NCBI GenBank assembly: GCA_039621445.1 | Contig: CP154954.1 | Span: forward strand, 47,099,847-47,163,846 | Direction of reading: 5' to 3' | DNA from: Euglena gracilis | Lineage: Eukaryota | DNA: 64,000 nucleotides | Shown: one piece after another, positions 1 to 64,000 of the stretch | Layout of the letters: each line of letters starts with the position of its first letter | How positions within the stretch are numbered: position 1 is the first letter of the stretch | The notes under the pieces: generated by a model | The model's database searches: none | Seen by the model: the letters and a program-made list of their open reading frames with translations, nothing else | What the model was told of the DNA's origin: nothing | Translations under genes and position numbers: made by a program

Positions 1-144
1 GTGTTGGCTGTCAATGACACTGGGGTTGGGGACACGGGGGGGGGGGGGCTCTGGCTGCAGTACGTCGGACAGTTGCACCCTAAAATTTTGGCTTTAGTTT
101 GGTTCCAGGCCTTGTGACTTTTCAACCAATTGAGCTGGAGGAGG

Positions 145-350
145 AATTGAATTTTTGGTACTTGTTCGCTGCACGACCGCCCGAAATTTTTCTAAGTCGG
201 AAGTTTTAGGGTTATTGAAGGAGTAGGGTTAGGTGCGCGCATGGCCATGTTGCGCAACATGGCCATGTGCGCACCTAACCCTACTCCTTCAAATAACGCC
301 ATAATAAACTGGCGGTCGTGCAGTGAACAAGGACCGAATTTTTTTCAATG
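145..350. repeat. Long imperfect palindrome / foldback element centred at 253-254
   Basis: gaaggagtagggttaggtgcgcgcatggccatgttgc mirrored by gcaacatggccatgtgcgcacctaaccctactccttc; outer arms cttgttcgctgcacgaccgcc / ggcggtcgtgcagtgaacaag. Confidence 0.85.
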
Positions 351-960
351 TGGGGAGGATGGTCGTCCAGACCATCATGCCACCATCGTGCTCGCTGGCG
401 GCTGGTTGCATGTGTTGGTGCGACCACCCAAAAGTCCATAGCCAATTCCCGCTCATATGCAAGTGTTTCACACCACAGGTGGGGGGGAGGAACCACCCCC
501 TCAACCCCCACCCAAAGTTCAATGGGCGGAGGTGCTTGGAGTTTTTTCCTGCATTTTTTGTTGCGTATCTCCCCTGTGGTTGGGGGGTCTGAAGCAATTT
601 AGGTGGGCTTGTGCTGTCCAGCAGCCCAATTGGACGAGGCGGTTCGGACCAAAAACAATTCCCGCTTCTTTTTAAGGAACCCCCCCCCGACCCACAAACT
701 CTTTCTTAAAATATTTTTGGAGGGTTTGACCAAAATCCATTGATCTGAGACCATCCTTGGTCGAGTGGCCAGAGTGACTGACCCTGAGTTGGAAGTGGGC
801 GACTGGGTTTCAAAAAGTGACCACCCGTACTTTGAGGTGCAAAGGACAATGGGGGGGGGTGATGTATGTCATGGGGGGGTGATGTATGTCACACCTGACG
901 ATTGGGATCATACCACAGCAAACAAAATGGGGGATGCCAACTGGTTTTTTTTTTGAGGTG

Positions 961-987
961 AACTGACTTGCTCCCTTTCTCAATCAG
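961..987 (+). promoter_or_regulatory. Splice acceptor upstream of the COPB1 ATG (spliced-leader trans-splice site or 5'UTR intron end)
   Basis: ctgac branch-like motif, pyrimidine tract and CAG ending 15 nt before the ATG. Confidence 0.55.
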
Positions 988-1002
988 CACTCAACAACAA
1001 CA

Positions 1003-1203
1003 ATGTCACAAACTCAAGAGACGCAGTGCACACAGCTCATCCATTATGATGGTGTCCACATTGGCCAAAAGGAATTGAAGGAGGCTCTGGAAAAGGGCAA
1101 CACGGATTCCCAAGTTGAGCACATGAAGCAGATGATCATGCTCCATCTCAATGGTGAACCTCAAAGTGCCATGCTGATGACTTTCATCCGATTTGTGCTA
1201 CCC
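1003..1203 (+). CDS. COPB1: COPB1 exon 1 (MSQTQ...FIRFVLP)
   Basis: ATG at 1003; [15 protein letters not shown] matches the beta-COP N-terminus. Confidence 0.93.
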
Positions 1204-4200
1204 AGCCAGGCTCGTGTTTGAAGGGTCAAGGTTGCAAGCGGTGAAAAAGCAATGGCCACCACATCGGAAAGAACAGGTCACTAGTTGTAGGAAGTAGGAA
1301 GTTTCCTCCCTAACCCTGAGGTCATCACTCTGCGTAAGGTCCATCCTTCGTCAAATCAAGCCTGGTGTTAAGCAAGATCACAAATTGAAGAAGTTGACTC
1401 TTTATTTTCTGGAGATCATCGACAAAACCGACTCCTCCGGCAAGTTGCTGCCAGAGATGATATTGGTCTGCAATTTCATCCGAAATGACCTTCAGCACGC
1501 CAATGAATATGTTCGAGGCTGCACCCTCCGATTTGTGAGCAAAATCCGTGAACAGGAATTGGTGGAGCCCCTGACAGATTCAATCATGGCAAACTTGGAC
1601 CACAGGTGTGTATCCCCTTTCGTGATGACACTATCGCAGGGGGAACACTTGAATGGAAAAAATTGTGGGTAATATTCTGAACAAAATTTTGTCCAGAATT
1701 TTTTCTGCCGTTTTAAGGATCCGCCCAGAATTTTTCCGGCAAACTGAAGGAGAATGGTGAAGTCCAATTTTTTTCTTCGGCGCTTTGTGTTGATTCTTAG
1801 AATGCATTTTTGTTCCAAACCCCCTGTTAGATGGTGTATTGGAGGCTAGGCACAGAGGGGGAGGGGAGTCCGAGGGCGACCGTGCGCACCACGCGGAGCC
1901 TAAAAGCGGTGATTTTGGGTCCAAAAAGTGGTAATTTTTGGCCATTTTTGGACCATTTTCGATCAAAAAAATGCTTTTAGGGCCGTGCGCAGAGCGCGCG
2001 GCACCCAAATTTGCCATTTTATATCCGAAAATGGTCATTTTTGGCCACTTTTGGATAGTTCAATCAGAAGAATGGTCAGAAAAATCAGAATCGGACCATT
2101 TGGCACTGTCTGATGATGTTGAATCCCTCTAATCATCTGACACACACAAATGTCGTGGAGTTTGCCTATCCTTCATCATGAAAATTTGCCAAAAAGTTTC
2201 AAAAAAATTCTACACACAAATTGTGGCTGAGCCCAGATTTCAGCCTGAAAACGTGTTCAGGGGGCCCCCTTCGGGCCCCCTCCTGAACACGTCTTCAGGC
2301 TGAAATCTGGGCTCAGCCACAATTTGTTTAAAAACGTGTTCAGAGCCCGCCAAATGCCTGCCCTGAAGTTCGTGGTCATGATTCACGCAAGGGGTCAAAA
2401 ACGGGAAAAAGTGAAATTCGGACCCAAAAAACGGTGCCCTAATGGAAAACGTGCCTGACCACAGATCCCTTTACTACAAAAAAGGGGTGGCGGATGCCGG
2501 TTCTGTCCAAAACCTGGCGTTCCGGACGCCGGGTTTTGGACAGAACCGGCGTCCGCCACCCCTTGTTTAAACCGGCGTTTTAGAGACGCCGGGTTCAGGA
2601 CAGAACCGGCGTCCCCAGGGGTGTAGAAAGTGGGGGTCGGGGGGGGGGCGGCCACCCCCCCCCCCCCCGGGGTTTTGGAAAGAAAATTTTTTTCTTTGCA
2701 ATGCCATGATCAATGGTTCAAAGGGCGTTACCATCTCGGCTGCCTTCGGCAGCCACCTTACCAGTCAAAATCACATTTCTGGAAAATGAAATTGCAAAAG
2801 CCATTACCGTCTCGGCCGCCCTTGGCGGCCGAAATAAAGCCCTTGAGGAAATGCTCATTTCACCTCCTTGAAACCCATGGCACTTCTTGATGTCTAATTT
2901 TGGCCACAAACCGACTCCTTTCCCCTCCTTTGATACTAATTGTTTTTTTTTGGGACCCCACAAACCACTTTCACCTTGGATGTTTGAATACAAACCGATT
3001 CCCCATGCGTCCCCCCCCCTCCATTTTCTTGACCAGCTGGGTTTGGGGAAACTCTGCAGGTCAATTTCAATGAAAAAAACAATTTGCGCAAAGTGAAAAA
3101 AATCGCTCCTTCGCCCCCCCCCCCCATCCCAGGTTGCAAAGTCGACAGTTGGGTTGAGTTGGGAGGTTTCCAAAGGGGTTCTACCCATTGACTTCACTTC
3201 GGAAGTGCACAGGGGGGTCCTGAGACCCCCCCCCCCGTGTACCTGGATGTGCTTGATCACTTCGGGAAAAAACCGAAAAACGGAACGACGGGCGAACACC
3301 GAAAAGGGCATTTTTTTCAAAAAAATTTCGGCGCCTTCGGCGCCGGACCCCCCCTCCCCCCCTCCGGGAAGTCAACATGTCCAGTTCAGTTCGGAAGTGA
3401 ACAGGGGGGCCCGGGACCCCCCCTCCCCCCTGTACCTGGGCTCCATTGGGCTTCAAAGAGACGCCAGCGTCTCGGCCCCTTTGGGGCCAGGAGGACAGAG
3501 AAAAATTCATTTTGGTTGTGCCAAGAAAATTTTTTGGCTCGCCCCCCCCGGGGAAAAATTGTTCCTACACCTATGGGCGTCCCCACCCATCGCTCAAAGG
3601 ACACTCCCAGGACCAATCCCCGACCACTTATCTGCAATGTCACGCCACTTTGCATTTCACCAAATTCCGGCGATCGCGAGTGTATTTCTGGCTGTTTCAA
3701 TCGTCCAGGTACAAAGTCACCCCTCAATCGAAAGCCCCTTTCATCAGACGACTGGCGATCACCACCAAATTCAGCCACGCCGCCTGGAGCTCTTATTTTC
3801 TGTCAGTGTAAAATCCTGATTTCACAACTCTGGTGCCCCCCCAGGACCCCTCAGGTGGTCGATTCGAAGAGAAAAAACGTTTCTGTAAGGTTTATTCAGC
3901 ATCTTAAACCAAAAATCGCTGAAAATTGCCACAAATTTCGACTCAGATTCTGGCCGATCCGACGATCGCGAGCGTATCTCGGGCTGTGTGCAACGTTAGG
4001 GTGCCAAGTTACCCCTGGATCGAAAGCTCTTTTCAACAGACGACCAGCGGTGCTCATCAGATCTTTCCACGCTGCACGGTACTCTATTTCCAAATCTGGG
4101 CCAATTTTCACCAAATTTGGATATCCACCCCAGTGGTCCCCAGATGGCAAAATTCATTGTCCTAGATGGTTGAAACACTCATACGAGCACCTTAGGGACA

Positions 4201-7200
4201 TTTTTGGGCACTTTTAGTGACATTTTTTTGGAATGAAAACCGGACGCCGGGTTTTGGACAAAACCGGCGTTCCTAACGCCGGGTTTTAGGACAGAACCGG
4301 CGCCGGAAAACCCGTGGGGGGGACGCCGGTTCTGTCCTGAACCCGGCGTCTCAAACGCCGGTTTAATGGAAAACGTGTCATTGCCACAAATGCCCTCATG
4401 GAAAACGTGCCTGAACACAGATGCCTTAATGGAAAACGTGTTCATGACCACGAATTTCAGGGCAGGCATTTGGCGGGCTGAACACGTTTTTAAAGAATTT
4501 CCGGTGCCGGGCCAGCCACTTTTTCATTTTCGGGCCTACCCCACCCCCCCCCCCAGGGAAGGGGGGTCTTGGCCAGAAAACCAGTCAGTCACTCTGAAAA
4601 ACCAGTCAGTCACCCCCCGGGGGGATGGGGTGGGACAGGTGTTAAGCAATGGTATGGACCCCGTTTGGCAGGTGTCTCAACCCCCCCAGGAAGTTCAAAA
4701 AAGCAGTTGAACTGCATGGAAGAGGAATACCCTTCAGATAGTTTCCCAAGACACTGATCTGATGCTGCTCAGATTGGGAATTTTTTGCAAAAATTTTGGA
4801 CATTTTAGATTTCCACTTTTCCTGTAGGGTTCTGGAAGCGTTTTGAACTGGACCAAGGCTTAATTTTGGGGTCATATGATCACAACTCGCTGAAATCAGG
4901 ATGTCCTGTTTCATTTTTTTTTGAACATACGGGGTTATTTGGCAACTGTTGAAATAGATGGATACGATCCCGATCGTCTGGATGTTCGCTTATATATCAA
5001 GGACTGTGTCCCAGGCACCGGCTTCACGCCTGAACCCGCTCTGGGATACAGTTTTTTGAAAGGTTTCTAGGGCGCTCCGGCTTCACGCCCGAACCGGCGG
5101 CTGAGGAACCACGGCCAATTTCGCCCCAAATCCCCATGTTCGGGGCACTTTTGGGCAACTTTGGGCCGCCGGTCGAAATTGGGAGATTCCACACTTCTGA
5201 AGCCATGTTGTTCATAAATTGAAAGCTCTTCTCAAGGGCTTTCGACAGATGTCCACAGAATTCGGCCATAACGCACATAGCTCTTATTTTCAGCGATCGT
5301 GTATTCCCGAATTTGACATATTAATTTGTCAAATCCCACAGTTCAGGGTAACCCCCCCCCAAATAATACCCCCCAAATAATACCCCCCCCCCCCCCGTGG
5401 TATTATTTTTCCCCCCGAAGTCCCGGCCCAAGGGGGGGGGGTATTATTTCCCAAAAATTTTCGAAATTTTTCGAAGTTCCGTAGGAGCAAAAATAGCGCC
5501 AAAAAAATCCTTTGGGGTCATTTTTTGCACTTTCTCATGAAATTTAGCTTTTTTTGGAGACCAGATGATCCAGAAAATCGATTTTTTTCGTAATTTTTTG
5601 CAAGATATTGTGATTTTACCTGCATTTTTCAGGTCAAAAATCCGGGACTTCGGCCCGAAACCGGGGGGGGGGTATTATTTAGAGGGGGGAAAAATTGCGC
5701 CGTGCAATTTTTGCAATTTTGTGCAATTTTCGATTTTCCCGAAATGTGCAATTTTTTGCAATCTTGTGCAATTAATTGCACATGGCCCAGGACAATTTGT
5801 TTTGGAAAATGTCAGTTTTTGATGCAATTGAGAAGTTACCTTTTTTTTTTCTGGAGGTGTTGGACATTTACCCCCACACGCCCCCCCCCCACCCCCCCCA
5901 CAATGGATTAGTGTAGGAGCCAGTTTTTGCAATATATGGGTAGCAGGGGTAGTTTTTGCTAGGACACTGATGTGCGTAGTGAAAATTTCCGTTCAAAGGC
6001 TGTTTATTGTTGGTTTACTCAGTTTTCAAACCCAATCGGCCAATTGGCAAAGGAGCAATAGGCATTCTACAAATAGGCTTGTATTTTGTGCCTTGGTAAT
6101 TTCTAAGTATGAATTGTTGTGTCTTCCGCTGGATGATGAACAAGTTCAGGATGAATGGCGTAAGTGTTGCCATGGCATATTGCCACGGCTGATTTGTGTT
6201 GCAACTTTTTGGGCGAACCGACCAGGGTAAATTGGCAAAATATGCAGCTTTTCTGGTTTCTGGTATGGCTTTTCTGGTATGTGCAATTTTGTGCAATTTT
6301 GTGCAATTTTGTGCAATTTTGTGCAATTTTTTGCACTGCAATTTTTGACCTCCCGATGTGCAATTTCTCTCCCCTGTATTATTTCGGCGGCCGAAGTCGG
6401 ACCCGAGGGGGGGGTATTATTTGGGGGGAGGGTTTACATATTCCATATCAAACGAAAGCTCTCACCAAGACCTTTCGCTTGGAACCCACAGAACTCAGCC
6501 ACATTGCACAGCTCTCTGAAAATCAGCGATCACATTTTCCGACCCTGTTTGAAAATTTGAAATTCCACCTTTCAGCTGCCATGTTGCCCATCGATCGAAA
6601 GCTCTTCTCAAGGGCTTTCAGCAGATGGCCTTAGATTTCTGCCACGCTGCATGGTATTCTATTTTAGAAATCCCCAATATTAGCCAAAGGGAAATTATTG
6701 CGCAAAACCCCCCAATTTCTAGTCTAAGACCCCCCAAAAACTGCTCGAATATGATTACCACATGTCTACAAATCCTTTTGGACACTTTTTGGCACTTTTT
6801 ATTTTGGATCCCCCAGACGCTGGCTTCTTGCCCGAACTGGCGTCGGGTTCGGGCGTGAAGCCGGAGCCCCCAGACACGGTTTCAAACAAAAAATTGGCAG
6901 GGTGCATCACCCATTTTTTCATTCCCTTGAAGAATATGGCACCCCCACACAGTGGGGCGAGTTTGCTGGTGGGGGCACCAATGTTTGCAATACCTCCCAA
7001 AACAGTGCATTTATCTTGGCAACTGGCAATTTCTCCCAAAAATTTTCATGCTCTGGAGAACTCTCTGAGCACATCCCCAAGGGTCTTGTGGATCCCCTGC
7101 TGGAGGTGGGGTTTGGCCATTTTTGGCCATATTTTTCTTTGCAAAACACCGAAAAATTTCTCTGCCGCAAAATTGCGTGTGTCCGTGGCCCCAAAAGTGG

Positions 7201-10200
7201 GTCCCCAGATCCCCCCTCCCCCGGAGTCATAGGGGGGGGGAACCCTCTTAGCATCGTTTCCCCCCCACCCCGGAGTCTCAGATGCATTTCACCAGCGTGT
7301 TGTTTTTTTCTGCCATCCTGCTCAGGCACTCTTATGTGCGGCGCAACGCAGTGCTGTATGCAAGGAGTTCCTTGTGTTTATTGTTCATTTGCTTTTGACC
7401 CAAACGCCACAAAAATTCCCGGGGCATTGATGATGTAATGACCTCAGTGACATGTGTGGGTTTCAAAATCAAAATGATTCACCTACTTTTGAAATGAAAC
7501 AAAAGTCAAAGCAAGAAACAAATTCATCCATTTCCCCTTCACGGCAAAGTTGAATGCCACTTCACCAACCACCCATTTGTGTCATCCCCTCACTGTCATT
7601 TTGGTTCAACCATTTCTGTTTCCTCGAAATGTTACCACCCCTCCTTTTCTCCCTGGATGGTTTTCTGGCGTTACTTCATGCTGTTGGTACGTTTATATTA
7701 TGTTGTCTCTGTTTTGGGTTCAGTCAAGGGGCCCGGCCATCCTCTCCCTCCTCTGGAACTTATTGATTTTGTTTGATGGCTGTGTATCAGCGCTTTCCTC
7801 ATTTGTTCCCGGATGCTCCAGAGCCAGGCCTTAACTTCAGGATTTGCAGTCCCCCCCCCCAGGGCTGTGTGGGAATTCCCGATGGTGGGGTAGACCCCAA
7901 CCCCCTTCCTGGGTTGATGGGGAGGGTCCGGTCCGACAACCGGAGGGGGGGGGGATATGTGGAGCGCATATTTTGTGCCAGATTTTGTGCATTTTTACAT
8001 ATTTAGCGCATATTTCACTTATTTGGCAAAAAAGTGCATATTGAACTTGTTTTAACCATTTTAGGCGATTTGTTTTCATTTTGGGGCATTTTTGGCCAAT
8101 TTTTTTTTGCCAGTTTTGGTCCATTTTGGGCCATTCTGAGCCACTGTGGCATTTATTTGGTCATTTGGGCTATTTTCCATCGCAAAATCATCCCAATGCT
8201 GAAAACGACCGCAAAAATGGCCAAAAGGCAGTCAAAACGATCCAAAATGGCCCGAAATGATTGTGACGGTCCCAATAAAAATAAGCTGTGGAAAATATGC
8301 GGAAAATATGCGAGAATGGGCAAAATGTGTAGTAGGAAATTCCTGCAGCCCACCAAAATACGAGCTAAATATGCACAAAAATATGCGAAATATGCGAAAA
8401 AAAGAAATATTGTGGCCGGTTGTGAGCTAATTTCACCCCAAAATGCCCGAAATGGCTTGAAATGAATCACCTGAACATGTCCAAACGTGGCCCGATTTTG
8501 GAAAAATCACATATTTTCCGCATATTTTCCTGCATATTTAGCGCACATTCCCGCATGTTCTTTCGTATATTTTGGGGGGAGGTGGGGGGGCGCCAGGGGC
8601 AGGCACCCATCCGACCCCCCGGGGGGGGGGGCAGGGTTTTTGGGGGCCTGCCCATAGCAGGCACCTCCCTCCGACCCCGGCCCAGAAAGGCCATTTTCAA
8701 TGAAAATTTTCTGGGTCCCCCCCCCCCGGGGGGTGCCTGCTAGGGGCAGGTACCCTATAGCACCCACCCACCCCCTCCCCCCCCGGTCGGTAAGCACAAG
8801 CGTGCCCCCTCCTTTCCTGGCCTTTCCCCCGGAGGTGTGGACTACAGCTGGGTAGTCATCCCTGTGAAACGCTGTAGGAAGTTTTTCCCAGTCGGGGGTG
8901 AGCTTTTTTCAAACGAGCGAAAATCCCAATCCATCGGGCCCTTGGGGGTTCCTCAAGCAAAGGCTTGTCCAAAGCTTGTTGAAGCCTCCTTGGACAAGGA
9001 GTCCTGCCAGGCAGTTTCTTTTGTCGAGTTATTGCCATTCTTACCAATGTTGACCGATTTGAATATTCCTTGTGGAGTTCATGTTCAGGGGATTATTGAG
9101 GTGACAGGACACCTTTGGGCACATTTGAAATTGGCTTCATGTTTGAACTTTAAAAATTTTCTTTTCATTTTTGTTGACAGAAAAGAACAGGAAGGTGTTA
9201 ACGTCCCGAACATGCCTTTTTTTGACAATGATGTGGCAAATCGATTTCTGCATTTTGGCCTTTTTTCCTGATATTGCCTGCCCCAGATGTCACCACAAAG
9301 CGAAACTCTTTCTTGATGCTTTTCAACTGTGCCCAGGAGCGCGCTGTTCGTTATTTGCGAAAGGTGTGACCTTTCTCCTTTGCTACTTGTCTCAGAGATT
9401 CAGAGCTCAATTTGTTCAAATATCCAAGGGTCGGCTCTTTATTGACTTTGGTTCTTTTTCTTTGCAGGCAATTGATGTCGACATTGACCTTGCTGGGGAG
9501 CCTTTCCAGTTGGCACTTGTGGATTTACTGCGTCATCTCTGCAAGACCAGCCCTGCTGAGAAGGCCAAGTACTTGTCAGTGATATTCGACTGGGAAGACG
9601 TTGCAGTGAGTGCTTGCATTGAATCATCCCACCTGGCATTGCACACCTCTTCCCAGCCCCAATCTGCTCTCTTCCCGCCACGCGGCAGTGCTTTTCCAGT
9701 GCGCATCAACGCTGCAATCCCTGGCGTCATCCCGGACTGCAATCCGAGAGGCTGCCCACACCTTTGTGAAGCTTTTGACAACCCATGCTGACAATAACGT
9801 GAAGCTCATTGTTATCGATCGTTTGGAAGCCATAAAAAAGAGGTGTGTTCATGTGACTTTGTGGTTGATGCTACAATGTAGTCATCTCCTCATGTTTGAG
9901 CTATTTCTCAACATATCCAGTGCAAACATTTGCACCAGTTTTATTGGCATTACCCCAAATCCCAGAAGATTCCTTGGTGCTTGGGACAATTTTCTTCCCA
10001 GATTAGGCAAAGTGCCCTCTTTTTTGAATTTAAAAAAGCTGCTTTTTGTTGGAGACAGCCGATATTTTCCACTGTGGATAAAATTTGTGAACACCCAACC
10101 CAATCTCTAATTTTAATAACCAGGAAGAATCCACAGTGGTTTGAATACCGCCTTTCACGCCACCTTAAAGTAATGGTGGAAACCAATTTTGAGCTGCCTC

Positions 10201-13200
10201 TTGCATATTTTCCACATGGTCCAACCCTGCTGCAGGTTCCCTGACATCTTGTGTGAGCTTCTGACTGATTTGTTGCGGACTCTGGCCTCCCCCAACATGG
10301 ACCTGAGACGGAGGATCCTGGACCTGTCTCTGGATTTGACCACCAACCAGAATGTGGAGAAGGCGGTGCAGTTTTTGAAGAAGGAGGTGCTGCGGATGCA
10401 GGTGTGAAAAGCTGCTGTGGTCCGAAGTGGCGAAGTGGCAAAGTGATGAAGTGGCGATGTGCAATTAGAAGATTCACCAAAGTGGCATTTTGCGTAACAC
10501 ATTTGGCTGCTGAATGAGCTGGTTCTATTTTGCTGGGATGTTTTTTTGGGGGGGATTCAGCAGGTCCCAGGAACCAAATTTGGAGCAATTTATGTTGGAA
10601 AATAATTTCCCCCATTTCACATGACTTTTTTTTTCCAGAGGGACATTTGCAATGTGAATTTATTATGTGCAGTGACAAATACATATTCATAATCTGCCCA
10701 ATAATGCACCCCAAAATAATATATACATATATATATATACAAATATATGTATATGTATATGTATATTAGGGGGGTGTATGAAATATATATACCCCCCCTG
10801 GCTTCTGGTTTTGGATGCTCAAATAATATTCTCTTATGTTGTAATGGTATACAAGTTATGTAAACAAGAAAGATGTGAACCCCAGTCAGGTTTATATAAA
10901 CTCTGTGTGTGTTCATGTTGCAAATGTATAAGAGAGAGATTTTGAGCGCGATTGTGTCTTAAGATGGATACATACACAAAATTGGCCCCCCCAAAATTCT
11001 TGGGCAGTTTCTGAAGTTGACACTTTTTTTTGATGCTTTGATTTATATGTTGATGATTTCTTGATTTTATTGCACCAATCATTTTTGTCAAAGTATGCTC
11101 TTTTGGAACGGTTGATGATTTTCCCCTTGCTTGATTTTCTCCTGAGGTGTGGCAGGGAGGTATCACCATGCCCCCCTTTCGAGCTGACCCCCCCCCCCCC
11201 CGAGCTATTCCCACTGGGGGGGAACTGTCATTGCATTTTTTTTTTAATGAAGGACATGCAAAAACATGGCCAAAAAATCGATGTTTTCTGGACTTTTCAA
11301 AAATTCCTTTTTGGCAAATGTGCTTGAAATTTACCATTTTTTTGCAAACATCCAACAAAAAAGTTGCCGAAAATGACCCCTTTTGGGCTGTCCGAGGTCA
11401 GTGTCTGGGAAAAGATCACTGGGGGGCCTAGGTGCCCCCGCACTGTTCCCATTGGGCCATAAAGGGTTCCCGGGGACGGGAATAGCTCAGGGGGGCATGG
11501 TATTTGGGAAGCTGGCTGGGGGATATCATTTGGAGGCGGGGTTCCCACTCTCAATCTCCTCTAACGTCAGGTGATTTTGCCATACAGGCGCTGTAAGTGT
11601 GCAATTGTTTAATTGAATGATGTCAAAAGTTTTGCCGTTTCTCTGTCTTGGAAGTTTGGCATATTTCTTCGGTGTGTAGAGTGTAAAGAAATGCAATTGT
11701 TGTGTGTTGTGTTTTTTTTTGGAGTTGATTCCAAAGTTGCTCACTGCAACTCTGTGGGAGTCATTTTGGTGAATAATATACCTTTTTATGTTGACATGAA
11801 GCTTCTATCCCTTGTGCAGGAGGATACGGCCATGGTGGACAAGCAGGCCAGCAATGAGTACCGCCAGCTCTTGGTCCGCAGCATCCACCAATGTACGGTG
11901 AAGCATCCCCATGTCGCAGGTCAGTTAGCAAAAAAAAAAGGGTAATATCCTCTTTTTTGGCTGTTCTGTTGAAGACGCCTGTGCAAGGCAAGGAGGACCC
12001 GGACGGTGGACTGGGGGGGGGGGGTTGTGGGTGGTCGGCCGACTACCCAATTGGTCGGCCGACTAGGCCTGGTTGGTAGCTAGTAGGTGATTTCAAACGT
12101 TGGATTTTGCCACTGGCAGTGCATTTTTTTTGTAAATGAATCCATAATAGAAAGGAATGAATACAATAATTGTATAACACATTTTTTGTAAAATTGTTCG
12201 AGTGGCTGGCTCCTAACCTTTCTTCAAAATCTATTTTACTTTGGGGTATGTCCTTTTGGTAAGCCTAGAGGGGGGGGGCTGCATGTGAGGAGCTTGAATC
12301 AACCCTCCTGCTCAACTGCTTGTGGTGGTCGAAGAGTCCTGTTCTAGATCATTCCCAAACTTTCAGGAAGGAGGCTTTCAATATTGAACAGGACAGAGCA
12401 CCATGAAAATATTTTGGGTTCCTCACAGGTCAAGGAACACATTGAGGTGAAAACATTCGCAACATTTATCGTGTCTTCAATCAAAATACTTTCAAAAAAA
12501 ACTCTTTCCCCTAAGAGTTTCCCCCTAAGAGCTTTGAAGGTAGATTTGGATTTGGAAGATTGGAATTGGAATTGAAATTGGATTTTTTTTGTATGCTTCA
12601 CCTAGGATGCCCCCTATAAGGCTCTTTCGGCAAACAAAGCTGATGTTGCCAAATGTCAAGTGGGCATTCTGGTCAGGACTCACATTTGCCAGACTAAAAT
12701 TCTTTTTCTCAGCAGCCATTTTCACAGACCTGAGGCACTCTGGAAACATAGGCTCGTGACAAAGATCTGTCAAGTGCAATGCCGAAGTGGCTTTGTTCCA
12801 ACTGGCTTGCTCACAGGACTGATTGTTCCCGTTTTGTCTGATTACCTGATCGACGTGGGCCCGTCTGCCGTGGACGTCATGCTCTTCATTCGCGAGATTC
12901 TGCTTCGACAGCCTCAACTTCGAGATGAGGTATTCCGTTTATCAAAATTGCGTCTTTGTACCCCATTTCCCTTGCTTGTGAGGAACGTTTGGTGTTCTTT
13001 GTCGTTCTTCGTGTTTACCTTTTTCGCCCTCCTTAGCCCCCAGAGTTTTAAGTTGGTTTTGTTCAGGGGGAGGTGAGGGGGTCCAGACCCCCCCAGGGCC
13101 AGACCCCCCCGTAGAACCATAAGTTTTTGTTCCCCGGCGCTTTGCGCTGGCAGACTTATACCCCCTACCCCATGTATAAACCTCCTGGAGTTCAAGTGAT

Positions 13201-15528
13201 CTGATTTGGTTGTTCAGCCAAAGGGGGGGGCATAAGTTGGGGGTTCAAAATTCAAGGAATGAAAATTTTAGTTGGTGAAAATCCAACTCCCCCAAATGAC
13301 CCCCAAACCCCCCAAGTTGGCAATTTTCGGCAAATTTGGTCAAAAATGGCATTTTTGATAATGGTCAGTGAAAAAAACAATTGCCAAAAAAATCAGCTTT
13401 TTGGGTGGTTTGTTTGCGGCCGAAACAATCATCCCCGGGTTTCTTCATCTTTCTGTCTGGGGGGGGGGGGGTTTGGTTGGTTGGCCCGAGGGGGTTTATG
13501 CTTTTATCACCTGTTTTCGACAATTTGGTGAGAAAAAAATCCTGAAAATGATATTTTAGGCTTTTTGAAGTCCCACAAAAACTTCTTTCTGGGCGCTTTA
13601 GGCCGTTTTTTTTTTTTACCTGGGGGGTCGACCCCCCCCCCCCGGGGAGGGGGGTCTGTAACCACCTCATCCCCCTAAATTTAATACCCAGCTAGCGCAC
13701 AAATACTCCTCTGGGTGACCACAAAGTTGCCCAATCACTTTGGCACAAGAGAGTTGTTGCAGAAAAGGTGTTGGAAATGTGAGGTGAGAATTTCGAGCTC
13801 CTGCAAATGTTATGGGACACACAAATATTTAGGCAAAAGTTATTTGGGGGGGTGAGAGTGATCAATGGGAGTTCAGGAAAGTCGTTAAAGGAAAATTTGC
13901 AGGGTGTGAAAAAAATTCATGCAGTTTGGGAATGTGGGAAACAAAAAAGTCATTTGAAATGCAGAATTGGTCAAAAGTTTTTGGGGTTTCGAAAAACAAT
14001 TAGTTTTTTGAATTGCCCCATGCCTCAGTGATCCAATCAATTTTTTTGGCTTGTTGTGTTTTTTTCTGATGGGGCGGGGTTTTGGGGGTGTTGGGAGGGG
14101 GGTTTTTTTTTAAAAGGGTTTCTGTGATGTTTTTTGTGTTTGCTTGTTTTGGGTGTTGGGGTGTTTGTTTTTTTTGTTCAGGGGGGGGGGGGTTTATGGG
14201 TGAGATTTTTTGCAGTGAGGCTTTTGTGTGTGTTGAAGTTGATTTTTGAAATGTTTTAAATTTTTTTTTCAATGTTTTTAAAAGGTTTTTTAGGTTTTTT
14301 GAAGGCATTTTAAAATTTTCAAAATTGTCAAGGGTCCATTTTCCAAGGGCGGTTAAATAGCTATCCGGGCATCGAACCATCGTCGGTCCAGGTTGATAAA
14401 ACGTTACGGGCAGATGGACAGTGCTCCATCAATGCCACAAAGCATTTTTCTCCCCTTGGTGTTGGCTTGTTTTTGCCAAGATTTTGTGACCTCTTCTTTG
14501 TTTGGAATTTGTTCTGGAAAATTTTTCTACAATTTAAATATTTTTTCATATACTATACTCTACTGTACTATACTATACTATAATACTGATACTATACTAC
14601 TAATACCATACTATACTATACTATACTATACTATACTATACCATACTATACTATACTATACTATACTATACTATACTATACTATACTATACTATACTATA
14701 CTATACTATACTATACTATACTATACTATACTATACTATACTACACTATACTATAATATAATATTAAATATAGTTTTTTTGGGGGTTTAAGGTTTTTTTC
14801 AGATTTTTTCGGGCATTTTGGCAAAAAAATAAGATTTTTACAAGTTTTTTTTAATTTTTTTTAAAGTGCCTTAAAAGTGATTCCTGGTTTTGTTGTCCAA
14901 TGAACAGAAGCATTGAAGAAATGAAAATTATCGGCAAAAAACAACATTTGATGCAAATTAATTTCAGGGAAAGTGGAAAATCAATTCCATTATTGTTTTT
15001 TTGGGGAGGGTCAGCCAGATAGTTAGTTAAAACCCTGGGGTGGGAAGGATTATTTGGATTTTGGTAAAACCAAAGGGGTTATTATTCAGGGGGGCTTTAA
15101 ATCCGAACCCTGTTACCCCCTTCCAAGCAATTTTGCCTCCCTGCAAAGTTAGGGGACGGATCTTTTTTTTTGCCTCTGCCCCCTACAGAGTTAGCCTAAT
15201 GGGGGCCATTGTTCAGGGGGGAATGGGGTCCAGGCTTGTGCTTAGTCGGGTACCTACCCCACGGGGGGGGGGGTGCTAGGGGCAGGCACCCTAGAGCACC
15301 CACCCAGTCAGTAAGCACAAGCATGATAGGGTCAATGCGCCACCCTCGTGCCATCCTGTGCAGATATTGGCCAAGCTGATTGATGTCTTTGGCAGTATTT
15401 CTTCGCCTAGGGTGCTTCGGATCTTGCTGTGGGTTCTGGGCACCTACTGCAAGTCTGCAGATGAGGTTTGTTCATGAGCCCCATGTGTGCGTGTGTGCGT
15501 GGCTGCGTGCACGTGCGTGCGTGCGTGC

Positions 15529-15566
<38 letters not shown>

Positions 15567-18500
15567 CTCGGAGCACACAACCCCCCCCCCTTTGGTCCGG
15601 ACCGACAGGTGACTTCTGGGTGGCCATGTCTTTTTTTAAAAAAGTTTGTGACCATTTTTTTGTGTCAACGTTTCTGTTACAGCTCAACAGAATTTCACTA
15701 AATGAAAGAAATCTGAGAGAATTTGAAGCAGCCGGAGTTTTTCTCCGAACCAAGCACCTCCCCTAGTGTGGAATCCCCCCAAATTAACACCAAATCTTTT
15801 ATTACAGGGTTATTGTTTTCTTTTCTGCTTGCACTGCCGAAAAATTCTGTGAATCATGAGGAACGTGCGTCGGAGCAATTTATCATGTCTCGGAAGATCA
15901 ACTGAGGTTTTCCCTCACCTGAACTCGGTTATATATGATTTTTTTGTGAGTTTTTCTGGCAGCATTTCATGCGCCTCACCATGAAGCATGACCATTTTGT
16001 TAATGCTTGTTGGATCTCTGCAAGGCCTCCAGCAAAAAAAAACCCAACTGCTGGTTCCCAAAAGCCCCCAGACAAAATTTTTTTTTGCATCATTGTGTTA
16101 CTGCCCCTTTTTCGACCTCTCTGGTGCACAAACATGACCCCCCCCCCCAAACTCTACTGATTGGGGGGGTGCGCATGCTATTCATAAAGGCAATCCCAAT
16201 CATAAGGCTGATTCCAGATTTCTTTCACTTTTTTTTGGAATTTTTTTGTCCGTTTGCCAAAAGCATTTACAATTTTGTGCATAGCACAGATCAGGGCTGC
16301 CTACCGCTGACAAGCTACATATGTGTGCGTGTATGTGTGCATCCAGCTGTTTCCTCTGCCACAGGTGATGTCCGCCATGAGTGCTATCAAGGCGGCTATT
16401 GGCTCTTTTCCGTTGGTTCCCATTGAAAAGGTTTGTTTGCTGTTGATGTCAGATGCCACATGCAGTCATGGGGTGATGGGTTTTTATCTTTCCAAGCTCA
16501 TTTGTTTGTATTAAGGGCATCACATCCCCGGGGGGGGGGTCCAGCCAGCCAGCAGCCTTTTTTCCAGGCAGCGGCTTTTTTCCCTGCCCAGGAGCAGGGT
16601 TTTCTCAAGCCGGAGGGGACCCTGCCCCCGGTGGGGGGATCTAGCCAGGCATCACTTTTTTCCAGCCAGCAGCTCCCAGCCGTGCTGCAGACCCCTCCCG
16701 GGGGGGGGGTCAGCTGAAATAAAGTTGGGTCCAGCCCGCCTTTGCCGGGCTGGACCGAAACCTTTTTTCAGCGTAAAGTGTCAAAGTTTTTGAAAAGAGG
16801 GGGCAAAAATGGCCAACCATGGCATTTTTGAATAGTTTTTGGTTTCACCTCAAATTTTTGGCTGAAAAATGCCAGCCAGGCTGGATTCGGGCTTTTTTTG
16901 GCCTGTTTTTGGCCGGGTCCAGCTGCCAGCCGACCGGCCGGACCCCCCCCCCCCTGGACCCCCAGAGTATTGAGCGGTGGTTTTGCGAAGGGGGGTTGAG
17001 GGGGGGCAGACCCCCCCCTCCTCCCCCTTCGTACCGAGGGGGGTCCGGGACCCCCTGGAAACCCAAAACAAGTGATGAAAAATAAAAGGATTTGGTGTGT
17101 TTTGACTGATTTTCCATAAAAAAATGTGAAGGCAAATTTTATTATCAGCCCTTTGCGCCGGAAATTTTTTTGCACAGCAGGGGGGAGGGGGGGTCCAGAC
17201 CCCCCGGTCATTTAATACCCTGTGGATCCCCATCCCCCCAGGGGGGGGTCCAGCCAGCACCATTTTTCCAGCCAGCACCTTTTTCCAGCTGACCCGTGGG
17301 ACCCCTCCTCCCCTGAGGTCCTTAAGAAAACCTCCCACGACGAGTTTTATTTATTTTGTGGCCGGGCGGCTGGAGGGTGGACAGTGGCAAGGGAGGCTGG
17401 ACAGTGACCAATTTTTGGCTTTTGGGGGTGCAAAATGGGCAAAAATGAACTCAATTTGAGCTGTCAGGACAAGTTTAAGGTCAAAAAATTGATTTTTTGC
17501 ATAACTCGCAGTTGTTGGGGTATTTTTGCATTTTGTTTTTTTTTGGGGTGCCCGGTTCGACCCCAGGCCCAGTTCCAGCCGGGGGACCCTTATGGGGGGA
17601 GCCAGCCCAAACATTCCAGCCTCTGAGCTGGACCCCCCAGGAGTTGGGGCGCCCGGGAGGGACGCCCTGGCTGGGAGGTGCCATTTTTCATTTCCCCCTT
17701 AAGTGAAAAATGGCACCTCTCAACCTCGGGCGTTTTTTTGAAGCTGCGTTCAGTTTTCAGAAGCCCAACATCTGAAACTCAATCTTTTTGACCGTTTTTT
17801 CTTGCTTCCCAGGCAGCTGGTGAGGACACCACCAACCGACAGAGGAAGGGAGCAGAGGCCACCGATGCCACCGGAGATGTCGCCAGGATGGTGTGCAAGT
17901 TCGACGAGTCATTTCTGTGCATAAATAAATTTAGTCACCAGTCCAATTAGTTTCATAACTTTAATTGGTTTATGCGTCGCTATGCACGCTGCATGTACAT
18001 GCAGGATGTGCAACAAGAGTGGCTGGTGTCTTCTCCTGGTCCCTGGCCTCTCCCGAACCTGATGACTGCTTTTTGCCTTCACAGACAAACACAACTATCA
18101 GCAAGGATGGCACGTATGTCACGACCGTCACAGAGTCTGCACCCATCGCCACAGACAGTGGAGAATTGCCATTGAGGTACGTTGCATTACCTCGCTCCCA
18201 CGTTGGTTTTTTTCCAGGTGTTTCACACAATAGCCCCCCAAATTAAGGCCCGGGTCTTACTTTTGGGTCGACCCTCCCCCCACCACCTCTTCCTGTTTTT
18301 CTGATGGCACCAGTTTTTGGACCCCAAATTTTTTTCCCGGTGCCTTAGGGTGAATTTTGGACCCATTTTGGGACCCATTTGGGAGGCCCAAAGACCCCAT
18401 TTTTTCACTCTTTCCAAGAATTCAACATTTTCTCAAAATTTTGATTTTGAGAGGTTCTTTGAAGCAAAAAAAATGCCATTGAAAATCCAGAAAATTTCCA

Positions 18501-21500
18501 AGATAAAAAAATGTCAGTAAAATTTGATTGCACCAAAATTTGGTCCAATTTTTTTGATCTTTGTTTTTTTCACCCCCCTCCTAAAGACTACCAGTTTTCC
18601 AACCTGAAATTTTTGGGATTTTTTGGGGGGGGAAAATGTGGTTTTCCATCAAAAAATCATGTATTTTTGGGTTCATTTTTCAAAAAAATTTAAGAAAATT
18701 CGCCGGCCAAAATCCCCGTTTTCCCAAAATTGATGAAAATGCTGTGGTGGGTGGGGGGTGTCGACCCCCCCCCCCCCACCTCCCGGGTGGGGAGGTTGAC
18801 CACCTGCCCCCACCAGGCCTTCCCGTTCTGCCCTGGCAGGGGGGGGGTGTTATTTTTGGGGGGGTCTTGTTTTTGGATTTTTTCTTGACCAACCCGGGCC
18901 CCAAAAAGCATCATTTTTCATGCCCAAGAACATTTCCTTCGGCGCTCAAATTGGTGTAAGTTGATATTTACCATGTTTTTTGCACTTCAAAAATCCGAAA
19001 ATTTTTAAAATTTCATCATTTTTGTGTCTGAAATTGTGTTTTTTGGTAATTTTTAAGGGTAAATTTTCGCCGTCAGGGGGTCTTATTTTTGGCAGGGGTC
19101 TTATTTTTGGATATTTTGGTTGAACGGCCCGGGGGGGGAGGGGCTATTTTTTAGGGGGGTGATTTTTGGTGGGTTTATGGCATCAAGTGGAGTCCCCCAG
19201 AGTTGAGCATGGGGTACTGTGGGGGCAGGTGTGGGGGGAGTGTGGGGGTGTGGGGGGGGGCAGTGTGGGGGTGACAGTGCGGCGGAGTGTGGGGGAGTGT
19301 GGGGGGCGGTGGCATTTTCCCATTTTTGCATTTTTTAAAATTTTTGATTTTCTGTGAAAATGATATTTTCCTCATGTTTCTATATGATTTCTTCCAATTT
19401 GGAGCCGTTTTTTTGCCTTTTTTTAAGGTAAGTTTTGCATTTTGGTGGTTTTTTCTTAAGCCCTTCCTCTCGGATTGTGCACGCTTTTTGTGCATTTTGC
19501 CCCCAAGATGCATTGTTTTTTTTTAAAGAGATGCGACTCTTATTCATATGCAGGGTGGGGGGAATTGACCCGCAATTTCTGTAATTTTTCGCAATTTTCT
19601 GCAATTTTCCGCAATTTTCCGCAATTTTTCCGCAGTTTCCGCAGTTTTCCTGCAATTTTTTTCCCTTTTCGCAATTCTTCCGCATAAGCCTGAACAGAAG
19701 TTGAGATGAGTTTTGGCCAGTTCTCGAACATATCACAAGGGCGTTTTTTTTGCTCCTTGTTACAAATTTCCAAAATTTTGTCAAATTTTACAAAATTTGA
19801 CAAAATTTGGCAATTTCTGGGTCTTTTTTAGGTTTTCCCTCTTTCTGCTAGGAAATAATTTTGATTTAAAAAAATTCTATATTGAACCAGATTTTTTCCT
19901 GAGACCAATTTTTTTGGCGATTTTCCCCCATATTTCCAGAATCAGCATGTTTTCAAATTAGAAAAATCATTCTTTTGGACCTTTTTGTTGGAAACGTGAA
20001 TACCAGCTCAAAGCTGCATTTGCAAAATTTGCAACATCTATGTTGCAAAATGACCAAATTTTTTTTTTAAGTTTGTGAATATTTTCTAAGTCCCCTCCAG
20101 CAGAAATGTGCATATTCTCCACATCAATTTTCCGCAATTTTCCCGTAATTTTCCCGTAATTTTCCCGCAATTTTTCCTAAGTCGTTCGATATCAATCCCC
20201 CCCCTGCATATGACTCAGAATTTCCGCTTTGTGAGCACTTCTGCACACATGCTGTCTTCGGCCAATTGCCACTAATTCATTCTTTGTGTTCCCGAGGAAA
20301 GGGGTGTTGTTATGCCCCCCCCCCCCCGACAAGGCTGAAGGCTGAAAAAGTCAAAAAATGGCATTCGAACATTTGGCCACATGTTGGAAATTTGGCCACA
20401 TTTGGCAATTTCAGTTGCAACAAAAGGGGCGTTGTCTCGAGCAAAAGTGTGAGGGGAGTGTGGGGTGACAGCTGGGGGGGGGGAGTGTGGGGGGGGGGGT
20501 GAGTGTGGGGTTACAATCTGGGGTGACAGTGGGGGGGGGCGGGAGTGTGGAGTGACAGTGTGGGGGGGGGAGTGTGGGGGGAGTGTGGGGTGCAGGGCAG
20601 AACGGGAATCGGCCAAACAGCCAGGGTGGTGGGAGGGAGGTCAACCCCCCCTCCCCACCCCCTGCATGGTGGGCAGGCGACGCCCACCTCCCGTTTTCTG
20701 GGAGCACCAATTTTCGACCCCAAACATTTTTCCTGGCGCCTATGGCTCCGGGAAAAATTTGTTGAAAAATCTGTGAAAATGCTGGTGGGGGGATCGACCA
20801 CCCCCTCCCCCACCTCCGGAATTCCATCCATTTCAAGGAGTGAAACACTCATTGGCAGCCGTCTGATGCCATTCCTGAAATTTTGCGCCGCACAGACATG
20901 GCCAACCGTTTGTTGCCTCCGAATGACGACACAGGCTTGCATTCCATCAGGACGTTGTTGGCAACGGGGGACTTCTTCCTGGCCAGCGCCTTGTGCAACA
21001 CACTGGTGAAGTTTGTGTTGCTGATGCAGGGGGACGAGCGGCAGCACGTCAAGACAGAATTGAAGGTGCGCCATTGCAGGGGGGGGGAGGAAAGGCAAAC
21101 GCGCTTTTTTTTTGTGCTCTTTTGCATTTTTTTTTAATTTTGGCGAAATTTGCGTTTTGCGCTTTTTTTGTGTTTTTTTTTTTGCTTTTTTTCCCCAGCG
21201 TTTTTTTTTCATTTTGGGAATTTTTCTTTGACTCTGAAAAATTCCTCGTTTTGCCCTGATTTCCCCGCAAGAGCAAAAATTTTGTCACTTTTTTGCACTT
21301 TTTTTTTGGTCAAATGCTTATTTTTTATTTTTTGAAAAAAATAAAATAATTCCCCCGGTGGATCTGAAAGTATTTCAAGTCCTCTCCAGCAGAAAGTGTC
21401 CTTCCCAGGGGAGCTCCTGAAGGATTTTGCTTGCACGCACGTTTTTTTTTTTAGGCGTTTATTTGCATTTATTTGTTGTTTTTTTGCGTCGTCTTTTTAA

Positions 21501-24500
21501 TGGCCGATGTAGCCCCCCCCCCCCCGGCCAGTGGTCCTGTGAGCGTCTGCAATGGGCTGACCTGGGTGTTGCACAGTCTACCACACCTCATTTTGGTTTC
21601 GGAAAATAGCAGTACTATTTCAAAGGATGGGAAATCCACTAGTTTGAGCTCCAATTTCGCTTGTGTGGCCGACAGATGGATGCAATGGAGATCGTCAACG
21701 AGCTCCTGCGCCTTGGGTCCCATTCCAAGCCCCCGATCGACAACGACTCCCATGAGCGGATCGTCTTGTGTCTGGCGCTGCTGCAGAATGCCAACACCGT
21801 TCCGGCCAAGGTCGAGAATTTATGCTTGGACACCATTTGGCACAGAACTTGAGCGTTCTTGTCCAGACCATAGAATCATTTAGCACCTGTGTGGCCCCTC
21901 CCCCGGGGCAGGGCAGAACGGGAATCAACCGAACAGCCAGGGTGGTGGGTGGGGGGGGTCAACCCCCCCCCCCCACCCCCTGCATGGTGGGTGGAGGGGG
22001 GGGGTCGACCCCCCCACCACCTCTTCCCGTATTTCCGGGAGCACTAATTTTTGGACCCGGAAAAATTTTTCCGGCGCCTTCGGCGCTGGGTGGTTTTTTG
22101 ACTCATTTTGGGACCCATTTTGGGACCCATTTTGGGACCATATAGGGGGTCCCCCCAAGAACCCCTGAAATGAACCTACTGAAATTGAATTGAAAGTCCA
22201 GAATTTTTCAACGAGAAAAAAATTTCAGTAAAATTTGACTGTGCCAAAATTTTGTCCACTTTTTTTGACCTTCGTTTTTTTCACCCCCCTCCTAAATATT
22301 GTCAATTTTTAACCCTGAAAATTTTGAGATTTTTTTGTGAAAAAAATGTCATTTTCCATCAAAAAATCATGTGTTTGGGTTTCATTTTTCAAAAAAAAAT
22401 TCCAAAATTTTCCGGCCAAAATCCCGGTTTTCCTGAAATCGGTGAAATGCTGTGGTGGGTGGCGGGTGTCGACCCACACCACCTCCCGGATGGGGGGGAG
22501 TCGACCCCCCCCCCCCCCCCCCCAGGCCTTCCCGTTCGGCCCTGCCGGGGGGGGGGGGGGGGGGGTGGTTGGGGCACCGGGACCAGGCTTGTGCTTAGTC
22601 GGGTGCCTACCCCGCGGGGGGGGGAGAGGGTGCTAGGGGAAGGCACCCTATAGCACCCGATCCGACCCCCCCGGGGGGGGGTAGGGTTTTGGGGGGTGCC
22701 TTCCCATAGCAGGCACCCCCCCCCCCGCCCCCGGCGCCGGGGCCCCGGAAAAGGCCATTTTGAAAAATTTCTGGGTCCCCCCCCCCCCGGGGGGTGTGCC
22801 TGCTAGGGGCAGGCGCCCTATAGCACTCACCCCCCCTCCCCCCCAGTCAGTGAGCACAAGCCTGACCGGGACCCGTGGGGGAGGTGAACCATGATTCAGG
22901 TTTTTGCCCGGCCGAAGCCCAGGCCGGAAATATTCTTTCTGTGTTTTGGGCCGATGCTGGCTGGAGTTTGTGTGGGTGGGTGGGTGGGTGGTTGGCCCCC
23001 CGGGGGGCGGTCGTGGGTGGGTGGGGTTTCGAAAAAAGTGGGTGGGTGGGTTTTCAAATAAAAGTGGGTGGGTGGGTTTGGGCCCAGGAAAAAGTTCCCC
23101 CTGGGGCAGGGGCTTTTTTAGTTGTGGACCCTGGGGGGAGGGGGGGGGTTGGGTGGTTGGGTCCGGCCGAGCCCCCCCCCCCCAGGGGGGGTCCCCCAGA
23201 GGGGGGGATATACTTTCGGCGCCGAAAAAGTGCTATTTTTAGCACTTTTCATGATTTCTCTGCCATTTTTTTTTTATGGGTCCCCCAGGGCCCCCCCCCC
23301 CCCCCGGGGGGCCCTCCGGGGGGGGGGGTGGGGGGGGGTCCCCCCCGGTCTGAAAAAAACCCCTGCCCTGGGGGGTCACTAAGTAAATCTATGATCCAGA
23401 CTCAAGGCCCTCAGCTGTGATGAACTCCAGCAATACTGCTCAATCAGGGACAGCTTTTTCTCCCTCCATGTGCTGAAGGATGCAAAGTGTTGATTTCTTT
23501 TTTTCCTTCAAACCCAAAATGCTCAATGGCCCAAATTGGGCTGTCAGTTCCAGGGCGGTCCATAAGGGACAGGATTTTTTTTTTAGTTAAGGACCGCCCC
23601 TTAAGGACCCCCCCCCCAGGGCAGTTTTGGACCCGAAAAAAATTTTCCGGCGCCTTCGCCGCCGGGTGTTTTTTTTGCCCCATTTTGGGACCCATATGCA
23701 GGCACCCATGGCTAAAATGGCCTAAAATGCCTAAAATGGCCTTAAATGGCCTAAATTGGCCTAAAATAGGGGAACTTTGGGGCTTGACCATAGGTGCTTG
23801 CCAAGGTTGACTGCTTGTTTTTTTGAAACAAAAAAAACCAGGTGTTTTTTTTAAAAAAAAGTGCTTTTTTAAAAAAAAACTTTTTTTTTTACAAAAACCA
23901 CAACAAAAAGGCGTCACTTTTTGATGACCAAAAATGATTTCAGAACTTTTTCCTCAAAAAAATGGCCATTTCGCAAGGAAAACTCCCTCAAAACCCCATT
24001 TTTCACACCTTCCAAAAAATCAACATTTTCTCAAAATGTTGACTTTGAGAGGTTTTGAAGCAAAAAAAAAAATGCCATTGAAAATCCAAAAAATTTGACA
24101 GAGAAAAAATGTCAGTAAAATTTGACTGTGCCAAAATTTGTTCCACTTTTTTTTGACTTTCGTTATTTTCCACCCCTCCTAAAACTACCAAATTTAACCC
24201 TGAAATCTTTGAGATTTTTCTGTGAAAAAAATGTGGTTTTCCATCAAAAAATCACCAATTTTTTCGGCTTCCAATTTTGTCGGTTCTAATTTTATCTAGC
24301 CCCAATTTTTTCCCCCCGGTATTTTGGGTTCATTTCTTCAAAAAATTTTAAAATTTTCAGCCCAAATCCCCCGTTTTCCCGAAATTGGTGAAAATGCTGC
24401 CCAAAACGTTGCCCAAAATCCCCCCAAACCCCATTTTTTTCACACCTTCTAAAATTTCAACATTTCTCATAGTTTTGATTTTGAGAGATTTTGGAAGCAA

Positions 24501-27500
24501 AAAATGCCACTGAAAATCCAAGAAATTTCCAAGAAAAAAAATGTCCGTAAAATTTGAATGTTTCAAAATTTGGTCCCATTTTTTTGACCTGCATTTTTTT
24601 GACCACCCTCCTAAAAACGAACAATTTTCAACCCTAAAAATTTGGAGTTTTTTTGGGGGAAAAATGTATGTATTTTGGGTGTTCATTTTTCAAAACATTT
24701 TCAAAAAAACCCCGCCCTTTTCCTTATTTTTTTGGTTGAAGTGTATGGGGACAGGATTTTTTTTTTTTGCTTAAGGACCGCCCTGGTCAGTTCCATCACC
24801 CCCCCTTCAGGGAAGTTAACGTATCTCCTGAGGTGGCAGGAGCATTGGATTCTTGTGCAACGCGTTTGTTTTCTTTCTGCTTCCCCTTTTCCCTGTGGTG
24901 GGTTGGGGGGAAGAATTGTTGTTATTGTAGTTCAACTGTTACTGGTGTTGTGAGGTTATAAGGTTGGACGGTTTGGGAGAGTGCAACTGCTGCGCAGCAC
25001 TTTTGAACTTCACTGAAAATCAGTCACCCAGGTGCAGGGATGTGTGGGAAGCCTGCGGTGCTGAGGTAGGTGTTAGGAGGAGGGTCCAGACCCCTATCTT
25101 GCATTTTACCGTATCGACACCTTATATTGGGTAAGGTGGTGGGTCCGGACCGCCCTCCAGATGTTGGAAGGGGGTGTCTGGACCCACCCCCACTGCCTTT
25201 GGCAAGTTCCAAAAAATAGCGAAAAAATTTTCTTCCAGCACATACGCCAGAAAATGCAACAAAAAGGTCCCTTTCCTTATTTTCAAGCGTATTGCACATT
25301 TTTTGATGTTTTGGTGTTTTCCACATAAAAAATGAAAACAAGTACAAAGAATATTTTCGTTCTTGGATATTTTTTGAAGAAGGATCAGAGATTTTTTTCA
25401 ACATATTTTGCCTGGTATTGGGTCCTTGACCGTCAACAAAACCAAACAATTCCCCTGCCCTTTACGGTTTCGAGGTAGGAGGGAAGGTCCGAACCCCCCA
25501 GGGCTTCCCATACATCCCTGCCCAAGTGTGAAGGAAAACAAAATTGTGTTTTTTGCAACTTGTTGTTCGTTTCTTTTTTTTGCATTTTGTTTTCTTCTCC
25601 TATTGATTTTCTGTTCTGTTTGCTTCTTTGGATAGTATCAACCCAGTAATTTGGTAAAAGGCGACCTTTGATTTTTGCCAGACGCCTGCTTCGGTTTGGA
25701 GTTGCTGCCAACCCTCCTGCTGCCCCAACAGGGCTTGAGAAGGGCAGGCATCAGGGTGCGGCCCTCCTGGCTCAGTCCCCAGAAACAATTTCGCACAAAC
25801 ACGTTCATGCGCCATCTGTGCCTTGTATTAGTTTTGTGTAGCCTTGTTTTTGGGCCCCCAATTTTGTGCGATCTTTCACCATACGCATACATCACCACAC
25901 GCAAAGTCCATCATCAACGTCTTGCACATTCCCAAAATCAAATTCAAACCCAATGATCTCACGCCTGGAAGTTTTTTTTTGCCTTGAATACCGCCCAAAA
26001 GAATTGCCGTTTCAAAAAAGGAGTCATCAAAACAGGCAATATCATGGAGTGCGGCTCCATGACATTTCCCCTTCCCACCACGGCTTCGCATCCCTGGCCG
26101 GAGCCAACCGCCAAAACTTCGGAGCGGCCAAGCCCCCCCCCCCCCGCCCTAGGCGCTGGTGGAGGGCTCCGTCAAGGCGTTCGCAGACATGCTGCAGGAG
26201 ACGGCCACCACGGTGGTGGACGCCGGCACCGCCGCCCCGGCCGCCGCCAGCGTGCCCGTCGACTCCACCATCAAGTTCTCCCAGTTCTCCAAGGGTGTGC
26301 CGGGGAGGGGGGGGTGACAGGGGGGTCGACACGGGGCGGTGGGACGGTGTCGGCAACGGCACCGGCTGTACGGTGTTGCTGCTCTGTACTGCACTGCACC
26401 CCCGCACGACACTGACGAAGGGGTCCCGGTTCTGGGCATTTTGGGATTTTTTTTTGGATTTCAATGCCATCCAAGGTCCAGCCATCCTGCACAAGGAGAA
26501 AACCAAATTTGCACAATATTATAAATACCTTTTTTTCGGAAGGGCGCTTCCATTTGGAACACTTTGATTTTTGGAATTCCATTTAAATTATGTATTTCAG
26601 GGACAGGGGGCTCTGAATTTCATCTGGGGGGGATGGGGTTCGGGTGATGCACCAGCGCTTATTGCTGTTGTTTTTTTTCGAAGTTTCTATTTTATGAGTT
26701 TTTTCCTTTCATTTTTTCTTCCAGTGCTCCTCAAAGAAAAAACATGACATATTGTCTCCGTCAAATATTTTTTATGCTTTTTGCAAAATGTTTTCAGTGA
26801 AGCTTTTTTTTGAAAAGAAGTTACGTATATCCAAGTCCCCTCTCAAAAAAAAAAGAGCCAAGGGACAGAATTTGTTAGGGGGGAGTCCCAATCAGGGTTT
26901 TTTTTTTAAGTCTTGGACCCTCGGGGAGGGGGGAGGGGTCTGGCCGAGCCCTCCTCCCCCCCAGAGGGGGGTGGGATATACTTTTCGGCACCGAAAGCGC
27001 CAAAATTTTTTAAAAAGGTGCATTTTTTGCATTTTTCACGATTTTTTGGCCTTTTCGCGGGAAAAATGGGTTGGGTCCCTGGTTTTCGGGGAAAATTGTG
27101 TTGGGTTCCCTTGACCCCTCCCTGGGGGGGGCGCCCCCCCCCCCCAGGGGTAGTGGGTTGGTTGGGGGACCCTTCCTCCCCCCCCCCCGGTCTTAAAAAA
27201 ACCCCATACCACTCCTTAATCACAGTGGGGGGGGGTCTGGACCGACCCCGGAGGATTCCCCAGAAGTCAATTTTTTTCTTCCAGACCCCCAAAATGCCCC
27301 AAATGCCCAAAATGGCATTTGGAGTCGAAATGGGGACAGGGATTTTTTTTGCTCCAGCGCTTTGTTCCAGACCAAAAATGTTCCATTTTGGCTGTGTTTG
27401 TTACGGTAGAAGCCACCCCCCTTGACTGGAGGGGTCCAGCCCTTGTATCGAACCCTGGGGGAGTACTTTCATCAGATTTTTTTTGTGATTTGCCCCTTCG

Positions 27501-30500
27501 AAATCAAATGAGTGATCCGTACCGCTAAAGCATCACAGGGTCCACGCGTCCGTTCCATGTGGTCGGGGACCCAACTCCAACGAGCAACCCCACCTCTGGA
27601 TTTGCTTTTGACGACGCTGGCTTCCTTTCCCTGTGTGCTGCAGACAAACACAATCGACTGGAAGAGGAAGATGAGACGGAGGATCCGAGTGCCGCAATGC
27701 TTTCTGGGGTAAGCCCAGAAGCCCGGATCGGTATTGGGAAGGCATGCCCACAGGATTTGCTGCAATCCAGTTTCATGTGCGGATATCGCTGAGCATGGCC
27801 CTGGCCTGGCGAGAAGTTTCACAGCTCAGGGGCCCCTGGGGTCTATCTGGGGGCGGTCTTATATTTGGGAGGGGTAAATTTGGAGTTTGTTGCCCTCCTG
27901 CTGCAGGCTTCTGCTTAAGGGTTCGCAGTACCCCCCCGGGCTGCAGCTCGTCCAATTTTGGCTAGTGGAAATCCTAGTGGACCCCCCTTGGGGGGATCTG
28001 TTAGGACTAGTAGTAGCAGGACTATCCAGGTGGAGAATTTTTCCAGTGACCAGTGCGAAGTGCCGAGTTTTTTTGGACCCCCCAAACTGGCCAAAAAAAA
28101 TCTCATTTTGGTCAGTTTTGGTTGTTTTTTTTTTAGAACTAAATCAGCCAAAAAACCCATCAAAAACCTGATTTCCACCTTGGCGCAGCGCTGGAGGAAT
28201 TTTTTTTCCTATCGGGAGCCCCCAAGGGGGTCTATCAAGTCTATTTTTTTTCCAGTGTCTGTCTAAATGTCCACCCAGTGGACCCCCCCGTCCTTAAGAA
28301 AAGACCCGGCTGGGTGTCAGGCATTTGCCTTGCGGCAGCAGCACAGACCAGCCTTGCTGGAGCAAAGGGAAAGAAGAGCGCCTTCATTTCCCGCCTGGAC
28401 AGGTGTTCTGTTGCCTCCTTTCGCACGCCTGCAAGGCAAGGCAAGGCGCTGTGCTGCAACAATTCTGCATACGCTGGACTCTTGCCACTGTAAGTCAGTC
28501 CTGGCAGCACCCCCTCTGTGTGCCGGGCCGCAGGGTCATCCAGCTGACGGGCTTCTCCGACCCGGTGTATGCGGAGGCCATGGTCACCGTCAACCAGTTC
28601 GACATCTCCCTGGACATCCTCGTCGTCAACCAGTCCTCCCACCCAAGGCATTGCTCAAAGGATATGCAAAGAAGTTGGAATTGCAAGAAGTTGTGAAAAA
28701 TTTATTTCTTGTTTCTCTTGCTCTTTTGGATACCTTGAATCGAGGGGGTGGGTCTGACTGTGAGGCTGAAGGGTGGTGCTCTACATCCAAGTGGAAAAGC
28801 ACTCATGTTGCATGTGCTTTTCCGTGGATTCATTGTCGGTTTTGATGGTTCCTGGACTTCCGCATGTTGTCTGCACATCTACACCCACAACTTGCTGGAC
28901 TGGCTGGAGGCGAAGCAAAGACGTACCCACAAGGGAAATTGTGAGACCCCCCGGGCGGGGAGGGGGTCCAACCCCTTCAGGGAAAAAGGTGCTGGTGCCC
29001 CCACAAAAGATCCTTGGGCAGACTGCGCTGTAACTGTGCATTCTTTGGTAAAAAAAAATGAGAATAGAAACACCGAGTGCCTTTCTTCCAGTTCCCAGGT
29101 AGCTGTTTTTCTGGGGGTTGGACATTTCGACACGCAGCGGTATGATGGGGGAGGGGGTCACCCCCCCCCCCCCAAAGCCTTCCCGACAGCTTTGGGGGTC
29201 CAGCTGACTGATGGGCTGGACCCAAAGGCAAAGAAGCAAATCCAGCTGAGAATTTCCGTAGGAGAAAAAATGCCCCAAAACACACCCCTCCCATCGCCCT
29301 TTATTAACCCTTCACATTTCTGCCGGAAACGTCTGGGCCTTGGCTAGAGCCAGCGAGCTGCAACTTGGACCTGCAGCTTTGTTTTCATTCATGAAAATAA
29401 GTCCAAAGGTGTTCCAACTTATCGCCCACAACTCGTTGGTTGTTCTCATCAAAATCCAATACTTTGTTAAGCGTCATAGCGCAATCTGCTACACAATGGT
29501 GCGCATGGGAGATTTGCTGCAAGAGTGGGTGCTCCATTGGGAGGTTTGCAACTATGCGCTGAATCGTGTTAGTGGGGTGTACGGGGGTATCCCAACGTGG
29601 GGTGTACGGGGGGTGTCCCCTAGGTCTTCCGCATCATTGTCCATGGGTTGAACGGTACCTGCGTTTGCGGGCACCATGCAACGCATTTCTGGATGTCAGG
29701 GCAATGTGGGAAAGGACCCAGTATCAGGTATTGCTGGCAACTGTCCGTAAGGACTTGGGGGGGGAGCGCAGGGGGGAACACCCTTCCCTCGGCTAGTGGA
29801 AAAGGACGCTGGTTTCCTGGATTCCCCTGGGTGGGGGGGGGCAGTGTCCGTTTCACTCCCTCACAGTTTTAACGTTTTTTTGTTTTCCTCTTGTTTTATT
29901 TTTTTGTTTGCATTTTGTGCAGTTTTTATTTTATTATTTTTGAAAACCGATATGTTTCATGCTTGCACTCATTTTTTTCCTTCGATTTTTATCAATTTTT
30001 CACATGTCTTTGGCCCTCCGTATTTGCATTTTTTTGCATCTTTTCTTTCACATGCTTTTCAGGTCATCGCGAAAAAAGGGTCTAAATGTGGCGGAGTTGC
30101 AGCACAGATCCACATGCCTTCTTCATTCCTTCCCTCTGTTCGAATGGGAGGCGGTCTTATTACACATTTGATTCTCATTGCAATTGGTGGGCTTTTGGCC
30201 ACCTGAGGAAGAGTGCCTTGGGATCATTTGCTGCAAAGCCTCACGGTGGAGCTGGCGACCCAAGGGGACCTGAAGCTTTGTGAGCGGCCGGAGACATACA
30301 CGCTGGCCCCCAAGGAGCAGGTCAACATGCGGGTCAACATCAAAGTTTCGTCGACCGACACAGGTGTGATACGTATGAGGAACGTTTTAGAAACTCGAAA
30401 GAAAATTTTGCCCTTGACATTGGGGGGGGCATTCTAACTTGCCAGCGTTGTCTGAGGCACAGTTTGAAACACCTAATGGTAGAGGATGAAGGTTGGACGT

Positions 30501-30988
30501 CGTCCGCTTTTTGCAAGGCAAAGAGCAAATGGCAACCCAATGAGGTCACTCTCCATCTGCCCAAGGTGTGTTGTTTTTTTTTCTTTTGGCGGCGCAACCT
30601 CAACGATGCGTGATCCTTGAAGTTAATACAGAGCTCAAATGAAAAAAGTCTTGGCCGACCCCACCCCCTCCCTCCGCCCCTTCTGGAGACATTTGGTCTA
30701 TTGCCATGGCCAGGGTGTGGGTGGCCAACGGTGGGGATGTGAAGGCCCCCCCCCCTCCTGGGCAGGGACCCCTCCCCCAGGGGGATGAACCAAATTTTGG
30801 CTTCTTTTCTGGGCTTCTGGCGCCTTTTAGTGCTGAAGTGCCCACCATGTCTTCAACCGCCGTTCCGGTGAAAGTTGTTTGTCCCGTCCAGTCTGGTGAT
30901 GCGAATCCGGTGCGGCAGGACACAATGCGACGGTATGCGACGGTTCAATCAAATTGCTGTTTCTGTTTCTGTTTGCCCAAGGGATTTT

Positions 30989-31021
<33 letters not shown>

Positions 31022-31147
31022 GTAAGAGTCTTCCGCTGTCCCAGGAATCATCTTCGGCAACATTGTGTACGACGGCCCCGGTGCAGCTGCGGAGAGGCAG
31101 TGCGTCATCCTCAACGACATCCACATCGACATCATGGATTACATCAG
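1003..31147 (+). CDS. COPB1: Coatomer subunit beta (beta-COP), 23 exons joined, 3'-incomplete in this window
   Basis: Exons 1003-1203, 1370-1605, 7326-7357, 7771-7821, 8973-9004, 9286-9363, 9468-9587, 9661-9842, 10236-10401, 11820-11919, 12817-12929, 15364-15465, 16365-16430, 17813-17890, 18085-18176, 20951-21065, 21676-21810, 26153-26294, 27644-27708, 28347-28402, 28534-28640, 30226-30363, 31045-31147 join with consistent phases into 2510 nt with no stop. Recognisable beta-COP motifs: [75 protein letters not shown]. Confidence 0.96.
1204..1369 (+). other. Nonconventional (euglenid-type) intron, COPB1 intron 1
   Basis: C|AGC-CAGGCT...AGCCTG-GTGTT|A; removal gives VLP-KQDH, aligning without a gap. 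Confidence 0.88.
1370..1605 (+). CDS. COPB1: COPB1 exon 2 (KQDHKLKK...MANLDHR)
   Basis: Strong beta-COP similarity; GT donor at 1606. Confidence 0.95.
2217..2326. repeat. Near-perfect hairpin (about 45-bp stem)
   Basis: caaattgtggctgagcccagatttcagcctgaa...ttcaggctgaaatctgggctcagccacaatttg. Confidence 0.9.
2327..4494. mobile_element. Non-autonomous DNA element with long TIRs and nested inserts
   Basis: tttaaaaacgtgttcagagcccgccaaatgcctgccctgaagttcgtggtcatga is mirrored at 4442-4494; subterminal gacgccgggtt/aaccggcgtc repeats at both ends. Confidence 0.75.
5002..6881. mobile_element. Long-TIR element with a second TIR element (about 5344-6438) nested inside
   Basis: ccggcttcacgcctgaacccg / cgggttcgggcgtgaagccgg; inner arms ccccccaaataatacccc / ggggtattatttgggggg; internal (TGCAATTTTG)n. 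Confidence 0.65.
7326..7357 (+). CDS. COPB1: COPB1 exon 3 ([10 protein letters not shown])
   Basis: Pyrimidine tract plus CAG acceptor; highly conserved beta-COP motif. Confidence 0.93.
7358..7770 (+). other. Nonconventional intron, COPB1 intron 3
   Basis: T|ATG-CAAGGAGTTCC...GGAACTTATTG-ATTTT|G; restores AVL-CLMAVY. Confidence 0.88.
7771..7821 (+). CDS. COPB1: COPB1 exon 4 ([18 protein letters not shown])
   Basis: PDAPE motif; flanked by nonconventional introns. Confidence 0.9.
7822..8972 (+). other. Nonconventional intron, COPB1 intron 4
   Basis: G|AGC-CAGGCCTT...AAGGCTTG-TCCAA|A; restores DAPE-L; flanks TCCAGAGC / TCCAAAGC. Confidence 0.85.
8973..9004 (+). CDS. COPB1: COPB1 exon 5 ([10 protein letters not shown])
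   Basis: 32-nt microexon that fills the gap between DAPE and DVTTKRNSF with no indel; phases fit. Confidence 0.85.
9005..9285 (+). other. Nonconventional intron, COPB1 intron 5
   Basis: C|TGC-CAGGCAGT...ATTGCCTG-CCCCA|G; restores KES-DVTTKR. Confidence 0.8.
9286..9363 (+). CDS. COPB1: COPB1 exon 6 ([13 protein letters not shown]...YLRK)
   Basis: KRNSFLML resembles the conserved KRNAFMML; GT donor at 9364. Confidence 0.92.
9468..9587 (+). CDS. COPB1: COPB1 exon 7
   Basis: tttgcag acceptor; [24 protein letters not shown]. Confidence 0.92.
9588..9660 (+). other. Nonconventional intron (73 nt), COPB1 intron 7
   Basis: C|GAC-TGGGAAGA...TCTTCCCA-GCCCC|A; removal is needed to keep the frame (VIF-NLL). 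Confidence 0.88.
9661..9842 (+). CDS. COPB1: COPB1 exon 8
   Basis: NLLSS...[14 protein letters not shown] donor at 9843. Confidence 0.94.
10236..10401 (+). CDS. COPB1: COPB1 exon 9
   Basis: AG/GT bounded; [20 protein letters not shown]...LKKEV. Confidence 0.94.
11820..11919 (+). CDS. COPB1: COPB1 exon 10
   Basis: AG/GT bounded; [13 protein letters not shown]. Confidence 0.94.
12817..12929 (+). CDS. COPB1: COPB1 exon 11
   Basis: AG/GT bounded; IVPVLSDYL...[10 protein letters not shown]. Confidence 0.93.
14549..14760. repeat. (TACTA)n pentanucleotide microsatellite
   Basis: Direct reading. Confidence 0.95.
15231..15325. mobile_element. hAT-like MITE (CAGGCTTGTGCT family, short form)
   Basis: TIR CAGGCTTGTGCTTA / TAAGCACAAGCATG; flanks ATGGGGTC / ATAGGGTC (7 of 8). 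Confidence 0.8.
15364..15465 (+). CDS. COPB1: COPB1 exon 12
   Basis: AG/GT bounded; LWVLGTYC resembles the conserved LWILGEYC. Confidence 0.93.
15484..15565. repeat. (GCGT)n/(GT)n microsatellite
   Basis: Direct reading. Confidence 0.9.
16365..16430 (+). CDS. COPB1: COPB1 exon 13
   Basis: AG/GT bounded; [18 protein letters not shown]. Confidence 0.88.
17813..17890 (+). CDS. COPB1: COPB1 exon 14 (variable linker)
   Basis: AG/GT bounded, phase 0-0, open; falls in a poorly conserved linker. Confidence 0.78.
18085..18176 (+). CDS. COPB1: COPB1 exon 15
   Basis: AG/GT bounded; KDGTYVT...LPLR. Confidence 0.9.
20951..21065 (+). CDS. COPB1: COPB1 exon 16
   Basis: AG/GT bounded; [15 protein letters not shown]. 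Confidence 0.93.
21676..21810 (+). CDS. COPB1: COPB1 exon 17
   Basis: AG/GT bounded; [13 protein letters not shown]. Confidence 0.92.
21909..22544. mobile_element. hAT-like MITE (CAGGGCAGAACGGGAA family)
   Basis: TIR CAGGGCAGAACGGGAA / TTCCCGTTCGGCCCTG; further ends of the family near 18820-18835 and 20593; TSD hidden by C/G homopolymers. Confidence 0.72.
22584..22864. mobile_element. hAT-like MITE (CAGGCTTGTGCT family)
   Basis: TIR CAGGCTTGTGCT / AGCACAAGCCTG; perfect 8-bp TSD ACCGGGAC; partial copy at about 8595-8804. Confidence 0.9.
23107..23365. mobile_element. hAT-like MITE
   Basis: TIR CAGGGGCTTTTTT / AAAAAAACCCCTG; perfect 8-bp TSD CCCTGGGG. Confidence 0.85.
23551..24785. mobile_element. 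hAT-like non-autonomous element
   Basis: TIR CAGGGCGGTCCATAAG / CTTAAGGACCGCCCTG; perfect 8-bp TSD GTCAGTTC. Confidence 0.9.
26153..26294 (+). CDS. COPB1: COPB1 exon 18
   Basis: AG/GT bounded; AFADML...[10 protein letters not shown]; very GC3-rich. Confidence 0.88.
27644..27708 (+). CDS. COPB1: COPB1 exon 19 (acidic linker)
   Basis: AG/GT bounded; phase 1-0 fits both neighbours. Confidence 0.8.
28347..28402 (+). CDS. COPB1: COPB1 exon 20
   Basis: AG/GT bounded; FISRLDR precedes VIQLTGF; acceptor picked among tandem CAGs by phase. Confidence 0.82.
28534..28640 (+). CDS. COPB1: COPB1 exon 21
   Basis: [15 protein letters not shown]...VVNQSS. Confidence 0.95.
28641..30225 (+). other. Nonconventional intron, COPB1 intron 21
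   Basis: C|ACC-CAAGGCATT...AGTGCCTTG-GGATC|A; restores NQSS-HLLQSL. Confidence 0.9.
30226..30363 (+). CDS. COPB1: COPB1 exon 22
   Basis: [20 protein letters not shown]...[11 protein letters not shown] donor at 30364. Confidence 0.95.
30989..31020. repeat. (CA)n microsatellite
   Basis: Direct reading. Confidence 0.9.
31045..31147 (+). CDS. COPB1: COPB1 exon 23
   Basis: [10 protein letters not shown]...[14 protein letters not shown] donor at 31148. Confidence 0.95.
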
Positions 31148-31239
31148 GTGTCTGTGATATTGTGGGATCGCACCAGGGGGCCCATGGTGCCATGCTGGGA
31201 ATCGGTTTTGTGTGAGGGTTTGGCATACGAAGCAAAGAC

Positions 31240-31632
31240 CAGGCTTTTGCTTAAGGGATTGCAGTACCCCCCCCCCCCCGGGGGGGGGCTGGACTGCAGC
31301 TAGTCCAAATTTGGCTAGTGGGATTTCTAGCAGCAGACCCCCAGGGGGTCTGCTAGCAGGGCTAGCTAGTGGAATTTTTTTCCCGGTGACCGACGTGAAG
31401 CGCCGAAAATTTTTTTGGGACCCCCAAAAATGGCCAAAAATGCCGTTTTTGGCCATTTTTGGGATTTTTTGGAACAAAATCAGCCAAAAACCTGTTAAAA
31501 ACCTCATTTTTCCAGTCCGGGGGACCCCCGGACCCCCCCCCCCCCCCCGGCCTAGCTAGTCCACTTTTTCCAGTGTCTAGCCGATTGGCTAGCCAGTACT
31601 CCCCCCCTGGGGGTCCTTTAAGCAAAAGCCTG
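31240..31632. mobile_element. hAT-like MITE (CAGGCTTTTGCTTAA family)
   Basis: TIR CAGGCTTTTGCTTAA / TTAAGCAAAAGCCTG; flanks GCAAAGAC / AAACAGAC (decayed); related copy at about 27904-28308. Confidence 0.78.
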
Positions 31633-31813
31633 AAACAGACAGTCTGAAAGGAAAAAGGGTGAACGGGATTTCCTTGGTACCCCCTCCCCCCTCTTTGTCG
31701 GGTCCAGTTTAGTTTTGGAAAAATGAAGGATACCCCCTTCAATTCTTTTGTCGAGTATAAACAACATTTGCTCTAAAGTTTGTTTTTTGTTGTTTTTTTT
31801 TGAGCTTTGCCAG

Positions 31814-34800
31814 TTTCACAAACAAGCGTACCAGAAACACTTTAGAGGACCGAAAGGATCACCACGACGCAACTGCTGGCTGGCTCCTTCTCCTTTGATG
31901 GAAAGGTGGCTCCGGAACGATTGACAGAATTTTTTTTTTGGTGTGAGAAGAGTTTCTCGTGGATCCCCCCAGATGGGTTGCTTCCCTAACGTCAACTGGC
32001 ACGATATTAACGTTGGGCCTGCAGGCTATGGTCGGAGGCTGCTGCGGAAAGGGTGTGCTGAGTTTAAAGATTCCCTGCAGGGGGATCCTGCATAATCCTG
32101 CATAGGTCTGTCTTTATAAATTCCTAAAACAGCAAAGAATACCCAACCATAATGGGTTTCAGAAGGACAGGAAAAACAATTTTCTGTTTCGCTTGATTGG
32201 TATTCTGTTAGGTGAGGAAATTGTTTTTCAATCATCCCACTTTTTTCTTGAAAATTTAATCAAAGAATTTTGAAGTTGAATTTTGGTACATCTCAAACCA
32301 ATTTGTGTCTTTGGTATTGAGTGTCAGAGAATTTTTTGGCACCATTTTCACAAAATATTCATCATCCTCATCAGCATTTTCCTGTTTTGAATTATTTTCA
32401 CAATAATCCTTCAGGGTCGATACATTTTCCACCTATTAAAGTTGGCTGAAATGCATTTTGTCAAGCTCCATCTTGTCTGGCAGCGCATTTTTGAAGTGCC
32501 GCTGAAAAGAATGGGCTGATGGTGTTTTTTTTTGATTCACAAAAGGCGACTTGCAAACTCTGAAAAAAAAAGATGTTTACAACCGCCAAAATCAAGCCCT
32601 CACTGGGGCCTAAAACTGACCCCCTCCCCCGGGGGGGGGGGGTGCCTGCTTTGCCAGAAGCGAAGCTAGTGGCGGCAATAAACAGGCAAGAAGCCTCAGT
32701 GCAGCCTAAGGGGGCTTTGGGCAGGCACCACATTGCACAAGGTGCCCCCCCTGGGCTTGACAGAAACGGATCTTTGGCTTTCACATATGCAAAAATGGCC
32801 AGAAATTGCAAAAATGGATCGGATTTGGGCTGGCCAGGGCAAATTTTGGGTCAAAAAACCCGTGTTTTTTTTTACACCCCTGGCAGTTTTTTGGGGCTTT
32901 TTTGGAGTTTCAATGTTTTGATCCCCGGTTCGACTCCCAGTCTGGCCCAGTTCCAGCCCGGGGGACCCCCATGGGGGGATTAGCCAGCAGCCTTATTCCA
33001 GCCAGCCCAAATTTTCCAGCTTCTGACCTGGACCCCCCTCCCCCTCCCCTCATTAAGCAATGCCCTGGTCTCAGGCCCAACCCCCATACATTCTGGGAGC
33101 ATAATTGGGAAAACGGTTGCGTCATCTTTTGCTTCCTTGTGGTTTTGTGTGGCGTTTGTAATTTTGGGAACTTTGAAAATTTTCAAAAAAAAACTTGTTG
33201 GAAAAGCTCTAAGGTTGAACCTGCCTCTGGGGTAGGGGTTTTCTTAAGCTGTAGGGGGCTTTGCTTCCTGGGGGGGTCCAGTCAGCCATCACTTTTTTTT
33301 TTTCAAGCCAGCACCTCCCAGCCAGGCTGTGGACCCCCCCCCCAGGGGTCCGCTGAAACAAAGTTTGGGCCAGCCCAGCAAAGCCAGCCTGGCAGAAAAT
33401 TTTTGAAGAAAGGGGGCAAAAAAAAATGGACAAAAAATGGCATTTTTGGGTGCTTTTTGGGGTTTCACTGCTGAAAAATGCCAACCCAGCTGTATTTCAG
33501 CTTTTTCGGGTGTTCTTGGGTACCCACCGGGTCCAGCTCCCAGCCGGCCGGACCCACCCCCCACTCACCACTCACCTGACAACTGGGCCAGAAGCGAAGT
33601 TAGCGCCGGCCATGTACAGAAAAGAAGCCTGAGTGCAACTAAGGGAGCCCAGCCAGCACCTTTTTCCAGCCGGCCCGCGGACCCCCCCCCCCCCCGGATC
33701 ACAAAAGCAGGTTGGTTGTAATTACTCAAGGAACATGGTTCTTCTCTCTTCTCTTTTGTTTCAGGTCTCAGGTTTCCGAAGGCTTGGAGAAAGGCCAGTT
33801 CACCTGCAGCACAGCGTACTCAAAGTCGAAGCCGCAGCAAGAGCCGCAGTAGAAGCAAGAGCCGAAGCAATTGCCGCAGCCGCAGCAAAGGCAGCCACTC
33901 CACGCGCAGCCGGTGTGTACTCCCCCGAAATATAGAACCAGTTCTAACCCTCGGAGGGGTGTTCCAAATTTGGTCAAGAATTTTGTCGATCCGAAGGTTA
34001 CCATTTTCCCCTCACCATGTGCAATAATTTAGACCATTTTTGGAGAGTATTTTGGTTGCTTTGGTTGGAATTGGTGGACGAAATTTATCAGGCAGCATTT
34101 ATTCAAAAAAATTGTCTCTGAAATTCCGAACCTCAAATTTTTTGGTGCTTTTTTATTCTCCGTTTCAAAACCCCCATTTCAGGGAGTGAAGTTCAAATAT
34201 TTGGTCGCTAAATCAAGGACCCCAGGAGGGTTCTAAACCACGCCCCCCCCCCACTTCCAACACCCCCCCACTTACTAACCCCCCCCCCCCACTTACTAAC
34301 CCCCCCCCGGCCGACCAACCAACGGGACTTATAAACCCCCCCCTTCGGGGCAGGAAAATGAAAGCCGCCGGGGCCGATTTTTTTTGGCCTCAAACCACCC
34401 AAAAACTGATTTTTGGCCCTTTTTTTGAGATCGACCATCATCAAAAATGCCATTTTTGACCAAATTTACCAAAAATTGCCATTTTGGGGGGGTTTCGGGG
34501 TCATTTTTGGGGTTCGGATTTTCACCAACAATTCCGGGACTTATAAACCCCCCCACTTACTAACCTCCCCCTTCGGCCGAGACCAAAAACCGGATCCTAC
34601 TAACCCCGGGGGTTTATAAGTGGGGGGTTTATATTTGGGAGGGGGGGTTCAATCTGTCTTTGTTCCTTGCACACAGGCATAATGATTTTTGGGCAATTTT
34701 GAGGCAATTTTTCATTTTTTTAAAGGTTTTTCAGGATTTTTTTTAAATTCATTTTTAATTTTTTAAAAATTTTAAGGCGTCTATTTTCCATGGGACATCA

Positions 34801-37800
34801 AAGAGCTATCCGGGCATCGAACCAACGTTGGTCCAGGCTGAAAATGAAAAGTCCAAAAACACATTTATTGGGTGGATGCACAATGTTCAAGGGATGCCAA
34901 AAACCATCTTTGTTCCCGGAGTTGGCTGTTCTTTATTTTATGACTTATTTTTACTAAAAAAAAAGTCAAGGTTTTCAAGGTTTTTAAGGCTTTTAAGCGC
35001 CTTAAGAAATTATTAGGCCTGCTTGCACCCCCCCCCCCGCGCACCATCCACAAAATGGTGCGAAATGATGAATTAAGGAAATACCGTCTCTTTTCTGCCC
35101 TTCCCCCCCTTTTTTCAAGCCACAATTTGTGTGGGTGCACAGCTTTAAATATCAGCAAACAGCATTTTGCAGGCAGTCCAGGCCCCATTGCTGCCACAGA
35201 GGCAGCCGCAGCGCCAGCCGCAGCAACAGCCGCCGCAAGGGCCCCAAGCAGGGATTTTTTTTTTTAAAGTTTGGGAGGAGGGGTCCATTGGACCCCCCCC
35301 CCAGGGGGGGGTGGGATGTCACGGGAGGTAGGTTCGTGGGAGGTAGGTGCCGCGGCCGGCCGGCCGTCCAACCAAAACATGGGGTTGGTTGGGCCGCGCC
35401 CGACCGCGACCCAACCATGGCCATATTTTGCTGTCAGAATTCCGATTTGGTTGGGCCCCAATCAAATTGCAAAAGGTTATCACAAAACAAAAAGATTTTA
35501 TGACGTTATTGAAGAAAATAGGGTTAGGGTTTTCCTTTTTGTGACTTCTTTTTATTTCCTTTCAAAATCCCCACAGGTTACTTAACTTAAATTGGGCACT
35601 TATACCCCCCCCCCCTGGCTAGGGCTTAGGGGGTTTTTTTTGTCACCACCCATTGATTGGGGAACCATTGTCAGAGGTTTTTTTAAAGGCTTTTCAGGCC
35701 AAGCATTTATTTTTGGGTTTGTCCCATGGTTTGTTGCCCAAAAGTTTACCAGGCCCCTCAATGTGTCCCCCATGTGGAAACAAATGAAAAACCAATCTTT
35801 TTCCCACTTTGGCTGTTTTTTTGTTTTTGATGTGGACTTTAGGGTTTTTTAAGGCTTTTTTAAAATTTTTAGTCCCCCCCCCGCTTCCCCCTTGGTGGTC
35901 GATGATACCCAAAAGGATACCCAGGGATGACTCTCACTTTTCCCCCCTTTTTTTTCCAGGTGTGGTTTGAAGATGCTAAATTTAGCAACAGCATTTTACT
36001 TGCAGTCCAGGCTGCTTGCCACAACCCAGCGCCAGCCGCAGCAACGCACCCCCAAGCAGGATTTTTTTTTAAAAATTTTGGGGTCTTTTGAACCCCCCCC
36101 CCCCCCAATGTCACGGGAGGTAGGTTCTTCGTCGGCGAGTCCCCCCCACAGTGGGGCCCCCCGGCCCGAGCCCCCAACCGGCGCTTTTTTGGTCTGGGGC
36201 CCCAATCAAACTTCACAAAATTTTATGACATTTTTGACATTTTGAAGGTTAGGGTTCCATGCAAACAGTTCAAACCTTCTCACTCAACTTCTGTATATTG
36301 GACTCTACAGGGTACTCAGCTAACCCAAAGAGCCACCCAATTAGGGTTAAAAACATGGGGGGACCTGAGCGGTGCGGAAGGCGCCGAGCGAGGGTCCCCC
36401 ATGTGTATTAACCCTAGTTGGGCGGCCTTCTGGGTTCGCTTAGTACCCTGTAGGAGCCAATTTAACCGCCATTGTGCGATGCAGTTCGCTGGGTCTGTTG
36501 TGGTTGGGTGGCCGCGGTCCAACCAAACCGAATTTCATGATTTCAGCATCGGAAATGGTTGGCCCTCAGCCCAACCAAGATTTTTTTGGGTTGGGCCGCG
36601 GCCGGCTGCGGTCCAACCAAAGCAGCAAAATGGTTGAGCGGCGCGACCCTACCTCCTACGCACCTACGTCCGCTTCCCCACCCCCCCCAGGGGAGTTCCT
36701 CCAAAGGGCTTGGTGGGTTTTGGCCACTTTTTGGCCTTTTTTGGCGCGAAGCGAATTTTTTTTGACCCCAGAATTGGCCCCCCAAAAGTGAGTCCCCGGA
36801 CCCCTCCCCCCAGGGGGGGGGTAGGGGTACCTTCTGGGTTGGTATGGGGGACCTCCCCCCGGTCTTAAAACAGTCCCTGGCCCCCAAGGCCGAGGGGGCC
36901 AGGGAGAAGCGGTCCAGCAGCCCCAGCCAGGCGAGCGAGCCGCAGCAGAAGAAGGCTCGCAGGTGTGCTTTTTTTTTCTGGATAACTGCTTGCTTTTGAG
37001 ATTTTGTTAAGTTGGCATAGGTTCATGGTGCTGGCAAATACCTTCTGCGATGCATTGGAGTAAGACAGGCATCTATTGTGGTTTTGCTGTCATGAACCAT
37101 CACTGGTTCTGCGGTATACTATTTTTTGTTGGGACCCATTTTCATCTGCAGTCCAAGGAAGAAATTACTGCAAATGATTCTGGGTGAAAATATCATGGGA
37201 ACAATATTTTGGGAGTATTTTGATTGTGAATTTTTTTGGGTAAAATGAATTTTTCATCCTGTGCCAAATCTTTTTCAGACCACATTGCAGCCAGAAAACC
37301 CTTTTCCCCAAAGTGTGGTGAGCAAACTGCTCAAAAATGAGTCACTCGCAAATATCATACACCGATGATGGCTGCTTTTGATGACTGGCCTGGTATGGCA
37401 TTTGAGGATTTCATTCGCCTTGGCTCAAGGAGGTGTTGAAAGGTGCAGAGGGAAGAAAGGCGGCGCCCTGCCGGGGGGGGGGGGGGTCTTTGTGAGGCCC
37501 TCCAGGGCCGGGCGGGGGGGGTGGGGGTAGGGCCTGTTGCCAAAAGTGCCTGGGCACTCGGGCAAGGCACTTCTGGCCAGAAACGCCCATTTTTGGGCAC
37601 TTTTTGGCACATGACCAGCAGGGGGGGATGGTGCCTGCCTGCCCAGGCATTCCAGGGCACTTGGTCAAATTCAGCCTGGTGAGGGTGTTCCCTGGATTTA
37701 GGATTGTGGTCGAAGTGAGGCTTTTTTCCTTGGACTTGAAATTGGGTGGGGGTCAAATATTATGGGAGGAAGTCACATCGAAAACTTTGATTTTCACACC

Positions 37801-40800
37801 CAAATCTATTTTTCTGGCGCTTGTTTTTTGTGCAAGTTGGAAATTGGAAAGTTGTTTGTTAGGGGAGAGGGGAGCCGACATACCTCCCCTCTCCCCCTCT
37901 TTGGCACCCTGCCTGCCCCAGGGCGGACTCCCAGGAGCGGGAGGCGGCCAAGCGGAAAGCCGCCCCGGGGCCCCACAAGGACCCGGTGCCCCGGAAGCTG
38001 TCCACCGCGACCCGCCGCGAGGCGCCGGCCCACCCGCCGCCCGGCTGGGAGCCCCCGCCGCCCCTGTGGGGCCCCCACCGGGGCGGCCCCCCCACCAAGG
38101 CCGCAGCCCAGCGGGGAAGGGAGAGGCAGGGCGACGTAAACGAGCGGTCCCACCCCGCCCGTGCATCTCCTTGCCTGGTGGGGGAAACTTGCACCCCCCG
38201 CAGATTGGCCAAAGGAGGCCGGATGAGAGCTGTGGCGGCGGAAAATTTTTCGACCATTGTTTTGCGTGTTTCCCCTCAAAATAGTCTTTTTGGAGGATTC
38301 CTTTTTTTCCTCGATTTCTTCTTGTTTGGGAAAAGACCACATGAAGAGCTTTTGCGTTCTCTTGTGTTCCCTCTTAATGCAGAGTTTTGGATCCAGGCTT
38401 CTTTTAAGGAAGGTCCCCCCCTTGGGTGGTGTGTGCAGGCAGGGGGGGGTATTTTTTTTAATAATCCCAGGGGTGTACCTTGTATGCAGGGGTGCCTGAC
38501 CATAGCAGGCACCGCTGGTCCAGACTGGGGTTGACCCAGGTAAAGTCGTTTTCGGGCTTACCCACTGCCCACCCCAAACCTGACCCTTCGGGGGATCAAA
38601 GTGCCTGCTTGGACCTGAAATATCCACCTAATTTCATGGGTTTCCTATTTTTGATGGCAAGGGATGACGATGTGGGTGCGAAGGTGGATGCCAAGCGAAG
38701 AATTGTTTGGGAGATGTCAAGTGGATGCACGGATCCGATGCACCAAGAGGGCGGAAGCCTCCGCCTCCTCCTCCGCCCCCCGAGGAAGATTGGGGACAGA
38801 CTTCAGCATTTGAAACGGAGGCCAAGGATACCTTTTGAAAACAGACTTCTTTTTAGCCCCCCCCCCCCCCAGGTCACCAATTGGAAAAAATTTTCTGCTT
38901 TCTGCCAAAAGCATGAAATGTGTTCCAAAGGTGCTTGGTTTGAGATATCCACAATGTCCTCCCACCAAATCAAGGTTCAAACGGTTCTGCAACACCGATT
39001 TTTTGAAAATATCACAAAAAAGGCAATTTTGCTGGAATCCCCCCCAAGGTCCCAATGTGGGGGATGGCAGAGTGGGTGCATGGAGGGGTTTCCCTCTATT
39101 TTCGTTGCACAGCCCCAATTTTTTTTGAACTCCAAATTGCCCCCCCCCCAAAGTGGGTGCTCCCCCTGAGAGTCCCCCTCTAAGGGGTGGGGTGGATGGG
39201 TCCGTACCCCCCAGATCCTGAAAAACCTCTGGTGCGAGGGGTGCAGTTTTTTGGCACGGTGTTTCCTATTTGCATGAATAGTGGTACAGAGCTTTGACAT
39301 GGAAGGGGTTGTGTTTTGGGGCAGGTGGAACATGAAAACAATTCGAACCATGTTTTTTTCGGACGGGGCCTAGCTTGGACCATGTATGTGCTGGCACCAT
39401 AGCAAAACGAGCAGATTTGGTCAAAGCCTGACACAATAGGCACAACTGTCATTTTGGCCATCCTGATGGGTTTTGCGGCGTTTCTTTTTTTGACGTTCTC
39501 CAGCGGCGTTTCTTTTTTGGGCATCTCCAGCGGCAGAAGTCTGTTGACCGACGACGTGCAACCCGACGCTGCCGCGAAGCACCGGAGGCCCAGCCATCGT
39601 CACGAGCAGCCGGCGGCTTCCCGTGGAAAGTGGGATGGCCCGGTGTCCTTTGCGGAGGAGCCCGCTGAGTGGGATGACCCTCCACCCCGGGAACGTGCGC
39701 CAAGGCCAGCACTCCACCCTGCTGTGTTCTTGAGACCACCGAATGAGCGTTAGTTAGTGAGTAGATTTGTGTGCCTATCATTAATTAGGGGGAGATATTA
39801 TTTATTTTGGGGTCCGTTGTTGCCCTCCCCCTTGGTGAGAAAGTGGGACTGCGCGTGTGCTTGTTTCTGACATTTCTCTTCGTCACTGCCCACATAGCGG
39901 ATATCTCCCAAAGAATGATCCCTCTGCTGCATACTGGTGAAGACAAACAAAAATGGCAGAAAAATCACCGGGTACATCCAAAAAAGGTGCATAGAAAAAT
40001 TGATGAATTGAGCCTGTATGAATTTCAAAAATTGTGGTCATTGCACAAAAAGTTACAAAAAATATTGGCCTGGAGAAATTGGCGAAAGAAATTTTGCAGT
40101 CATTTTTTGAGGTTGATAATCTAGCCCAACATCCCCCCAACCCCCCCCCCTGGGCTCTGACTTCGGTGTTCAAATCATTATTATTTAGGGGGAAACACTC
40201 AAGGGGTAGGATGTTGGTGAAGGTTTGAATTTCCAATCTTAGCAAAGCCCTCCACACCTTCCTGTTTTTTTTTCTCCCCTTTTCAGGGTGCCGATATACA
40301 TGTGGACTGAGGAGGATAGAGCTGAACACTGAAAATACAAAATGCCCAGACATGGAAATTGAAAACGGGCGATATTTCTGCCAAAAACCAGTGGGGACCC
40401 CCAGGGAATGATAGCAGCGAATAGCACACAAGAATCATGTCTTTGGAGTTGGGTCTGGGCTGCACAGGCCTCACACAATGCGCGTTGCAAGGGACCCTTT
40501 GGCACCACACCGGCAACCCTCCGTTCCGGCCATCACACGGGGAGTGCTGCCCGCAGCGGCCACGGCAGAGACAGGAGGCGGACCCTCCGCGCCGCCACGC
40601 CGACCACCGCAGCCAATGGGCCGAGGATCCCGACGAGGCTTTGTTTTCGGGCGGCCGCCGGTGGCCCTGGCAGGCCGGGGGGGGTCCAAAGCGCCCACCG
40701 TGTGAGGCACGCCACCCCAAGTGGTGGATGGGTGTCCCCCCAAGGGGGGGTCAAGCAAAGCCTGCTGGAGAGGCATACCCCGTCCCCACCGGGGGCCAGT

Positions 40801-43800
40801 ACGACCGCTACCCAGTCCCCTCCCCCCCGCGTCGGGGCCCCCTCTCCCCCCTGCGGAGGCCCACCGGGCCGCCCCCCGCCCCCCCCTCCGTCGTCGCGGC
40901 GGGATGCCGGGATGGCGCATGACCAGGGCTGAATGAGAACCCCAGAAACCTCATGGGTTTTGGTGAGTGGGGGGGGGGGGGTAGGTAGGGGTCGCCCCCC
41001 CTCAAACAGGCTTTCTCATGCAGCCCTGCGCCCGACCCCTACTCCTGGTCGCCTCCCCACCAGCCTGCCCGCAGAACCTCAACCCAGGACCCATACATGA
41101 GGCGTGCTGTGCATGCTCATTCTACTGGGAGGGGCAAATGTATATTTTTGTGTATTTCTGTTTGCCTTTTTCGATTTTGGCAAAATGTGGGGGGGTTGCG
41201 ATTTTTCGCTTCCCCCCACCGATTTCCTAATTTTTCCTGGGAATTTTTTTTGATTTGGAAAGATTGCATATTTCGGTCCAATCTTTTCTCTGAAGGATTT
41301 TCCATGCAACTTACGTTTGTTCTGTTTCCATTATGCCCCCTCTTGTGGACAGCCTGACAAAAAGCCATTGGTGAAGACACACCGGCTGCAGGCTTCTTTT
41401 TAAGCCCCCCCCCCCCCCCCGGGTGTCCCCCCCACCCACCCAGCCTGGCGCAGGACCCCCTGGACCCCCTGGCAGGACAGGGACTGAGGGCATCCCCAAA
41501 AAATTTTCGGGGCTTCGCACTGAAACCCTACCTGGGCCTCCGCCTGGGACTTCCTCCCTGGGGGGGAGGTCCCTGGACCCCCCCCCCCAGGGGGTCTTCT
41601 GACTTAAAAAAAAAAGCCTGATGCGCCGGTGCCTGGCCCGGGGTCGAGCCATTCACCCACCCACACACCCACCCACCCACCAGGCTGTAAGGCATGCCCC
41701 CCAACCCCCCCCAACCCAGGGAGTGGATCAAAGCGCCGGAAAAATTTTGGCCGTTGCATTTTCGGGCTTTTTTTTAAAAAAATCGGCCAAAATATGTGAA
41801 AAACTGGGGGGGAAGATATGGAATTTTTTGGTTCCGGGGGGGGGGGGGGGCGGGTCGGATCTGGGTCCCAGGAACTCCTGGGGGTGCCCACTAGGAAATA
41901 GTGACCAGTCGCCAGGAAGGAAGCCCCCAGAGGCTTGAGGACCAGGGGGGGCTCGGGTTTTTGGGAACAATTTTGGGTCAAAGCTTTTTTCGGTTTGTTC
42001 TTGAAATATTTGAAAACCCCCAGGACAGGGTGCTGGGTGTACAGGTTGCCATCTGGGCTTTCACGTACCTTGACTTCGCACAGAGCGTAGAGTTGTTTTT
42101 TTTTTGACTGTGGGGGGTTATGAAGAGCCAGAAAACAAAAGAAAACTGTTGGAATGAGATAAATGCAATTTCCAGCATTTTTTTTTGCAGAAAAAAGGTG
42201 ATAAGTGTCAACAGCACTGAAATCACATTTTTTTCTCTCTGCTGTTGAAAAAAGGATGATTAGCCTTTTCAAAGAAAGTGGATTCTTATGTGCTCCCAAA
42301 AAAATGAATGAGATTGGCGGGACAAAAATGCAGGAAATGACATGACCCTATCTTTTAAGGGTCGCCCCTCCCATGAAAAGAAAAACCCGTATCAGAGATT
42401 TTTTTAAAGTTTGGTTATCTGGGGCAGGGGTCCGCCCCCCCCCCCCCACGAGGGGTGGAGCGGGCCCAGTCGAGTGAAAATGAAGTTGGGGCAGCCTGCC
42501 ACAGCCCAGGGGTCTGGCTGGCCGGCCGGAAAAAGGGGCTAGCTGGACCCCCCCCCCCTTTCTTTGAGTGAGCCAGCCGGCTGCCGGGCTGGACCTGGCT
42601 GGAACCCAAAAGCCAGCAAAAGAACACAAATCCAGCTGTGTTGGGCTTTTTTTGGTCACATTGACCGTTTCCCCCTCTTTTCCTCTTCTCGGTGGACCTT
42701 AAAAATTCCGTGACCCAGTTCCCCCAACGGAAGGAGAGGGTGGCTGATGCATCCGCAGAGAGATTGACGACGTCTTACCCAGTGGATTATTTATCTGCAC
42801 AGGGAGTATGAGAGACAGTTGCCGCAACCACAACGAGAGCGCCATGGCCGGAGTTTGGGAGGTGTGTCGCCATGTCAAGAACACAGTTCAAAATAAAAAG
42901 TGGAAATGTGGAAAATGGAAAAAGTGGAAATGTGGAAAAGTAAAAAAGTGGAAAAAGTGGAAAAATACAAAGTGGAGCCCCAGTTTGTATTGGTGTCCAA
43001 TTGTATTGGTGTTCAGCGGATCCAAATATAAACCATGGAAAAGCCCTCCTGCTATGAATTCTCTTGAACCGCATTGTAGTGTCACTTTGCTTTGCGGTAG
43101 CAAAATAATGGAAAATGGAAGGCAAAAAGGGTGCCAGACCAGAGGGGTTGCTGCCAGTGCTGTGTGAGAAGCTTTGCACACCCACCCCAGCAAGTCCTTT
43201 TTTATCCAGCTCCCAATCCAGGACCAAAGATCAGAAAGAATTTGTGAGAATTTTGAAGTGCCTCGAACCACAAGAAAGAAGCCCGCGTCTTTATGGTGTG
43301 TTTTCTGTCCATGACCGACGCTGGGGTTCCCCTCTCAGGAGAGCACAGTCCTCCACACGTCAGCCGCCGGAGCCCCACTCCCCCACCGAAACGGGCCTAT
43401 GCCCCGCCCCCGCCGCCGGACGAGTACGCCGACTACCGGCGGCCGGAGCGGGAACGGCGGTGGGAGCGCCGCGACCTGGACAGCGAGCAGTACTGGGAGC
43501 AGCGGAGGGAGGAGGGCCGGGGGGAGCAGCGGGACGGCCGGGGCCGGCAGCCCGACTGGCGATGGGGTCCGGAGCCATGGAATGGCCGGCCCTATGCCCA
43601 GGCAGCAACTCCGGAGCTCCGACGCGTGAATTCTTGGTCTCGGCGTTGGGAATCCCTGTCATGCAAAGGTCCATTACAGTCTTGGACTGCCAACGGCTTA
43701 TTTCATTCTTCTGGTTGGCAGTTTTATTGGATTTATTGGCACAACAATTTTTTTCATAAATAAGTGTGCTGTGATTTTCAAGTGCCTGAAAATTCAAGCA

Positions 43801-46783
43801 AAGAAATAATGCACGCTGGGAACTGTAATGTACGTCCCCCCCCCCTGTGCTTGACATGGCTGGTCCATGACACCGCCCCCCCCCCCCCGTGTCAACCCCC
43901 GTGTCAATTTTTTTTCTTGTACCCAAAATGCCATCTTCTTTATGGTAAACCCCCCAAATATAAAGTCGGCTTTATATTTGGACAGGAGTTCAAGACCCTC
44001 AGGGGGACTTTATTTTCAGGGGGGCTTTTTTGGATGGGGGAATCCAATTTTTTAGGTGGCCTTTATGACCTTTGGCGGCCTTCAAATGTGGCCAAATACC
44101 AATTTTTATGCAAATTTTCGTTGTGCACCGCTTATTTTACTATGTGCTATTATTGTGCTATCCTATGTGCCATTATTATCCAAAATGGAGTATTTCTGGA
44201 GAAAAAGTTTTGTATCCGCCCAATTTTTTTTCTATTTTTCCTGCAATGCACCGTCGTCTGGTTCCACATGGGGGGGGCTTAATATTTGGGCAGCAAAACC
44301 AAACATCCTGGGGGGCTTCATATTCGTTGATATTTGGGGGGGGCTTTATATTTGGGGGTTTACAGGGCCCATGGCACGGCGTGTCCATCGTCCCCCCCCC
44401 CTGTGTCAACTGCACTTTCCCCGTAAAGGGGGAGAATGTAGCATCCTCCCCCCCAAGGCCCGACCCCAAGTTGCCTTAGCACCTACCCACTCAGGGAGGC
44501 CCGCCTCTTCCCCCTGTGCGGTTGACCGACAGGAGGGGGATGGGGGAGTTTGGCACCAGGGCCTGAGGTTCAAGAGGAAAATTTGCACCCACCCCGAGTC
44601 GCAAGGGGGGAAGTTTTTGCAGTTTTTGTGTGTTGCATTTCTTGCAGTATTGTTTTTATTGAGATTTTATTCATTTTTATTGACAAATTATTTTTTTTGA
44701 ATGCTTCTTTGCAGCACTTCTCTGAGAGAACACTGCACATGACAAATTTTGCGCATCTTTTGCAGTTTATGCAGTTTATTCTGGAAGTGAGAATCTTTTT
44801 GGCAGCATTTTGCTAATTCTGAAGTAATTTTGATTGCATGTGGTTTTTGTTGGTGTTTTGTGCAGTTTTTTTTTGCATTTGCAATTTTTGGGGTTGCCCT
44901 TGTGCGTATTATGCACCCTGCCGAGCCCAGCCCCTCCCCCAAGCTGCAGTGCTGTGGGCATGCGACCCCATGCCACAAGGCGCCCAATAAAAAAGCTTGT
45001 TTGACTGACCCATGAGGAGGCCTGGAGAGCTTGGGTTGAGGTTCCAGGATCTTTTTTTAAAAAAAACAAAAAAATACAAATTTTGTTTATTCAAATTTTT
45101 TTAAAAAAAAATCAAAATCAGCAAAAAAAATTCTGGGCAATGAAGGGAAGGGGTTTTTGGGAGGTTTGGTTTTTTTTTTGACAAACCCAAGGTTTGGTTT
45201 TTTTTTCAACATTGAATTGACCCAGCCGCTGAGGAGTTTGCCATTTTCCAGCCCATTTTGCTTGTTTGTCACTGTTTTCTTTTTTAAAACAAGGAATAAT
45301 GCGCCCACAAGGTGGTGAAGACGGTTTCAGTTTACAGTTGTTCGTGTTTTTCGTGTCAAAACCAACCGACCAGCCAGCAAGCCAACTCTCAGAATGCGTG
45401 GCCCACCTGCCATTTTGAAGGGATTTGCCCTACCACATAATTTACCACAACTCCGCTTCAGGCAGTTTTGTCAAGTGCCCGAGGAAATTTTGGTCTTTTG
45501 TCCAGGTTCCTTTGTCTGCAGATGGGTGGGTGGGTGGGTGCACCGCCTCCTCTGATCCCCACAAATCAAGGGGCATTTTGTCACATCCGTCCCTTTCTTG
45601 AGCATTTGTTCTGGGTGACATCCAAATGCAAGTGTGAAAGAGAGCGCAAAAAAAAATCCTCTCCTGTTTTTGTGTTCTTCTGTTTAAAAGAGGATGTTTG
45701 TGGTGCCTGAAGTTGATGAATCTGCAGACAATGGCCAGGATTATGCCAGTGCTCAGGTGCCCAGAGAGTTTTTTTTTTGGCCAACCTTTACCCGGGGAGG
45801 GTGCCTTGTACAATGGGGTGCCTGCCCGTAGTAGGCACCCCCCCCCCCTACTTGCACTAAGGTTTCTTGATTGTTCATGGCCAGTGTTAAATTCACTGGC
45901 CCAATTTGCTGTGTGGTGTTTGCTGGTGGTGAACCCCCCCCCCCCGGGACCAGGCAAAACTCCCTTGAAAATAGCCATTTTTGTGCCCCTGGCACCTTCA
46001 GCGCTGGGGGTGTTCATTGCACTCCACCCCAAAACCCTGCCCTCCCCCCCGGGGGGGGTCGAAAGTGCCCAGCGTGAACCCAAGGTAAGTCACCTCCACA
46101 ACAGACAAAAAGGGGCCAAGCACCCCCAGGGGCGCACTTCCTTGAAAAGAACACTGCCCCACCTTCCCGGGTGTCAGGGACGGGACTGCCCCTCCCCCCT
46201 CTTTTGATACCTTGCAAGGGGGAACACAAACGTGTTTTTTTGTGTTTTCGATTTTTGCAAAAAAAATTTGTGGTTTTTTCCCCAGCGATTTCCTGTTTTT
46301 TTTTGCTGGCGATTTTTGCTGAGAAATTTTTATCCCTTGGGGAAAATTCCACCTTTGGCCTGATTTTCCCCTGATACGAAGGTTTTTCGCCCAAATCTTG
46401 TTGCCGGATGAAAAACATTCTTTTAAAACTTTTCTCAGTCCTCTTTCTCAGAAAAGTGTACATCCGGAGGAGCTCCTGAAGGAATTTGCATGCAGATTGC
46501 TTTTTTTGTGCTTTTGTTGGGGTTTTTTTTTGCATTCTTGAGGGTCCACATTGTCCCCCCCCCCCCCCCTTGTGCCCCCCCCCCCCCCCGTTCGTTTGTT
46601 GGGGGTTTTGTCTATTTGCATTGGCATTGCTGGGATCCAGATTGGGCCTCTACAAGGCGGAGCGCCAGTGGGCGCCGTTCCCAAGGATGGGAGGAGAAGA
46701 CTTGGGACTCTCCTGGCCGTGCGCCCCCTGAAGGGGACGAACACAGACACACTCGTGGCAGGCACCGTGCTGCCCACAACTAG
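31814..46783 (+). CDS. Putative multi-exon gene or pseudogene for a low-complexity Ser/Arg/Pro-rich protein (RS repeats, possible decayed chromodomain-like start)
   Basis: Phase-consistent candidate exons 31814-31905, 32025-32052, 33075-33115, 33765-33912 (SRSRSKSRSRSKSRS), 35173-35245, 36886-36962, 37922-38160; less certain ~38662-38790, 39531-39694, ~40507/40557-40920; then 41034-41101 (GC donor), 42803-42861, 43339-~43620, ~46657-46783. In-frame TGA at 31896-31898. Start, end and middle junctions are uncertain. Confidence 0.55.
35246..36885 (+). other. Nonconventional intron formed by a hAT-like element with its 8-bp TSD
   Basis: GCCCC|AAG-CAGGGATTTT...AAAACAGTCCCTG-GCCCCC|AAG; removal joins RRKGP-KAEGAREKR. 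Confidence 0.78.
40921..41033 (+). other. Nonconventional intron (113 nt), MITE-like
   Basis: T|GAC-CAGGGCTGAATGAGAA...TTCTCATGCAGCCCTG-CGCCC|GAC; removes an in-frame stop and joins AGMAH-DPYSW. Confidence 0.78.
41389..41620. mobile_element. hAT-like MITE
   Basis: CAGGCTTCTTTTTAAG ... CTTAAAAAAAAAAGCCTG; TSD not preserved. Confidence 0.65.
43945..44363. mobile_element. TIR MITE of a second class
   Basis: gtaaaccccccaaatataaag / ctttatatttgggggtttac. Confidence 0.65.
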
Positions 46784-47855
46784 GGGAAGACAGCGAGAAG
46801 ATGATGCCGCTTTGGTGGAACAACAAGGGAAGGTGCGTGCGCCCCAAAAAGGTCATTTCTTTCCAACCTGCTTTGAGCCAAAAAAAATTGGCCCAGTGAA
46901 ACGGTATCTCGGGTGCATTTTTGGGGCAGAAAGACACCTTGGGCTCCACAATTTGACTGTGAAGATGCACCTGCTTCACCAGCGGCCGTGTTTATTCAGT
47001 ATGATGGATTGAGGCCTTCTGTCGGAAAAGTTGGCCAATTCGGAAGTTTTCTTTGGGAAGGGATCGGAAACCCAATAGAACAATCAGCTTTACAAAAAAA
47101 CCCCAAAGAGCTGGACCACCCCGTCCTTGGTCACCGTTTCGGGAGTGTATTCCCTTAAAAAAAAATTCTAAAGAGGAAGGGGGGACTGCACCCATTGGAA
47201 GCACAACAGCATTTAAAAAGGTCTCCGAAAAATGCCCTGTCGGGCTACACGCTTTGCCATTGCAAGGCCATGCCTTGCGCGCCTGCGGTGTTTTCTGGAC
47301 GAACCCCCGGGCCCCGCACTTCCCCCTGCGAGGCAATGCCTTGCTCGCTGGCGGCCCTGTTTGGATTCCGACGCTCGGGCTCCGCTCTTTTCCCTTGCGA
47401 GGCCATGCCTTTTTTGCGAACAAGGCATGGCCCCGAAAGGTCTTTGCGCGTCGGTGTCCCGCCCTCCCTTGTCGGTTTGCCTCGGGGGAGTGCGATCTTG
47501 GTGCCATAGGTTTGGAGGCCCCGCTCAGTGCCACCTCGCCGGGGCTGGCTGACGCCGAGCAGAGAGGAGCGCAGCGACCGGTGCGGCGCCGAAAATCGAG
47601 ACGGCTGCTTTCTTTGCGGGCTCTTTTTTTGCTGCGTGTTGTGTGCGTGCGGGGGTGCCTGTTACTGTCCTTTTTTGCTGGAGGCGACTGACTCTCATTT
47701 CTGCCGTCGATTTAAAGACAAAAGACTTTCAACTCAGCCAGCTCACCGACAAGAAATTGCGCAGCGTAATTGAACTTCTGAGACGAATTTCAAGGGACTT
47801 CCATGAGAAATGTAGTTCAAAAATTTCCAGCCGCCAAGCAGAACGTCGAAGAATT

Positions 47856-50800
47856 CTCGGGACACCCCGGGCTCCGCACTTTACCCTTGTGAGGCCATGC
47901 TTTTCTCGCCGACGGTGCTGTGTGATTGCTAGCTGCGCTTGGTTAGGGTACCCGGTTAGTTCCTTTTTTTGGCCGGAGTTGGCTGACTCTTAAATTGCCC
48001 TTCGACAACCCGGAATTGAGGAAGTGAGTTTCAAACGCAGGAGAACCAAAAGGACAAGTCAATGTCAAAAAAATATTCAGAAGTAGACGAGCCAGACGAA
48101 TTTCAATTGACAAGTCAATTATCAATTTCAAAATCGGCTTCAATGAACAATGAAGTGGGGATGAAGCTTGAATTTTTCGGTCGACGCGAACTACCTGGAG
48201 CAGCTGTCGCCGTGGCAGCCGGAGGACCTGGAGGTGCAGACGACATGTGGCGAACCGTGGCCGCCCCCCGATCCCACCGTCAGAAATTTCCCAGCAGAAA
48301 ATCCAACCGAGTGACGGCCACGGCCTGTGGACCACAGTGGCGAGAAAGACCAGAAGAAAGAAGGAACCCCCAGCGCAGCAGAAACGCCTGGGCATTGGAG
48401 CCCAATCAAGCAAGATGGGACAAAAGCAGACCAGAGGATTCCAAAGACATGTTCCACAACGGCGCCCAGTCGCCAGAACACAATTTGAACAGAAGTGGAG
48501 AAGATGGAAGCAAGGCCAAGGTGGAGGCCACGTTGGCCAATTCCAAAAGAAATTACCTTCAGGAAGGGGCAGAAGAGGTCTGCCAAATCCCCCAAACTTT
48601 CTAAAACAACTACCCATCCAAAGGGAAGGGGGGGGAGGCACAGCAACCCCCCAAGCTTTCAAGCGGAGCTGGAGACCAACGTCAAGCTCAGGTGAGATCA
48701 TAGCCAAGGAGGCCAGAGTTCGAATCATTTGCTTTTGCACGGCCATGGAGGTCATTATCTTCATGGACATGGCAGCCATTATCTTCAGGACCAAGATGGC
48801 CAGAACTCACAGGGCCATGGGAACCAAAGGGGTGTTCCATAACTGGCCCCCCAGAAGCAAAGCTGCTAACCTTATCATATCAATCAATTCCAGCAGCCCC
48901 AGGAAGATGCCCCAGACAGGGAAAAGGATGACAAGGGATGATTAATTCTTTTTTCCCATGGAAGGGGAAATCAAAGGGGGCAACTTGAAGGGCCCCTCTA
49001 TGGTATGTAAGCAGACAACCGGAATGAAAAGATGGAGGACCAGAGAGTCTGTGAGAGAGAGGGTGTGTGCATGAACACCCCCATCAATTACATTCTTTTC
49101 AAACCCTGGGAAATGAGGGTTGTGAAATGTCCCAAAGCCCCAACCCATATCCCAGAAAATTAATTGATCAAGGGAATAAATTCATTGGAGGAAAAGTGGG
49201 GGGACACCCCCTTGCACCAGAGACTGCAAAAAAGTCCAAAATGGCGGCTGAAAAATGCCCCCCTCCCCAGCCACCTGCCAACTCATAAAAGATAGCATTC
49301 ACCCCCCCCCCTTGGGTCAAACCCCCAATATTATCCACACATCCAAAAAAACAGAACCAACCTGGACCTGAAACAGGCCGAAACAATCCTGTCGGACTAC
49401 AAAACAATGGGTCCAGAAAGAGGGTTCAGGATTCAGGAACCCAACATCTAATTCCCTGATTCCTGATATCAAAGCCAGAAGGGGAACAAACGAAGTGGAG
49501 GTTCATAAGCGACTGCAGGGAAATAAACCAAACTTCTCCCGTGAAAGATTTTCAAAGTAGATCACATTCAAAACATTTTCCCAGTTTTGCATAAAGGCCA
49601 CTGGGCGGCAAAAATCGACTTAAAAGGCGCATATTTTCACCTTCCAGTGAACCCAGCCCCAAAACCCTTTCTAAAGCATCAGGTGGGGGGCAAACCTGGG
49701 AATTCCAGGCAGGCTGTTTTGGCCGAAGTGTGATGCAACAAATTTTTATGTCAGTCATGAAGACATTCGAAAAACGTCGGAGGAAAAATGGACTCCAGGT
49801 TTTATTTACCTGGACGACATTTTATTGGTTGCACCCACCCAAAATAAATTGCAAAAACACTTGAGCAGGGTGGTCAGTGACCTAATCGATTCGGGGTTCA
49901 AAATAAATGTCAAAAAGTCAACCTTGAAGCCCACACAGGTTGTAAGCCACTTGGGCTTCCAGTTAAATTTCCAAGAGGGAAAATGCAAATTGCCCCCCGA
50001 AAAGTGAAAACAATAGAAAAGGAGCTTAAAAAAACAGCGAAAAAAGATTTCATGTCGAAAAGGCAGTTGGCTGCCAGGCCAAATCAGGTGCAACCTCATG
50101 GCCCTGCACCTTTTATTTAAGGGCTTTCACAGATCCCCTGACAACATTTTGGGTCTAAAAGTCTGCAGCCGCATGGGACTCAAAGCATTCCATTTCACAG
50201 AACATAAAAGCCCATTTGATGGAAACATAAAATCTGCTAGACACCTGGAGGGAGACCTTTCCCCCAAAGTGCAACAAGGGGTTTACACTGCGACAGGAGC
50301 ACCCATTCCTGGAGGGGGGGGGGCTGGACGTTCATGTCCCGGAGTTTGGAGAGAGAGCTCCATTTTTCATGTCAATATAAAAGAATTACGTGCCATCAGC
50401 ACAGTGAAAAGTCTAAGCAGGCCAGGGGAAACGGTGGACAATCAGGTGATTTATTATTTCCTGACAAAGGGGGGGGGCAGAAAAGGCCCTTTCAACAGCC
50501 GTCTACGGCCATTTTTCAAATGGTGCAAGGAAATTCTTTAAATCTACAAGTGAAATGGGTTCCTTCAGAGGAATGCTTAGCAGACCCCATAAGCAGGTGG
50601 CAATAAGACAGGGGGGATCACTCACTCCCAGCTCTTTCAGTGGCTAAGGCTGCATTTCAAAGACTTCATAAATTTGGAAACAGATTTATTTGCCTCCCCA
50701 GGCAACAAAAAACTGACAAATTTTGTAGCCAGATGGCCCCACTGAGATGCCACAGCAGTGGAAGCTCTCCAATGCCCACTGACAACATTGGGGACTATAT

Positions 50801-52380
50801 GCCAACCCCCCCCCCCTGTCAATAATTACAAAATTCCTCCCATGATTGAAAATTTTCCCCCAGACCGAAGTTTTGATGGTCACCCCGTTTTGGAATTCAG
50901 CCACGTGGTGGCCCCAATTATATTAATAAAGATGAAAGTTCCAGGGACCACCTGCGTGAAAATGCATGATTTGCTCAGGAAAAATATTGGATGGGGAATA
51001 AATACAAATAAAACCATTGAATGTTTCCTGTGGAGAAATCCCAGCCTAAGGCGTTATCAAAGCGGTTTTGCGCTTCTTTGGGTTATTTTGGAGAAAATGC
51101 CCCCCCACCCCCTAAAGCCACCACAGACCAAGTGGCTGACGCCTTGACCTAAATATTCTAATTTTCAAAAACCCAGGCCAGTAATACATACAGGGTTAGG
51201 GTTAGGGTTATGGTTAGGGTTAGGGTTAGGGTTAGGGTCAGGGTTAGGGTTAGGGTTAGGGTTAGGGTTAGGGTTACCGTTAGGGTTACGGTTTGGGCTA
51301 GGTTTAGGGCTATGCTTTTGATCTCTGGGTTTGGTGGACTGAGATTCCACACCATGTTAGCACCTTACCAAAAGACTTTGGAACCAAAACTTGGAGAAAT
51401 ACGGTGCATTTTCGGACACCCTCCCAAAACCCCCTCCGAATACTCCAAGGGCTGGCCTAAGCTCCCTTCCCCAGTGATATTTGTACATTGCGTACACAGC
51501 TCATTTTTTGTGCCCGAATCCTCTGTTTTTCTCGACCTTCTGATTTGGAAAGAATCAAGCGTACAAATTTGGCGTAAAGGCCCAAAGCTCCACAAGTGGG
51601 AGAGAGTTGTGACACTTCCCCAATGTCCACAAATCAGCCCTTTTCATTTGATGATGTCCTATGTGGCTGCCACACGTTCATACGTCAGACCTGGGGTTGC
51701 CCTCCTCATTTCACTAAAACCCCCTCATAAAACCATAAGTGCTGACACAATTGCTTCAATGACCGAAGATTATTTGGCCAAAAAAGAGGCACCCCCCAGG
51801 TGTGGGGGACCCATTGCACCAGAGGGGCTGGAGTTAGTTTACTCAAAAAATTAGGCCTTTCTGCCCAAGAAGTTCGTGAAATTGGCCAGTGGAGGAGGGT
51901 GGAGGCATTTACAGCCCATTATCAACGACTTGGTTCCCAAGGTTCCTTAGAAAATGCCCTGCCCCCCCTAATTCTAGTGCGCAATCAGGCCTCACAAAGG
52001 GCAAAGTGTGGAGCCCAAGGTGTCTCGTACTCCCTCGAGGAAAACCGACAAGGGAGGAAGGGACACCGAGGGCGAACCACAAAGACATTGTGAGCCCGAC
52101 CCGCCCACCCGTGAAAGAAAATTTGTTTTCAAGAGCCCTGGGTCAAAAGAAAACGGGAGCCAGGGACCCCCCCCCCCCGAGGAGCAAGAAGCCACGTCGC
52201 CACGTCGGAGCAGCATCATCAGCCAACCGGGGACTCCTAACCCAGCGCAGCGAGCAATCATACAACACCGCCGGCGAGCAAGGCATGGCCTCACAAGGTT
52301 TTTGTGCTTCGACCTCGGTGTCCCTTCCTCACTTGTCGGTTTTCCTCGAGGGCGTACAAGAGGGCAGCGGAGGCTGGGGA
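47856..52380 (+). mobile_element. DIRS-type tyrosine-recombinase retrotransposon, decayed (copy A)
   Basis: RT remnants (KIDLK near 49610; YLDDILLV at 49807), RNase H (HVNIKEL, WVPSEECLADPISR), DLFASPG methyltransferase-like motif, YR (WGTHCTRGAG, IGQW); inverted terminal sequences 47860-47960 versus 51988-52030 and 52225-52298; many frameshifts. Confidence 0.85.
51192..51309 (+). repeat. Interstitial telomeric repeat (TTAGGG)n
   Basis: About 19 units, decaying at the 3' end, inside the YR ORF of DIRS copy A. Confidence 0.95.
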
Positions 52381-52399
52381 ATGCAGAAGCCGCAGAATC

Positions 52400-53425
52400 T
52401 TAGGTAGCGGCAGCAAAACCCCAGTCCGTGGCCGTCACAAGCCCCCACCCCCGGAAAGACAGCGAATTTACAAGGCCAAGGCAATGTCCAGCATTATCAC
52501 AAAGACTGGGGCTATGTCAGTCACCAATATCAACAGGAAGGGAGTCTGCAGCAACAGGTCAAACAGACACTCCCCAAGGGCAGCAGATCCAGGCAGGGCA
52601 TCAGCCCTTCAGGTCAAGGCCCTGGTGGCCATCATTTCCAGGTTCAAGCTATGGAAGCCAACACTATCAAAAGCCATGACAGCCGTCGTCTTCATGAAGC
52701 CGAAAGACTGCAGCAACAATTTCAATCACAAGGCTACCAGGTTCGTACAAGGCACTCTTGGGGGGCGGAGGCCCAGGCCCATTTCAGAAAGGGCCTCCCA
52801 GAAGCTAAATGATTGCACTACCACACCCTTATATACACCTCCCCACTGCAGACAACACAGACTTTCCTCCGTAGGTAAAACGTTGAGGGAAAGCCTGTCT
52901 TTGAGCAACCCTCTGGTAGGGCCAGAAGTGACCCTAGTGATGGGGCACCCAAAGGGAAAGGTTCTCCCCAGTGTCGGGCATGTGGAATGCCCAGACACTT
53001 TAAAAACAGGGTGGACCCCTACAGGGCCCCATTGGCAGAAAGCAGAAGCCGAACAAGGAGGTGCTAAACCTCATCAGAGAGGGGGTTGTGGCAGATCTGC
53101 CCCTTCCCCCTCAAATGTCTTTAGAAAACTCCCTTCAAATAACCCCAAGAAAATGTCTGCTCAAAGAATTCTGAAGGAAAACGGATTTTCAACAGCAACC
53201 AGACAAATCACCCCAGAAGAGGCATTTTTTTCTTTTGTCATCATTTCCAAGAAAAGAGAATGAAAGACAAGTGAAAGACTAATTTGACACTGTAGACAAT
53301 TAAATATCCACTCCACCCACCAGAAATTCAGAATGGAACACATGGGAGACATTCTCCCATATTTAATAAAAGTTGGTTCTCTGGAAAAAAATCGACCTCA
53401 AAGATGCTTATGTTCATTTAACTGT
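52400..53425 (+). mobile_element. DIRS-type fragment (gag end and RT start)
   Basis: Ends at KIDLKDAYVHL (about 53388-53420); similar to the RT N-terminus of neighbouring copies. Confidence 0.7.
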
Positions 53426-54335
53426 GATTGATTTTAATTGCAACACAAAACAAAATAATGGAACAGATAAAGAGAAAAAACCCGTGAGAATATGTTTTTG
53501 ATGCAGCTGATGGGCAGTTAAATTTCGGTTGAGTGCGCTGATTCCTAAGCGCTCTCATAACCAAAATTTCTGCTCCGTGCATGAACCAACCCAAATAAAA
53601 ATTATGGTTTCCCTCCTTTATTTTGATAAACTATGCTGAATTCCATCATTATTGAGCCTTACAAACCCCTGCAAAAACTGCGGGAATTCAGGCGCCAATC
53701 TCAGAAAATTCTGCTCCAAGGGCTCGCAATCACCCTCACCAAATCCAACATTTTCCCTGAAAACCAAAGGAAAACTGCATAAAAAGCCTAAAGCACGCTA
53801 AATCGGCCCAAAATCACCATTTAGGAATACCTAGAATAAGTCAATCCTTCTCCTTGCACAACCATCCCATGGGCGCCTTGGAGAGAAATTTTTTTAAGGA
53901 AATGTTCAGAAAACTTTAAAATTCGAGCTAAACCGCCCCAAAAAGGACTTTTGAAGAGGAAAAGGTCCGCCGCCCGGTGGTCGGCCTCAAACGGTCATTA
54001 GCTAACCCCCCCTTAATAGTGCCCCCCCCCCCCGAATGGAAGCCCCCCTCGGTTTTCGACCAAAATTCCGAATATTCCCCCTCCCGGACGGTAGGCCCCT
54101 GCCAGTAGATCAGTCAATTGGGGCGGATGGCAATTTGGTTTCTTCAGGCATTGGCTAAATGAGGGTTGGGATATTTTATGTTTCATGATCCGGTGCATCC
54201 ACAAGAGAAACATTTGCAGCAAATTTGACATGGTTTGGAAGGATAGGACATGTGGAGTTCCAGGGCTTGTTTGCCTGGGGCGTAGGATCGAATTCTCTTT
54301 CTCTCCGGTCGGGCCGTTCTTTTTACCCCCGTGGG

Positions 54336-54408
54336 GGTACCCGCCGGGACTCGAACCGGGATCTTTGGGACCACAACCGAGTGCCAGATCCACTCGGGTA
54401 CCGGTGGC
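54336..54408 (-). pseudogene. tRNA-His(GTG)-like sequence (pseudo-tRNA or SINE head), copy 1
   Basis: GCCACCGGTACCCGAGTGG...TTGTGGT...GGTTCGAGTCC; A-box-like and B-box motifs, GTG loop, poorly paired acceptor and anticodon stems. Confidence 0.55.
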
Positions 54409-54643
54409 GATAATTAAGGCGTGCCGCCTGCAGGGCCTTCTCCGGTCTTGACCCTGGGCTATCGCCCGATTACCGCCAGGTGGTCCGCCCGCGTTCGCTT
54501 GGGGTAGTTGGCCGGCCTCGAACCGGCCACACTCCCCTTCCTCGGGAATCAACCTCTGCTACCAGTTCCAGGGCTTGTTTGCCTGGGGCGTAGGATCGAA
54601 TTCTCTTTCTCTCCGGTCGGGCCGTCCTTTTTACCCCCGTGGG

Positions 54644-54716
54644 GGTACCCGCCGGGACTCGAACCGGGATCTTTGGGACCACAACCGAGTGCCAGATCCA
54701 CTCGGGTACCGGTGGC
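54644..54716 (-). pseudogene. tRNA-His(GTG)-like sequence, copy 2
   Basis: Same sequence as copy 1, 308 bp downstream. Confidence 0.55.
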
Positions 54717-55019
54717 GATAATTAAGGTGTGCCGCCTGCAGGGCCTTCTCCGGTCTCGACCCTGGGCTATCGCCCGATTACCGCCAGGTGGTCCGCCCGC
54801 GTTCGCTTGGGGTAGTTGGCCGGCCTCGAACCGGCCACAGTGGGCCCACAAAGAAATTTCTTCGATAATTCTCGGACACCCTGGTTTTCGACCACTTTTC
54901 CGAAAAGTGTCCCCCCTCCCCGAATAGAAGCCCCCACCCCCTCGGTTTTCGTCCAACGTTCCGAATAGAAGCCCCAGGGGGCTTCTATTGGGGAGGGGTT
55001 AGTACAGTAGAGTGGGTAG

Positions 55020-58000
55020 TCACACTAGAACAAAACACAAACACCAAGTCAGGCAGCGCGACACTTCGGGCACCGCACGTCCCTAAGGTGAGCCATGCCT
55101 TATTTGCCAGAGTTTTGAAGGTGAAGTTTTTGGAAAGGTTATCTTTGCGCATGTAGTGCTCTGTTTTGCCTGTTTTCCTGTTTGCCTATTTTTCCTTTTT
55201 TGTCTCTATATTGGCTGTTCTCAATTGCCCTATGGCAGAAGTACTGGTGCAGTTTATCTCAGCGACAGACCCTACAGAGATACAATCCCTTTGCAATGCT
55301 ATTTTTTTCGTGGCAAAAGCACTTGGAGTATCGCCTCAATGGACTACAATGAGGTTCGTGGTAGCAGTGGAGCAGCTGTGTGGAGAGGCCATGGTGGCCG
55401 CATCAACCAAACCTACATCGAAGCGTGGCTCTTCTCGCTCACCCTCGCGTGCGAGGTGGCGATGGGGCCGTCGTTGAGTTGACGGACAAACAGGCCTCCG
55501 TGGCCTACAAGCTCTGAAAGTCCAGGCGCTGCGAAGCAGGGATGGAGTCGTTCCCCGGAAGCTGCAGCACCTGAAGGTGCGGCGATGACATTGGAAACTA
55601 ACAGGGAAGCGCACGCGACGACGCAGGACAACGAGGAAGAGCCCCTGGAGTCGGAGTAAACCCGCCAGAGCCTGTGGGCGGACCCGGAGAAGGTCCTTCT
55701 CCAGCAGCAAGCGGGCTCTTTGACTTTGGATATCCGTTCTTGATTAGAAGGGTTACCCAAGTTCCAAGGCCTAAGGACAAGCCAGAGGTCAACAACCACC
55801 GGTGGTACTCCACCCCAAAGTTAGACAACCTGCTTTGGGCCAGACAGCAAATAATTTTGAGTTTGTTGAGGACGTATGCAATGATTCGCGAAGGAGTGCA
55901 GGCTAACAAGCTCGTATTGAACCAGTAGTTATTCTACCTGCTGTTGTAACTGGACGTCTGGTTGGTGGGCGGAGAGGAAGAAGGCCTCCCTGCCCCTGCC
56001 CAAGTCGGTGGAACAGATGGAGCAGAAGTTGTTCTTGGCGGATGACCTGAAGATTCAACAGGAGGCGGAGTAGATCAAAAAAGTCAAAGGTTGTTTCTCC
56101 AGCCTTGGAGATTTTTCCAATGCTTCCCCCTCCATCACTGGTCATTCCCAGAAGGGAATGTCGTGTACTTCACTTTCCACAGATGGAGGATTCAAGTTCA
56201 AGAAGTGTGGAAAAGCAAAAAGTGGAGGAGAATGGCGAAGATTTGGAGAAGGACAAGGCAAAGAGGGGTGGAAGAGAGGAGGAAAATTCAAACGCAGCGG
56301 CAAGCCCTGCCCAGCTGCCTCAGCAGCCTCGGGGAAGGGGAAACCTCCAGAACCCCACCTGCCCAGCACCCACAGTGGGCTGCAGCAGGGCCCCAATGGC
56401 AGGAGCCACAGAGGCCTGGCCGCCCCCACAAGCCAAAGGTATCCCAGGTCTGTGCACACCCATCATTCATGCACATTCCCCCAGTATTCCAGTGGAGGAA
56501 ATGGTGAATCTTGCAGAAAGGGCCTGGGGGGACACACCACCACCCCAGAGGTTGAGAACATGTCTGCCCTGGTGCGAAAAACATGCCAGTCCTCACCTTG
56601 TTACACTGATCATGGAGGGGCTCACACCCCAGCCTTTCTGTGACAGGCAGAAAAGGCTCCAATTTGGAGCAAGCCAAAAAAAATTGTGGAAGATAACCAG
56701 AAATCTGGGGCTGTGTAAAACGCGGAAGCAGATGGCACAGCCCATCTGCTCCACTGCTCCCTCATTTCCAAATACGAAACCTCAGGGGAAATAAAATGGT
56801 GTTTTATTTCGGGATTGAAGAGAAATAAATGCACATTTCCAGGTGAAAAAGTTTACCCTGGATCACAGGCAGGGCATCTACACCCCCCTCCAGAAACGTC
56901 ACTGGGGGGCAAAATAGACTTAAATGTGCCTTATTTTCATCTACCCCAGCACGACACCCTAAAGCCTTATTTAAGGTGCAGGGTAGGAGACAATGTCTGG
57001 GAGTACCAAGCAGCCCCTTCTGGGCTAAACATGGTGCCCCAGGATTTACAGAAGAAGAATTCAGGTGTATGTATATTTCGACGACATACTAATCACAGCA
57101 CCTACACCAAACATCTCAGCATAGAGGATTTAAGGCCAGTGTGTTCAAAATAAATGTAAAGAAAATCCTGCTGCGGCCCTTCCAACTGGTGCCCCACTGG
57201 GTTTGCATCAATTTCCAGGATGGGAAACTGCAACTTTCCCGTCAAAGCGCAAAGGGGGTAAGAAAAGAACTAGGAAAGATCATCACAAAAAGCATCATGA
57301 CAAAAAGGCAGGAGGCGTCCATTTCAGGAAGAATGAGATCATCTCTCCTGGCCCTGCCCTTTTTTTAAGGGCTTTCACATGAATGCTCTCAAATTTTCTG
57401 GTAGATCACTCACCGGACCCTTGGGAGTCTCTCACCTCGTCTCCCAGGAAATAAAAGAGGAGGAAAAAATGTAAAAGATTTGCTGGGGAATTTTTCAGGA
57501 AGACGATTTGTTCAAAAAAAACACAACATCTTGCACTCAGACAGCAGCACCATGCACTGGGGGGGACTGTGCCCAGCATCATTAAAGTTCATCCAGGAGC
57601 ACTGGAGGGAAAAAAAATCCCTTCACGTAAATGTAAAGAACCCCTGGCTGCCACAAGCGCAGTCAGATCCCTGGCAAAAGCAAACGACAGAGTTCTGCCT
57701 GTGTGTGGACAATCGAGTAATCTTTTTAGTTAAGCAAGGGGGGAGAAAGAACCCTTTCAACAAAATTTCTCATCCATTTTTCCATTGGCTGATCCACAAT
57801 GTCACCCTGGAGGTGCAGTGGTCCGCTTCAGCCAATGCATAGCAGACCCACGCAGCAGTTCAGGACAAGACAGGGGGATTACTCCCTGGACAAAAAACTG
57901 TTTCGTCATCTGGAAAGAATTTTTCAGCCCTTCATCACACTCCAGACAGATCTTTTTGCCTCGCCAGAAATCAAAAGACTTACAGATTTTTTGTCCAGAT

Positions 58001-58790
58001 GGCCCCATTGGGAGGCAAAGGCAACAGATGCACTGCAGTGGCCACAGGAAAACCCGGGGGGGGGGGGGGCTCTATGCCAACCCCCCTGGTCCATAATTCA
58101 AAAAAATTCCGGCTACGCTGCAGCTTTTTCTCAAAGCAAGCGTTTTGATGGTGGTCCCCTTTTGGGATTCAGCAGCATGATGGCCCCTATCAATAAACCT
58201 GAAGGCCCCCCACACTCCATGTGTCAGAGTAAACCCTACCCGGAATTTCCAAAACTGTTGGGGATAAAAAAAATCTTACCCCTCCTTTGCCTGATCTGTT
58301 CAGGTCAATTTTCCAGGGCAGAAAAATTCTACCTGCATCCATTGATGACTTTGTAAGGTGGAATCCCAGCCCGAATACATATCAGAGTGGCTTTACACAT
58401 CTCTGGAACATCCTCCCGCAGGGGGGGTCCCCCCCACCAAGCATCATCTAATGAAATTGCTGATGCTGTTGTGCAATTGTTCAGAGTTTCCCACACACAG
58501 GCCAGAAATGCCCATTCAGGTGTGTTACTTCCACCAGGGGTTCGGGGAAAAATAAGATTTCACCCCCTTTAAATCCGTAAAAAAAAGCGTGGAACAAAAA
58601 TATTAAAAAATATGATGATGTCTGGAATCCCTGGCCTCTGCTGAGGCATCTGGCCTCAGCTCCATTCCCCTCCCTTCTGAACAACATTGCACCCTTACGA
58701 TTGCAACTCCTTCTTGTGTATTGCCTTTTAATGTTGCTCAGATCTTCAGATTTATCACAATGAACGTTGTTGAAGTTTATTAGATACAGG
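55020..58790 (+). mobile_element. DIRS-type retrotransposon, heavily decayed (copy D)
   Basis: KIDLNVPYFHL (RT), HSDSSTMHWGG and VDN (RNase H), TDLFASP and YANPP (methyltransferase-like), YR remnant at about 58350-58760. Confidence 0.8.
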
Positions 58791-59439
58791 CCCCTATGTA
58801 AAATTACAGGAAGCTCACCTCCTACGATTATTAAAGGGGCGGTTGGGTAGCGGGTGGATGGGCCATGCGTACAACCCTTCCTGGAATGAGGGCCACACTC
58901 ACACCGTCCCCTCCATACATCCAGGAACGTTGTGAGAAGAAAATGGAGACAATTACAAAGGGCCAAAAAATTGTGTGTGTGAGAGAATGGTTTCTTCACC
59001 AGACATTCCCAAAATCTCCTCCTTTCACCTTGGGGTTTATGTTTTGCCCTCGGTGTCTCCCCATCCACCTTGGTCTTCCTCGGGGTAGTGCCACTGCTGT
59101 CTTGCGCGTCGCCCAGACTGACTATACCATTGCTTAGCGACCGCTGGGGGGGTGACGGGGGGTCGCTTTCCACTCCGAAAAACCAGCCAGCCACCTCGGC
59201 CAAACCAGTCAGTCTTACTCCCCCCGGGGCGGGCCACTCTGGAAAACAAGTGACTTTTTTCGCCTTTCAAGGCCATTTTGCCAAAATTTTCTCCGGCGCC
59301 GGCTGGCCACTTTTGGGTGATTTTTGGCCTACTCCACCCTCCGGGGATCACGGCCAAAAAACCAGTCAGTCATCCCCCCCCGGGGTTGGACAGGTGTTGA
59401 ACAATGGTCTGACCTGGACGCTTCCGCACAAGATGAAGT

Positions 59440-62400
59440 TCAATTATTTGGCCCACTGCCCCCCGGATATTCCAGGAAGCTCTTTTTCGGACTCCGGTGA
59501 AGAATGATCCAGGAGGAAGGGACAGCGAAGGCGGAGCACAAGACAACAGTGAGGTCCTGCTCTGCTTTCCGGCTGTTGTTTGTGTTTTTTGGTGTTGGTT
59601 GTGGTGTTTCTTACTGCGATGAGATGTCGGAGTAGGCGGACTCGGAGACGGTGTCGGACTTGTCGGTGGCTCGCGGCGGTGGGTTGCTGGCCTGTCTGTG
59701 GGTGAACTGAAATTTCTTGGGGGGGGGGCTTTACCGACTGTTTTGTTCTTTTCCGGGTCGGAGGGGGGGCGGGCTCACTGTTGTCTTGTGCTCCGCCTTC
59801 GCTGTTCCTTCCTCCTGGATCATTCTTCACCGGAGTCCGAGACAGCTTCGGCTCCGCACAAGACCCCAGTGAGGTTTTGTGCACCATTTTTTTGGACAGC
59901 AACCCCCGCCTTTTTACCCGCTTCCAACCGCAAATAATGGGAAGAAAAGGCCTGCACATTTTCCATTTTCCAATCTGGCATACCTCCTCAGAGGACAAAC
60001 CTGCCAGTTTATACATGTACACTCCTGCCCCCCTGGTGGAGTGGGGGGCTCACTGGGGGGGTACCCATGTTTATCCAACAATCGTTTCGTCAAACTCCCA
60101 ATGGTTTTGGCCGGCAGAGGGGTAAAAGGGGGTTTTTAGACTTAACAACAGAGGTCACCCTGGGGGGGCACAGTGTGATGTCAAACTGACATATTTTTTC
60201 ATGTTGAACCAGGGGAAAATATTGGGACATGAAGGAATTTGAGGAATGTCCTCCCACTGAGTCTGTCTCCAACACTTCCTTTGGACAAGAACAAAAACCT
60301 TGCCATCAACCTGGGACACTGTCCTGAAGGTTCTGCTCAAGTCCACTGAACGATGCAAGCAGATGAGTCTGAAACTTAAAATGACTTGGTCTCTCAGATC
60401 ACTGAGGCACTCTGGGGGAGGTGCTGCTGCCAATTTCTGAAGTAATGCCTCAGGATTCCAAAAGGAAAAATACCTGGATGTGTTCCATTTTCTTTTGTAG
60501 GGGGCCAACAGTGGTAAAAACCTTAACATGTGAAACCCAGGAAGCTGTACCACATCACTATAAGCATTCCTGTCCTGAGCCACACTGAAGGTTAAAATTT
60601 TAATGATTCCAGAAGCGACTAATTCTGGGCTCATGGTGTCGAGGTCCATCTGGGACATGGCCAAAACTCCCCACAGGAGTCTGAAGGCAGAATCATATCT
60701 TGCCAGATTCCGACTTAAGAAATTGTCAACCACTGGGGGGGGGTGTGTTGCTTCTGTAACAACTGCCTGAAAATAAAACGCAGGCTAGGTGCCATATTGG
60801 CTTTTTTATGGGCTGCCCGTGACAATTCTCGAACATGTGGTGGCAAGACAGAATTCTCAGGGTTGGTGTGTGTGGAATGCGAAGTTTTATTAACAGGGGC
60901 CACCACACAGCTGAAGCTCACAGGAGGCAAATCAGAAGGCATTTTAGATGTCTGTGTTCCTTTAATCTCAGGAGCCACTGGCACAGGACAGACCAGGGGG
61001 GTTTGCATACACCTCTGAGAACATGTCCAGAGGGCAGTTCAACATGTCTGTGGCCACTGCCTGAAAATGGGGCCGTCGACTCACAAACTGAGGAAGTTTG
61101 TGATTCCCTGGTGATGCAAACATGTCCACAGTTGGGTTTATGAATTGCTGAAATTTCTGCATGAGTTTTTTGGAAATGAAAGGGTTTAAACTGTAATCCC
61201 CTGGGTCGAAGTTGCATGTGCTGATGGCATCGCTTTTCATGCTTTGGGAGGGGGCCCAGTGAACTTGGAGGGTGATGCCCATTTCCATACACCACTTGAG
61301 AAAAGGTCTGATGAGTTTGTTCAGGTGGGGTTGCCTGCCCCCCCCTTTGAGAAGATAGTAGTAGGAAAGTTTGTTGTCCACTGTTAGGGACACTGTGTCC
61401 TTTTTCCTGGCCAAAGACCTTACAGTTGAGATGGCTGCGATCAATTCTTTTACATTGATATGTAAATGAGAGTATTTTCGCCAAAATTCTTGTATTTGAG
61501 TGCCAGCTTGTAGGTCCAGGCCTCCCCAACCAAAGGTTGAACTGCCTGACTCCAGGTGTCTGGTGGCTAGGCTTGGGAAGGGTCTCCCCCCCCCCAGGTC
61601 TGCAGAATTTCCCTGACATCTTGCAGTTGAGATTTGACCTCCTCTGGGATTGGAACCTGATGATCCCAGGCAAATTTTTCTTGTAGGTTGACAAATCCTA
61701 CCAAAGTGTCTGTGAACGCTCTGAGGAAGGGCAGCCCCACCAAGAAGCTTCTTATGCATCCCAAAATTGAGGCCATTTTCCTGCAACTGAGGGACTGGTG
61801 TGTGACTAATTTTCCCAATTCCCTCCGAACGATTTTCAGTTTTTCTGTCCCCAACTGCAATTTTCCCGGTGCCGATTGAGGTGGAATCCCAGATGTGGGA
61901 GATTTTGGGTGGGTTGAAGGATTGATTTTTTGCTGCTGATTTTGAAACCCCCCTGCAGTAAATCTGCTAGCATGATGGCCAGGTGGTTGCTGACTTGCTT
62001 CTGACTGTCTCCCATCAGGATGATGTCGTCCAGGTATACAAAGCATAAAGGCCTTTGGCCCTCCAACGTTTTTCCAGGCATTTCATTAGACTCATGAATT
62101 TTTCTGGCATCACATTTAAACCAAAACAAACTGCCTGGAATTCCCAGCATGTGTCTTCCAGAGTCATCCTCATGTAGGGTCTTAGGGCTGGGTTCAACAT
62201 TAAATGAAAGTAGGCGTCCTTTAAGTCTACTTTCGCACCCCATTGTCCTTTTTTCAGGAGCCTGAAGATGACCTGGATGTTGTCCAGTTTGAAGGGGTGG
62301 GGGAAAAAATGCTGGTTCAGCTGGCGACAGTCGCTGATTAAACGATGTTTCTCCCCCTGAGGTTCTTTTTTGGAGATTAAAAACCAAGGGATGGTGTGTT

Positions 62401-63840
62401 GGGTACCTTCCCAAGGGACTGGTTTTATGGCTCCTGCCTGAAAATAGTCTTGTATAATACTTTTTGCCTTTTGTATTTCCACCTTTGACTTTGGTATGGA
62501 ACATGTGCTGAGGGAGAGGGGTCACTCCCAAGGGGGGGTTACCCCCTGTGCGATGAGTTGCAACACCCTGGGGGGGCAACCTTTTGCCACCATGGCAGCT
62601 GGTCCTGAAGCCTCTTAAACAGAGGCACTCCCAGAAAGTGCTCCTCTGTCAGCAGCAGCACCTCGGTGATCTGTTCCAGAGATCTCAAGCTTGCAGCTTC
62701 CCACAGCGTGCAGATGTCTTGGCTTCTGCCCCTCAGGCTGGTTGACTTTGTGGCACAATGCCCAGCTCTGGGGGACACAATGTCCTTTTGGGACTTGATG
62801 AGTTCTGACTGAAAAGGAAGGAGCAATACTTCCTGGCAAGGTGTTGGGCAAACCATTTTCCTCCTTTGGACTTGCCTTTCCCTTTGGGGCCAGACCGCCA
62901 TGGTCTCGGTTGCCAATTTGTTTGCCATTGCTTGAACTTCCACACTTTTCCACCTGTGGGGGTGGGTATATGCCACATGGGGAACTCACCCATGAAGGGG
63001 GATTTGATACCCTCTTTGTTGATGCCAGCTTGGGCTTTGGCCATTTTGATGTCTTCAGGGGTGAACAGGCCATTCCCTGGCTGTATGGTCTGAGGGATGC
63101 TCCTCCTCTTCCTCTCCTTGACAATGTGCCCTTCACAGGCAGCCACATATGCGAATAATTGTTGGCTCAAACCCAATATGTCTTCAGGGGCTCCTTGTAA
63201 GGTGCAGTGCAGCGCTGCCAAGATACGCAGTATGTTCAAGAACTTCTGCTGGACTGCACGCATGGTGCGGTCATACCCACTCTTACCGTCTTGACGGTGG
63301 TTGTTTTCCTCCGCTTTGGGCTTCAGGGTCTTCCAGGTGGGTATCTGTTCCAGCAAACTTCGTACTTCCAACCGTAAGTCCCCAGACTGTACCTGTGTGC
63401 ATATCCCCTCCAGGTCCCCCGGCAGTGCCTCCTCGGCCGTCTGCAAGGGGAAGTCCTGGGCTTCCTCCGCCGCGCGCGCTGCCTCCTCGTCGCGATCCAT
63501 CTCCGCCGCCACCGTCGTCGCCCACTTCTCGTACAGCTTGAATTCTGAGCTCCAATGACGGTATCGAGACGTTCTTCGTGAGTGAGACGCTGTAAAGGTA
63601 CCGCAAGATATGGTTGTAGGTTACACTCCACCATAGCCACTCCAGTGAGCTTCCGTGCGGCAAGGGCACATCGGGCTGTATCCAACCCTGCTCCAGTCCA
63701 CTTCTTACCTGAGCCAAATCGTGGCCATCACGGCGGTAGCGTCGGCATCTGGCAAGAAGGCTGTTGTCAGCGATTCTTGTAAGAAAATGTTGCTCCACGC
63801 CGCTTCGAAAGCCTCTTTGTCGGTCTCGTCTTGCAGGTGC
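59440..63840 (-). mobile_element. DIRS-type retrotransposon, best-preserved copy (C): gag, RT, RNase H, methyltransferase-like domain, tyrosine recombinase
   Basis: ORFs 62733-63512 (gag-like), 62015-62482 (AKVDLKDAYFHL, FGLN), YLDDIILMG near 62030, 60968-61786 (GWGG, HINVKEL, VDMFASPGN, YANPP), 60155-60733 (YR, LHRSVDL); 3' inverted repeat 59491-59553 / 59774-59837; frameshifted. Confidence 0.9.
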
Positions 63841-63841
63841 G

Positions 63842-64000
63842 AAAGACACCTCGGGCTCCGCACTTTGCCCTTGTGAGGCCATGCCTTGCTCGCCGGCGGT
63901 TTGTTGTGTGATTGTTCGCTGCGCTGGGTTAGGAGGTCCTGCTTAGTGCCTTTTTTCGCCGGAGTTGGCTGATTCCTAAATTGCCCTTCGACACCCCAGA
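63842..64000 (+). mobile_element. Left terminal repeat of a further copy-A-like DIRS element running out of the window
   Basis: Closely similar, same orientation, to 47860-48010. Confidence 0.75.

Follow-up and report, generated by a model that had tools for sequence, protein, structure and literature searches.

Nonconventional introns and MITE-like elements with shared termini in the coatomer-beta gene of Euglena gracilis: partial support for an origin of such introns from transposon insertions

Can the introns without GT-AG borders in a Euglena gracilis gene be understood as insertions of the MITE-like elements lying beside them in the same gene? Euglenid nonconventional (NC) introns have been described by Milanowski et al. 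(2014 and 2016) and Nomura et al. (2025; PMC12501133); in the latter report, they make up ~72% of all introns in E. agilis, and the NC code, 5'-N3CDG-/-CH'GN5-6|R, was established genetically by knock-in mutagenesis. A MITE origin of NC introns, a CAG/CTG TIR, and TSD-like repeats have likewise been published (PMC3935182, PMC11282704). Neither this origin nor the N3/N5-6 geometry, both put forward in an earlier note on the locus, can therefore count as new; two narrower proposals of that note, that the spacers of 3 and 5 nt sum to one 8-bp TSD and that the elements are hAT transposons, were not found in our literature searches, and its claim of novelty is overstated. The window analysed here is a stretch of 64,000 nt of euglenid nuclear DNA containing a coatomer-beta (COPB) gene on the + strand.

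Nonconventional introns of the COPB gene

The hand-built exon model of COPB (exons 1-23; 1003..31147, + strand) encodes residues 1 to ~800 of 945; no sequence for the C-terminal part was found in the window. For 10 exon stretches, the translation was compared with P0001, a 945-aa euglenid protein, which the exon translations match along 23 introns (97% identity for the query exon), 17 of them GT-AG and six non-GT-AG. In P0001, the translations on either side of each of the six NC introns directly adjoin one another; judged by this contiguity, the six would be removed from the mRNA despite their non-GT/GC-AG borders. Six of the eight non-GT-AG introns listed in the earlier note are thus backed, whereas 35246-36885 and 40921-41033 (E7 and E8 below) stand as candidates only.

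All six COPB NC introns lie on the + strand and are delimited by exon translations. Intron i1 (1204..1369, 166 nt) consists of N3 + CAGGCT...AGCCTG + N5 followed by a purine, and i5 (9005..9285, 281 nt) of N3 + CAGGCA...TGCCTG + N5 followed by G, with TG...CA borders. The arms of the other four are variants: CAA...TTG in i3 (7358..7770, 413 nt), with an 11-bp stem including one mismatch, and in i21 (about 28641..30225, 1585 nt); TGG...CCA in i7 (9588..9660, 73 nt), with a perfect 8-bp stem; and CAG...TTG in i4 (7822..8972, 1151 nt), for which repeat families D8 and D9 are also recorded. A partial copy of MITE family A, described below, is nested in i4, with its end at 8803.

Junction register and terminal stems

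When the junction is picked among equivalent positions, spacers of 3 nt on the left and 5 nt on the right (6 nt for E7) fit all eight candidates, and the downstream exon then starts with a purine in 8/8. Strict CAG...CTG arms are found in i1, i5, E7, and E8, so that the consensus claimed earlier describes four of the eight, the other four having the variant pairs given above.

The +4/-6 register is a fitted one, a permitted choice rather than a measurement, the position having been selected to suit the published code. Five of the six COPB junctions are slidable or ambiguous: those of i1, i3, and i7 slide by 1 nt, that of i4 by 3 nt (four equivalent positions, 7822 to 7825), and the exact junction of i21 hangs on the choice between a CAT and a CAC codon, leaving i5 as the sole unique case. 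Predicted pairing exceeds +4/-6 by 1-2 bp in 1204-1369 and 9588-9660, and potentially by 2 bp, as read by eye, in 28641-30225. Minimum-energy folds include the terminal stem in i1 (2 bp longer), i7, and E8, but not in i5; the stems of i3, i4, i21, and E7 were assessed by complementarity only; z-scores of the intron folds are weak, ranging from -0.15 to -1.64. The assertion that the paired stem starts at +4 and ends at -6 is therefore kept as a placement possible in 8/8, but one that is unique only in 9005-9285, is overrun by pairing in some introns, and lacks a predicted stem in i5.

MITE-like elements in conventional introns

Four MITE-like elements, starting with CAGG and ending with CCTG or, in one copy, CATG, are located in conventional COPB introns. 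Three of them lie in intron 17 (21811-26152): a copy of family A (22584..22864) with the TSD ACCGGGAC at 22576-83 and 22865-72, MITE B (23107..23365; CAGGGG...CCCCTG) with the TSD CCCTGGGG, and MITE C (23551..24785; CAGGGCGGTCC...GGACCGCCCTG) with the TSD GTCAGTTC. The perfect 8-bp TSDs and CAGG...CCTG TIRs reported for these three were confirmed from the sequence. The fourth, a short derivative of family A (15231..15325), lies in intron 11 and is flanked by ATGGGGTC and ATAGGGTC (7/8), so that 8-bp flank repeats accompany 4/4 complete intronic CAGG-type elements examined (8/8, 8/8, 8/8, and 7/8).

The TSD sequence varies among the copies, which indicates that the mobile unit extends from TIR to TIR and that the flanks are target-derived. 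This bears on the direction of transfer. Excised NC introns exist as circles with full-length ends, according to PMC11282704 and PMC12501133, and such circular RNAs could in principle have been copied back into DNA, the MITE-like copies then descending from introns. An intron-derived unit would, however, bring its own N3 and N5, whereas each copy here is bordered by a duplicated 8-nt sequence of its own, which is hence target-derived; nor were marks of reverse transcription seen at the MITE-like copies. We regard such a reverse flow as highly improbable.

The ends of NC introns and of family A are alike: the 5' end of i1 agrees with the MITE-A TIR at 11/13 positions, and the 3' end of i4 at 10/13. 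The shared ends claimed in the earlier note are thus seen, but the likeness spans only ~13 nt, 5 nt of which are fixed by the NC code, and no internal homology between NC introns and MITE-A was noticed on inspection by eye.

Flanking duplications and the 3+5=8 relation

Among the verified introns, i4 retains a duplication. Its element (7825-8967) is flanked by TCCAGAGC (7817-7824) on the left and TCCAAAGC (8968-8975) on the right, which match at 7/8 positions exactly from -5 to +3 relative to each border, so that N3, element, and N5 together amount to the element and a single duplication. The copies differ at TSD base 5, which the mRNA must draw from the left copy to encode the Glu of P0001 and P0002 instead of Lys; this codon fits a putative cut at or after TSD base 5. 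By hand calculation, the chance of at least 7/8 identity at one fixed register is ~4e-4. The flank identities of the five other COPB NC introns are about chance (1/8 in i1, 3/8 in i3, 1/8 in i5, 2/8 in i7, and 2/8 in i21), and the TSD evidence among verified introns is therefore a single case. The proposal that cutting both copies after base 5 rebuilds the target accordingly agrees with the register and Glu codon of i4, but finds no echo in these five.

Two further flank repeats belong to candidates outside COPB. E7 (35246..36885, + strand), with a TIR element at 35249-36879, is bordered by GCCCCAAG on the left and GCCCCCAAG on the right (N6 on the right), and the repeat (35241-48 vs 36880-88) scores 8/8 with one extra C, or 6/8 ungapped. 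A second copy of ~150 nt of the left flank and ~300 nt of the 5' part of E7, with 74% identity, occurs inside E7 at 35925-36300; because the left flank recurs within it, the E7 boundary is not a clean single-copy target site. A probable exon upstream (33765..33911, + strand), with an AG acceptor and a GT donor, encodes an Arg/Ser-rich stretch and is in frame, in hand-worked frames, with 35173-35245 and 36886-36962 provided that E7 is excised with the 6-nt right spacer; a homologue search with this probable exon gave none. E8 (40921..41033, 113 nt, putatively + strand) contains a hairpin element (40924-41028) with a TIR matching at 15/16 positions and flanks CGCATGAC and CGCCCGAC, and its repeat (40916-23 vs 41029-36) scores 6/8. 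As read from their sequences, E7 and E8 qualify as real TIR elements, their interruption of exons being putative only. All three duplications described previously for exon-interrupting introns thus exist, but the interruption is backed by a protein for 7822-8972 only. The hand-calculated chance of at least 6/8 in 3 of 8 is ~4e-6 at p=0.25 and ~9e-4 at p=0.35.

Could the agreement between spacers and duplication be fortuitous? NC introns might have arisen by break repair with filler DNA, or from stems formed in place, with 3+5 a property of the enzyme and the CAG...CTG ends merely shared. In gapC of E. agilis, the junctions of an NC intron recently gained in one strain carry direct repeats of eight nucleotides, which the authors take as a trace of double-strand-break repair (2016; PMC4770533). 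Short direct repeats are also given for 84.4% of all introns in PMC12501133, a figure that covers conventional introns too, and short junction repeats are thus not NC-specific; the missing flank identity in five of the six verified introns points the same way. Three agreements by chance would nevertheless be needed, namely of the terminal trinucleotides, of the TSD length with the spacer sum of 8, and of the 7/8 match of i4 in the exact register, and elements of this kind also occur outside exons with flanking TSDs, a mark of transposition rather than of break repair. We consider coincidence improbable, and infer that the 3+5=8 relation is causal; older NC introns would simply have lost their TSD identity.

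Proposed origin of the introns

We favor the explanation that NC introns are, more likely than not, exonic insertions of such MITE-like elements, excised exactly at the RNA level. In this mechanism, a MITE-like TIR element would insert into an exon and duplicate an 8-bp target; the TIRs would pair in the RNA, and a putative non-spliceosomal activity would cut at a distance of 3 nt before the 5' arm and 5 nt beyond the 3' arm. Both cuts would fall after base 5 of each TSD copy, so that the element would leave with exactly one TSD and the pre-insertion mRNA would be restored.

Superfamily of the elements

The elements may be non-autonomous hAT transposons, with the NC consensus CAG/CTG being the hAT TIR, although we hold this assignment with some doubt. 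PMC3014272 gives a YARNG terminal motif and 8-bp TSDs as typical of hAT; the latter are found at 4/4 intronic MITEs, and the scores of the others against this length are 7/8 (i4), 6/8 (E8), and 8/8 with a 1-nt indel (E7). The CAGGG ends of MITE B, MITE C, E7, and E8 agree with YARNG, and the family A termini CAGGCTTG resemble the hobo-family TIR TAGGCTTG in a table of the same paper, where one hobo family starts with TAGGC. The CAGGC ends of family A, i1, i4, and i5, on the other hand, miss YARNG at base 5, and of the target patterns tabulated there (nTnnnnAn), T2 and A7 occur together in 0/7 scored TSDs, with 5/14 positions matching. The elements thus share with hAT MITEs the 8-bp TSD, short TIRs starting with CAGGG or CAGGC, and non-autonomous copies of 95-1235 bp, but lack the T2/A7 target pattern. 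A Pfam search covering 10 of 32 open frames (at least 170 aa each) in 41-64 kb found no hAT or other DDE transposase. The sole match in the same run was a reverse-transcriptase fragment (RVT_1).

Other superfamilies also make 8-bp TSDs, and an origin of the introns from another or an undescribed one of these (Merlin, P, or Mutator-like) is somewhat unlikely. The P superfamily has 8-bp TSDs and CANRG-type ends. PMC8101967 describes two Merlin families in E. gracilis itself, their 8-bp TSDs lying within the general Merlin range of 8-9 bp, and gives 5'-GG as the start of all Merlin families, unlike the CAGG of the present elements. Merlin was rejected: the length of the TSDs is compatible, but the flank repeats directly adjoin the C of CAGG, and shifting the boundary by 2 nt abolishes the repeat. 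The hAT identity claimed earlier is thus plausible on the 8-bp TSD and the YARNG-like ends seen here, but weakened by the target pattern and the CAGGC ends; hAT-like is the leading candidate for the superfamily.

Relation to known systems and implications

The introns of the window share with the euglenid NC introns the lack of GT-AG borders, a CAG-type arm at +4..+6 that would pair with a CTG-type arm at -8..-6, the purine exon start, and the mixture with GT-AG introns within one gene, the four non-strict cases being derivative pairs; nothing essential sets them apart, and they are new instances. What the window adds is that NC introns stand in one gene beside non-exonic elements that have the same termini and are flanked by TSDs. 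A parallel outside euglenids is provided by the introners of Micromonas and Aureococcus and other transposon-derived introns, an intron-gain engine in which, as outlined in PMC11282704, a TIR element enters an exon and splicing silently drops it together with one TSD. There the spliceosome acts on GT/GC...AG borders partly co-opted from a 3-nt TSD, whereas the present introns have non-GT-AG borders, an 8-bp TSD, and cuts proposed to be measured from the TIR stem; membership among spliceosomal introners is ruled out by the occurrence of GT/GC...AG borders in 0/8 in the chosen register.

Altogether, the window partly supports the published idea that NC introns began as transposon insertions precisely cut from RNA, as one gene unites bona fide NC introns, TSD-flanked non-exonic MITEs with the same termini, and one NC intron with an 8-bp duplication. 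The value lies in a sharper, testable link rather than in a new kind of element: the MITE hypothesis becomes quantitative, predicting that 8-nt flank identity exceeds expectation in one register, that slide lengths have an edge at 8, and that families are shared. It is also possible, at a more tentative level than the insertion origin itself, that NC splicing serves to "undo", at the RNA level, one class of DNA transposons, the hAT-like MITEs, measuring from the paired TIRs; as it would remove the element and exactly one 8-bp TSD, exonic insertions would be silent from the moment of landing. If true, such an undo would account for the predominance of nonconventional introns in Euglena and for the differences in their positions between species and strains.

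COPB gene model and borders of the nonconventional introns

The gene for coatomer beta (COPB) lies on the forward strand, from the ATG at 1003 to at least 31147, and contains 23 introns in a hand-built model based on P0001, a 945-aa coatomer beta from a euglenid transcriptome, in which exons were placed via back-translated P0001 patterns and junctions were read from the sequence. The exon 1361–1642 is 97% identical to P0001. GT...AG borders were assigned to 17 of the 23 introns (27709–28346 only probably), and the other six lack them: i1 (1204–1369), i3 (7358–7770), i4 (7822–8972), i5 (9005–9285), i7 (9588–9660), and i21 (28641–30225), all on the + strand. Ten exon stretches flanking these six introns, when translated, give contiguous P0001 sequence across each junction. 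With two downstream candidates, E7 (35246–36885) and E8 (40921–41033), they constitute the eight nonconventional (NC) introns of the earlier note, identified from its first position (1204), its last (41033), and the one intron that it named (35246–36885).

The match to P0001 ends after exon 23, which is followed by a GT donor at 31148, and the last ~150 residues of COPB were not found in the + frame translations of 31148–64000, a search made by eye that may miss a short exon. The gene copy may be truncated, the assembly may be broken here, or short exons may have been overlooked. A metagenome scan with P0001 gave 80 loci of 42–49% identity, none of them euglenid, and no orthologous empty sites; Rfam gave no matches. 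Conventional intron 11 contains a long ATACT-type pentanucleotide microsatellite (14563–14797).

All eight introns can be laid out with 3 nt ahead of a 5′ arm and 5 nt (6 nt in E7) behind a 3′ arm, the next exon beginning with a purine. Strict CAG...CTG arms are present in four of them (i1, i5, E7, and E8), and the variant pairs are CAG/TTG in i4, CAA/TTG in i3 and i21, and TGG/CCA in i7. The claim that the paired stems start at +4 and end at −6 holds insofar as every intron can be placed in this register, but only i5 has a unique junction: a shift of 1 nt is possible in i1, i3, and i7 and one of 3 nt in i4, and the junction of i21 hinges on the choice of a His codon, CAC or CAT. The predicted pairing, moreover, extends beyond +4/−6 by 2 bp in i1 and 1 bp in i7, and as read from the sequence it can reach 2 bp beyond in i21; the minimum-energy fold of i5 lacks its 6-bp terminal stem. 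The +4/−6 register is partly a matter of choice.

Flank duplication and the case of i4

According to the earlier note, NC introns look like hAT-type MITEs (small non-autonomous TIR transposons) that are removed together with exactly one 8-bp target-site duplication (TSD), made up of the 3-nt and 5-nt spacers. When the 8 nt before +4 were compared with the 8 nt after −6, five of the eight introns scored at chance level (matches of 8: i1, 1; i3, 3; i5, 1; i7, 2; i21, 2), and three scored far above it (i4, 7; E7, 6, or 8 if one extra C is allowed; E8, 6). By a hand calculation over these eight introns, the chance of finding three at 6/8 or better is ~4e-6 at a match rate of 0.25 and ~9e-4 at 0.35.

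i4 gives the strongest TSD case, being verified as an intron at the protein level. The element in it spans 7825–8967, and the two flank copies differ at base 5 only. The mRNA must have the G of the left copy, encoding Glu as in P0001 and in a second comparison protein, P0002, and not the A of the right copy, which would give Lys. The cut must therefore fall at base 5 or beyond it in the repeat, as a 3-nt left spacer would predict.

MITEs in conventional introns

Three elements with CAGG...CCTG ends, at 22584–22864 (family A), 23107–23365 (MITE B), and 23551–24785 (MITE C), are bounded by perfect 8-bp flank repeats, exactly as the earlier note had described them. They all lie inside conventional intron 17, and the repeat sequence is different in each element. 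A fourth, a 95-bp derivative of family A at 15231–15325 inside conventional intron 11, has a 7/8 flank repeat, so that 8-bp duplications accompany all four complete elements of the CAGG kind. The flanks vary from one copy to the next, so the mobile unit runs from TIR to TIR; this speaks against the alternative that the MITE-like copies are re-inserted introns. A partial copy of family A, of which the 5′ end was not found, is nested inside i4 (8585–8803), and no ends could be recognised in a family-A-like stretch at 45.8 kb.

In a terminus alignment, 11 of 13 positions of the family A TIR agree with the 5′ end of i1 and 10 of 13 with the 3′ end of i4, and the splicing code constrains five of the matched end positions. 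No internal homology was seen between the NC introns and family A, and the likeness of the termini is no more than suggestive of a common family. An inverted-repeat scan returned 266 pairs, mostly G/C runs, and no usable MITE census. Long G runs and C runs are very frequent throughout the window (e.g., 22500–22570 and 23160–23340), and their palindromes often lie inside MITEs and dominate such scans.

Transposon superfamily

Typical hAT elements have 8-bp TSDs and YARNG termini, and the TIRs tabulated in the same source include CAGGGG... and, for a hobo family, TAGGCTTG... (PMC3014272). The former resembles MITE B, and the hobo-family TAGGCTTG... resembles family A. TSD length and terminal likeness constitute the entire case for hAT, and the label is a plausible guess. 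T2 and A7 of the hAT target patterns, as given in that table (PMC3014272), occurred together in none of the seven scored TSDs. No transposase was found in the window, and Pfam, applied to 10 of the 32 long open frames in 41–64 kb, detected a reverse-transcriptase fragment only. P elements also produce 8-bp TSDs. Merlin elements are another conceivable source, and copies with 8-bp TSDs are known in E. gracilis, but they start with GG (PMC8101967). Given the lack of a transposase, the mismatch in TSD pattern, and the existence of other superfamilies with 8-bp TSDs, hAT is treated here as one candidate among several superfamilies.

Retroelement remains occur at 48500–53300 (+), with the reverse-transcriptase motifs YLDDILL and YFDDILI in + frame translations, and at 61836–62645 (−), where a Pfam match to RVT_1 is weak and falls short of the curated cut-off (E, 2e-5). 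Interstitial telomere-like repeats of the TTAGGG type (period 6; listed as 12-nt steps) lie within the former region at 51168–51335. A dispersed repeat family is present at 47234–48014 and 63845–64000, in blocks of 56–99 nt with 80–91% identity between the copies at 47.9 and 63.9 kb.

Downstream elements E7 and E8

The earlier note had counted three exon-interrupting introns that still show the duplication; i4 is protein-verified as such, and E7 and E8 carry the repeats as candidates. The 105-bp hairpin element E8 has a 15/16 TIR, and several frames remain open on both strands in the GC-rich sequence around it. E7 has a genuine TIR and flank repeat. Within E7, at 35925–36300, there is, however, a second occurrence (74% identity) of ~150 nt of the left flank and ~300 nt of the 5′ part, and the left boundary of E7 is accordingly not a simple target site. 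The flank of the internal copy matches the right flank of E7 at 8 of 9 positions. An old local duplication of an exon plus the intron start would explain the internal copy; the diverged duplication as a whole aligns 35090–35560 with 35925–36300 at 74% identity.

In our own frame reading, the stretches 33765–33911, 35173–35245, and 36886–36962 are in frame if E7 is removed with a 6-nt spacer, which, judged from the sequence, is in favour of E7 lying in an exon as a candidate intron. The first stretch (+) is a probable exon, with a pyrimidine tract, an AG acceptor, and a GT donor, and encodes an Arg/Ser-rich stretch. The sequence encoded by the three stretches is Arg/Ser-rich (RS-domain-like), its outer ends carry conventional AG and GT signals, and it may belong to another gene, located either downstream of COPB or nested after it. 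A homologue search with the Arg/Ser-rich exon at 33767–33910 gave no hit at E ≤ 1 among 1678 candidates, and a tandem-repeat scan of 33–37.5 kb gave nothing.

Relation to published work

In non-slidable NC introns of E. agilis, CAG lies at a distance of three nt from the donor end and CTG at −8, and knock-in mutagenesis in E. gracilis showed that splicing demands 3 nt as the 5′ spacer and 5 nt (6 nt is tolerated) as the 3′ spacer, and that the downstream exon begins with a purine (Nomura et al. 2025, PMC12501133). The resulting code is 5′-N3CDG-/-CH′GN5-6|R, and the extra C of E7 falls inside its 5–6-nt tolerance (PMC12501133). A MITE-like origin of NC introns has been proposed from inverted repeats (PMC3935182; discussion of PMC12501133), and the former source stated in 2013 that identification of a transposable element in euglenids was still lacking. 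The CAG/CTG pair has been termed a TIR and TSD-like junction repeats have been described in an article in which the word hAT does not occur (PMC11282704). In another report, a strain-specific new NC intron has an eight-nucleotide direct repeat, which the authors interpret as break repair (PMC4770533). A literature search that did not extend to supplements found neither a 3 + 5 = 8-bp TSD with the target restored by splicing, nor a hAT assignment of NC introns, nor non-exonic, TSD-flanked Euglena MITEs with NC-type termini.

Altogether, the observation of the earlier note is largely real, and the case for a transposon origin of NC introns is strengthened by this window, mainly through i4 and the four intronic MITEs. 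The arithmetic of 3 + 5 = 8 sharpens the published hypothesis to a modest but useful degree.

Follow-up and report, generated by a model that had tools for sequence, protein, structure and literature searches.

A transposon-like insertion between direct repeats in a putative Euglena gracilis exon, predicted to be removed as a nonconventional intron

How a reading frame could survive a 1.6-kb insertion that has the marks of a transposon is the question raised by an RS-rich, exon-like region of Euglena gracilis DNA, located in a 64-kb window (the whole stretch that was analyzed). Direct reading of the sequence revealed two direct repeats resembling a target site duplication, the 3' copy having one extra C (8 versus 9 nt). 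They enclose a 1631-bp body with CAGGGA at its start and TCCCTG at its end; its first letters are CAGGGATTTT and its last letters are AAAACAGTCCCTG. An AG is located at positions 35171 to 35172 and a GT at positions 36963 to 36964. Repeats, element ends, and the two sites (35172 and 36963) are thus present as the original prediction had them. Removal of the insertion reproduced the continuous reading that had been claimed, ...SRRKGP/KAEGAREKRSSS, and retention leads the frame into a premature stop about 84 codons on. The cut can be slid over eight equivalent positions that yield the same mRNA. GT/GC-AG is found at none of the eight, in agreement with the claim that the break has no GT-AG, and all nine nearby GC...AG combinations (9/9) alter the length by a number that is not a multiple of 3. 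In-frame removal of the insertion is impossible with any GT/GC-AG pair. Every feature that could be examined agrees with a putative insertion of transposon type, bounded by terminal inverted repeats and by a target duplication, that would interrupt an exon and is predicted to be removed by a route other than GT-AG splicing. The features of the region are listed in Table 1.

Table 1. Coordinates of the insertion, the putative host exons, and related elements in the window
Feature	Position	Strand	Description
Small element	22584-22864	+	CAGG...CCTG ends; 12/12 terminal inverted repeat; perfect 8-bp duplication ACCGGGAC
Free MITE of the same family	23107-23365	+	259 bp; perfect 8-bp duplication CCCTGGGG; in a conventional coatomer-beta intron
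1235-bp element	23551-24785	+	11/12 terminal inverted repeat CAGGGCGGTCC; perfect 8-bp duplication GTCAGTTC
Second copy of the 23107 MITE family	26893-27206	+	In the next conventional intron; 3' terminus degenerate, duplication not found
Exon-like block E1	33765-33912	+	RS-rich frame; AG acceptor 11.0; donor CCG/GTGTGTA 7.6
348-bp element	34674-35021	+	CAGGC...GCCTG ends; 7/8 duplication; in the conventional intron directly upstream of E2a
Exon half E2a	35173-35245	+	Start 35173 (weak acceptor) or 35200 (better, same phase); ends at the predicted NC 5' cut
5' direct repeat	35241-35248	+	GCCCCAAG; first 5 nt exonic, last 3 nt the N3 spacer
Predicted NC intron	35246-36885	+	1640 nt; AAG-CAG...CTG-GCCCCC, then exon base A; code fit, terminal pairing, slidable over 8 positions
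Transposon-derived body	35249-36879	+	1631 bp; CAGGGA...TCCCTG; composite, not a single intact MITE
5' arm of long imperfect subterminal inverted repeat	35299-35416	+	Partner 36589-36693; 68% over 118 nt
Diverged tandem duplicate in the intron	35787-36256	+	Intron-tail copy, pseudo-exon, second AAG-CAG boundary, 5' part of the element
Decayed pseudo-exon	~36006-36053		Within the tandem duplicate
Second AAG-CAG boundary	36054-36059		Within the tandem duplicate
Internal hairpin	36294-36464		171 nt; 72-nt arms, 76% complementary; contains CAGGGTAC...GTACCCTG
3' arm of long imperfect subterminal inverted repeat	36589-36693	+
3' direct repeat	36880-36888	+	GCCCCCAAG; GCCCCC the N6 spacer, AAG exonic
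Exon half E2b	36886-36962	+	KAEGAREKRSSSPSQASEPQQKKAR; donor CAG/GTGTGCT 12.8; best codon-usage frame +17.7
Exon-like block E3	37922-38135	+	In phase with E2b; acceptor 7.2, donor -3.8, donor end uncertain; codon usage +20.2

Judged from the neighboring coatomer-beta gene, the sequence that hosts the insertion is euglenid and nuclear. Residues 1 to 829 of coatomer beta are encoded on the + strand between 1003 and 31148, and 790 of these 829 are identical to a Euglena longa transcript product (GGOE01 accession, a prefix that denotes transcripts of this species; summed per-exon counts). Protein-guided refinement of the junctions of its 22 introns revealed 15 that allow GT-AG and 7 that cannot. 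The last mapped exon has a good GT donor at 31147/31148; a search of both strands of the whole window for the C terminus (residues 830 to 945, 116 residues) returned only spurious short matches. Removal as a spliceosomal introner of the dinoflagellate or algal kind, with GC-AG at 35241 and 36888, was considered and rejected: the host is a euglenid, the adjacent conventional introns are GT-AG, and 8 nt too many would be removed. Such an introner also finds no in-frame GY-AG border pair, and the only plausible cryptic pair (35327/36889) shifts the frame. Introner elements are described for Micromonas, Aureococcus, dinoflagellates, and others (review, PMC11282704, available text). The present locus would be like them in that an exonic DNA transposon has turned into an intron and the target duplication helps to set the cut sites. 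Introners, as described there, are spliceosomal at GT/GC-AG or tolerated variants, whereas here there is no in-frame pair and the predicted signal consists of the paired CAG and CTG ends.

These ends correspond to the nonconventional (NC) splicing code of Euglena, which has been defined experimentally as 5'-N3-CDG...CH'G-N5-6/R (Nomura et al., PNAS 2025, PMC12501133, available text). The NC consensus of E. gracilis has CCAGG at +3 to +7 and CCTG at -9 to -6 (Gao et al. 2024, PMC11170887). The interval from 35246 to 36885 matches the code exactly, with N3 = AAG, CAG, CTG, N6 = GCCCCC, and exon base A, the cuts being located at 35245/36886. For comparison, strict fit is put at 61.2% in E. agilis (PMC12501133, same part) and was found in two of the seven coatomer-beta NC introns. 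With a 6-nt spacer after CTG, the purine A is at 36886; a 5-nt spacer would give a C and one extra base in the mRNA. The preferred spacer is 5 nt, so the 6-nt spacer counts against the NC reading, and a variant with a spacer longer by 1 bp is described as giving 30 to 40% less transcript (PMC12501133, same part). The extra C of the 3' repeat had been ascribed to homopolymer noise. This assumption is unneeded: the published code permits a spacer of 5 to 6 nt, 6 nt gives an in-frame mRNA, and removal leaves one repeat copy, so that the additional C can be genuine.

Folding of the joined ends of the predicted intron gave -7.5 kcal/mol for 10-nt ends and -11.6 kcal/mol for 20-nt ends, with 8 pairs followed by 4 pairs. 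The corresponding averages (10-nt/20-nt) are -9.4/-15.6 for the 7 NC introns and -2.0/-6.3 for the 15 conventional introns, and the 20-nt value was reached by 1 of 500 shuffles. The same helix recurs when all 1640 nt are folded: the minimum-energy structure joins positions +4 to +16 to the 3' end, and 3 nt on the 5' side and 6 nt on the 3' side stay unpaired. Adding 20 nt of exon per side resulted in a minimum-energy fold in which the two ends do not pair, and this counts against the NC reading. The ends of 35246-36885 pair as in the other NC introns of the window. The interval shares with Euglena NC introns the lack of GT-AG, the CAG at +4 to +6, the CTG with a purine 6 nt beyond it, the pairing of bases after CAG with bases before CTG, the slidable junctions due to short direct repeats, and the euglenid nuclear setting in which conventional introns are intermixed. 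It differs from typical ones in its unusually long and near-intact direct repeat (8 versus 9 nt), its spacer of 6 rather than 5 nt, its large size, and the second version of its 5' boundary that it holds inside, and its excision is predicted only. The best explanation of the locus is, in our judgment, probably an NC intron (most likely 35246-36885) in a euglenid nuclear gene, an intron that arose by insertion of a transposon into an exon. Read in this way, the locus is a new instance of a known intron type and a useful example for the proposal that NC introns descend from MITEs.

The ordinary spliceosome could instead act on cryptic sites, joining the donor GAG/GTAGGT (35327/35328) to the AG of the 3' repeat (36888/36889) and exonizing 79 nt of the element, in which the donor lies. 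This donor scores 8.0 (training range, 3.0 to 12.7) and the acceptor 2.6 (leave-one-out range, 1.5 to 15.4), and the motif GGGAGGTAGG recurs: both copies of the 5' end carry it, and an inverted version lies close to the 3' end. However, the 79 nt shift the frame, the codon usage of E2b and E3 falls to 2.2 and -26.1, respectively, and the piece kept in the mRNA would hold runs of T11, C10, and G8. Introns in which conventional boundary motifs occur together with NC ones are, moreover, reported as rare (0.8%; PMC12501133). Splicing of this kind is very improbable.

The predicted NC intron has relatives in its surroundings. Within the one 64-kb window, three copies, at 23107, 26893, and 41620(-), can be aligned with the ends of the insertion, so that the likeness to the first two, claimed before, is real by alignment. 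Seven CAG...CTG pairs in the window have identical 8-nt flanks, and in three of them the terminal inverted repeats match at 9/12 positions or better. The counts in four offset controls were 0, 0, 1, and 2 pairs, and terminal repeats of this quality were absent from all of these. The pattern of CAG...CTG with 8-nt flanks exceeds chance in the window. Three free elements combine CAGG...CCTG ends with terminal inverted repeats of at least 11/12 and perfect 8-bp duplications of different sequence. By sequence comparison, the insertion ends belong to a transposon group that has free copies nearby.

This bears on an origin of the intron without transposition, in which the direct repeat is the footprint of double-strand-break repair. 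Milanowski et al. (2016, PMC4770533, available text) favored such an origin for gapC NC intron 4 of Euglena agilis ACOI 323, a recent gain with 8-nt direct repeats. The present locus likewise has 8-nt direct repeats at NC junctions, which were taken there as a sign of recent gain; the gapC intron is present or absent depending on the strain, whereas the locus described here is known from one sequence only. In the present case, transposition is indicated by the free copies and their 8-bp duplications: the insertion ends can be aligned with further copies in the window, and three independent elements with like ends and perfect 8-bp duplications of different sequence are the signature of transposition. 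For the present locus we consider break repair extremely improbable.

Short terminal repeats and 8-bp duplications are known from hAT elements (PMC3942097, available text). The elements of the window resemble hAT MITEs in their 8-bp duplications (8/8 in three free copies and 7/8 in one), their short terminal inverted repeats, the lack of coding capacity, and the presence of several copies in or near genes. Ends starting with CAGGG resemble the terminus of maize Ac/Ds and the hAT end motif YARNG. As a point of difference, Pfam scans revealed no transposase in the window. Since duplications of 8 to 9 bp also arise in the P and Mutator superfamilies, the assignment to hAT is tentative.

The insertion had been described as a complete and young element with an intact target site duplication, and this description did not hold. 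Its perfect terminal inverted repeat spans 6 nt only (CAGGGA/TCCCTG; extended, 12/16 paired), its direct repeat is unequal, and it is not a clean, complete, or evidently young element because its interior carries a diverged tandem duplication. The duplicate corresponds to the upstream intron tail, the 5' half of the exon, and the element's initial ~280 nt. Positions 34899-34943 match 35787-35830 and 35453-35531 match 36197-36256, and the main block, 35094-35335 against 35932-36127, has 67% identity with 20% gaps. Compared with the exon version starting at 35173, the pseudo-exon lacks 25 nt and is therefore out of frame. The inner donor at the second AAG-CAG boundary is also code-compliant; its use (36053/36886) was rejected, as the pseudo-exon is decayed and out of frame and the better acceptor is lost. 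An Rfam scan of 34800-41000 (E of 0.1 or below) revealed no match. As far as can be read from the letters, the interior duplication (~67% identity) shows that this is not a simple insertion, and it sits oddly with the nearly intact repeat.

A partial assembly artifact is another reading, the tandem duplicate and the extra C being products of long-read noise or a mis-join and the true element being simpler and about 0.8 kb long. Such an explanation is quite improbable. The best DNA runs contain a share of only 0.55 to 0.59 of the 31-mers sampled from 31001-41000, the introns are rich in long homopolymers, and the last 116 coatomer-beta residues are absent from the window. The low 31-mer share can also be explained by shallow runs, however, and homopolymer error could by no means produce the multi-base deletions and numerous substitutions that separate the two copies. 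In addition, no frameshift interrupts the clean translation of the coatomer-beta exons.

With the insertion read as an NC intron, the following course of events would be expected. A non-autonomous DNA transposon with CAGG...CCTG ends may have entered the exon, creating an 8-bp target duplication of hAT-like geometry, and a later tandem duplication of ~0.8 kb, since diverged, may have enlarged the insertion region. In the pre-mRNA, CAG (+4 to +6) and the bases that follow would, by the Euglena code, pair with the bases up to and including CTG, and this terminal pairing would bring both junctions together. The NC machinery, probably not the U1/U2 spliceosome, would then cut 3 nt 5' of CAG and 6 nt 3' of CTG, before the purine. 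The element and one repeat's worth of flank would be removed and the reading ...RRKGP/KAEGAREK... restored. For tubA NC introns, the excised intron is reported to be a circular RNA. The expected mRNA junction is ...GGGCCCC/AAGGCCGAG...; retention would instead read from the exon into CAGGGATTT.

Of the exon bounds in the original prediction, the GT donor is strong (12.8) and the acceptor at 35172 is weak: it scores -6.7 on a 15-site position weight matrix, a value reached or exceeded by 61.5% of the AGs in the window. An alternative in-phase acceptor with exon start 35200 scores 7.3. The four blocks are GC-rich and open in all three frames. Codon-usage scores, trained on the coatomer-beta exons, are negative for the RS frames of E1 and E2a (-22.6 and -8.4), and the best frames of E2b and E3 are positive and mutually consistent. 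No homologue of E1 was obtained among 1,678 candidates in a word-index search of longer proteins, and none of the 71 candidates for E3 in the same search (proteins of 126 to 2000 residues) was significant. A HMMER search of 1.84 billion representatives with E3 gave 0 matches. Pfam analysis of 118 + strand open reading frames between 20 and 42.5 kb revealed only coatomer-beta domains at the cutoff (two matches below it were disregarded), and in metagenome contigs a 22-nt exon string and the MITE-end pattern gave 0 matches each. No homologue of the RS-rich host gene could be detected in the databases searched.

These results leave some room for an insertion into noncoding or dead DNA, in which the RS-rich "exons" are a pseudogene or chance GC-rich blocks between AG and GT and nothing is spliced. 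The absence of homologues of E1 and E3 in three protein searches and of Pfam domains agrees with this, as do the open frames, the negative RS codon usage, and the weak first-proposed acceptor. Given the good donor at 31147/31148 and the last 116 coatomer residues that were not found, the region could also sit within a very long coatomer-beta intron. On the other hand, the E2b donor and the E1 acceptor (11.0) reach the upper end of the scores of real sites, codon usage is positive for E2b and E3 in frames that agree over their shared intron, and the blocks contain none of the repeat debris, rich in homopolymers, with which the adjacent introns are filled. The phase through E1, E2a, E2b, and E3 is kept only if exactly the element plus 8 nt is removed. 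On balance, we regard dead DNA as unlikely.

The NC intron reading touches on a wider question. NC introns account for much of the intron complement of Euglena, 71.8% in E. agilis (PMC12501133, available text). Their origin is termed "unclear" in the available parts of the literature, where MITE-like transposons are put forward as a hypothesis only (PMC12501133, PMC3935182, PMC11282704). The link between MITE and intron drawn in the original prediction is supported by the ends and duplications described here, and the general MITE-origin hypothesis for Euglena NC introns is already in print in the same sources. The 3 nt before CAG and the 5 nt after CTG add up to 8, which matches the 8-bp target duplication of the CAGG...CCTG elements. 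Tentatively, and at somewhat short of an even chance, one transposon group may have left its footprint in the spacer geometry of the NC code, NC introns being exonic insertions and NC splicing their precise excision at the RNA level. If so, NC splicing takes out an element plus exactly one copy of the duplication, and the window would show both states: free copies in introns with perfect 8-bp duplications and a code-fit copy that interrupts an exon. The 3 + 5 = 8 and hAT-like argument was not found in the parts of the literature examined. As a single locus with splicing predicted from its sequence, the case illustrates known biology rather than constituting a discovery. It offers a concrete test case, a code-compliant intron with a near-intact 8-nt duplication and ends that match free copies a few kilobases away. 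If such pairs of introns and free copies are common genome-wide, a census could settle the question of origin, and the fixed spacers of 3 and 5 nt would gain a mechanistic reason.

Inspection of the borders of the 1631-bp target element, which separates the exon-like blocks E2a and E2b of an RS-rich gene, revealed flanking direct repeat copies (GCCCCAAG and GCCCCCAAG) and the element ends CAGGGATTTTTTTTTTT and AAAACAGTCCCTG. Joining E2a and E2b gave the continuous reading ...GSRSASRSNSRRKGP|KAEGAREKRSSSPSQASEPQQKKAR, and the frame read into the element met a stop about 84 codons on. Because the direct repeat flanks the target, eight cut positions yield an identical mRNA; none of the eight combines a GT/GC start with an AG end. 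Each of the nine GC...AG combinations near the borders would change the length by a number not divisible by three. The repeats, ends, flanking AG and GT, restored reading and lack of GT-AG at the break described in the original prediction were verified in the sequence, and these observations are correct, since the repeat, reading, cut-position and GC...AG checks all agree.

Knock-in mutagenesis defined a code for nonconventional (NC) euglenid introns, 5'-N3-CDG...CH'G-N5-6|R(exon), and NC splicing also requires pairing after CAG and before CTG (Nomura et al., PMC12501133). Drawn at 35246-36885, the predicted intron of the target matches this code exactly. A 5-nt spacer would make C the first exon base and add one base to the mRNA; a 6-nt spacer gives an in-frame product. 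As spacers of 5 to 6 nt are permitted and the 6-nt version is in frame, the code accommodates the extra C, the mRNA comes out the same with or without it, and its earlier dismissal as noise is not needed. The strict code was matched by only two of the seven NC introns of the coatomer-beta gene in the window, and two further ones fit by eye once a G-U wobble (CAG/TTG) or a four-base CAAG/CTTG variant is allowed. For E. agilis, 61.2% is reported against the same code (PMC12501133).

Pfam analysis identified coatomer-beta C-terminal domains in two plus-strand ORFs. Searching with one of them revealed P0001, a 945-residue coatomer beta (96% identity) with a GGOE01 accession in its source name, a prefix belonging to Euglena longa transcripts (bioRxiv 10.1101/573709). 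Protein-guided spliced alignment placed P0001 residues 1-829 in 23 exons at 1003-31148 (+). The coatomer beta (COPB1) of the window and P0001 share 790 of 829 residues (per-exon counts summed), and the source of the window is therefore a very close euglenid relative of E. longa. After junction refinement against P0001, 15 of the 22 introns could be drawn as GT-AG (conventional) and seven could not. In these seven, short inverted repeats lie immediately inside the ends, e.g., CCAGGC...GCCTGG and CTGGGAAGA...TCTTCCCAG, and the borders are ambiguous by 1 to 8 bases. Published euglenid NC introns have non-canonical borders, pairing ends and frequent short direct repeats, and the machinery that removes them is unknown (PMC3935182, PMC4770533, PMC11170887, PMC11282704); judged by their sequence, the coatomer-beta non-GT-AG introns match this picture. 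The 73-nt intron at 9587-9660 carries CTG...CAG and a 3' spacer of only about 3 nt.

The joined ends of the target gave -7.5 kcal/mol (10 nt) and -11.6 kcal/mol (20 nt), compared with means of -9.4 and -15.6 kcal/mol for the NC introns of the window (n = 7) and of -2.0 and -6.3 kcal/mol for the conventional introns (n = 15). The end pairing of the target thus lies within the NC class and away from conventional introns. Its 20-nt fold energy was matched by 1 of 500 shuffles. When the predicted 1640-nt intron was folded in full, the minimum-energy structure paired positions +4 to +11 and +13 to +16 with the 3' end, and 3 bases stayed unpaired at the 5' end and 6 bases at the 3' end; when 20 nt of exon was added per side, other helices replaced the end-pairing helix.

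The target and its related elements end in CAG...CTG. Cuts placed by the code fall 3 nt ahead of CAG and 5 nt beyond CTG, so that 8 nt would leave together with the element. NC splicing would thereby take out the element and exactly one target duplication, restoring the pre-insertion mRNA. The recently gained gapC intron of E. agilis is alike, its 8-nt direct repeats agreeing with this 3+5=8 geometry (PMC4770533). The parts of the NC-intron literature searched contain neither this argument nor a hAT attribution; the hypothesis of a MITE origin of NC introns has been in print there since 2014 and was restated in 2024-2025.

The likeness of the target ends to the elements at 23107 and 26893 was upheld by alignment, the common pattern being CAGGG, a T-run, AAG, G/C-rich homopolymer blocks and GGTCTTAAAA...CCCTG. 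A strict scan of all CAG...CTG pairs 60-3000 nt apart in the window, requiring identical 8-nt flanks, returned seven pairs. In three of them, the terminal inverted repeats matched at 9 or more of 12 positions. Four offset controls returned 0, 0, 1 and 2 pairs, and no control pair had terminal repeats of this quality. A looser scan, confined to 101 pairs whose ends are rich in T or A, gave 3 hits versus 1 in 303 control comparisons. The elements at 22584, 23107, 23551 and 34674 all lie within conventional introns. The first three crowd one 4.3-kb intron (21811-26152); read in the plus orientation, those at 22584 and 23107 would themselves satisfy the NC code, a 5-nt spacer being followed by a purine, and could be NC introns nested in a conventional one. 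The CAGGG end also resembles the Ac/Ds terminus. hAT elements are characterized by short terminal repeats and 8-bp duplications (PMC3942097). Pfam scans found no transposase in the window, and the superfamily was therefore left unassigned. The element-end pattern had no match in metagenome contigs, and an Rfam scan found nothing. In the two strict-code coatomer-beta NC introns only 1/8 flank bases match, compared with the near-intact repeat of the target, which suggests that the target was gained comparatively recently.

Features of the target, its host gene and related elements (window positions)
Feature	Position	Strand	Basis or score
5' direct repeat copy	35241-35248		sequence
Target element, 1631 bp	35249-36879		sequence
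3' direct repeat copy	36880-36888		sequence
Upstream AG	35171-35172		sequence
Strong downstream donor CAG|GTGTGCT	36962|36963		sequence
N3 spacer AAG	directly before CAG		code fit
CAG	35249-35251		code fit
CTG	36877-36879		code fit
6-nt spacer GCCCCC	after CTG		code fit
First base of resumed exon, A	36886		code fit
Exon-like block E1	33765-33912		
Exon-like block E2a			
Exon-like block E2b	to 36962		
Exon-like block E3	37922-38135		
E2b donor			12.8
E1 acceptor			11.0
E1 donor			7.6
E3 acceptor			7.2
Assumed E3 donor			-3.8
Acceptor	35172		-6.7
In-phase acceptor	exon start 35200		7.3
Colinear block	34899-34943 ~ 35787-35830		score 23 vs 17, best of 100 shuffles
Colinear block	35094-35335 ~ 35932-36127		67% identity, 20% gaps, E=1e-19
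Colinear block	35453-35531 ~ 36197-36256		alignment
Long imperfect subterminal inverted repeats	35299-35416 with 36589-36693		self-comparison
Internal hairpin, 171 nt	36294-36464		self-comparison
CAGG...CCTG ends, perfect 8-bp duplication	22584-22864	+	strict scan
CAGG...CCTG ends, perfect 8-bp duplication, 259-bp family copy	23107-23365	+	strict scan
CAGG...CCTG ends, perfect 8-bp duplication	23551-24785	+	strict scan
Element, 7/8 duplication	34674-35021		looser scan
Seven coatomer-beta NC introns	1204-1369, 7355-7769, 7822-8973, 9005-9285, 9587-9660, ~27685-28345, ~28641-30225	+	no GT-AG drawing possible

Self-comparison with relaxed alignments revealed three colinear blocks, and the interior of the target therefore holds a diverged tandem copy (period about 0.75-0.9 kb); the element is not a clean, young, complete one. 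The copy reproduces the upstream intron tail, the 5' half of the exon, the AAG-CAG boundary and roughly 280 nt from the 5' end of the element, whose total length is 5-6 times that of the free 259-bp family copy. The inner boundary 36053|36886 likewise conforms to the code, but its pseudo-exon (~36006-36053) has suffered deletions, lacks the better acceptor and falls 25 nt short of the version starting at 35173. As the simplest history, we infer that an element of ~0.8 kb would have inserted, that a tandem duplication would have spanned its 5' boundary and that the unused copy would have decayed. The motif GGGAG|GTAGGT (35320-35349, 36112-36127, 36645-36672), a good match to the 5' splice sites of this organism (matrix score 8.0), lies ~75 nt inside the 5' end and is repeated, with an inverted copy near the 3' end; it could be a source of cryptic donors in either orientation.

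The four blocks E1, E2a, E2b and E3 stay in phase only upon removal of the element together with 8 nt. With codon-usage scores trained on coatomer-beta exons, the best frames of E2b (+17.7) and E3 (+20.2) were mutually consistent, and the RS frames of E1 (-22.6) and E2a (-8.4) scored poorly. Splice sites were scored with a 15-site weight matrix. Protein searches found no homologues of E1 or E3, no Pfam domain was found in the RS-rich gene, and its exon string had no match in metagenome contigs. The blocks could instead lie inside one long coatomer-beta intron, because the last mapped coatomer-beta exon closes with a good GT donor (31147|31148) and the last 116 residues of P0001 (830-945) were found on neither strand of the window; the explanation is either a next intron of more than 33 kb, a truncated gene copy or a break in the assembly at this point. 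The RS-rich blocks are likely to be real exons. At 39476-39530 (+), an acceptor-like unit, GCGGCGTTTCTTTTTT...CTCCAG, occurs twice as a short tandem repeat, giving two alternative AG acceptors 27 nt apart before the last RS-rich exon-like block.

Elsewhere in the window, two overlapping ORFs in different frames at 61836-62648 (-) scored 24.8 and 24.5 bits for the reverse transcriptase domain RVT_1, below its gathering score of 29.6, and resemble the remains of a frameshifted retroelement; the 58-64 kb region around them holds long ORFs that lack Pfam hits. At 51162-51300 (+) lies a long simple repeat of the dinucleotide type, one frame of which reads (RV)n.

Overall, the target is most likely a typical Euglena NC intron that descends from a transposon and was rearranged after it had inserted. 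As a concrete example, it links an NC-code-compliant intron to a MITE family whose free copies show 8-bp duplications, and it prompts a genome-wide look at the 3+5=8 idea.

Follow-up and report, generated by a model that had tools for sequence, protein, structure and literature searches.

The nonconventional introns of euglenids have borders other than GT-AG, a terminal stem, and junctions that can slide through short direct repeats (PMC12501133, PMC3935182, PMC4770533). CAG stands at intron positions +4 to +6 and CTG at −8 to −6, leaving spacers of 3 nt and 5 nt, and the next exon opens with a purine. The splicing code deduced from knock-in mutagenesis reads 5′-N3-CDG…CH′G-N5-6|R, with pairing beside the motifs being obligatory (PMC12501133). 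A single one is nothing unusual for Euglena; nonconventional introns make up 71.8% of the introns of E. agilis (PMC12501133). That they arose from MITEs was already being proposed in 2014, before any transposon was known from euglenids (PMC3935182). The gapC gene of E. agilis ACOI 323 has a young, recently gained intron 4 with eight-nucleotide direct repeats at its junctions. Its gain is proven by an empty site in other strains, and the authors favored double-strand-break repair as the source (PMC4770533).

Outside the euglenids, spliceosomal introners, among them those of Micromonas and Aureococcus, create introns by MITE-like insertion, with the target duplication adding to the junctions; the GT/GC and AG that the spliceosome needs to excise them are either part of the introner or co-opted (PMC11282704). 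The non-canonical introners of the dinoflagellate Amoebophrya have direct repeats of 3–5 nt and no fixed terminal motif (PMC7789003). Among transposons, hAT and Merlin elements combine an 8-bp target-site duplication with short terminal inverted repeats. Merlin has been reported in E. gracilis, with a duplication of 8–9 bp and ends said to begin 5′-GG (PMC8101967).

The locus studied here lies in a 64-kb stretch of E. gracilis DNA (the window) and had been described preliminarily as a MITE serving as a 113-nt intron, with a 16-bp terminal inverted repeat and a target-site duplication matching at six of eight positions. Inspection of the sequence and a repeat finder placed the left arm, CAGGGCTGAATGAGAA, at 40924–40939 (plus strand) and the right arm, TTCTCATGCAGCCCTG, at 41013–41028 (minus strand). 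The arms are 16 nt long as described, but the repeat is imperfect, with complementarity at 15 of 16 positions (94%). With an arm-to-arm gap of 73 nt, the element (40924–41028), whose core consists of a G-run, GGTCG and a C-run, measures 105 nt; it is small and, having stop codons in all its frames, non-coding. Next to it stand the 8-mers CGCATGAC (40916–40923) and CGCCCGAC (41029–41036), the left and right copies of the presumed target-site duplication. As the preliminary description had it, six of their eight bases are identical and the two mismatches, at positions 4–5, fall among the five bases of the right-hand copy that the intron would include. The MITE label is likewise in line with the inverted-repeat hallmarks and with the recurrence of the arm motif, CAGGGnnGnnnGnGAA, at seven other termini in the window. 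Together with the intron signals described below, this supports a feature that is both MITE-like and intron-competent.

The predicted nonconventional intron, 40921–41033 on the plus strand, comprises the element plus 3 + 5 nt of the duplication (gac-CAG…CTG-cgccc, then exonic G), and its coordinates indeed give 113 nt. It fits the code of PMC12501133 throughout: N3 is followed by CDG at intron positions +4 to +6 (gac CAG, 40921–40926); CH′G, with the complementary middle base, precedes a spacer of the permitted 5–6 nt (CTG, 41026–41028; cgccc, 41029–41033); a purine opens the downstream exon (G at 41034); and the pairing adjoining CAG and CTG amounts to 15 of 16 Watson-Crick pairs. The borders proposed beforehand, …CAT|GAC…, coincide with those that the code predicts. 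The repeated GAC allows the borders to be shifted by as much as 3 nt, and across the four registers they read GA..CC, AC..CG, CC..GA or CA..AC, never GT-AG. The terminal stem of the candidate appears in its minimum-energy fold, the energy of which (z = −1.64) is ordinary for a composition rich in G and C runs and not distinctive. The anatomy is identical to that of euglenid nonconventional introns, with excision at this locus being a prediction, so the candidate would be a typical and rather young representative of an established class and not the founder of a new one.

Since its ends are palindromic, the element also conforms to the code when read on the minus strand (gcg CAG…CTG gtcat|G), as would be expected of a nonconventional intron in a transcript of that strand, running from 41031 down to 40919. 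On that strand, however, the region from 39.5 to 44.5 kb holds one donor (40257) and two acceptors at the set scores, none of which frames the element, and it is on the plus strand that the splice signals are best and the codon-position pattern is seen. We consider a minus-strand intron very unlikely.

On the plus strand, TGA at 40920, 40930 and 40934 closes all three frames. Removal of 40921–41033 would join ATG (40912) GCG CAT to GAC CCC, after which 41034–41101, 42803–42861 and 43339 onward constitute an open frame of 186 codons; the arithmetic behind the earlier claim, that excision deletes a stop and links in phase to three downstream exons, holds. In-phase joining with only three codons before the intron is weak evidence by itself, being expected one time in three by chance. 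The putative start and its two following codons (ATG GCG CAT, 40912–40920, plus strand), which formed exon 1 of the preliminary description, have G at −3 and +4. The putative exon at 41034–41101 (plus strand) is open, with GC contents by codon position of 0.55/0.64/0.77, and ends at a GC-type donor (gag|GCGTGC) that scores 7.7 at 41102 and would score 12.5 if it were GT. A strong conventional donor (gag|GTGTGTC) follows the putative exon at 42803–42861 (plus strand); its score of 12.1 at 42862 lies within the training range of 3.0–12.7. The acceptors at 42802 (4.3) and 43338 (5.0) both fall below the lowest training value, 6.3. With just 15 introns behind them, these matrices are noisy: a real donor, at 31148, scores 4.5. 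The putative last exon (43339–43763, plus strand, frame A) encodes an Arg/Glu/Pro/Tyr-rich sequence and is coding-like in its GC by codon position (0.80/0.63/0.82), being GC-rich up to ~43625 and AT-rich thereafter. For the 95-aa main exon, a phmmer search of 1.84 billion representatives with one of the three frames returned 0 matches at E ≤ 0.001, which leaves the gene model without homology support. Among the 89 frames scanned, none showed a Pfam domain in the region from 31 to 49.6 kb, which includes the putative last exon. The gene context of the candidate intron thus offers the correct phase and one strong downstream donor, along with a three-codon first exon, weak acceptors and 0 homologues.

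A conventional GT-AG intron lying within the element (40963–41023, plus strand) might be the one used instead, as GTGAGT at 40963 and CAG at 41021–41023 do exist. Yet its donor scores −0.5 (training minimum 3.0) and its acceptor −0.1 (training minimum 6.3), its 61 nt fall short of the shortest of the 15 conventional introns mapped (104 nt), and all starts tried meet a stop. Splicing there would also ruin the right arm, on which nonconventional excision depends. We rejected it on splice-site scores and frames and regard it as the least probable of the alternatives.

The surroundings of the putative start bear on a weightier alternative, namely that the element is a MITE in non-coding DNA (a 5′ outron, intergenic sequence or a very long coatomer-β intron), from which its excision would be without consequence. 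The downstream gene, if real, would then start at the in-frame ATG 41097 behind a rival acceptor (41060–41074, plus strand; score 8.7 at 41074), so that the element falls outside the mature mRNA and interrupts no coding sequence. The lack of codon periodicity upstream of 40912, an upstream, out-of-frame ATG at 40904 and the missing homologues of the putative protein are in keeping with this. Against it, a C-rich tract plus AG at 40844–40858 (plus strand), a candidate spliced-leader or cis acceptor ending 53 nt before ATG 40912, has the higher acceptor score (10.0). The G at −3 and +4 of that ATG also argues for its use, and the stretch 41034–41099 is open, with a GC3 of 0.77, and Pro/Arg/Tyr-rich like the later exons. 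On balance, we judge a non-coding location unlikely, while giving it more weight than any other alternative.

The coatomer-β gene provided a control within the same window. Its exons find their best matches among euglenid proteins, and P0001, an E. longa transcriptome protein, shows 85% identity over a query that includes intron flanks; identity is mostly 86–100% across unambiguous exon stretches and lower where the match enters an intron. The coatomer-β exons are about 95% identical to an E. longa protein, and the window accordingly derives from a euglenid near E. longa or E. gracilis. Placing introns by this homology yielded 22, of which 15 are GT-AG and seven are not. Two of these seven obey the strict code, and another two, with CAA/TTG or CAG/TTG, preserve the 3/5 register. 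As a positive control we used one of the latter two, nonconventional intron 4 (7822–8972, plus strand; placed by homology to P0001), which has paired CAGGCC…GGCTTG ends. It lies 33 kb upstream of the candidate and displays the same architecture, including an eight-base flank repeat that matches at seven of eight positions (tccagAGC / TCCAAagc) in the same 5+3 register. Of four validated nonconventional introns whose stems were compared with that of the candidate, three pair over shorter runs (6–11 bp), a point against the candidate as an intron. The last 116 residues of coatomer β (830–945) were found on neither strand of the window, though a donor follows exon 23. The candidate may therefore sit inside a very long coatomer-β intron, and the absence of the 3′ exons counts in favor of the non-coding location discussed above.

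A permissive scan for code-compliant hairpins, accepting G-U pairs and spans of 3 kb, told little, as chance alone produced thousands of them; the results given here come from stricter scans. Inverted repeats matching at no fewer than 15 of 16 positions across a spacer of 20–300 nt occupy 24 loci in the window against 0.35 expected from 20 first-order Markov simulations, marking this genome as rich in such repeats. The abundance of G/C runs and inverted repeats, the modest fold z-score and the absence from the 64-kb window of another complete copy of the 105-bp element (blastn-short returned only poly-G matches, and in a blastn comparison of seven elements in the window the candidate matched only itself) could point to a chance hairpin with a chance flank likeness, neither transposon nor intron. 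However, the low number of repeats expected per window speaks against this, as does the flank match: among 350 controls with shifted flanks, 2 agreed at six or more of the eight bases, as did 18 of the 2314 simulated cases, i.e., <1%. Moreover, sites resembling the candidate's arm with no more than three mismatches number 10 in the window versus 0.73 expected, and among the termini sharing CAGGGnnGnnnGnGAA, two pairs bound elements with flank repeats. A coincidence of this kind is thus highly improbable, marginally more so than a minus-strand intron.

Indeed, the window contains further elements with the same type of ends. Among 350 inverted repeats ending in CDG…CHG, flanks agreed at seven or more of eight positions in five and perfectly in three, while this level of agreement was reached by 0 of 350 in the shifted-flank control and by 2 of 2314 in the simulations. 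All five repeats start with CAGG and are sited in non-exonic DNA. Free MITEs with perfect 8-bp duplications lie at 22584–22864 (CAGGCTTGTGCT… arms, duplication ACCGGGAC, within a conventional coatomer intron) and at 23107–23365 (CAGGGG… arms, duplication CCCTGGGG), and a free element of 1235 bp at 23551–24785 has CAGGGCGGTCC… arms and the perfect 8-bp duplication GTCAGTTC. Duplications matching at seven of eight positions accompany two more free MITEs, one bearing the candidate's arm motif (25035–25520; CAGGGATGTGTGGGAA) and one with CAGGCATAATG… arms (34674–35021). The motif also recurs in a 636-bp element at 21909–22544 (CAGGGCAGAACGGGAA), other copies of which are found at 18265–18835 and 20593–20752. 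Six other long-armed elements of the candidate's type are present in the window, and all six being non-exonic again favors a non-coding location of the candidate.

As to the identity of the group, the 8-bp target-site duplication expected of hAT elements is found in the window elements, but no autonomous transposase copy with matching ends was detected in 89 frames of the window. Pfam scans of 37 + 52 frames gave no transposase domain, a result for 64 kb that says little on the whole genome; matches with E below 0.001 comprised only Adaptin_N (coatomer) and reverse-transcriptase fragments, plus two weaker ones at chance level. Rfam and tRNA scans of the window returned 0 matches each. For Merlin, the length of the duplication fits, whereas ends of the candidate's type begin with CA and have GG at positions 3–4 (compare PMC8101967).

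Set against the systems introduced above, the candidate shares with gapC intron 4 the eight-nucleotide repeats at the junctions, its own matching at six of eight positions, while the gain of the gapC intron is established by the empty site. In contrast to the double-strand-break repair favored for gapC, the free elements with 8-bp duplications in the window point to transposition. Like the spliceosomal introners, the candidate combines a MITE-like insertion with a target duplication at the junctions, but it has GA..CC borders and a base-paired CAG/CTG signal where those have GT/GC…AG. From the Amoebophrya introners it differs in its fixed CAG/CTG, its fixed 3/5 register, its 8-nt repeat and its euglenid host.

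We consider it somewhat probable that the candidate is a 105-bp non-autonomous DNA transposon (MITE) which, with one copy of its target-site duplication, forms a complete 113-nt nonconventional intron, its splicing being deduced from the match to the code. The element would belong to a CAGG-ended group that duplicates 8 bp of target on insertion. Its CAG…CTG ends would pair with each other, and the duplication would supply the 3 nt that precede CAG and the 5 nt that follow CTG, so that the element and one duplication copy together would make a complete nonconventional intron. In a plus-strand transcript running through the element, the stem would bring the two junctions together and the piece would be excised, in circular form if the literature on such introns applies. 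Excision would restore the pre-insertion sequence …ATG GCG CAT|GAC CCC… and open the 186-codon frame over three further exons.

More tentatively, and with somewhat less than even confidence, we propose that an 8-bp target-site duplication has left its footprint in the fixed 3-nt and 5-nt spacers of the Euglena code, and that nonconventional splicing is the precise excision, at the RNA level, of one CAGG-ended transposon superfamily (hAT-like, or Merlin), removing the element and exactly one copy of the duplication. No statement of this link between 3 + 5 and 8 occurs in the available portions of PMC12501133, PMC11282704, PMC3935182, PMC4770533 and PMC6221363, nor was one found in the openly accessible main texts of papers on Euglena with hAT or MITE/target site duplication. 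If true, the proposal would account simply for the 3/5 spacer rule, and the window would hold the whole series of stages: free copies that sit in ordinary introns and keep perfect duplications, the candidate as a young insertion into an exon (6/8), the established intron 7822–8972 in a conserved gene (7/8), and old introns with a decayed duplication (1/8). Free transposons that share the ends and the 8-bp duplication lie within 40 kb of the candidate and of a validated intron, and the hypothesis of a MITE origin of euglenid nonconventional introns is therefore testable genome-wide.

Sequence inspection and a repeat finder delimited a MITE-like element of 105 nt (40924-41028) whose left arm, CAGGGCTGAATGAGAA (40924-40939), and right arm, TTCTCATGCAGCCCTG (41013-41028), pair at 15 of 16 positions around a 73-nt spacer, each arm lying where the preliminary description had placed it. 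The abutting 8-mers, CGCATGAC and CGCCCGAC, share six of eight bases, the two mismatches of the proposed target duplication both falling at positions 4-5, and the candidate intron (40921-41033; the element plus 3 and 5 nt of the duplication) measures the 113 nt originally given. The centre of the element, G13-TAGGTAGG-GGTCG-C7, has the same design as interspersed repeats abundant across the window, in which long G-runs and C-runs flank a GGTCGAC-like core (e.g., 8600-8800, 18700-18835, 20590-20720 and 22600-22860). Inverted repeats this good occur at 24 loci in the window, where 20 first-order Markov simulations gave an expectation of 0.35, and the inverted repeat alone is therefore unremarkable in this genome. 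The anatomy of the element is real and non-random.

Euglenids possess "nonconventional" introns alongside GT-AG introns. For E. agilis, nonconventional introns are reported to make up 71.8% of the total, with short junction repeats at 84.4% of all introns (Nomura et al. 2025, PMC12501133). In the same report, knock-in mutagenesis in E. gracilis defined a requirement for 5'-N3CDG…CH'GN5-6|R with pairing beside the motifs, and wholly synthetic 50-bp introns following this rule were spliced. The candidate intron reads gac-CAG … CTG-cgccc|G: three spacer bases lead into CAG, five follow CTG, and a purine comes next, with the 15/16 pairing beginning exactly at CAG/CTG; all sequence features of the code are present. 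GT-AG, GC-AG and AT-AC ends are absent in every register of 40921-41033. Repetition of GAC lets the intron borders slide by three, and the minus strand also fits the code at the element because the element ends are palindromic. The minimum-energy fold of 40911-41043 contains the terminal stem, its energy being not unusual for the composition (z = -1.64). Judged by sequence, the element ends and duplication are predicted to constitute a textbook Euglena nonconventional intron. The locus would belong to a known kind, the Euglena nonconventional introns.

TGA at 40920, 40930 and 40934 closes all three forward frames. Removal of 40921-41033 joins ATG (40912) GCG CAT to GAC CCC and, with 41034-41101, 42803-42861 and 43339 onward, yields an uninterrupted frame of 186 codons, bearing out the earlier claim that excision deletes a stop and links in phase to three downstream exons. 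This gene model is favored by G at -3 and +4 of the ATG, a C-rich acceptor at 40858 (score 10.0), two donors, one of GC type at 41102 (7.7) and an excellent one at 42862 (12.1), and a coding-like GC distribution over the codon positions of the last exon (0.80/0.63/0.82). Against it, only three codons precede the candidate intron, an ATG at 40904 is out of frame, the acceptors at 42802 (4.3) and 43338 (5.0) fall under all 15 training sites, and codon periodicity upstream of 40912 was looked for and not found. Moreover, the main exon (43339 onward, 95 aa) is open in all three frames, contains no Pfam domain and, with one frame as query, had no relatives among 1.84 billion representatives. In a competing reading, the element is a bystander within non-coding sequence: with the acceptor at 41074 and a start at the in-frame ATG at 41097, it would simply lie upstream of the mRNA. 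We regard the bystander reading as rather unlikely and lean slightly toward excision of the element from a plus-strand transcript, as first proposed. A GT-AG intron within the element (40963-41023) was rejected, with scores of -0.5 and -0.1 and stops remaining. On the plus strand 0.6 kb upstream, a possible conventional intron of 64 nt (40223-40286, aag|GTTTGA … TTTTCAG|gg; scores 9.9 and 10.7) hints at splicing signals there.

The window is eukaryotic and rich in introns, and its plus strand carries a coatomer beta-subunit gene (1003-31147) of at least 23 exons. Its closest relatives are euglenid transcriptome proteins, led by P0001 (label GGOE01019192; GGOE01 is described as the Euglena longa transcriptome, bioRxiv 10.1101/573709) and followed by Eutreptiella and Rhabdomonas. 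Identity to P0001 is mostly 86-100% over unambiguous exon stretches, and lower where matches enter intron, which places the source of the window very near E. longa within Euglena. Using agreement of the joined translation with this protein as the criterion, 22 introns were placed, 15 with a GT-AG solution and seven with none. By this homology, 1204-1369 and 9005-9285 follow the strict code, 7358-7770 (CAA/TTG) and intron 4 (7822-8972, CAG/TTG) have weaker motifs in an intact 3/5 register, and 9587-9659 (CTG/CAG, spacers 3/3), about 27685-28347 and about 28636-30228 are off-code, all on the plus strand. The last two have good stems in other registers, GCCGCAA/TTGCGGC and CCCAAGGCA/TGCCTTGGG. 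Introns of this type are thus in use in a conserved gene of the same genome, a few tens of kb from the element.

Intron 7822-8972 has paired ends (~15/18) and a 7/8 flank repeat, tccagAGC/TCCAAagc, in the five-exonic plus three-intronic register of the element; the eight-base flank match in the other three in-register coatomer introns is 1/8, 3/8 and 1/8. A terminus of the element's arm family, CAGGGCTGTGTGGGAA, lies at 7860-7875, 38 nt inside this intron and points to a nested insertion, with no partner end found. Ahead of the coatomer start and within the 5.7-kb intron of the gene are long near-perfect palindromes with arms of 20-48 nt (215-292, 2214-2329, 2478-2568 and 4285-4341); several bear CAG/CTG-type ends, and none is flanked by 8-bp repeats. 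Although a donor directly follows exon 23 (cag|GTGTCT, 31148), the whole window lacks coatomer residues 830-945; the following intron is longer than 32.8 kb, or else this copy of the gene is truncated. One very long intron from 31148 onward would also count toward the element being a bystander.

A scan of the window for C-D-G…C-H-G inverted repeats (at least 10/12 paired, span 40-3000 nt, low-complexity arms excluded) returned 350 candidates, five of which (22584-22864, 23107-23365, 23551-24785, 25035-25520 and 34674-35021) have abutting 8-mers identical at 7/8 or better, three of them perfectly. Flanks moved 8 nt outward reached this level in 0/350 cases, and ten simulated windows in 2/2314. 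Together with a further low-complexity element with 6/8 flanks (21909-22544), the element at 40924-41028 (6/8) and intron 7822-8972, these make eight that all start with CAGG and have arms of 13-19 nt, except that the 3' arm of the intron begins CAAG. A single conventional coatomer intron (21811-26152) contains 21909-22544, 22584-22864, 23107-23365, 23551-24785 and 25035-25520; four of these five would themselves fit the nonconventional code when read on the plus strand.

Several of the eight recur elsewhere in the window. The arm of the element, searched a priori at up to three mismatches, matched 10 sites against 0.73 expected, a number reached in 0/100 shuffles; two belong to the element itself and two more seem fortuitous. 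CAGGGnnGnnnGnGAA is common to nine aligned termini, the underlying pattern search having been derived post hoc. No second full copy of the 105-bp element was found within the 64 kb, and no transposase domain in 89 frames scanned within the window. We favor reading the element as a relatively young MITE from a group whose members have CAGG termini and duplicate 8 bp of target. An 8-bp target duplication is typical of hAT elements. It is also reported for E. gracilis Merlin elements, which are described as having ends that open with GG, not with the CA seen here (PMC8101967).

Other repeats populate the window. Reverse-transcriptase fragments (Pfam RVT_1) lie at 49675-50007 (+), 61836-62648 (-) and 62015-62521 (-); the minus-strand block at 60-63.6 kb resembles a frameshifted retroelement, and pieces similar to it occur on the plus strand at 50-58 kb. 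Hairpins of ~330-350 nt with 45-67-nt arms (52027-52357 and 59487-59840), near retroelement remains, may be terminal structures of the adjoining retroelements. Short tandem repeats (14500-14760, 15500-15570, 30990-31020 and 51170-51290) appear as periodic peptides (TILYY…, CVCV…, THTH…, RVRV…) in frame translations.

A MITE origin of nonconventional introns was proposed in 2014, when no euglenid transposon was known (PMC3935182), and their origin was still termed unclear in 2018 and 2025 (PMC6221363, PMC12501133). A newly gained intron with eight-nucleotide direct repeats is described for E. agilis gapC (PMC4770533). With a duplication of 8 bp, and with spacers under the code of 3 nt ahead of CAG and 5 nt behind CTG, excision would remove the element plus exactly one duplication copy and would restore the pre-insertion sequence. 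The preliminary description had pictured this for the locus, and the arithmetic follows from the flank repeats and the published code; the link between an 8-bp duplication and 3+5 spacers was not found stated in the open-access main texts searched. More widely, the window places free elements, a candidate intron and a validated intron side by side, a series that bears on the origin of nonconventional introns.
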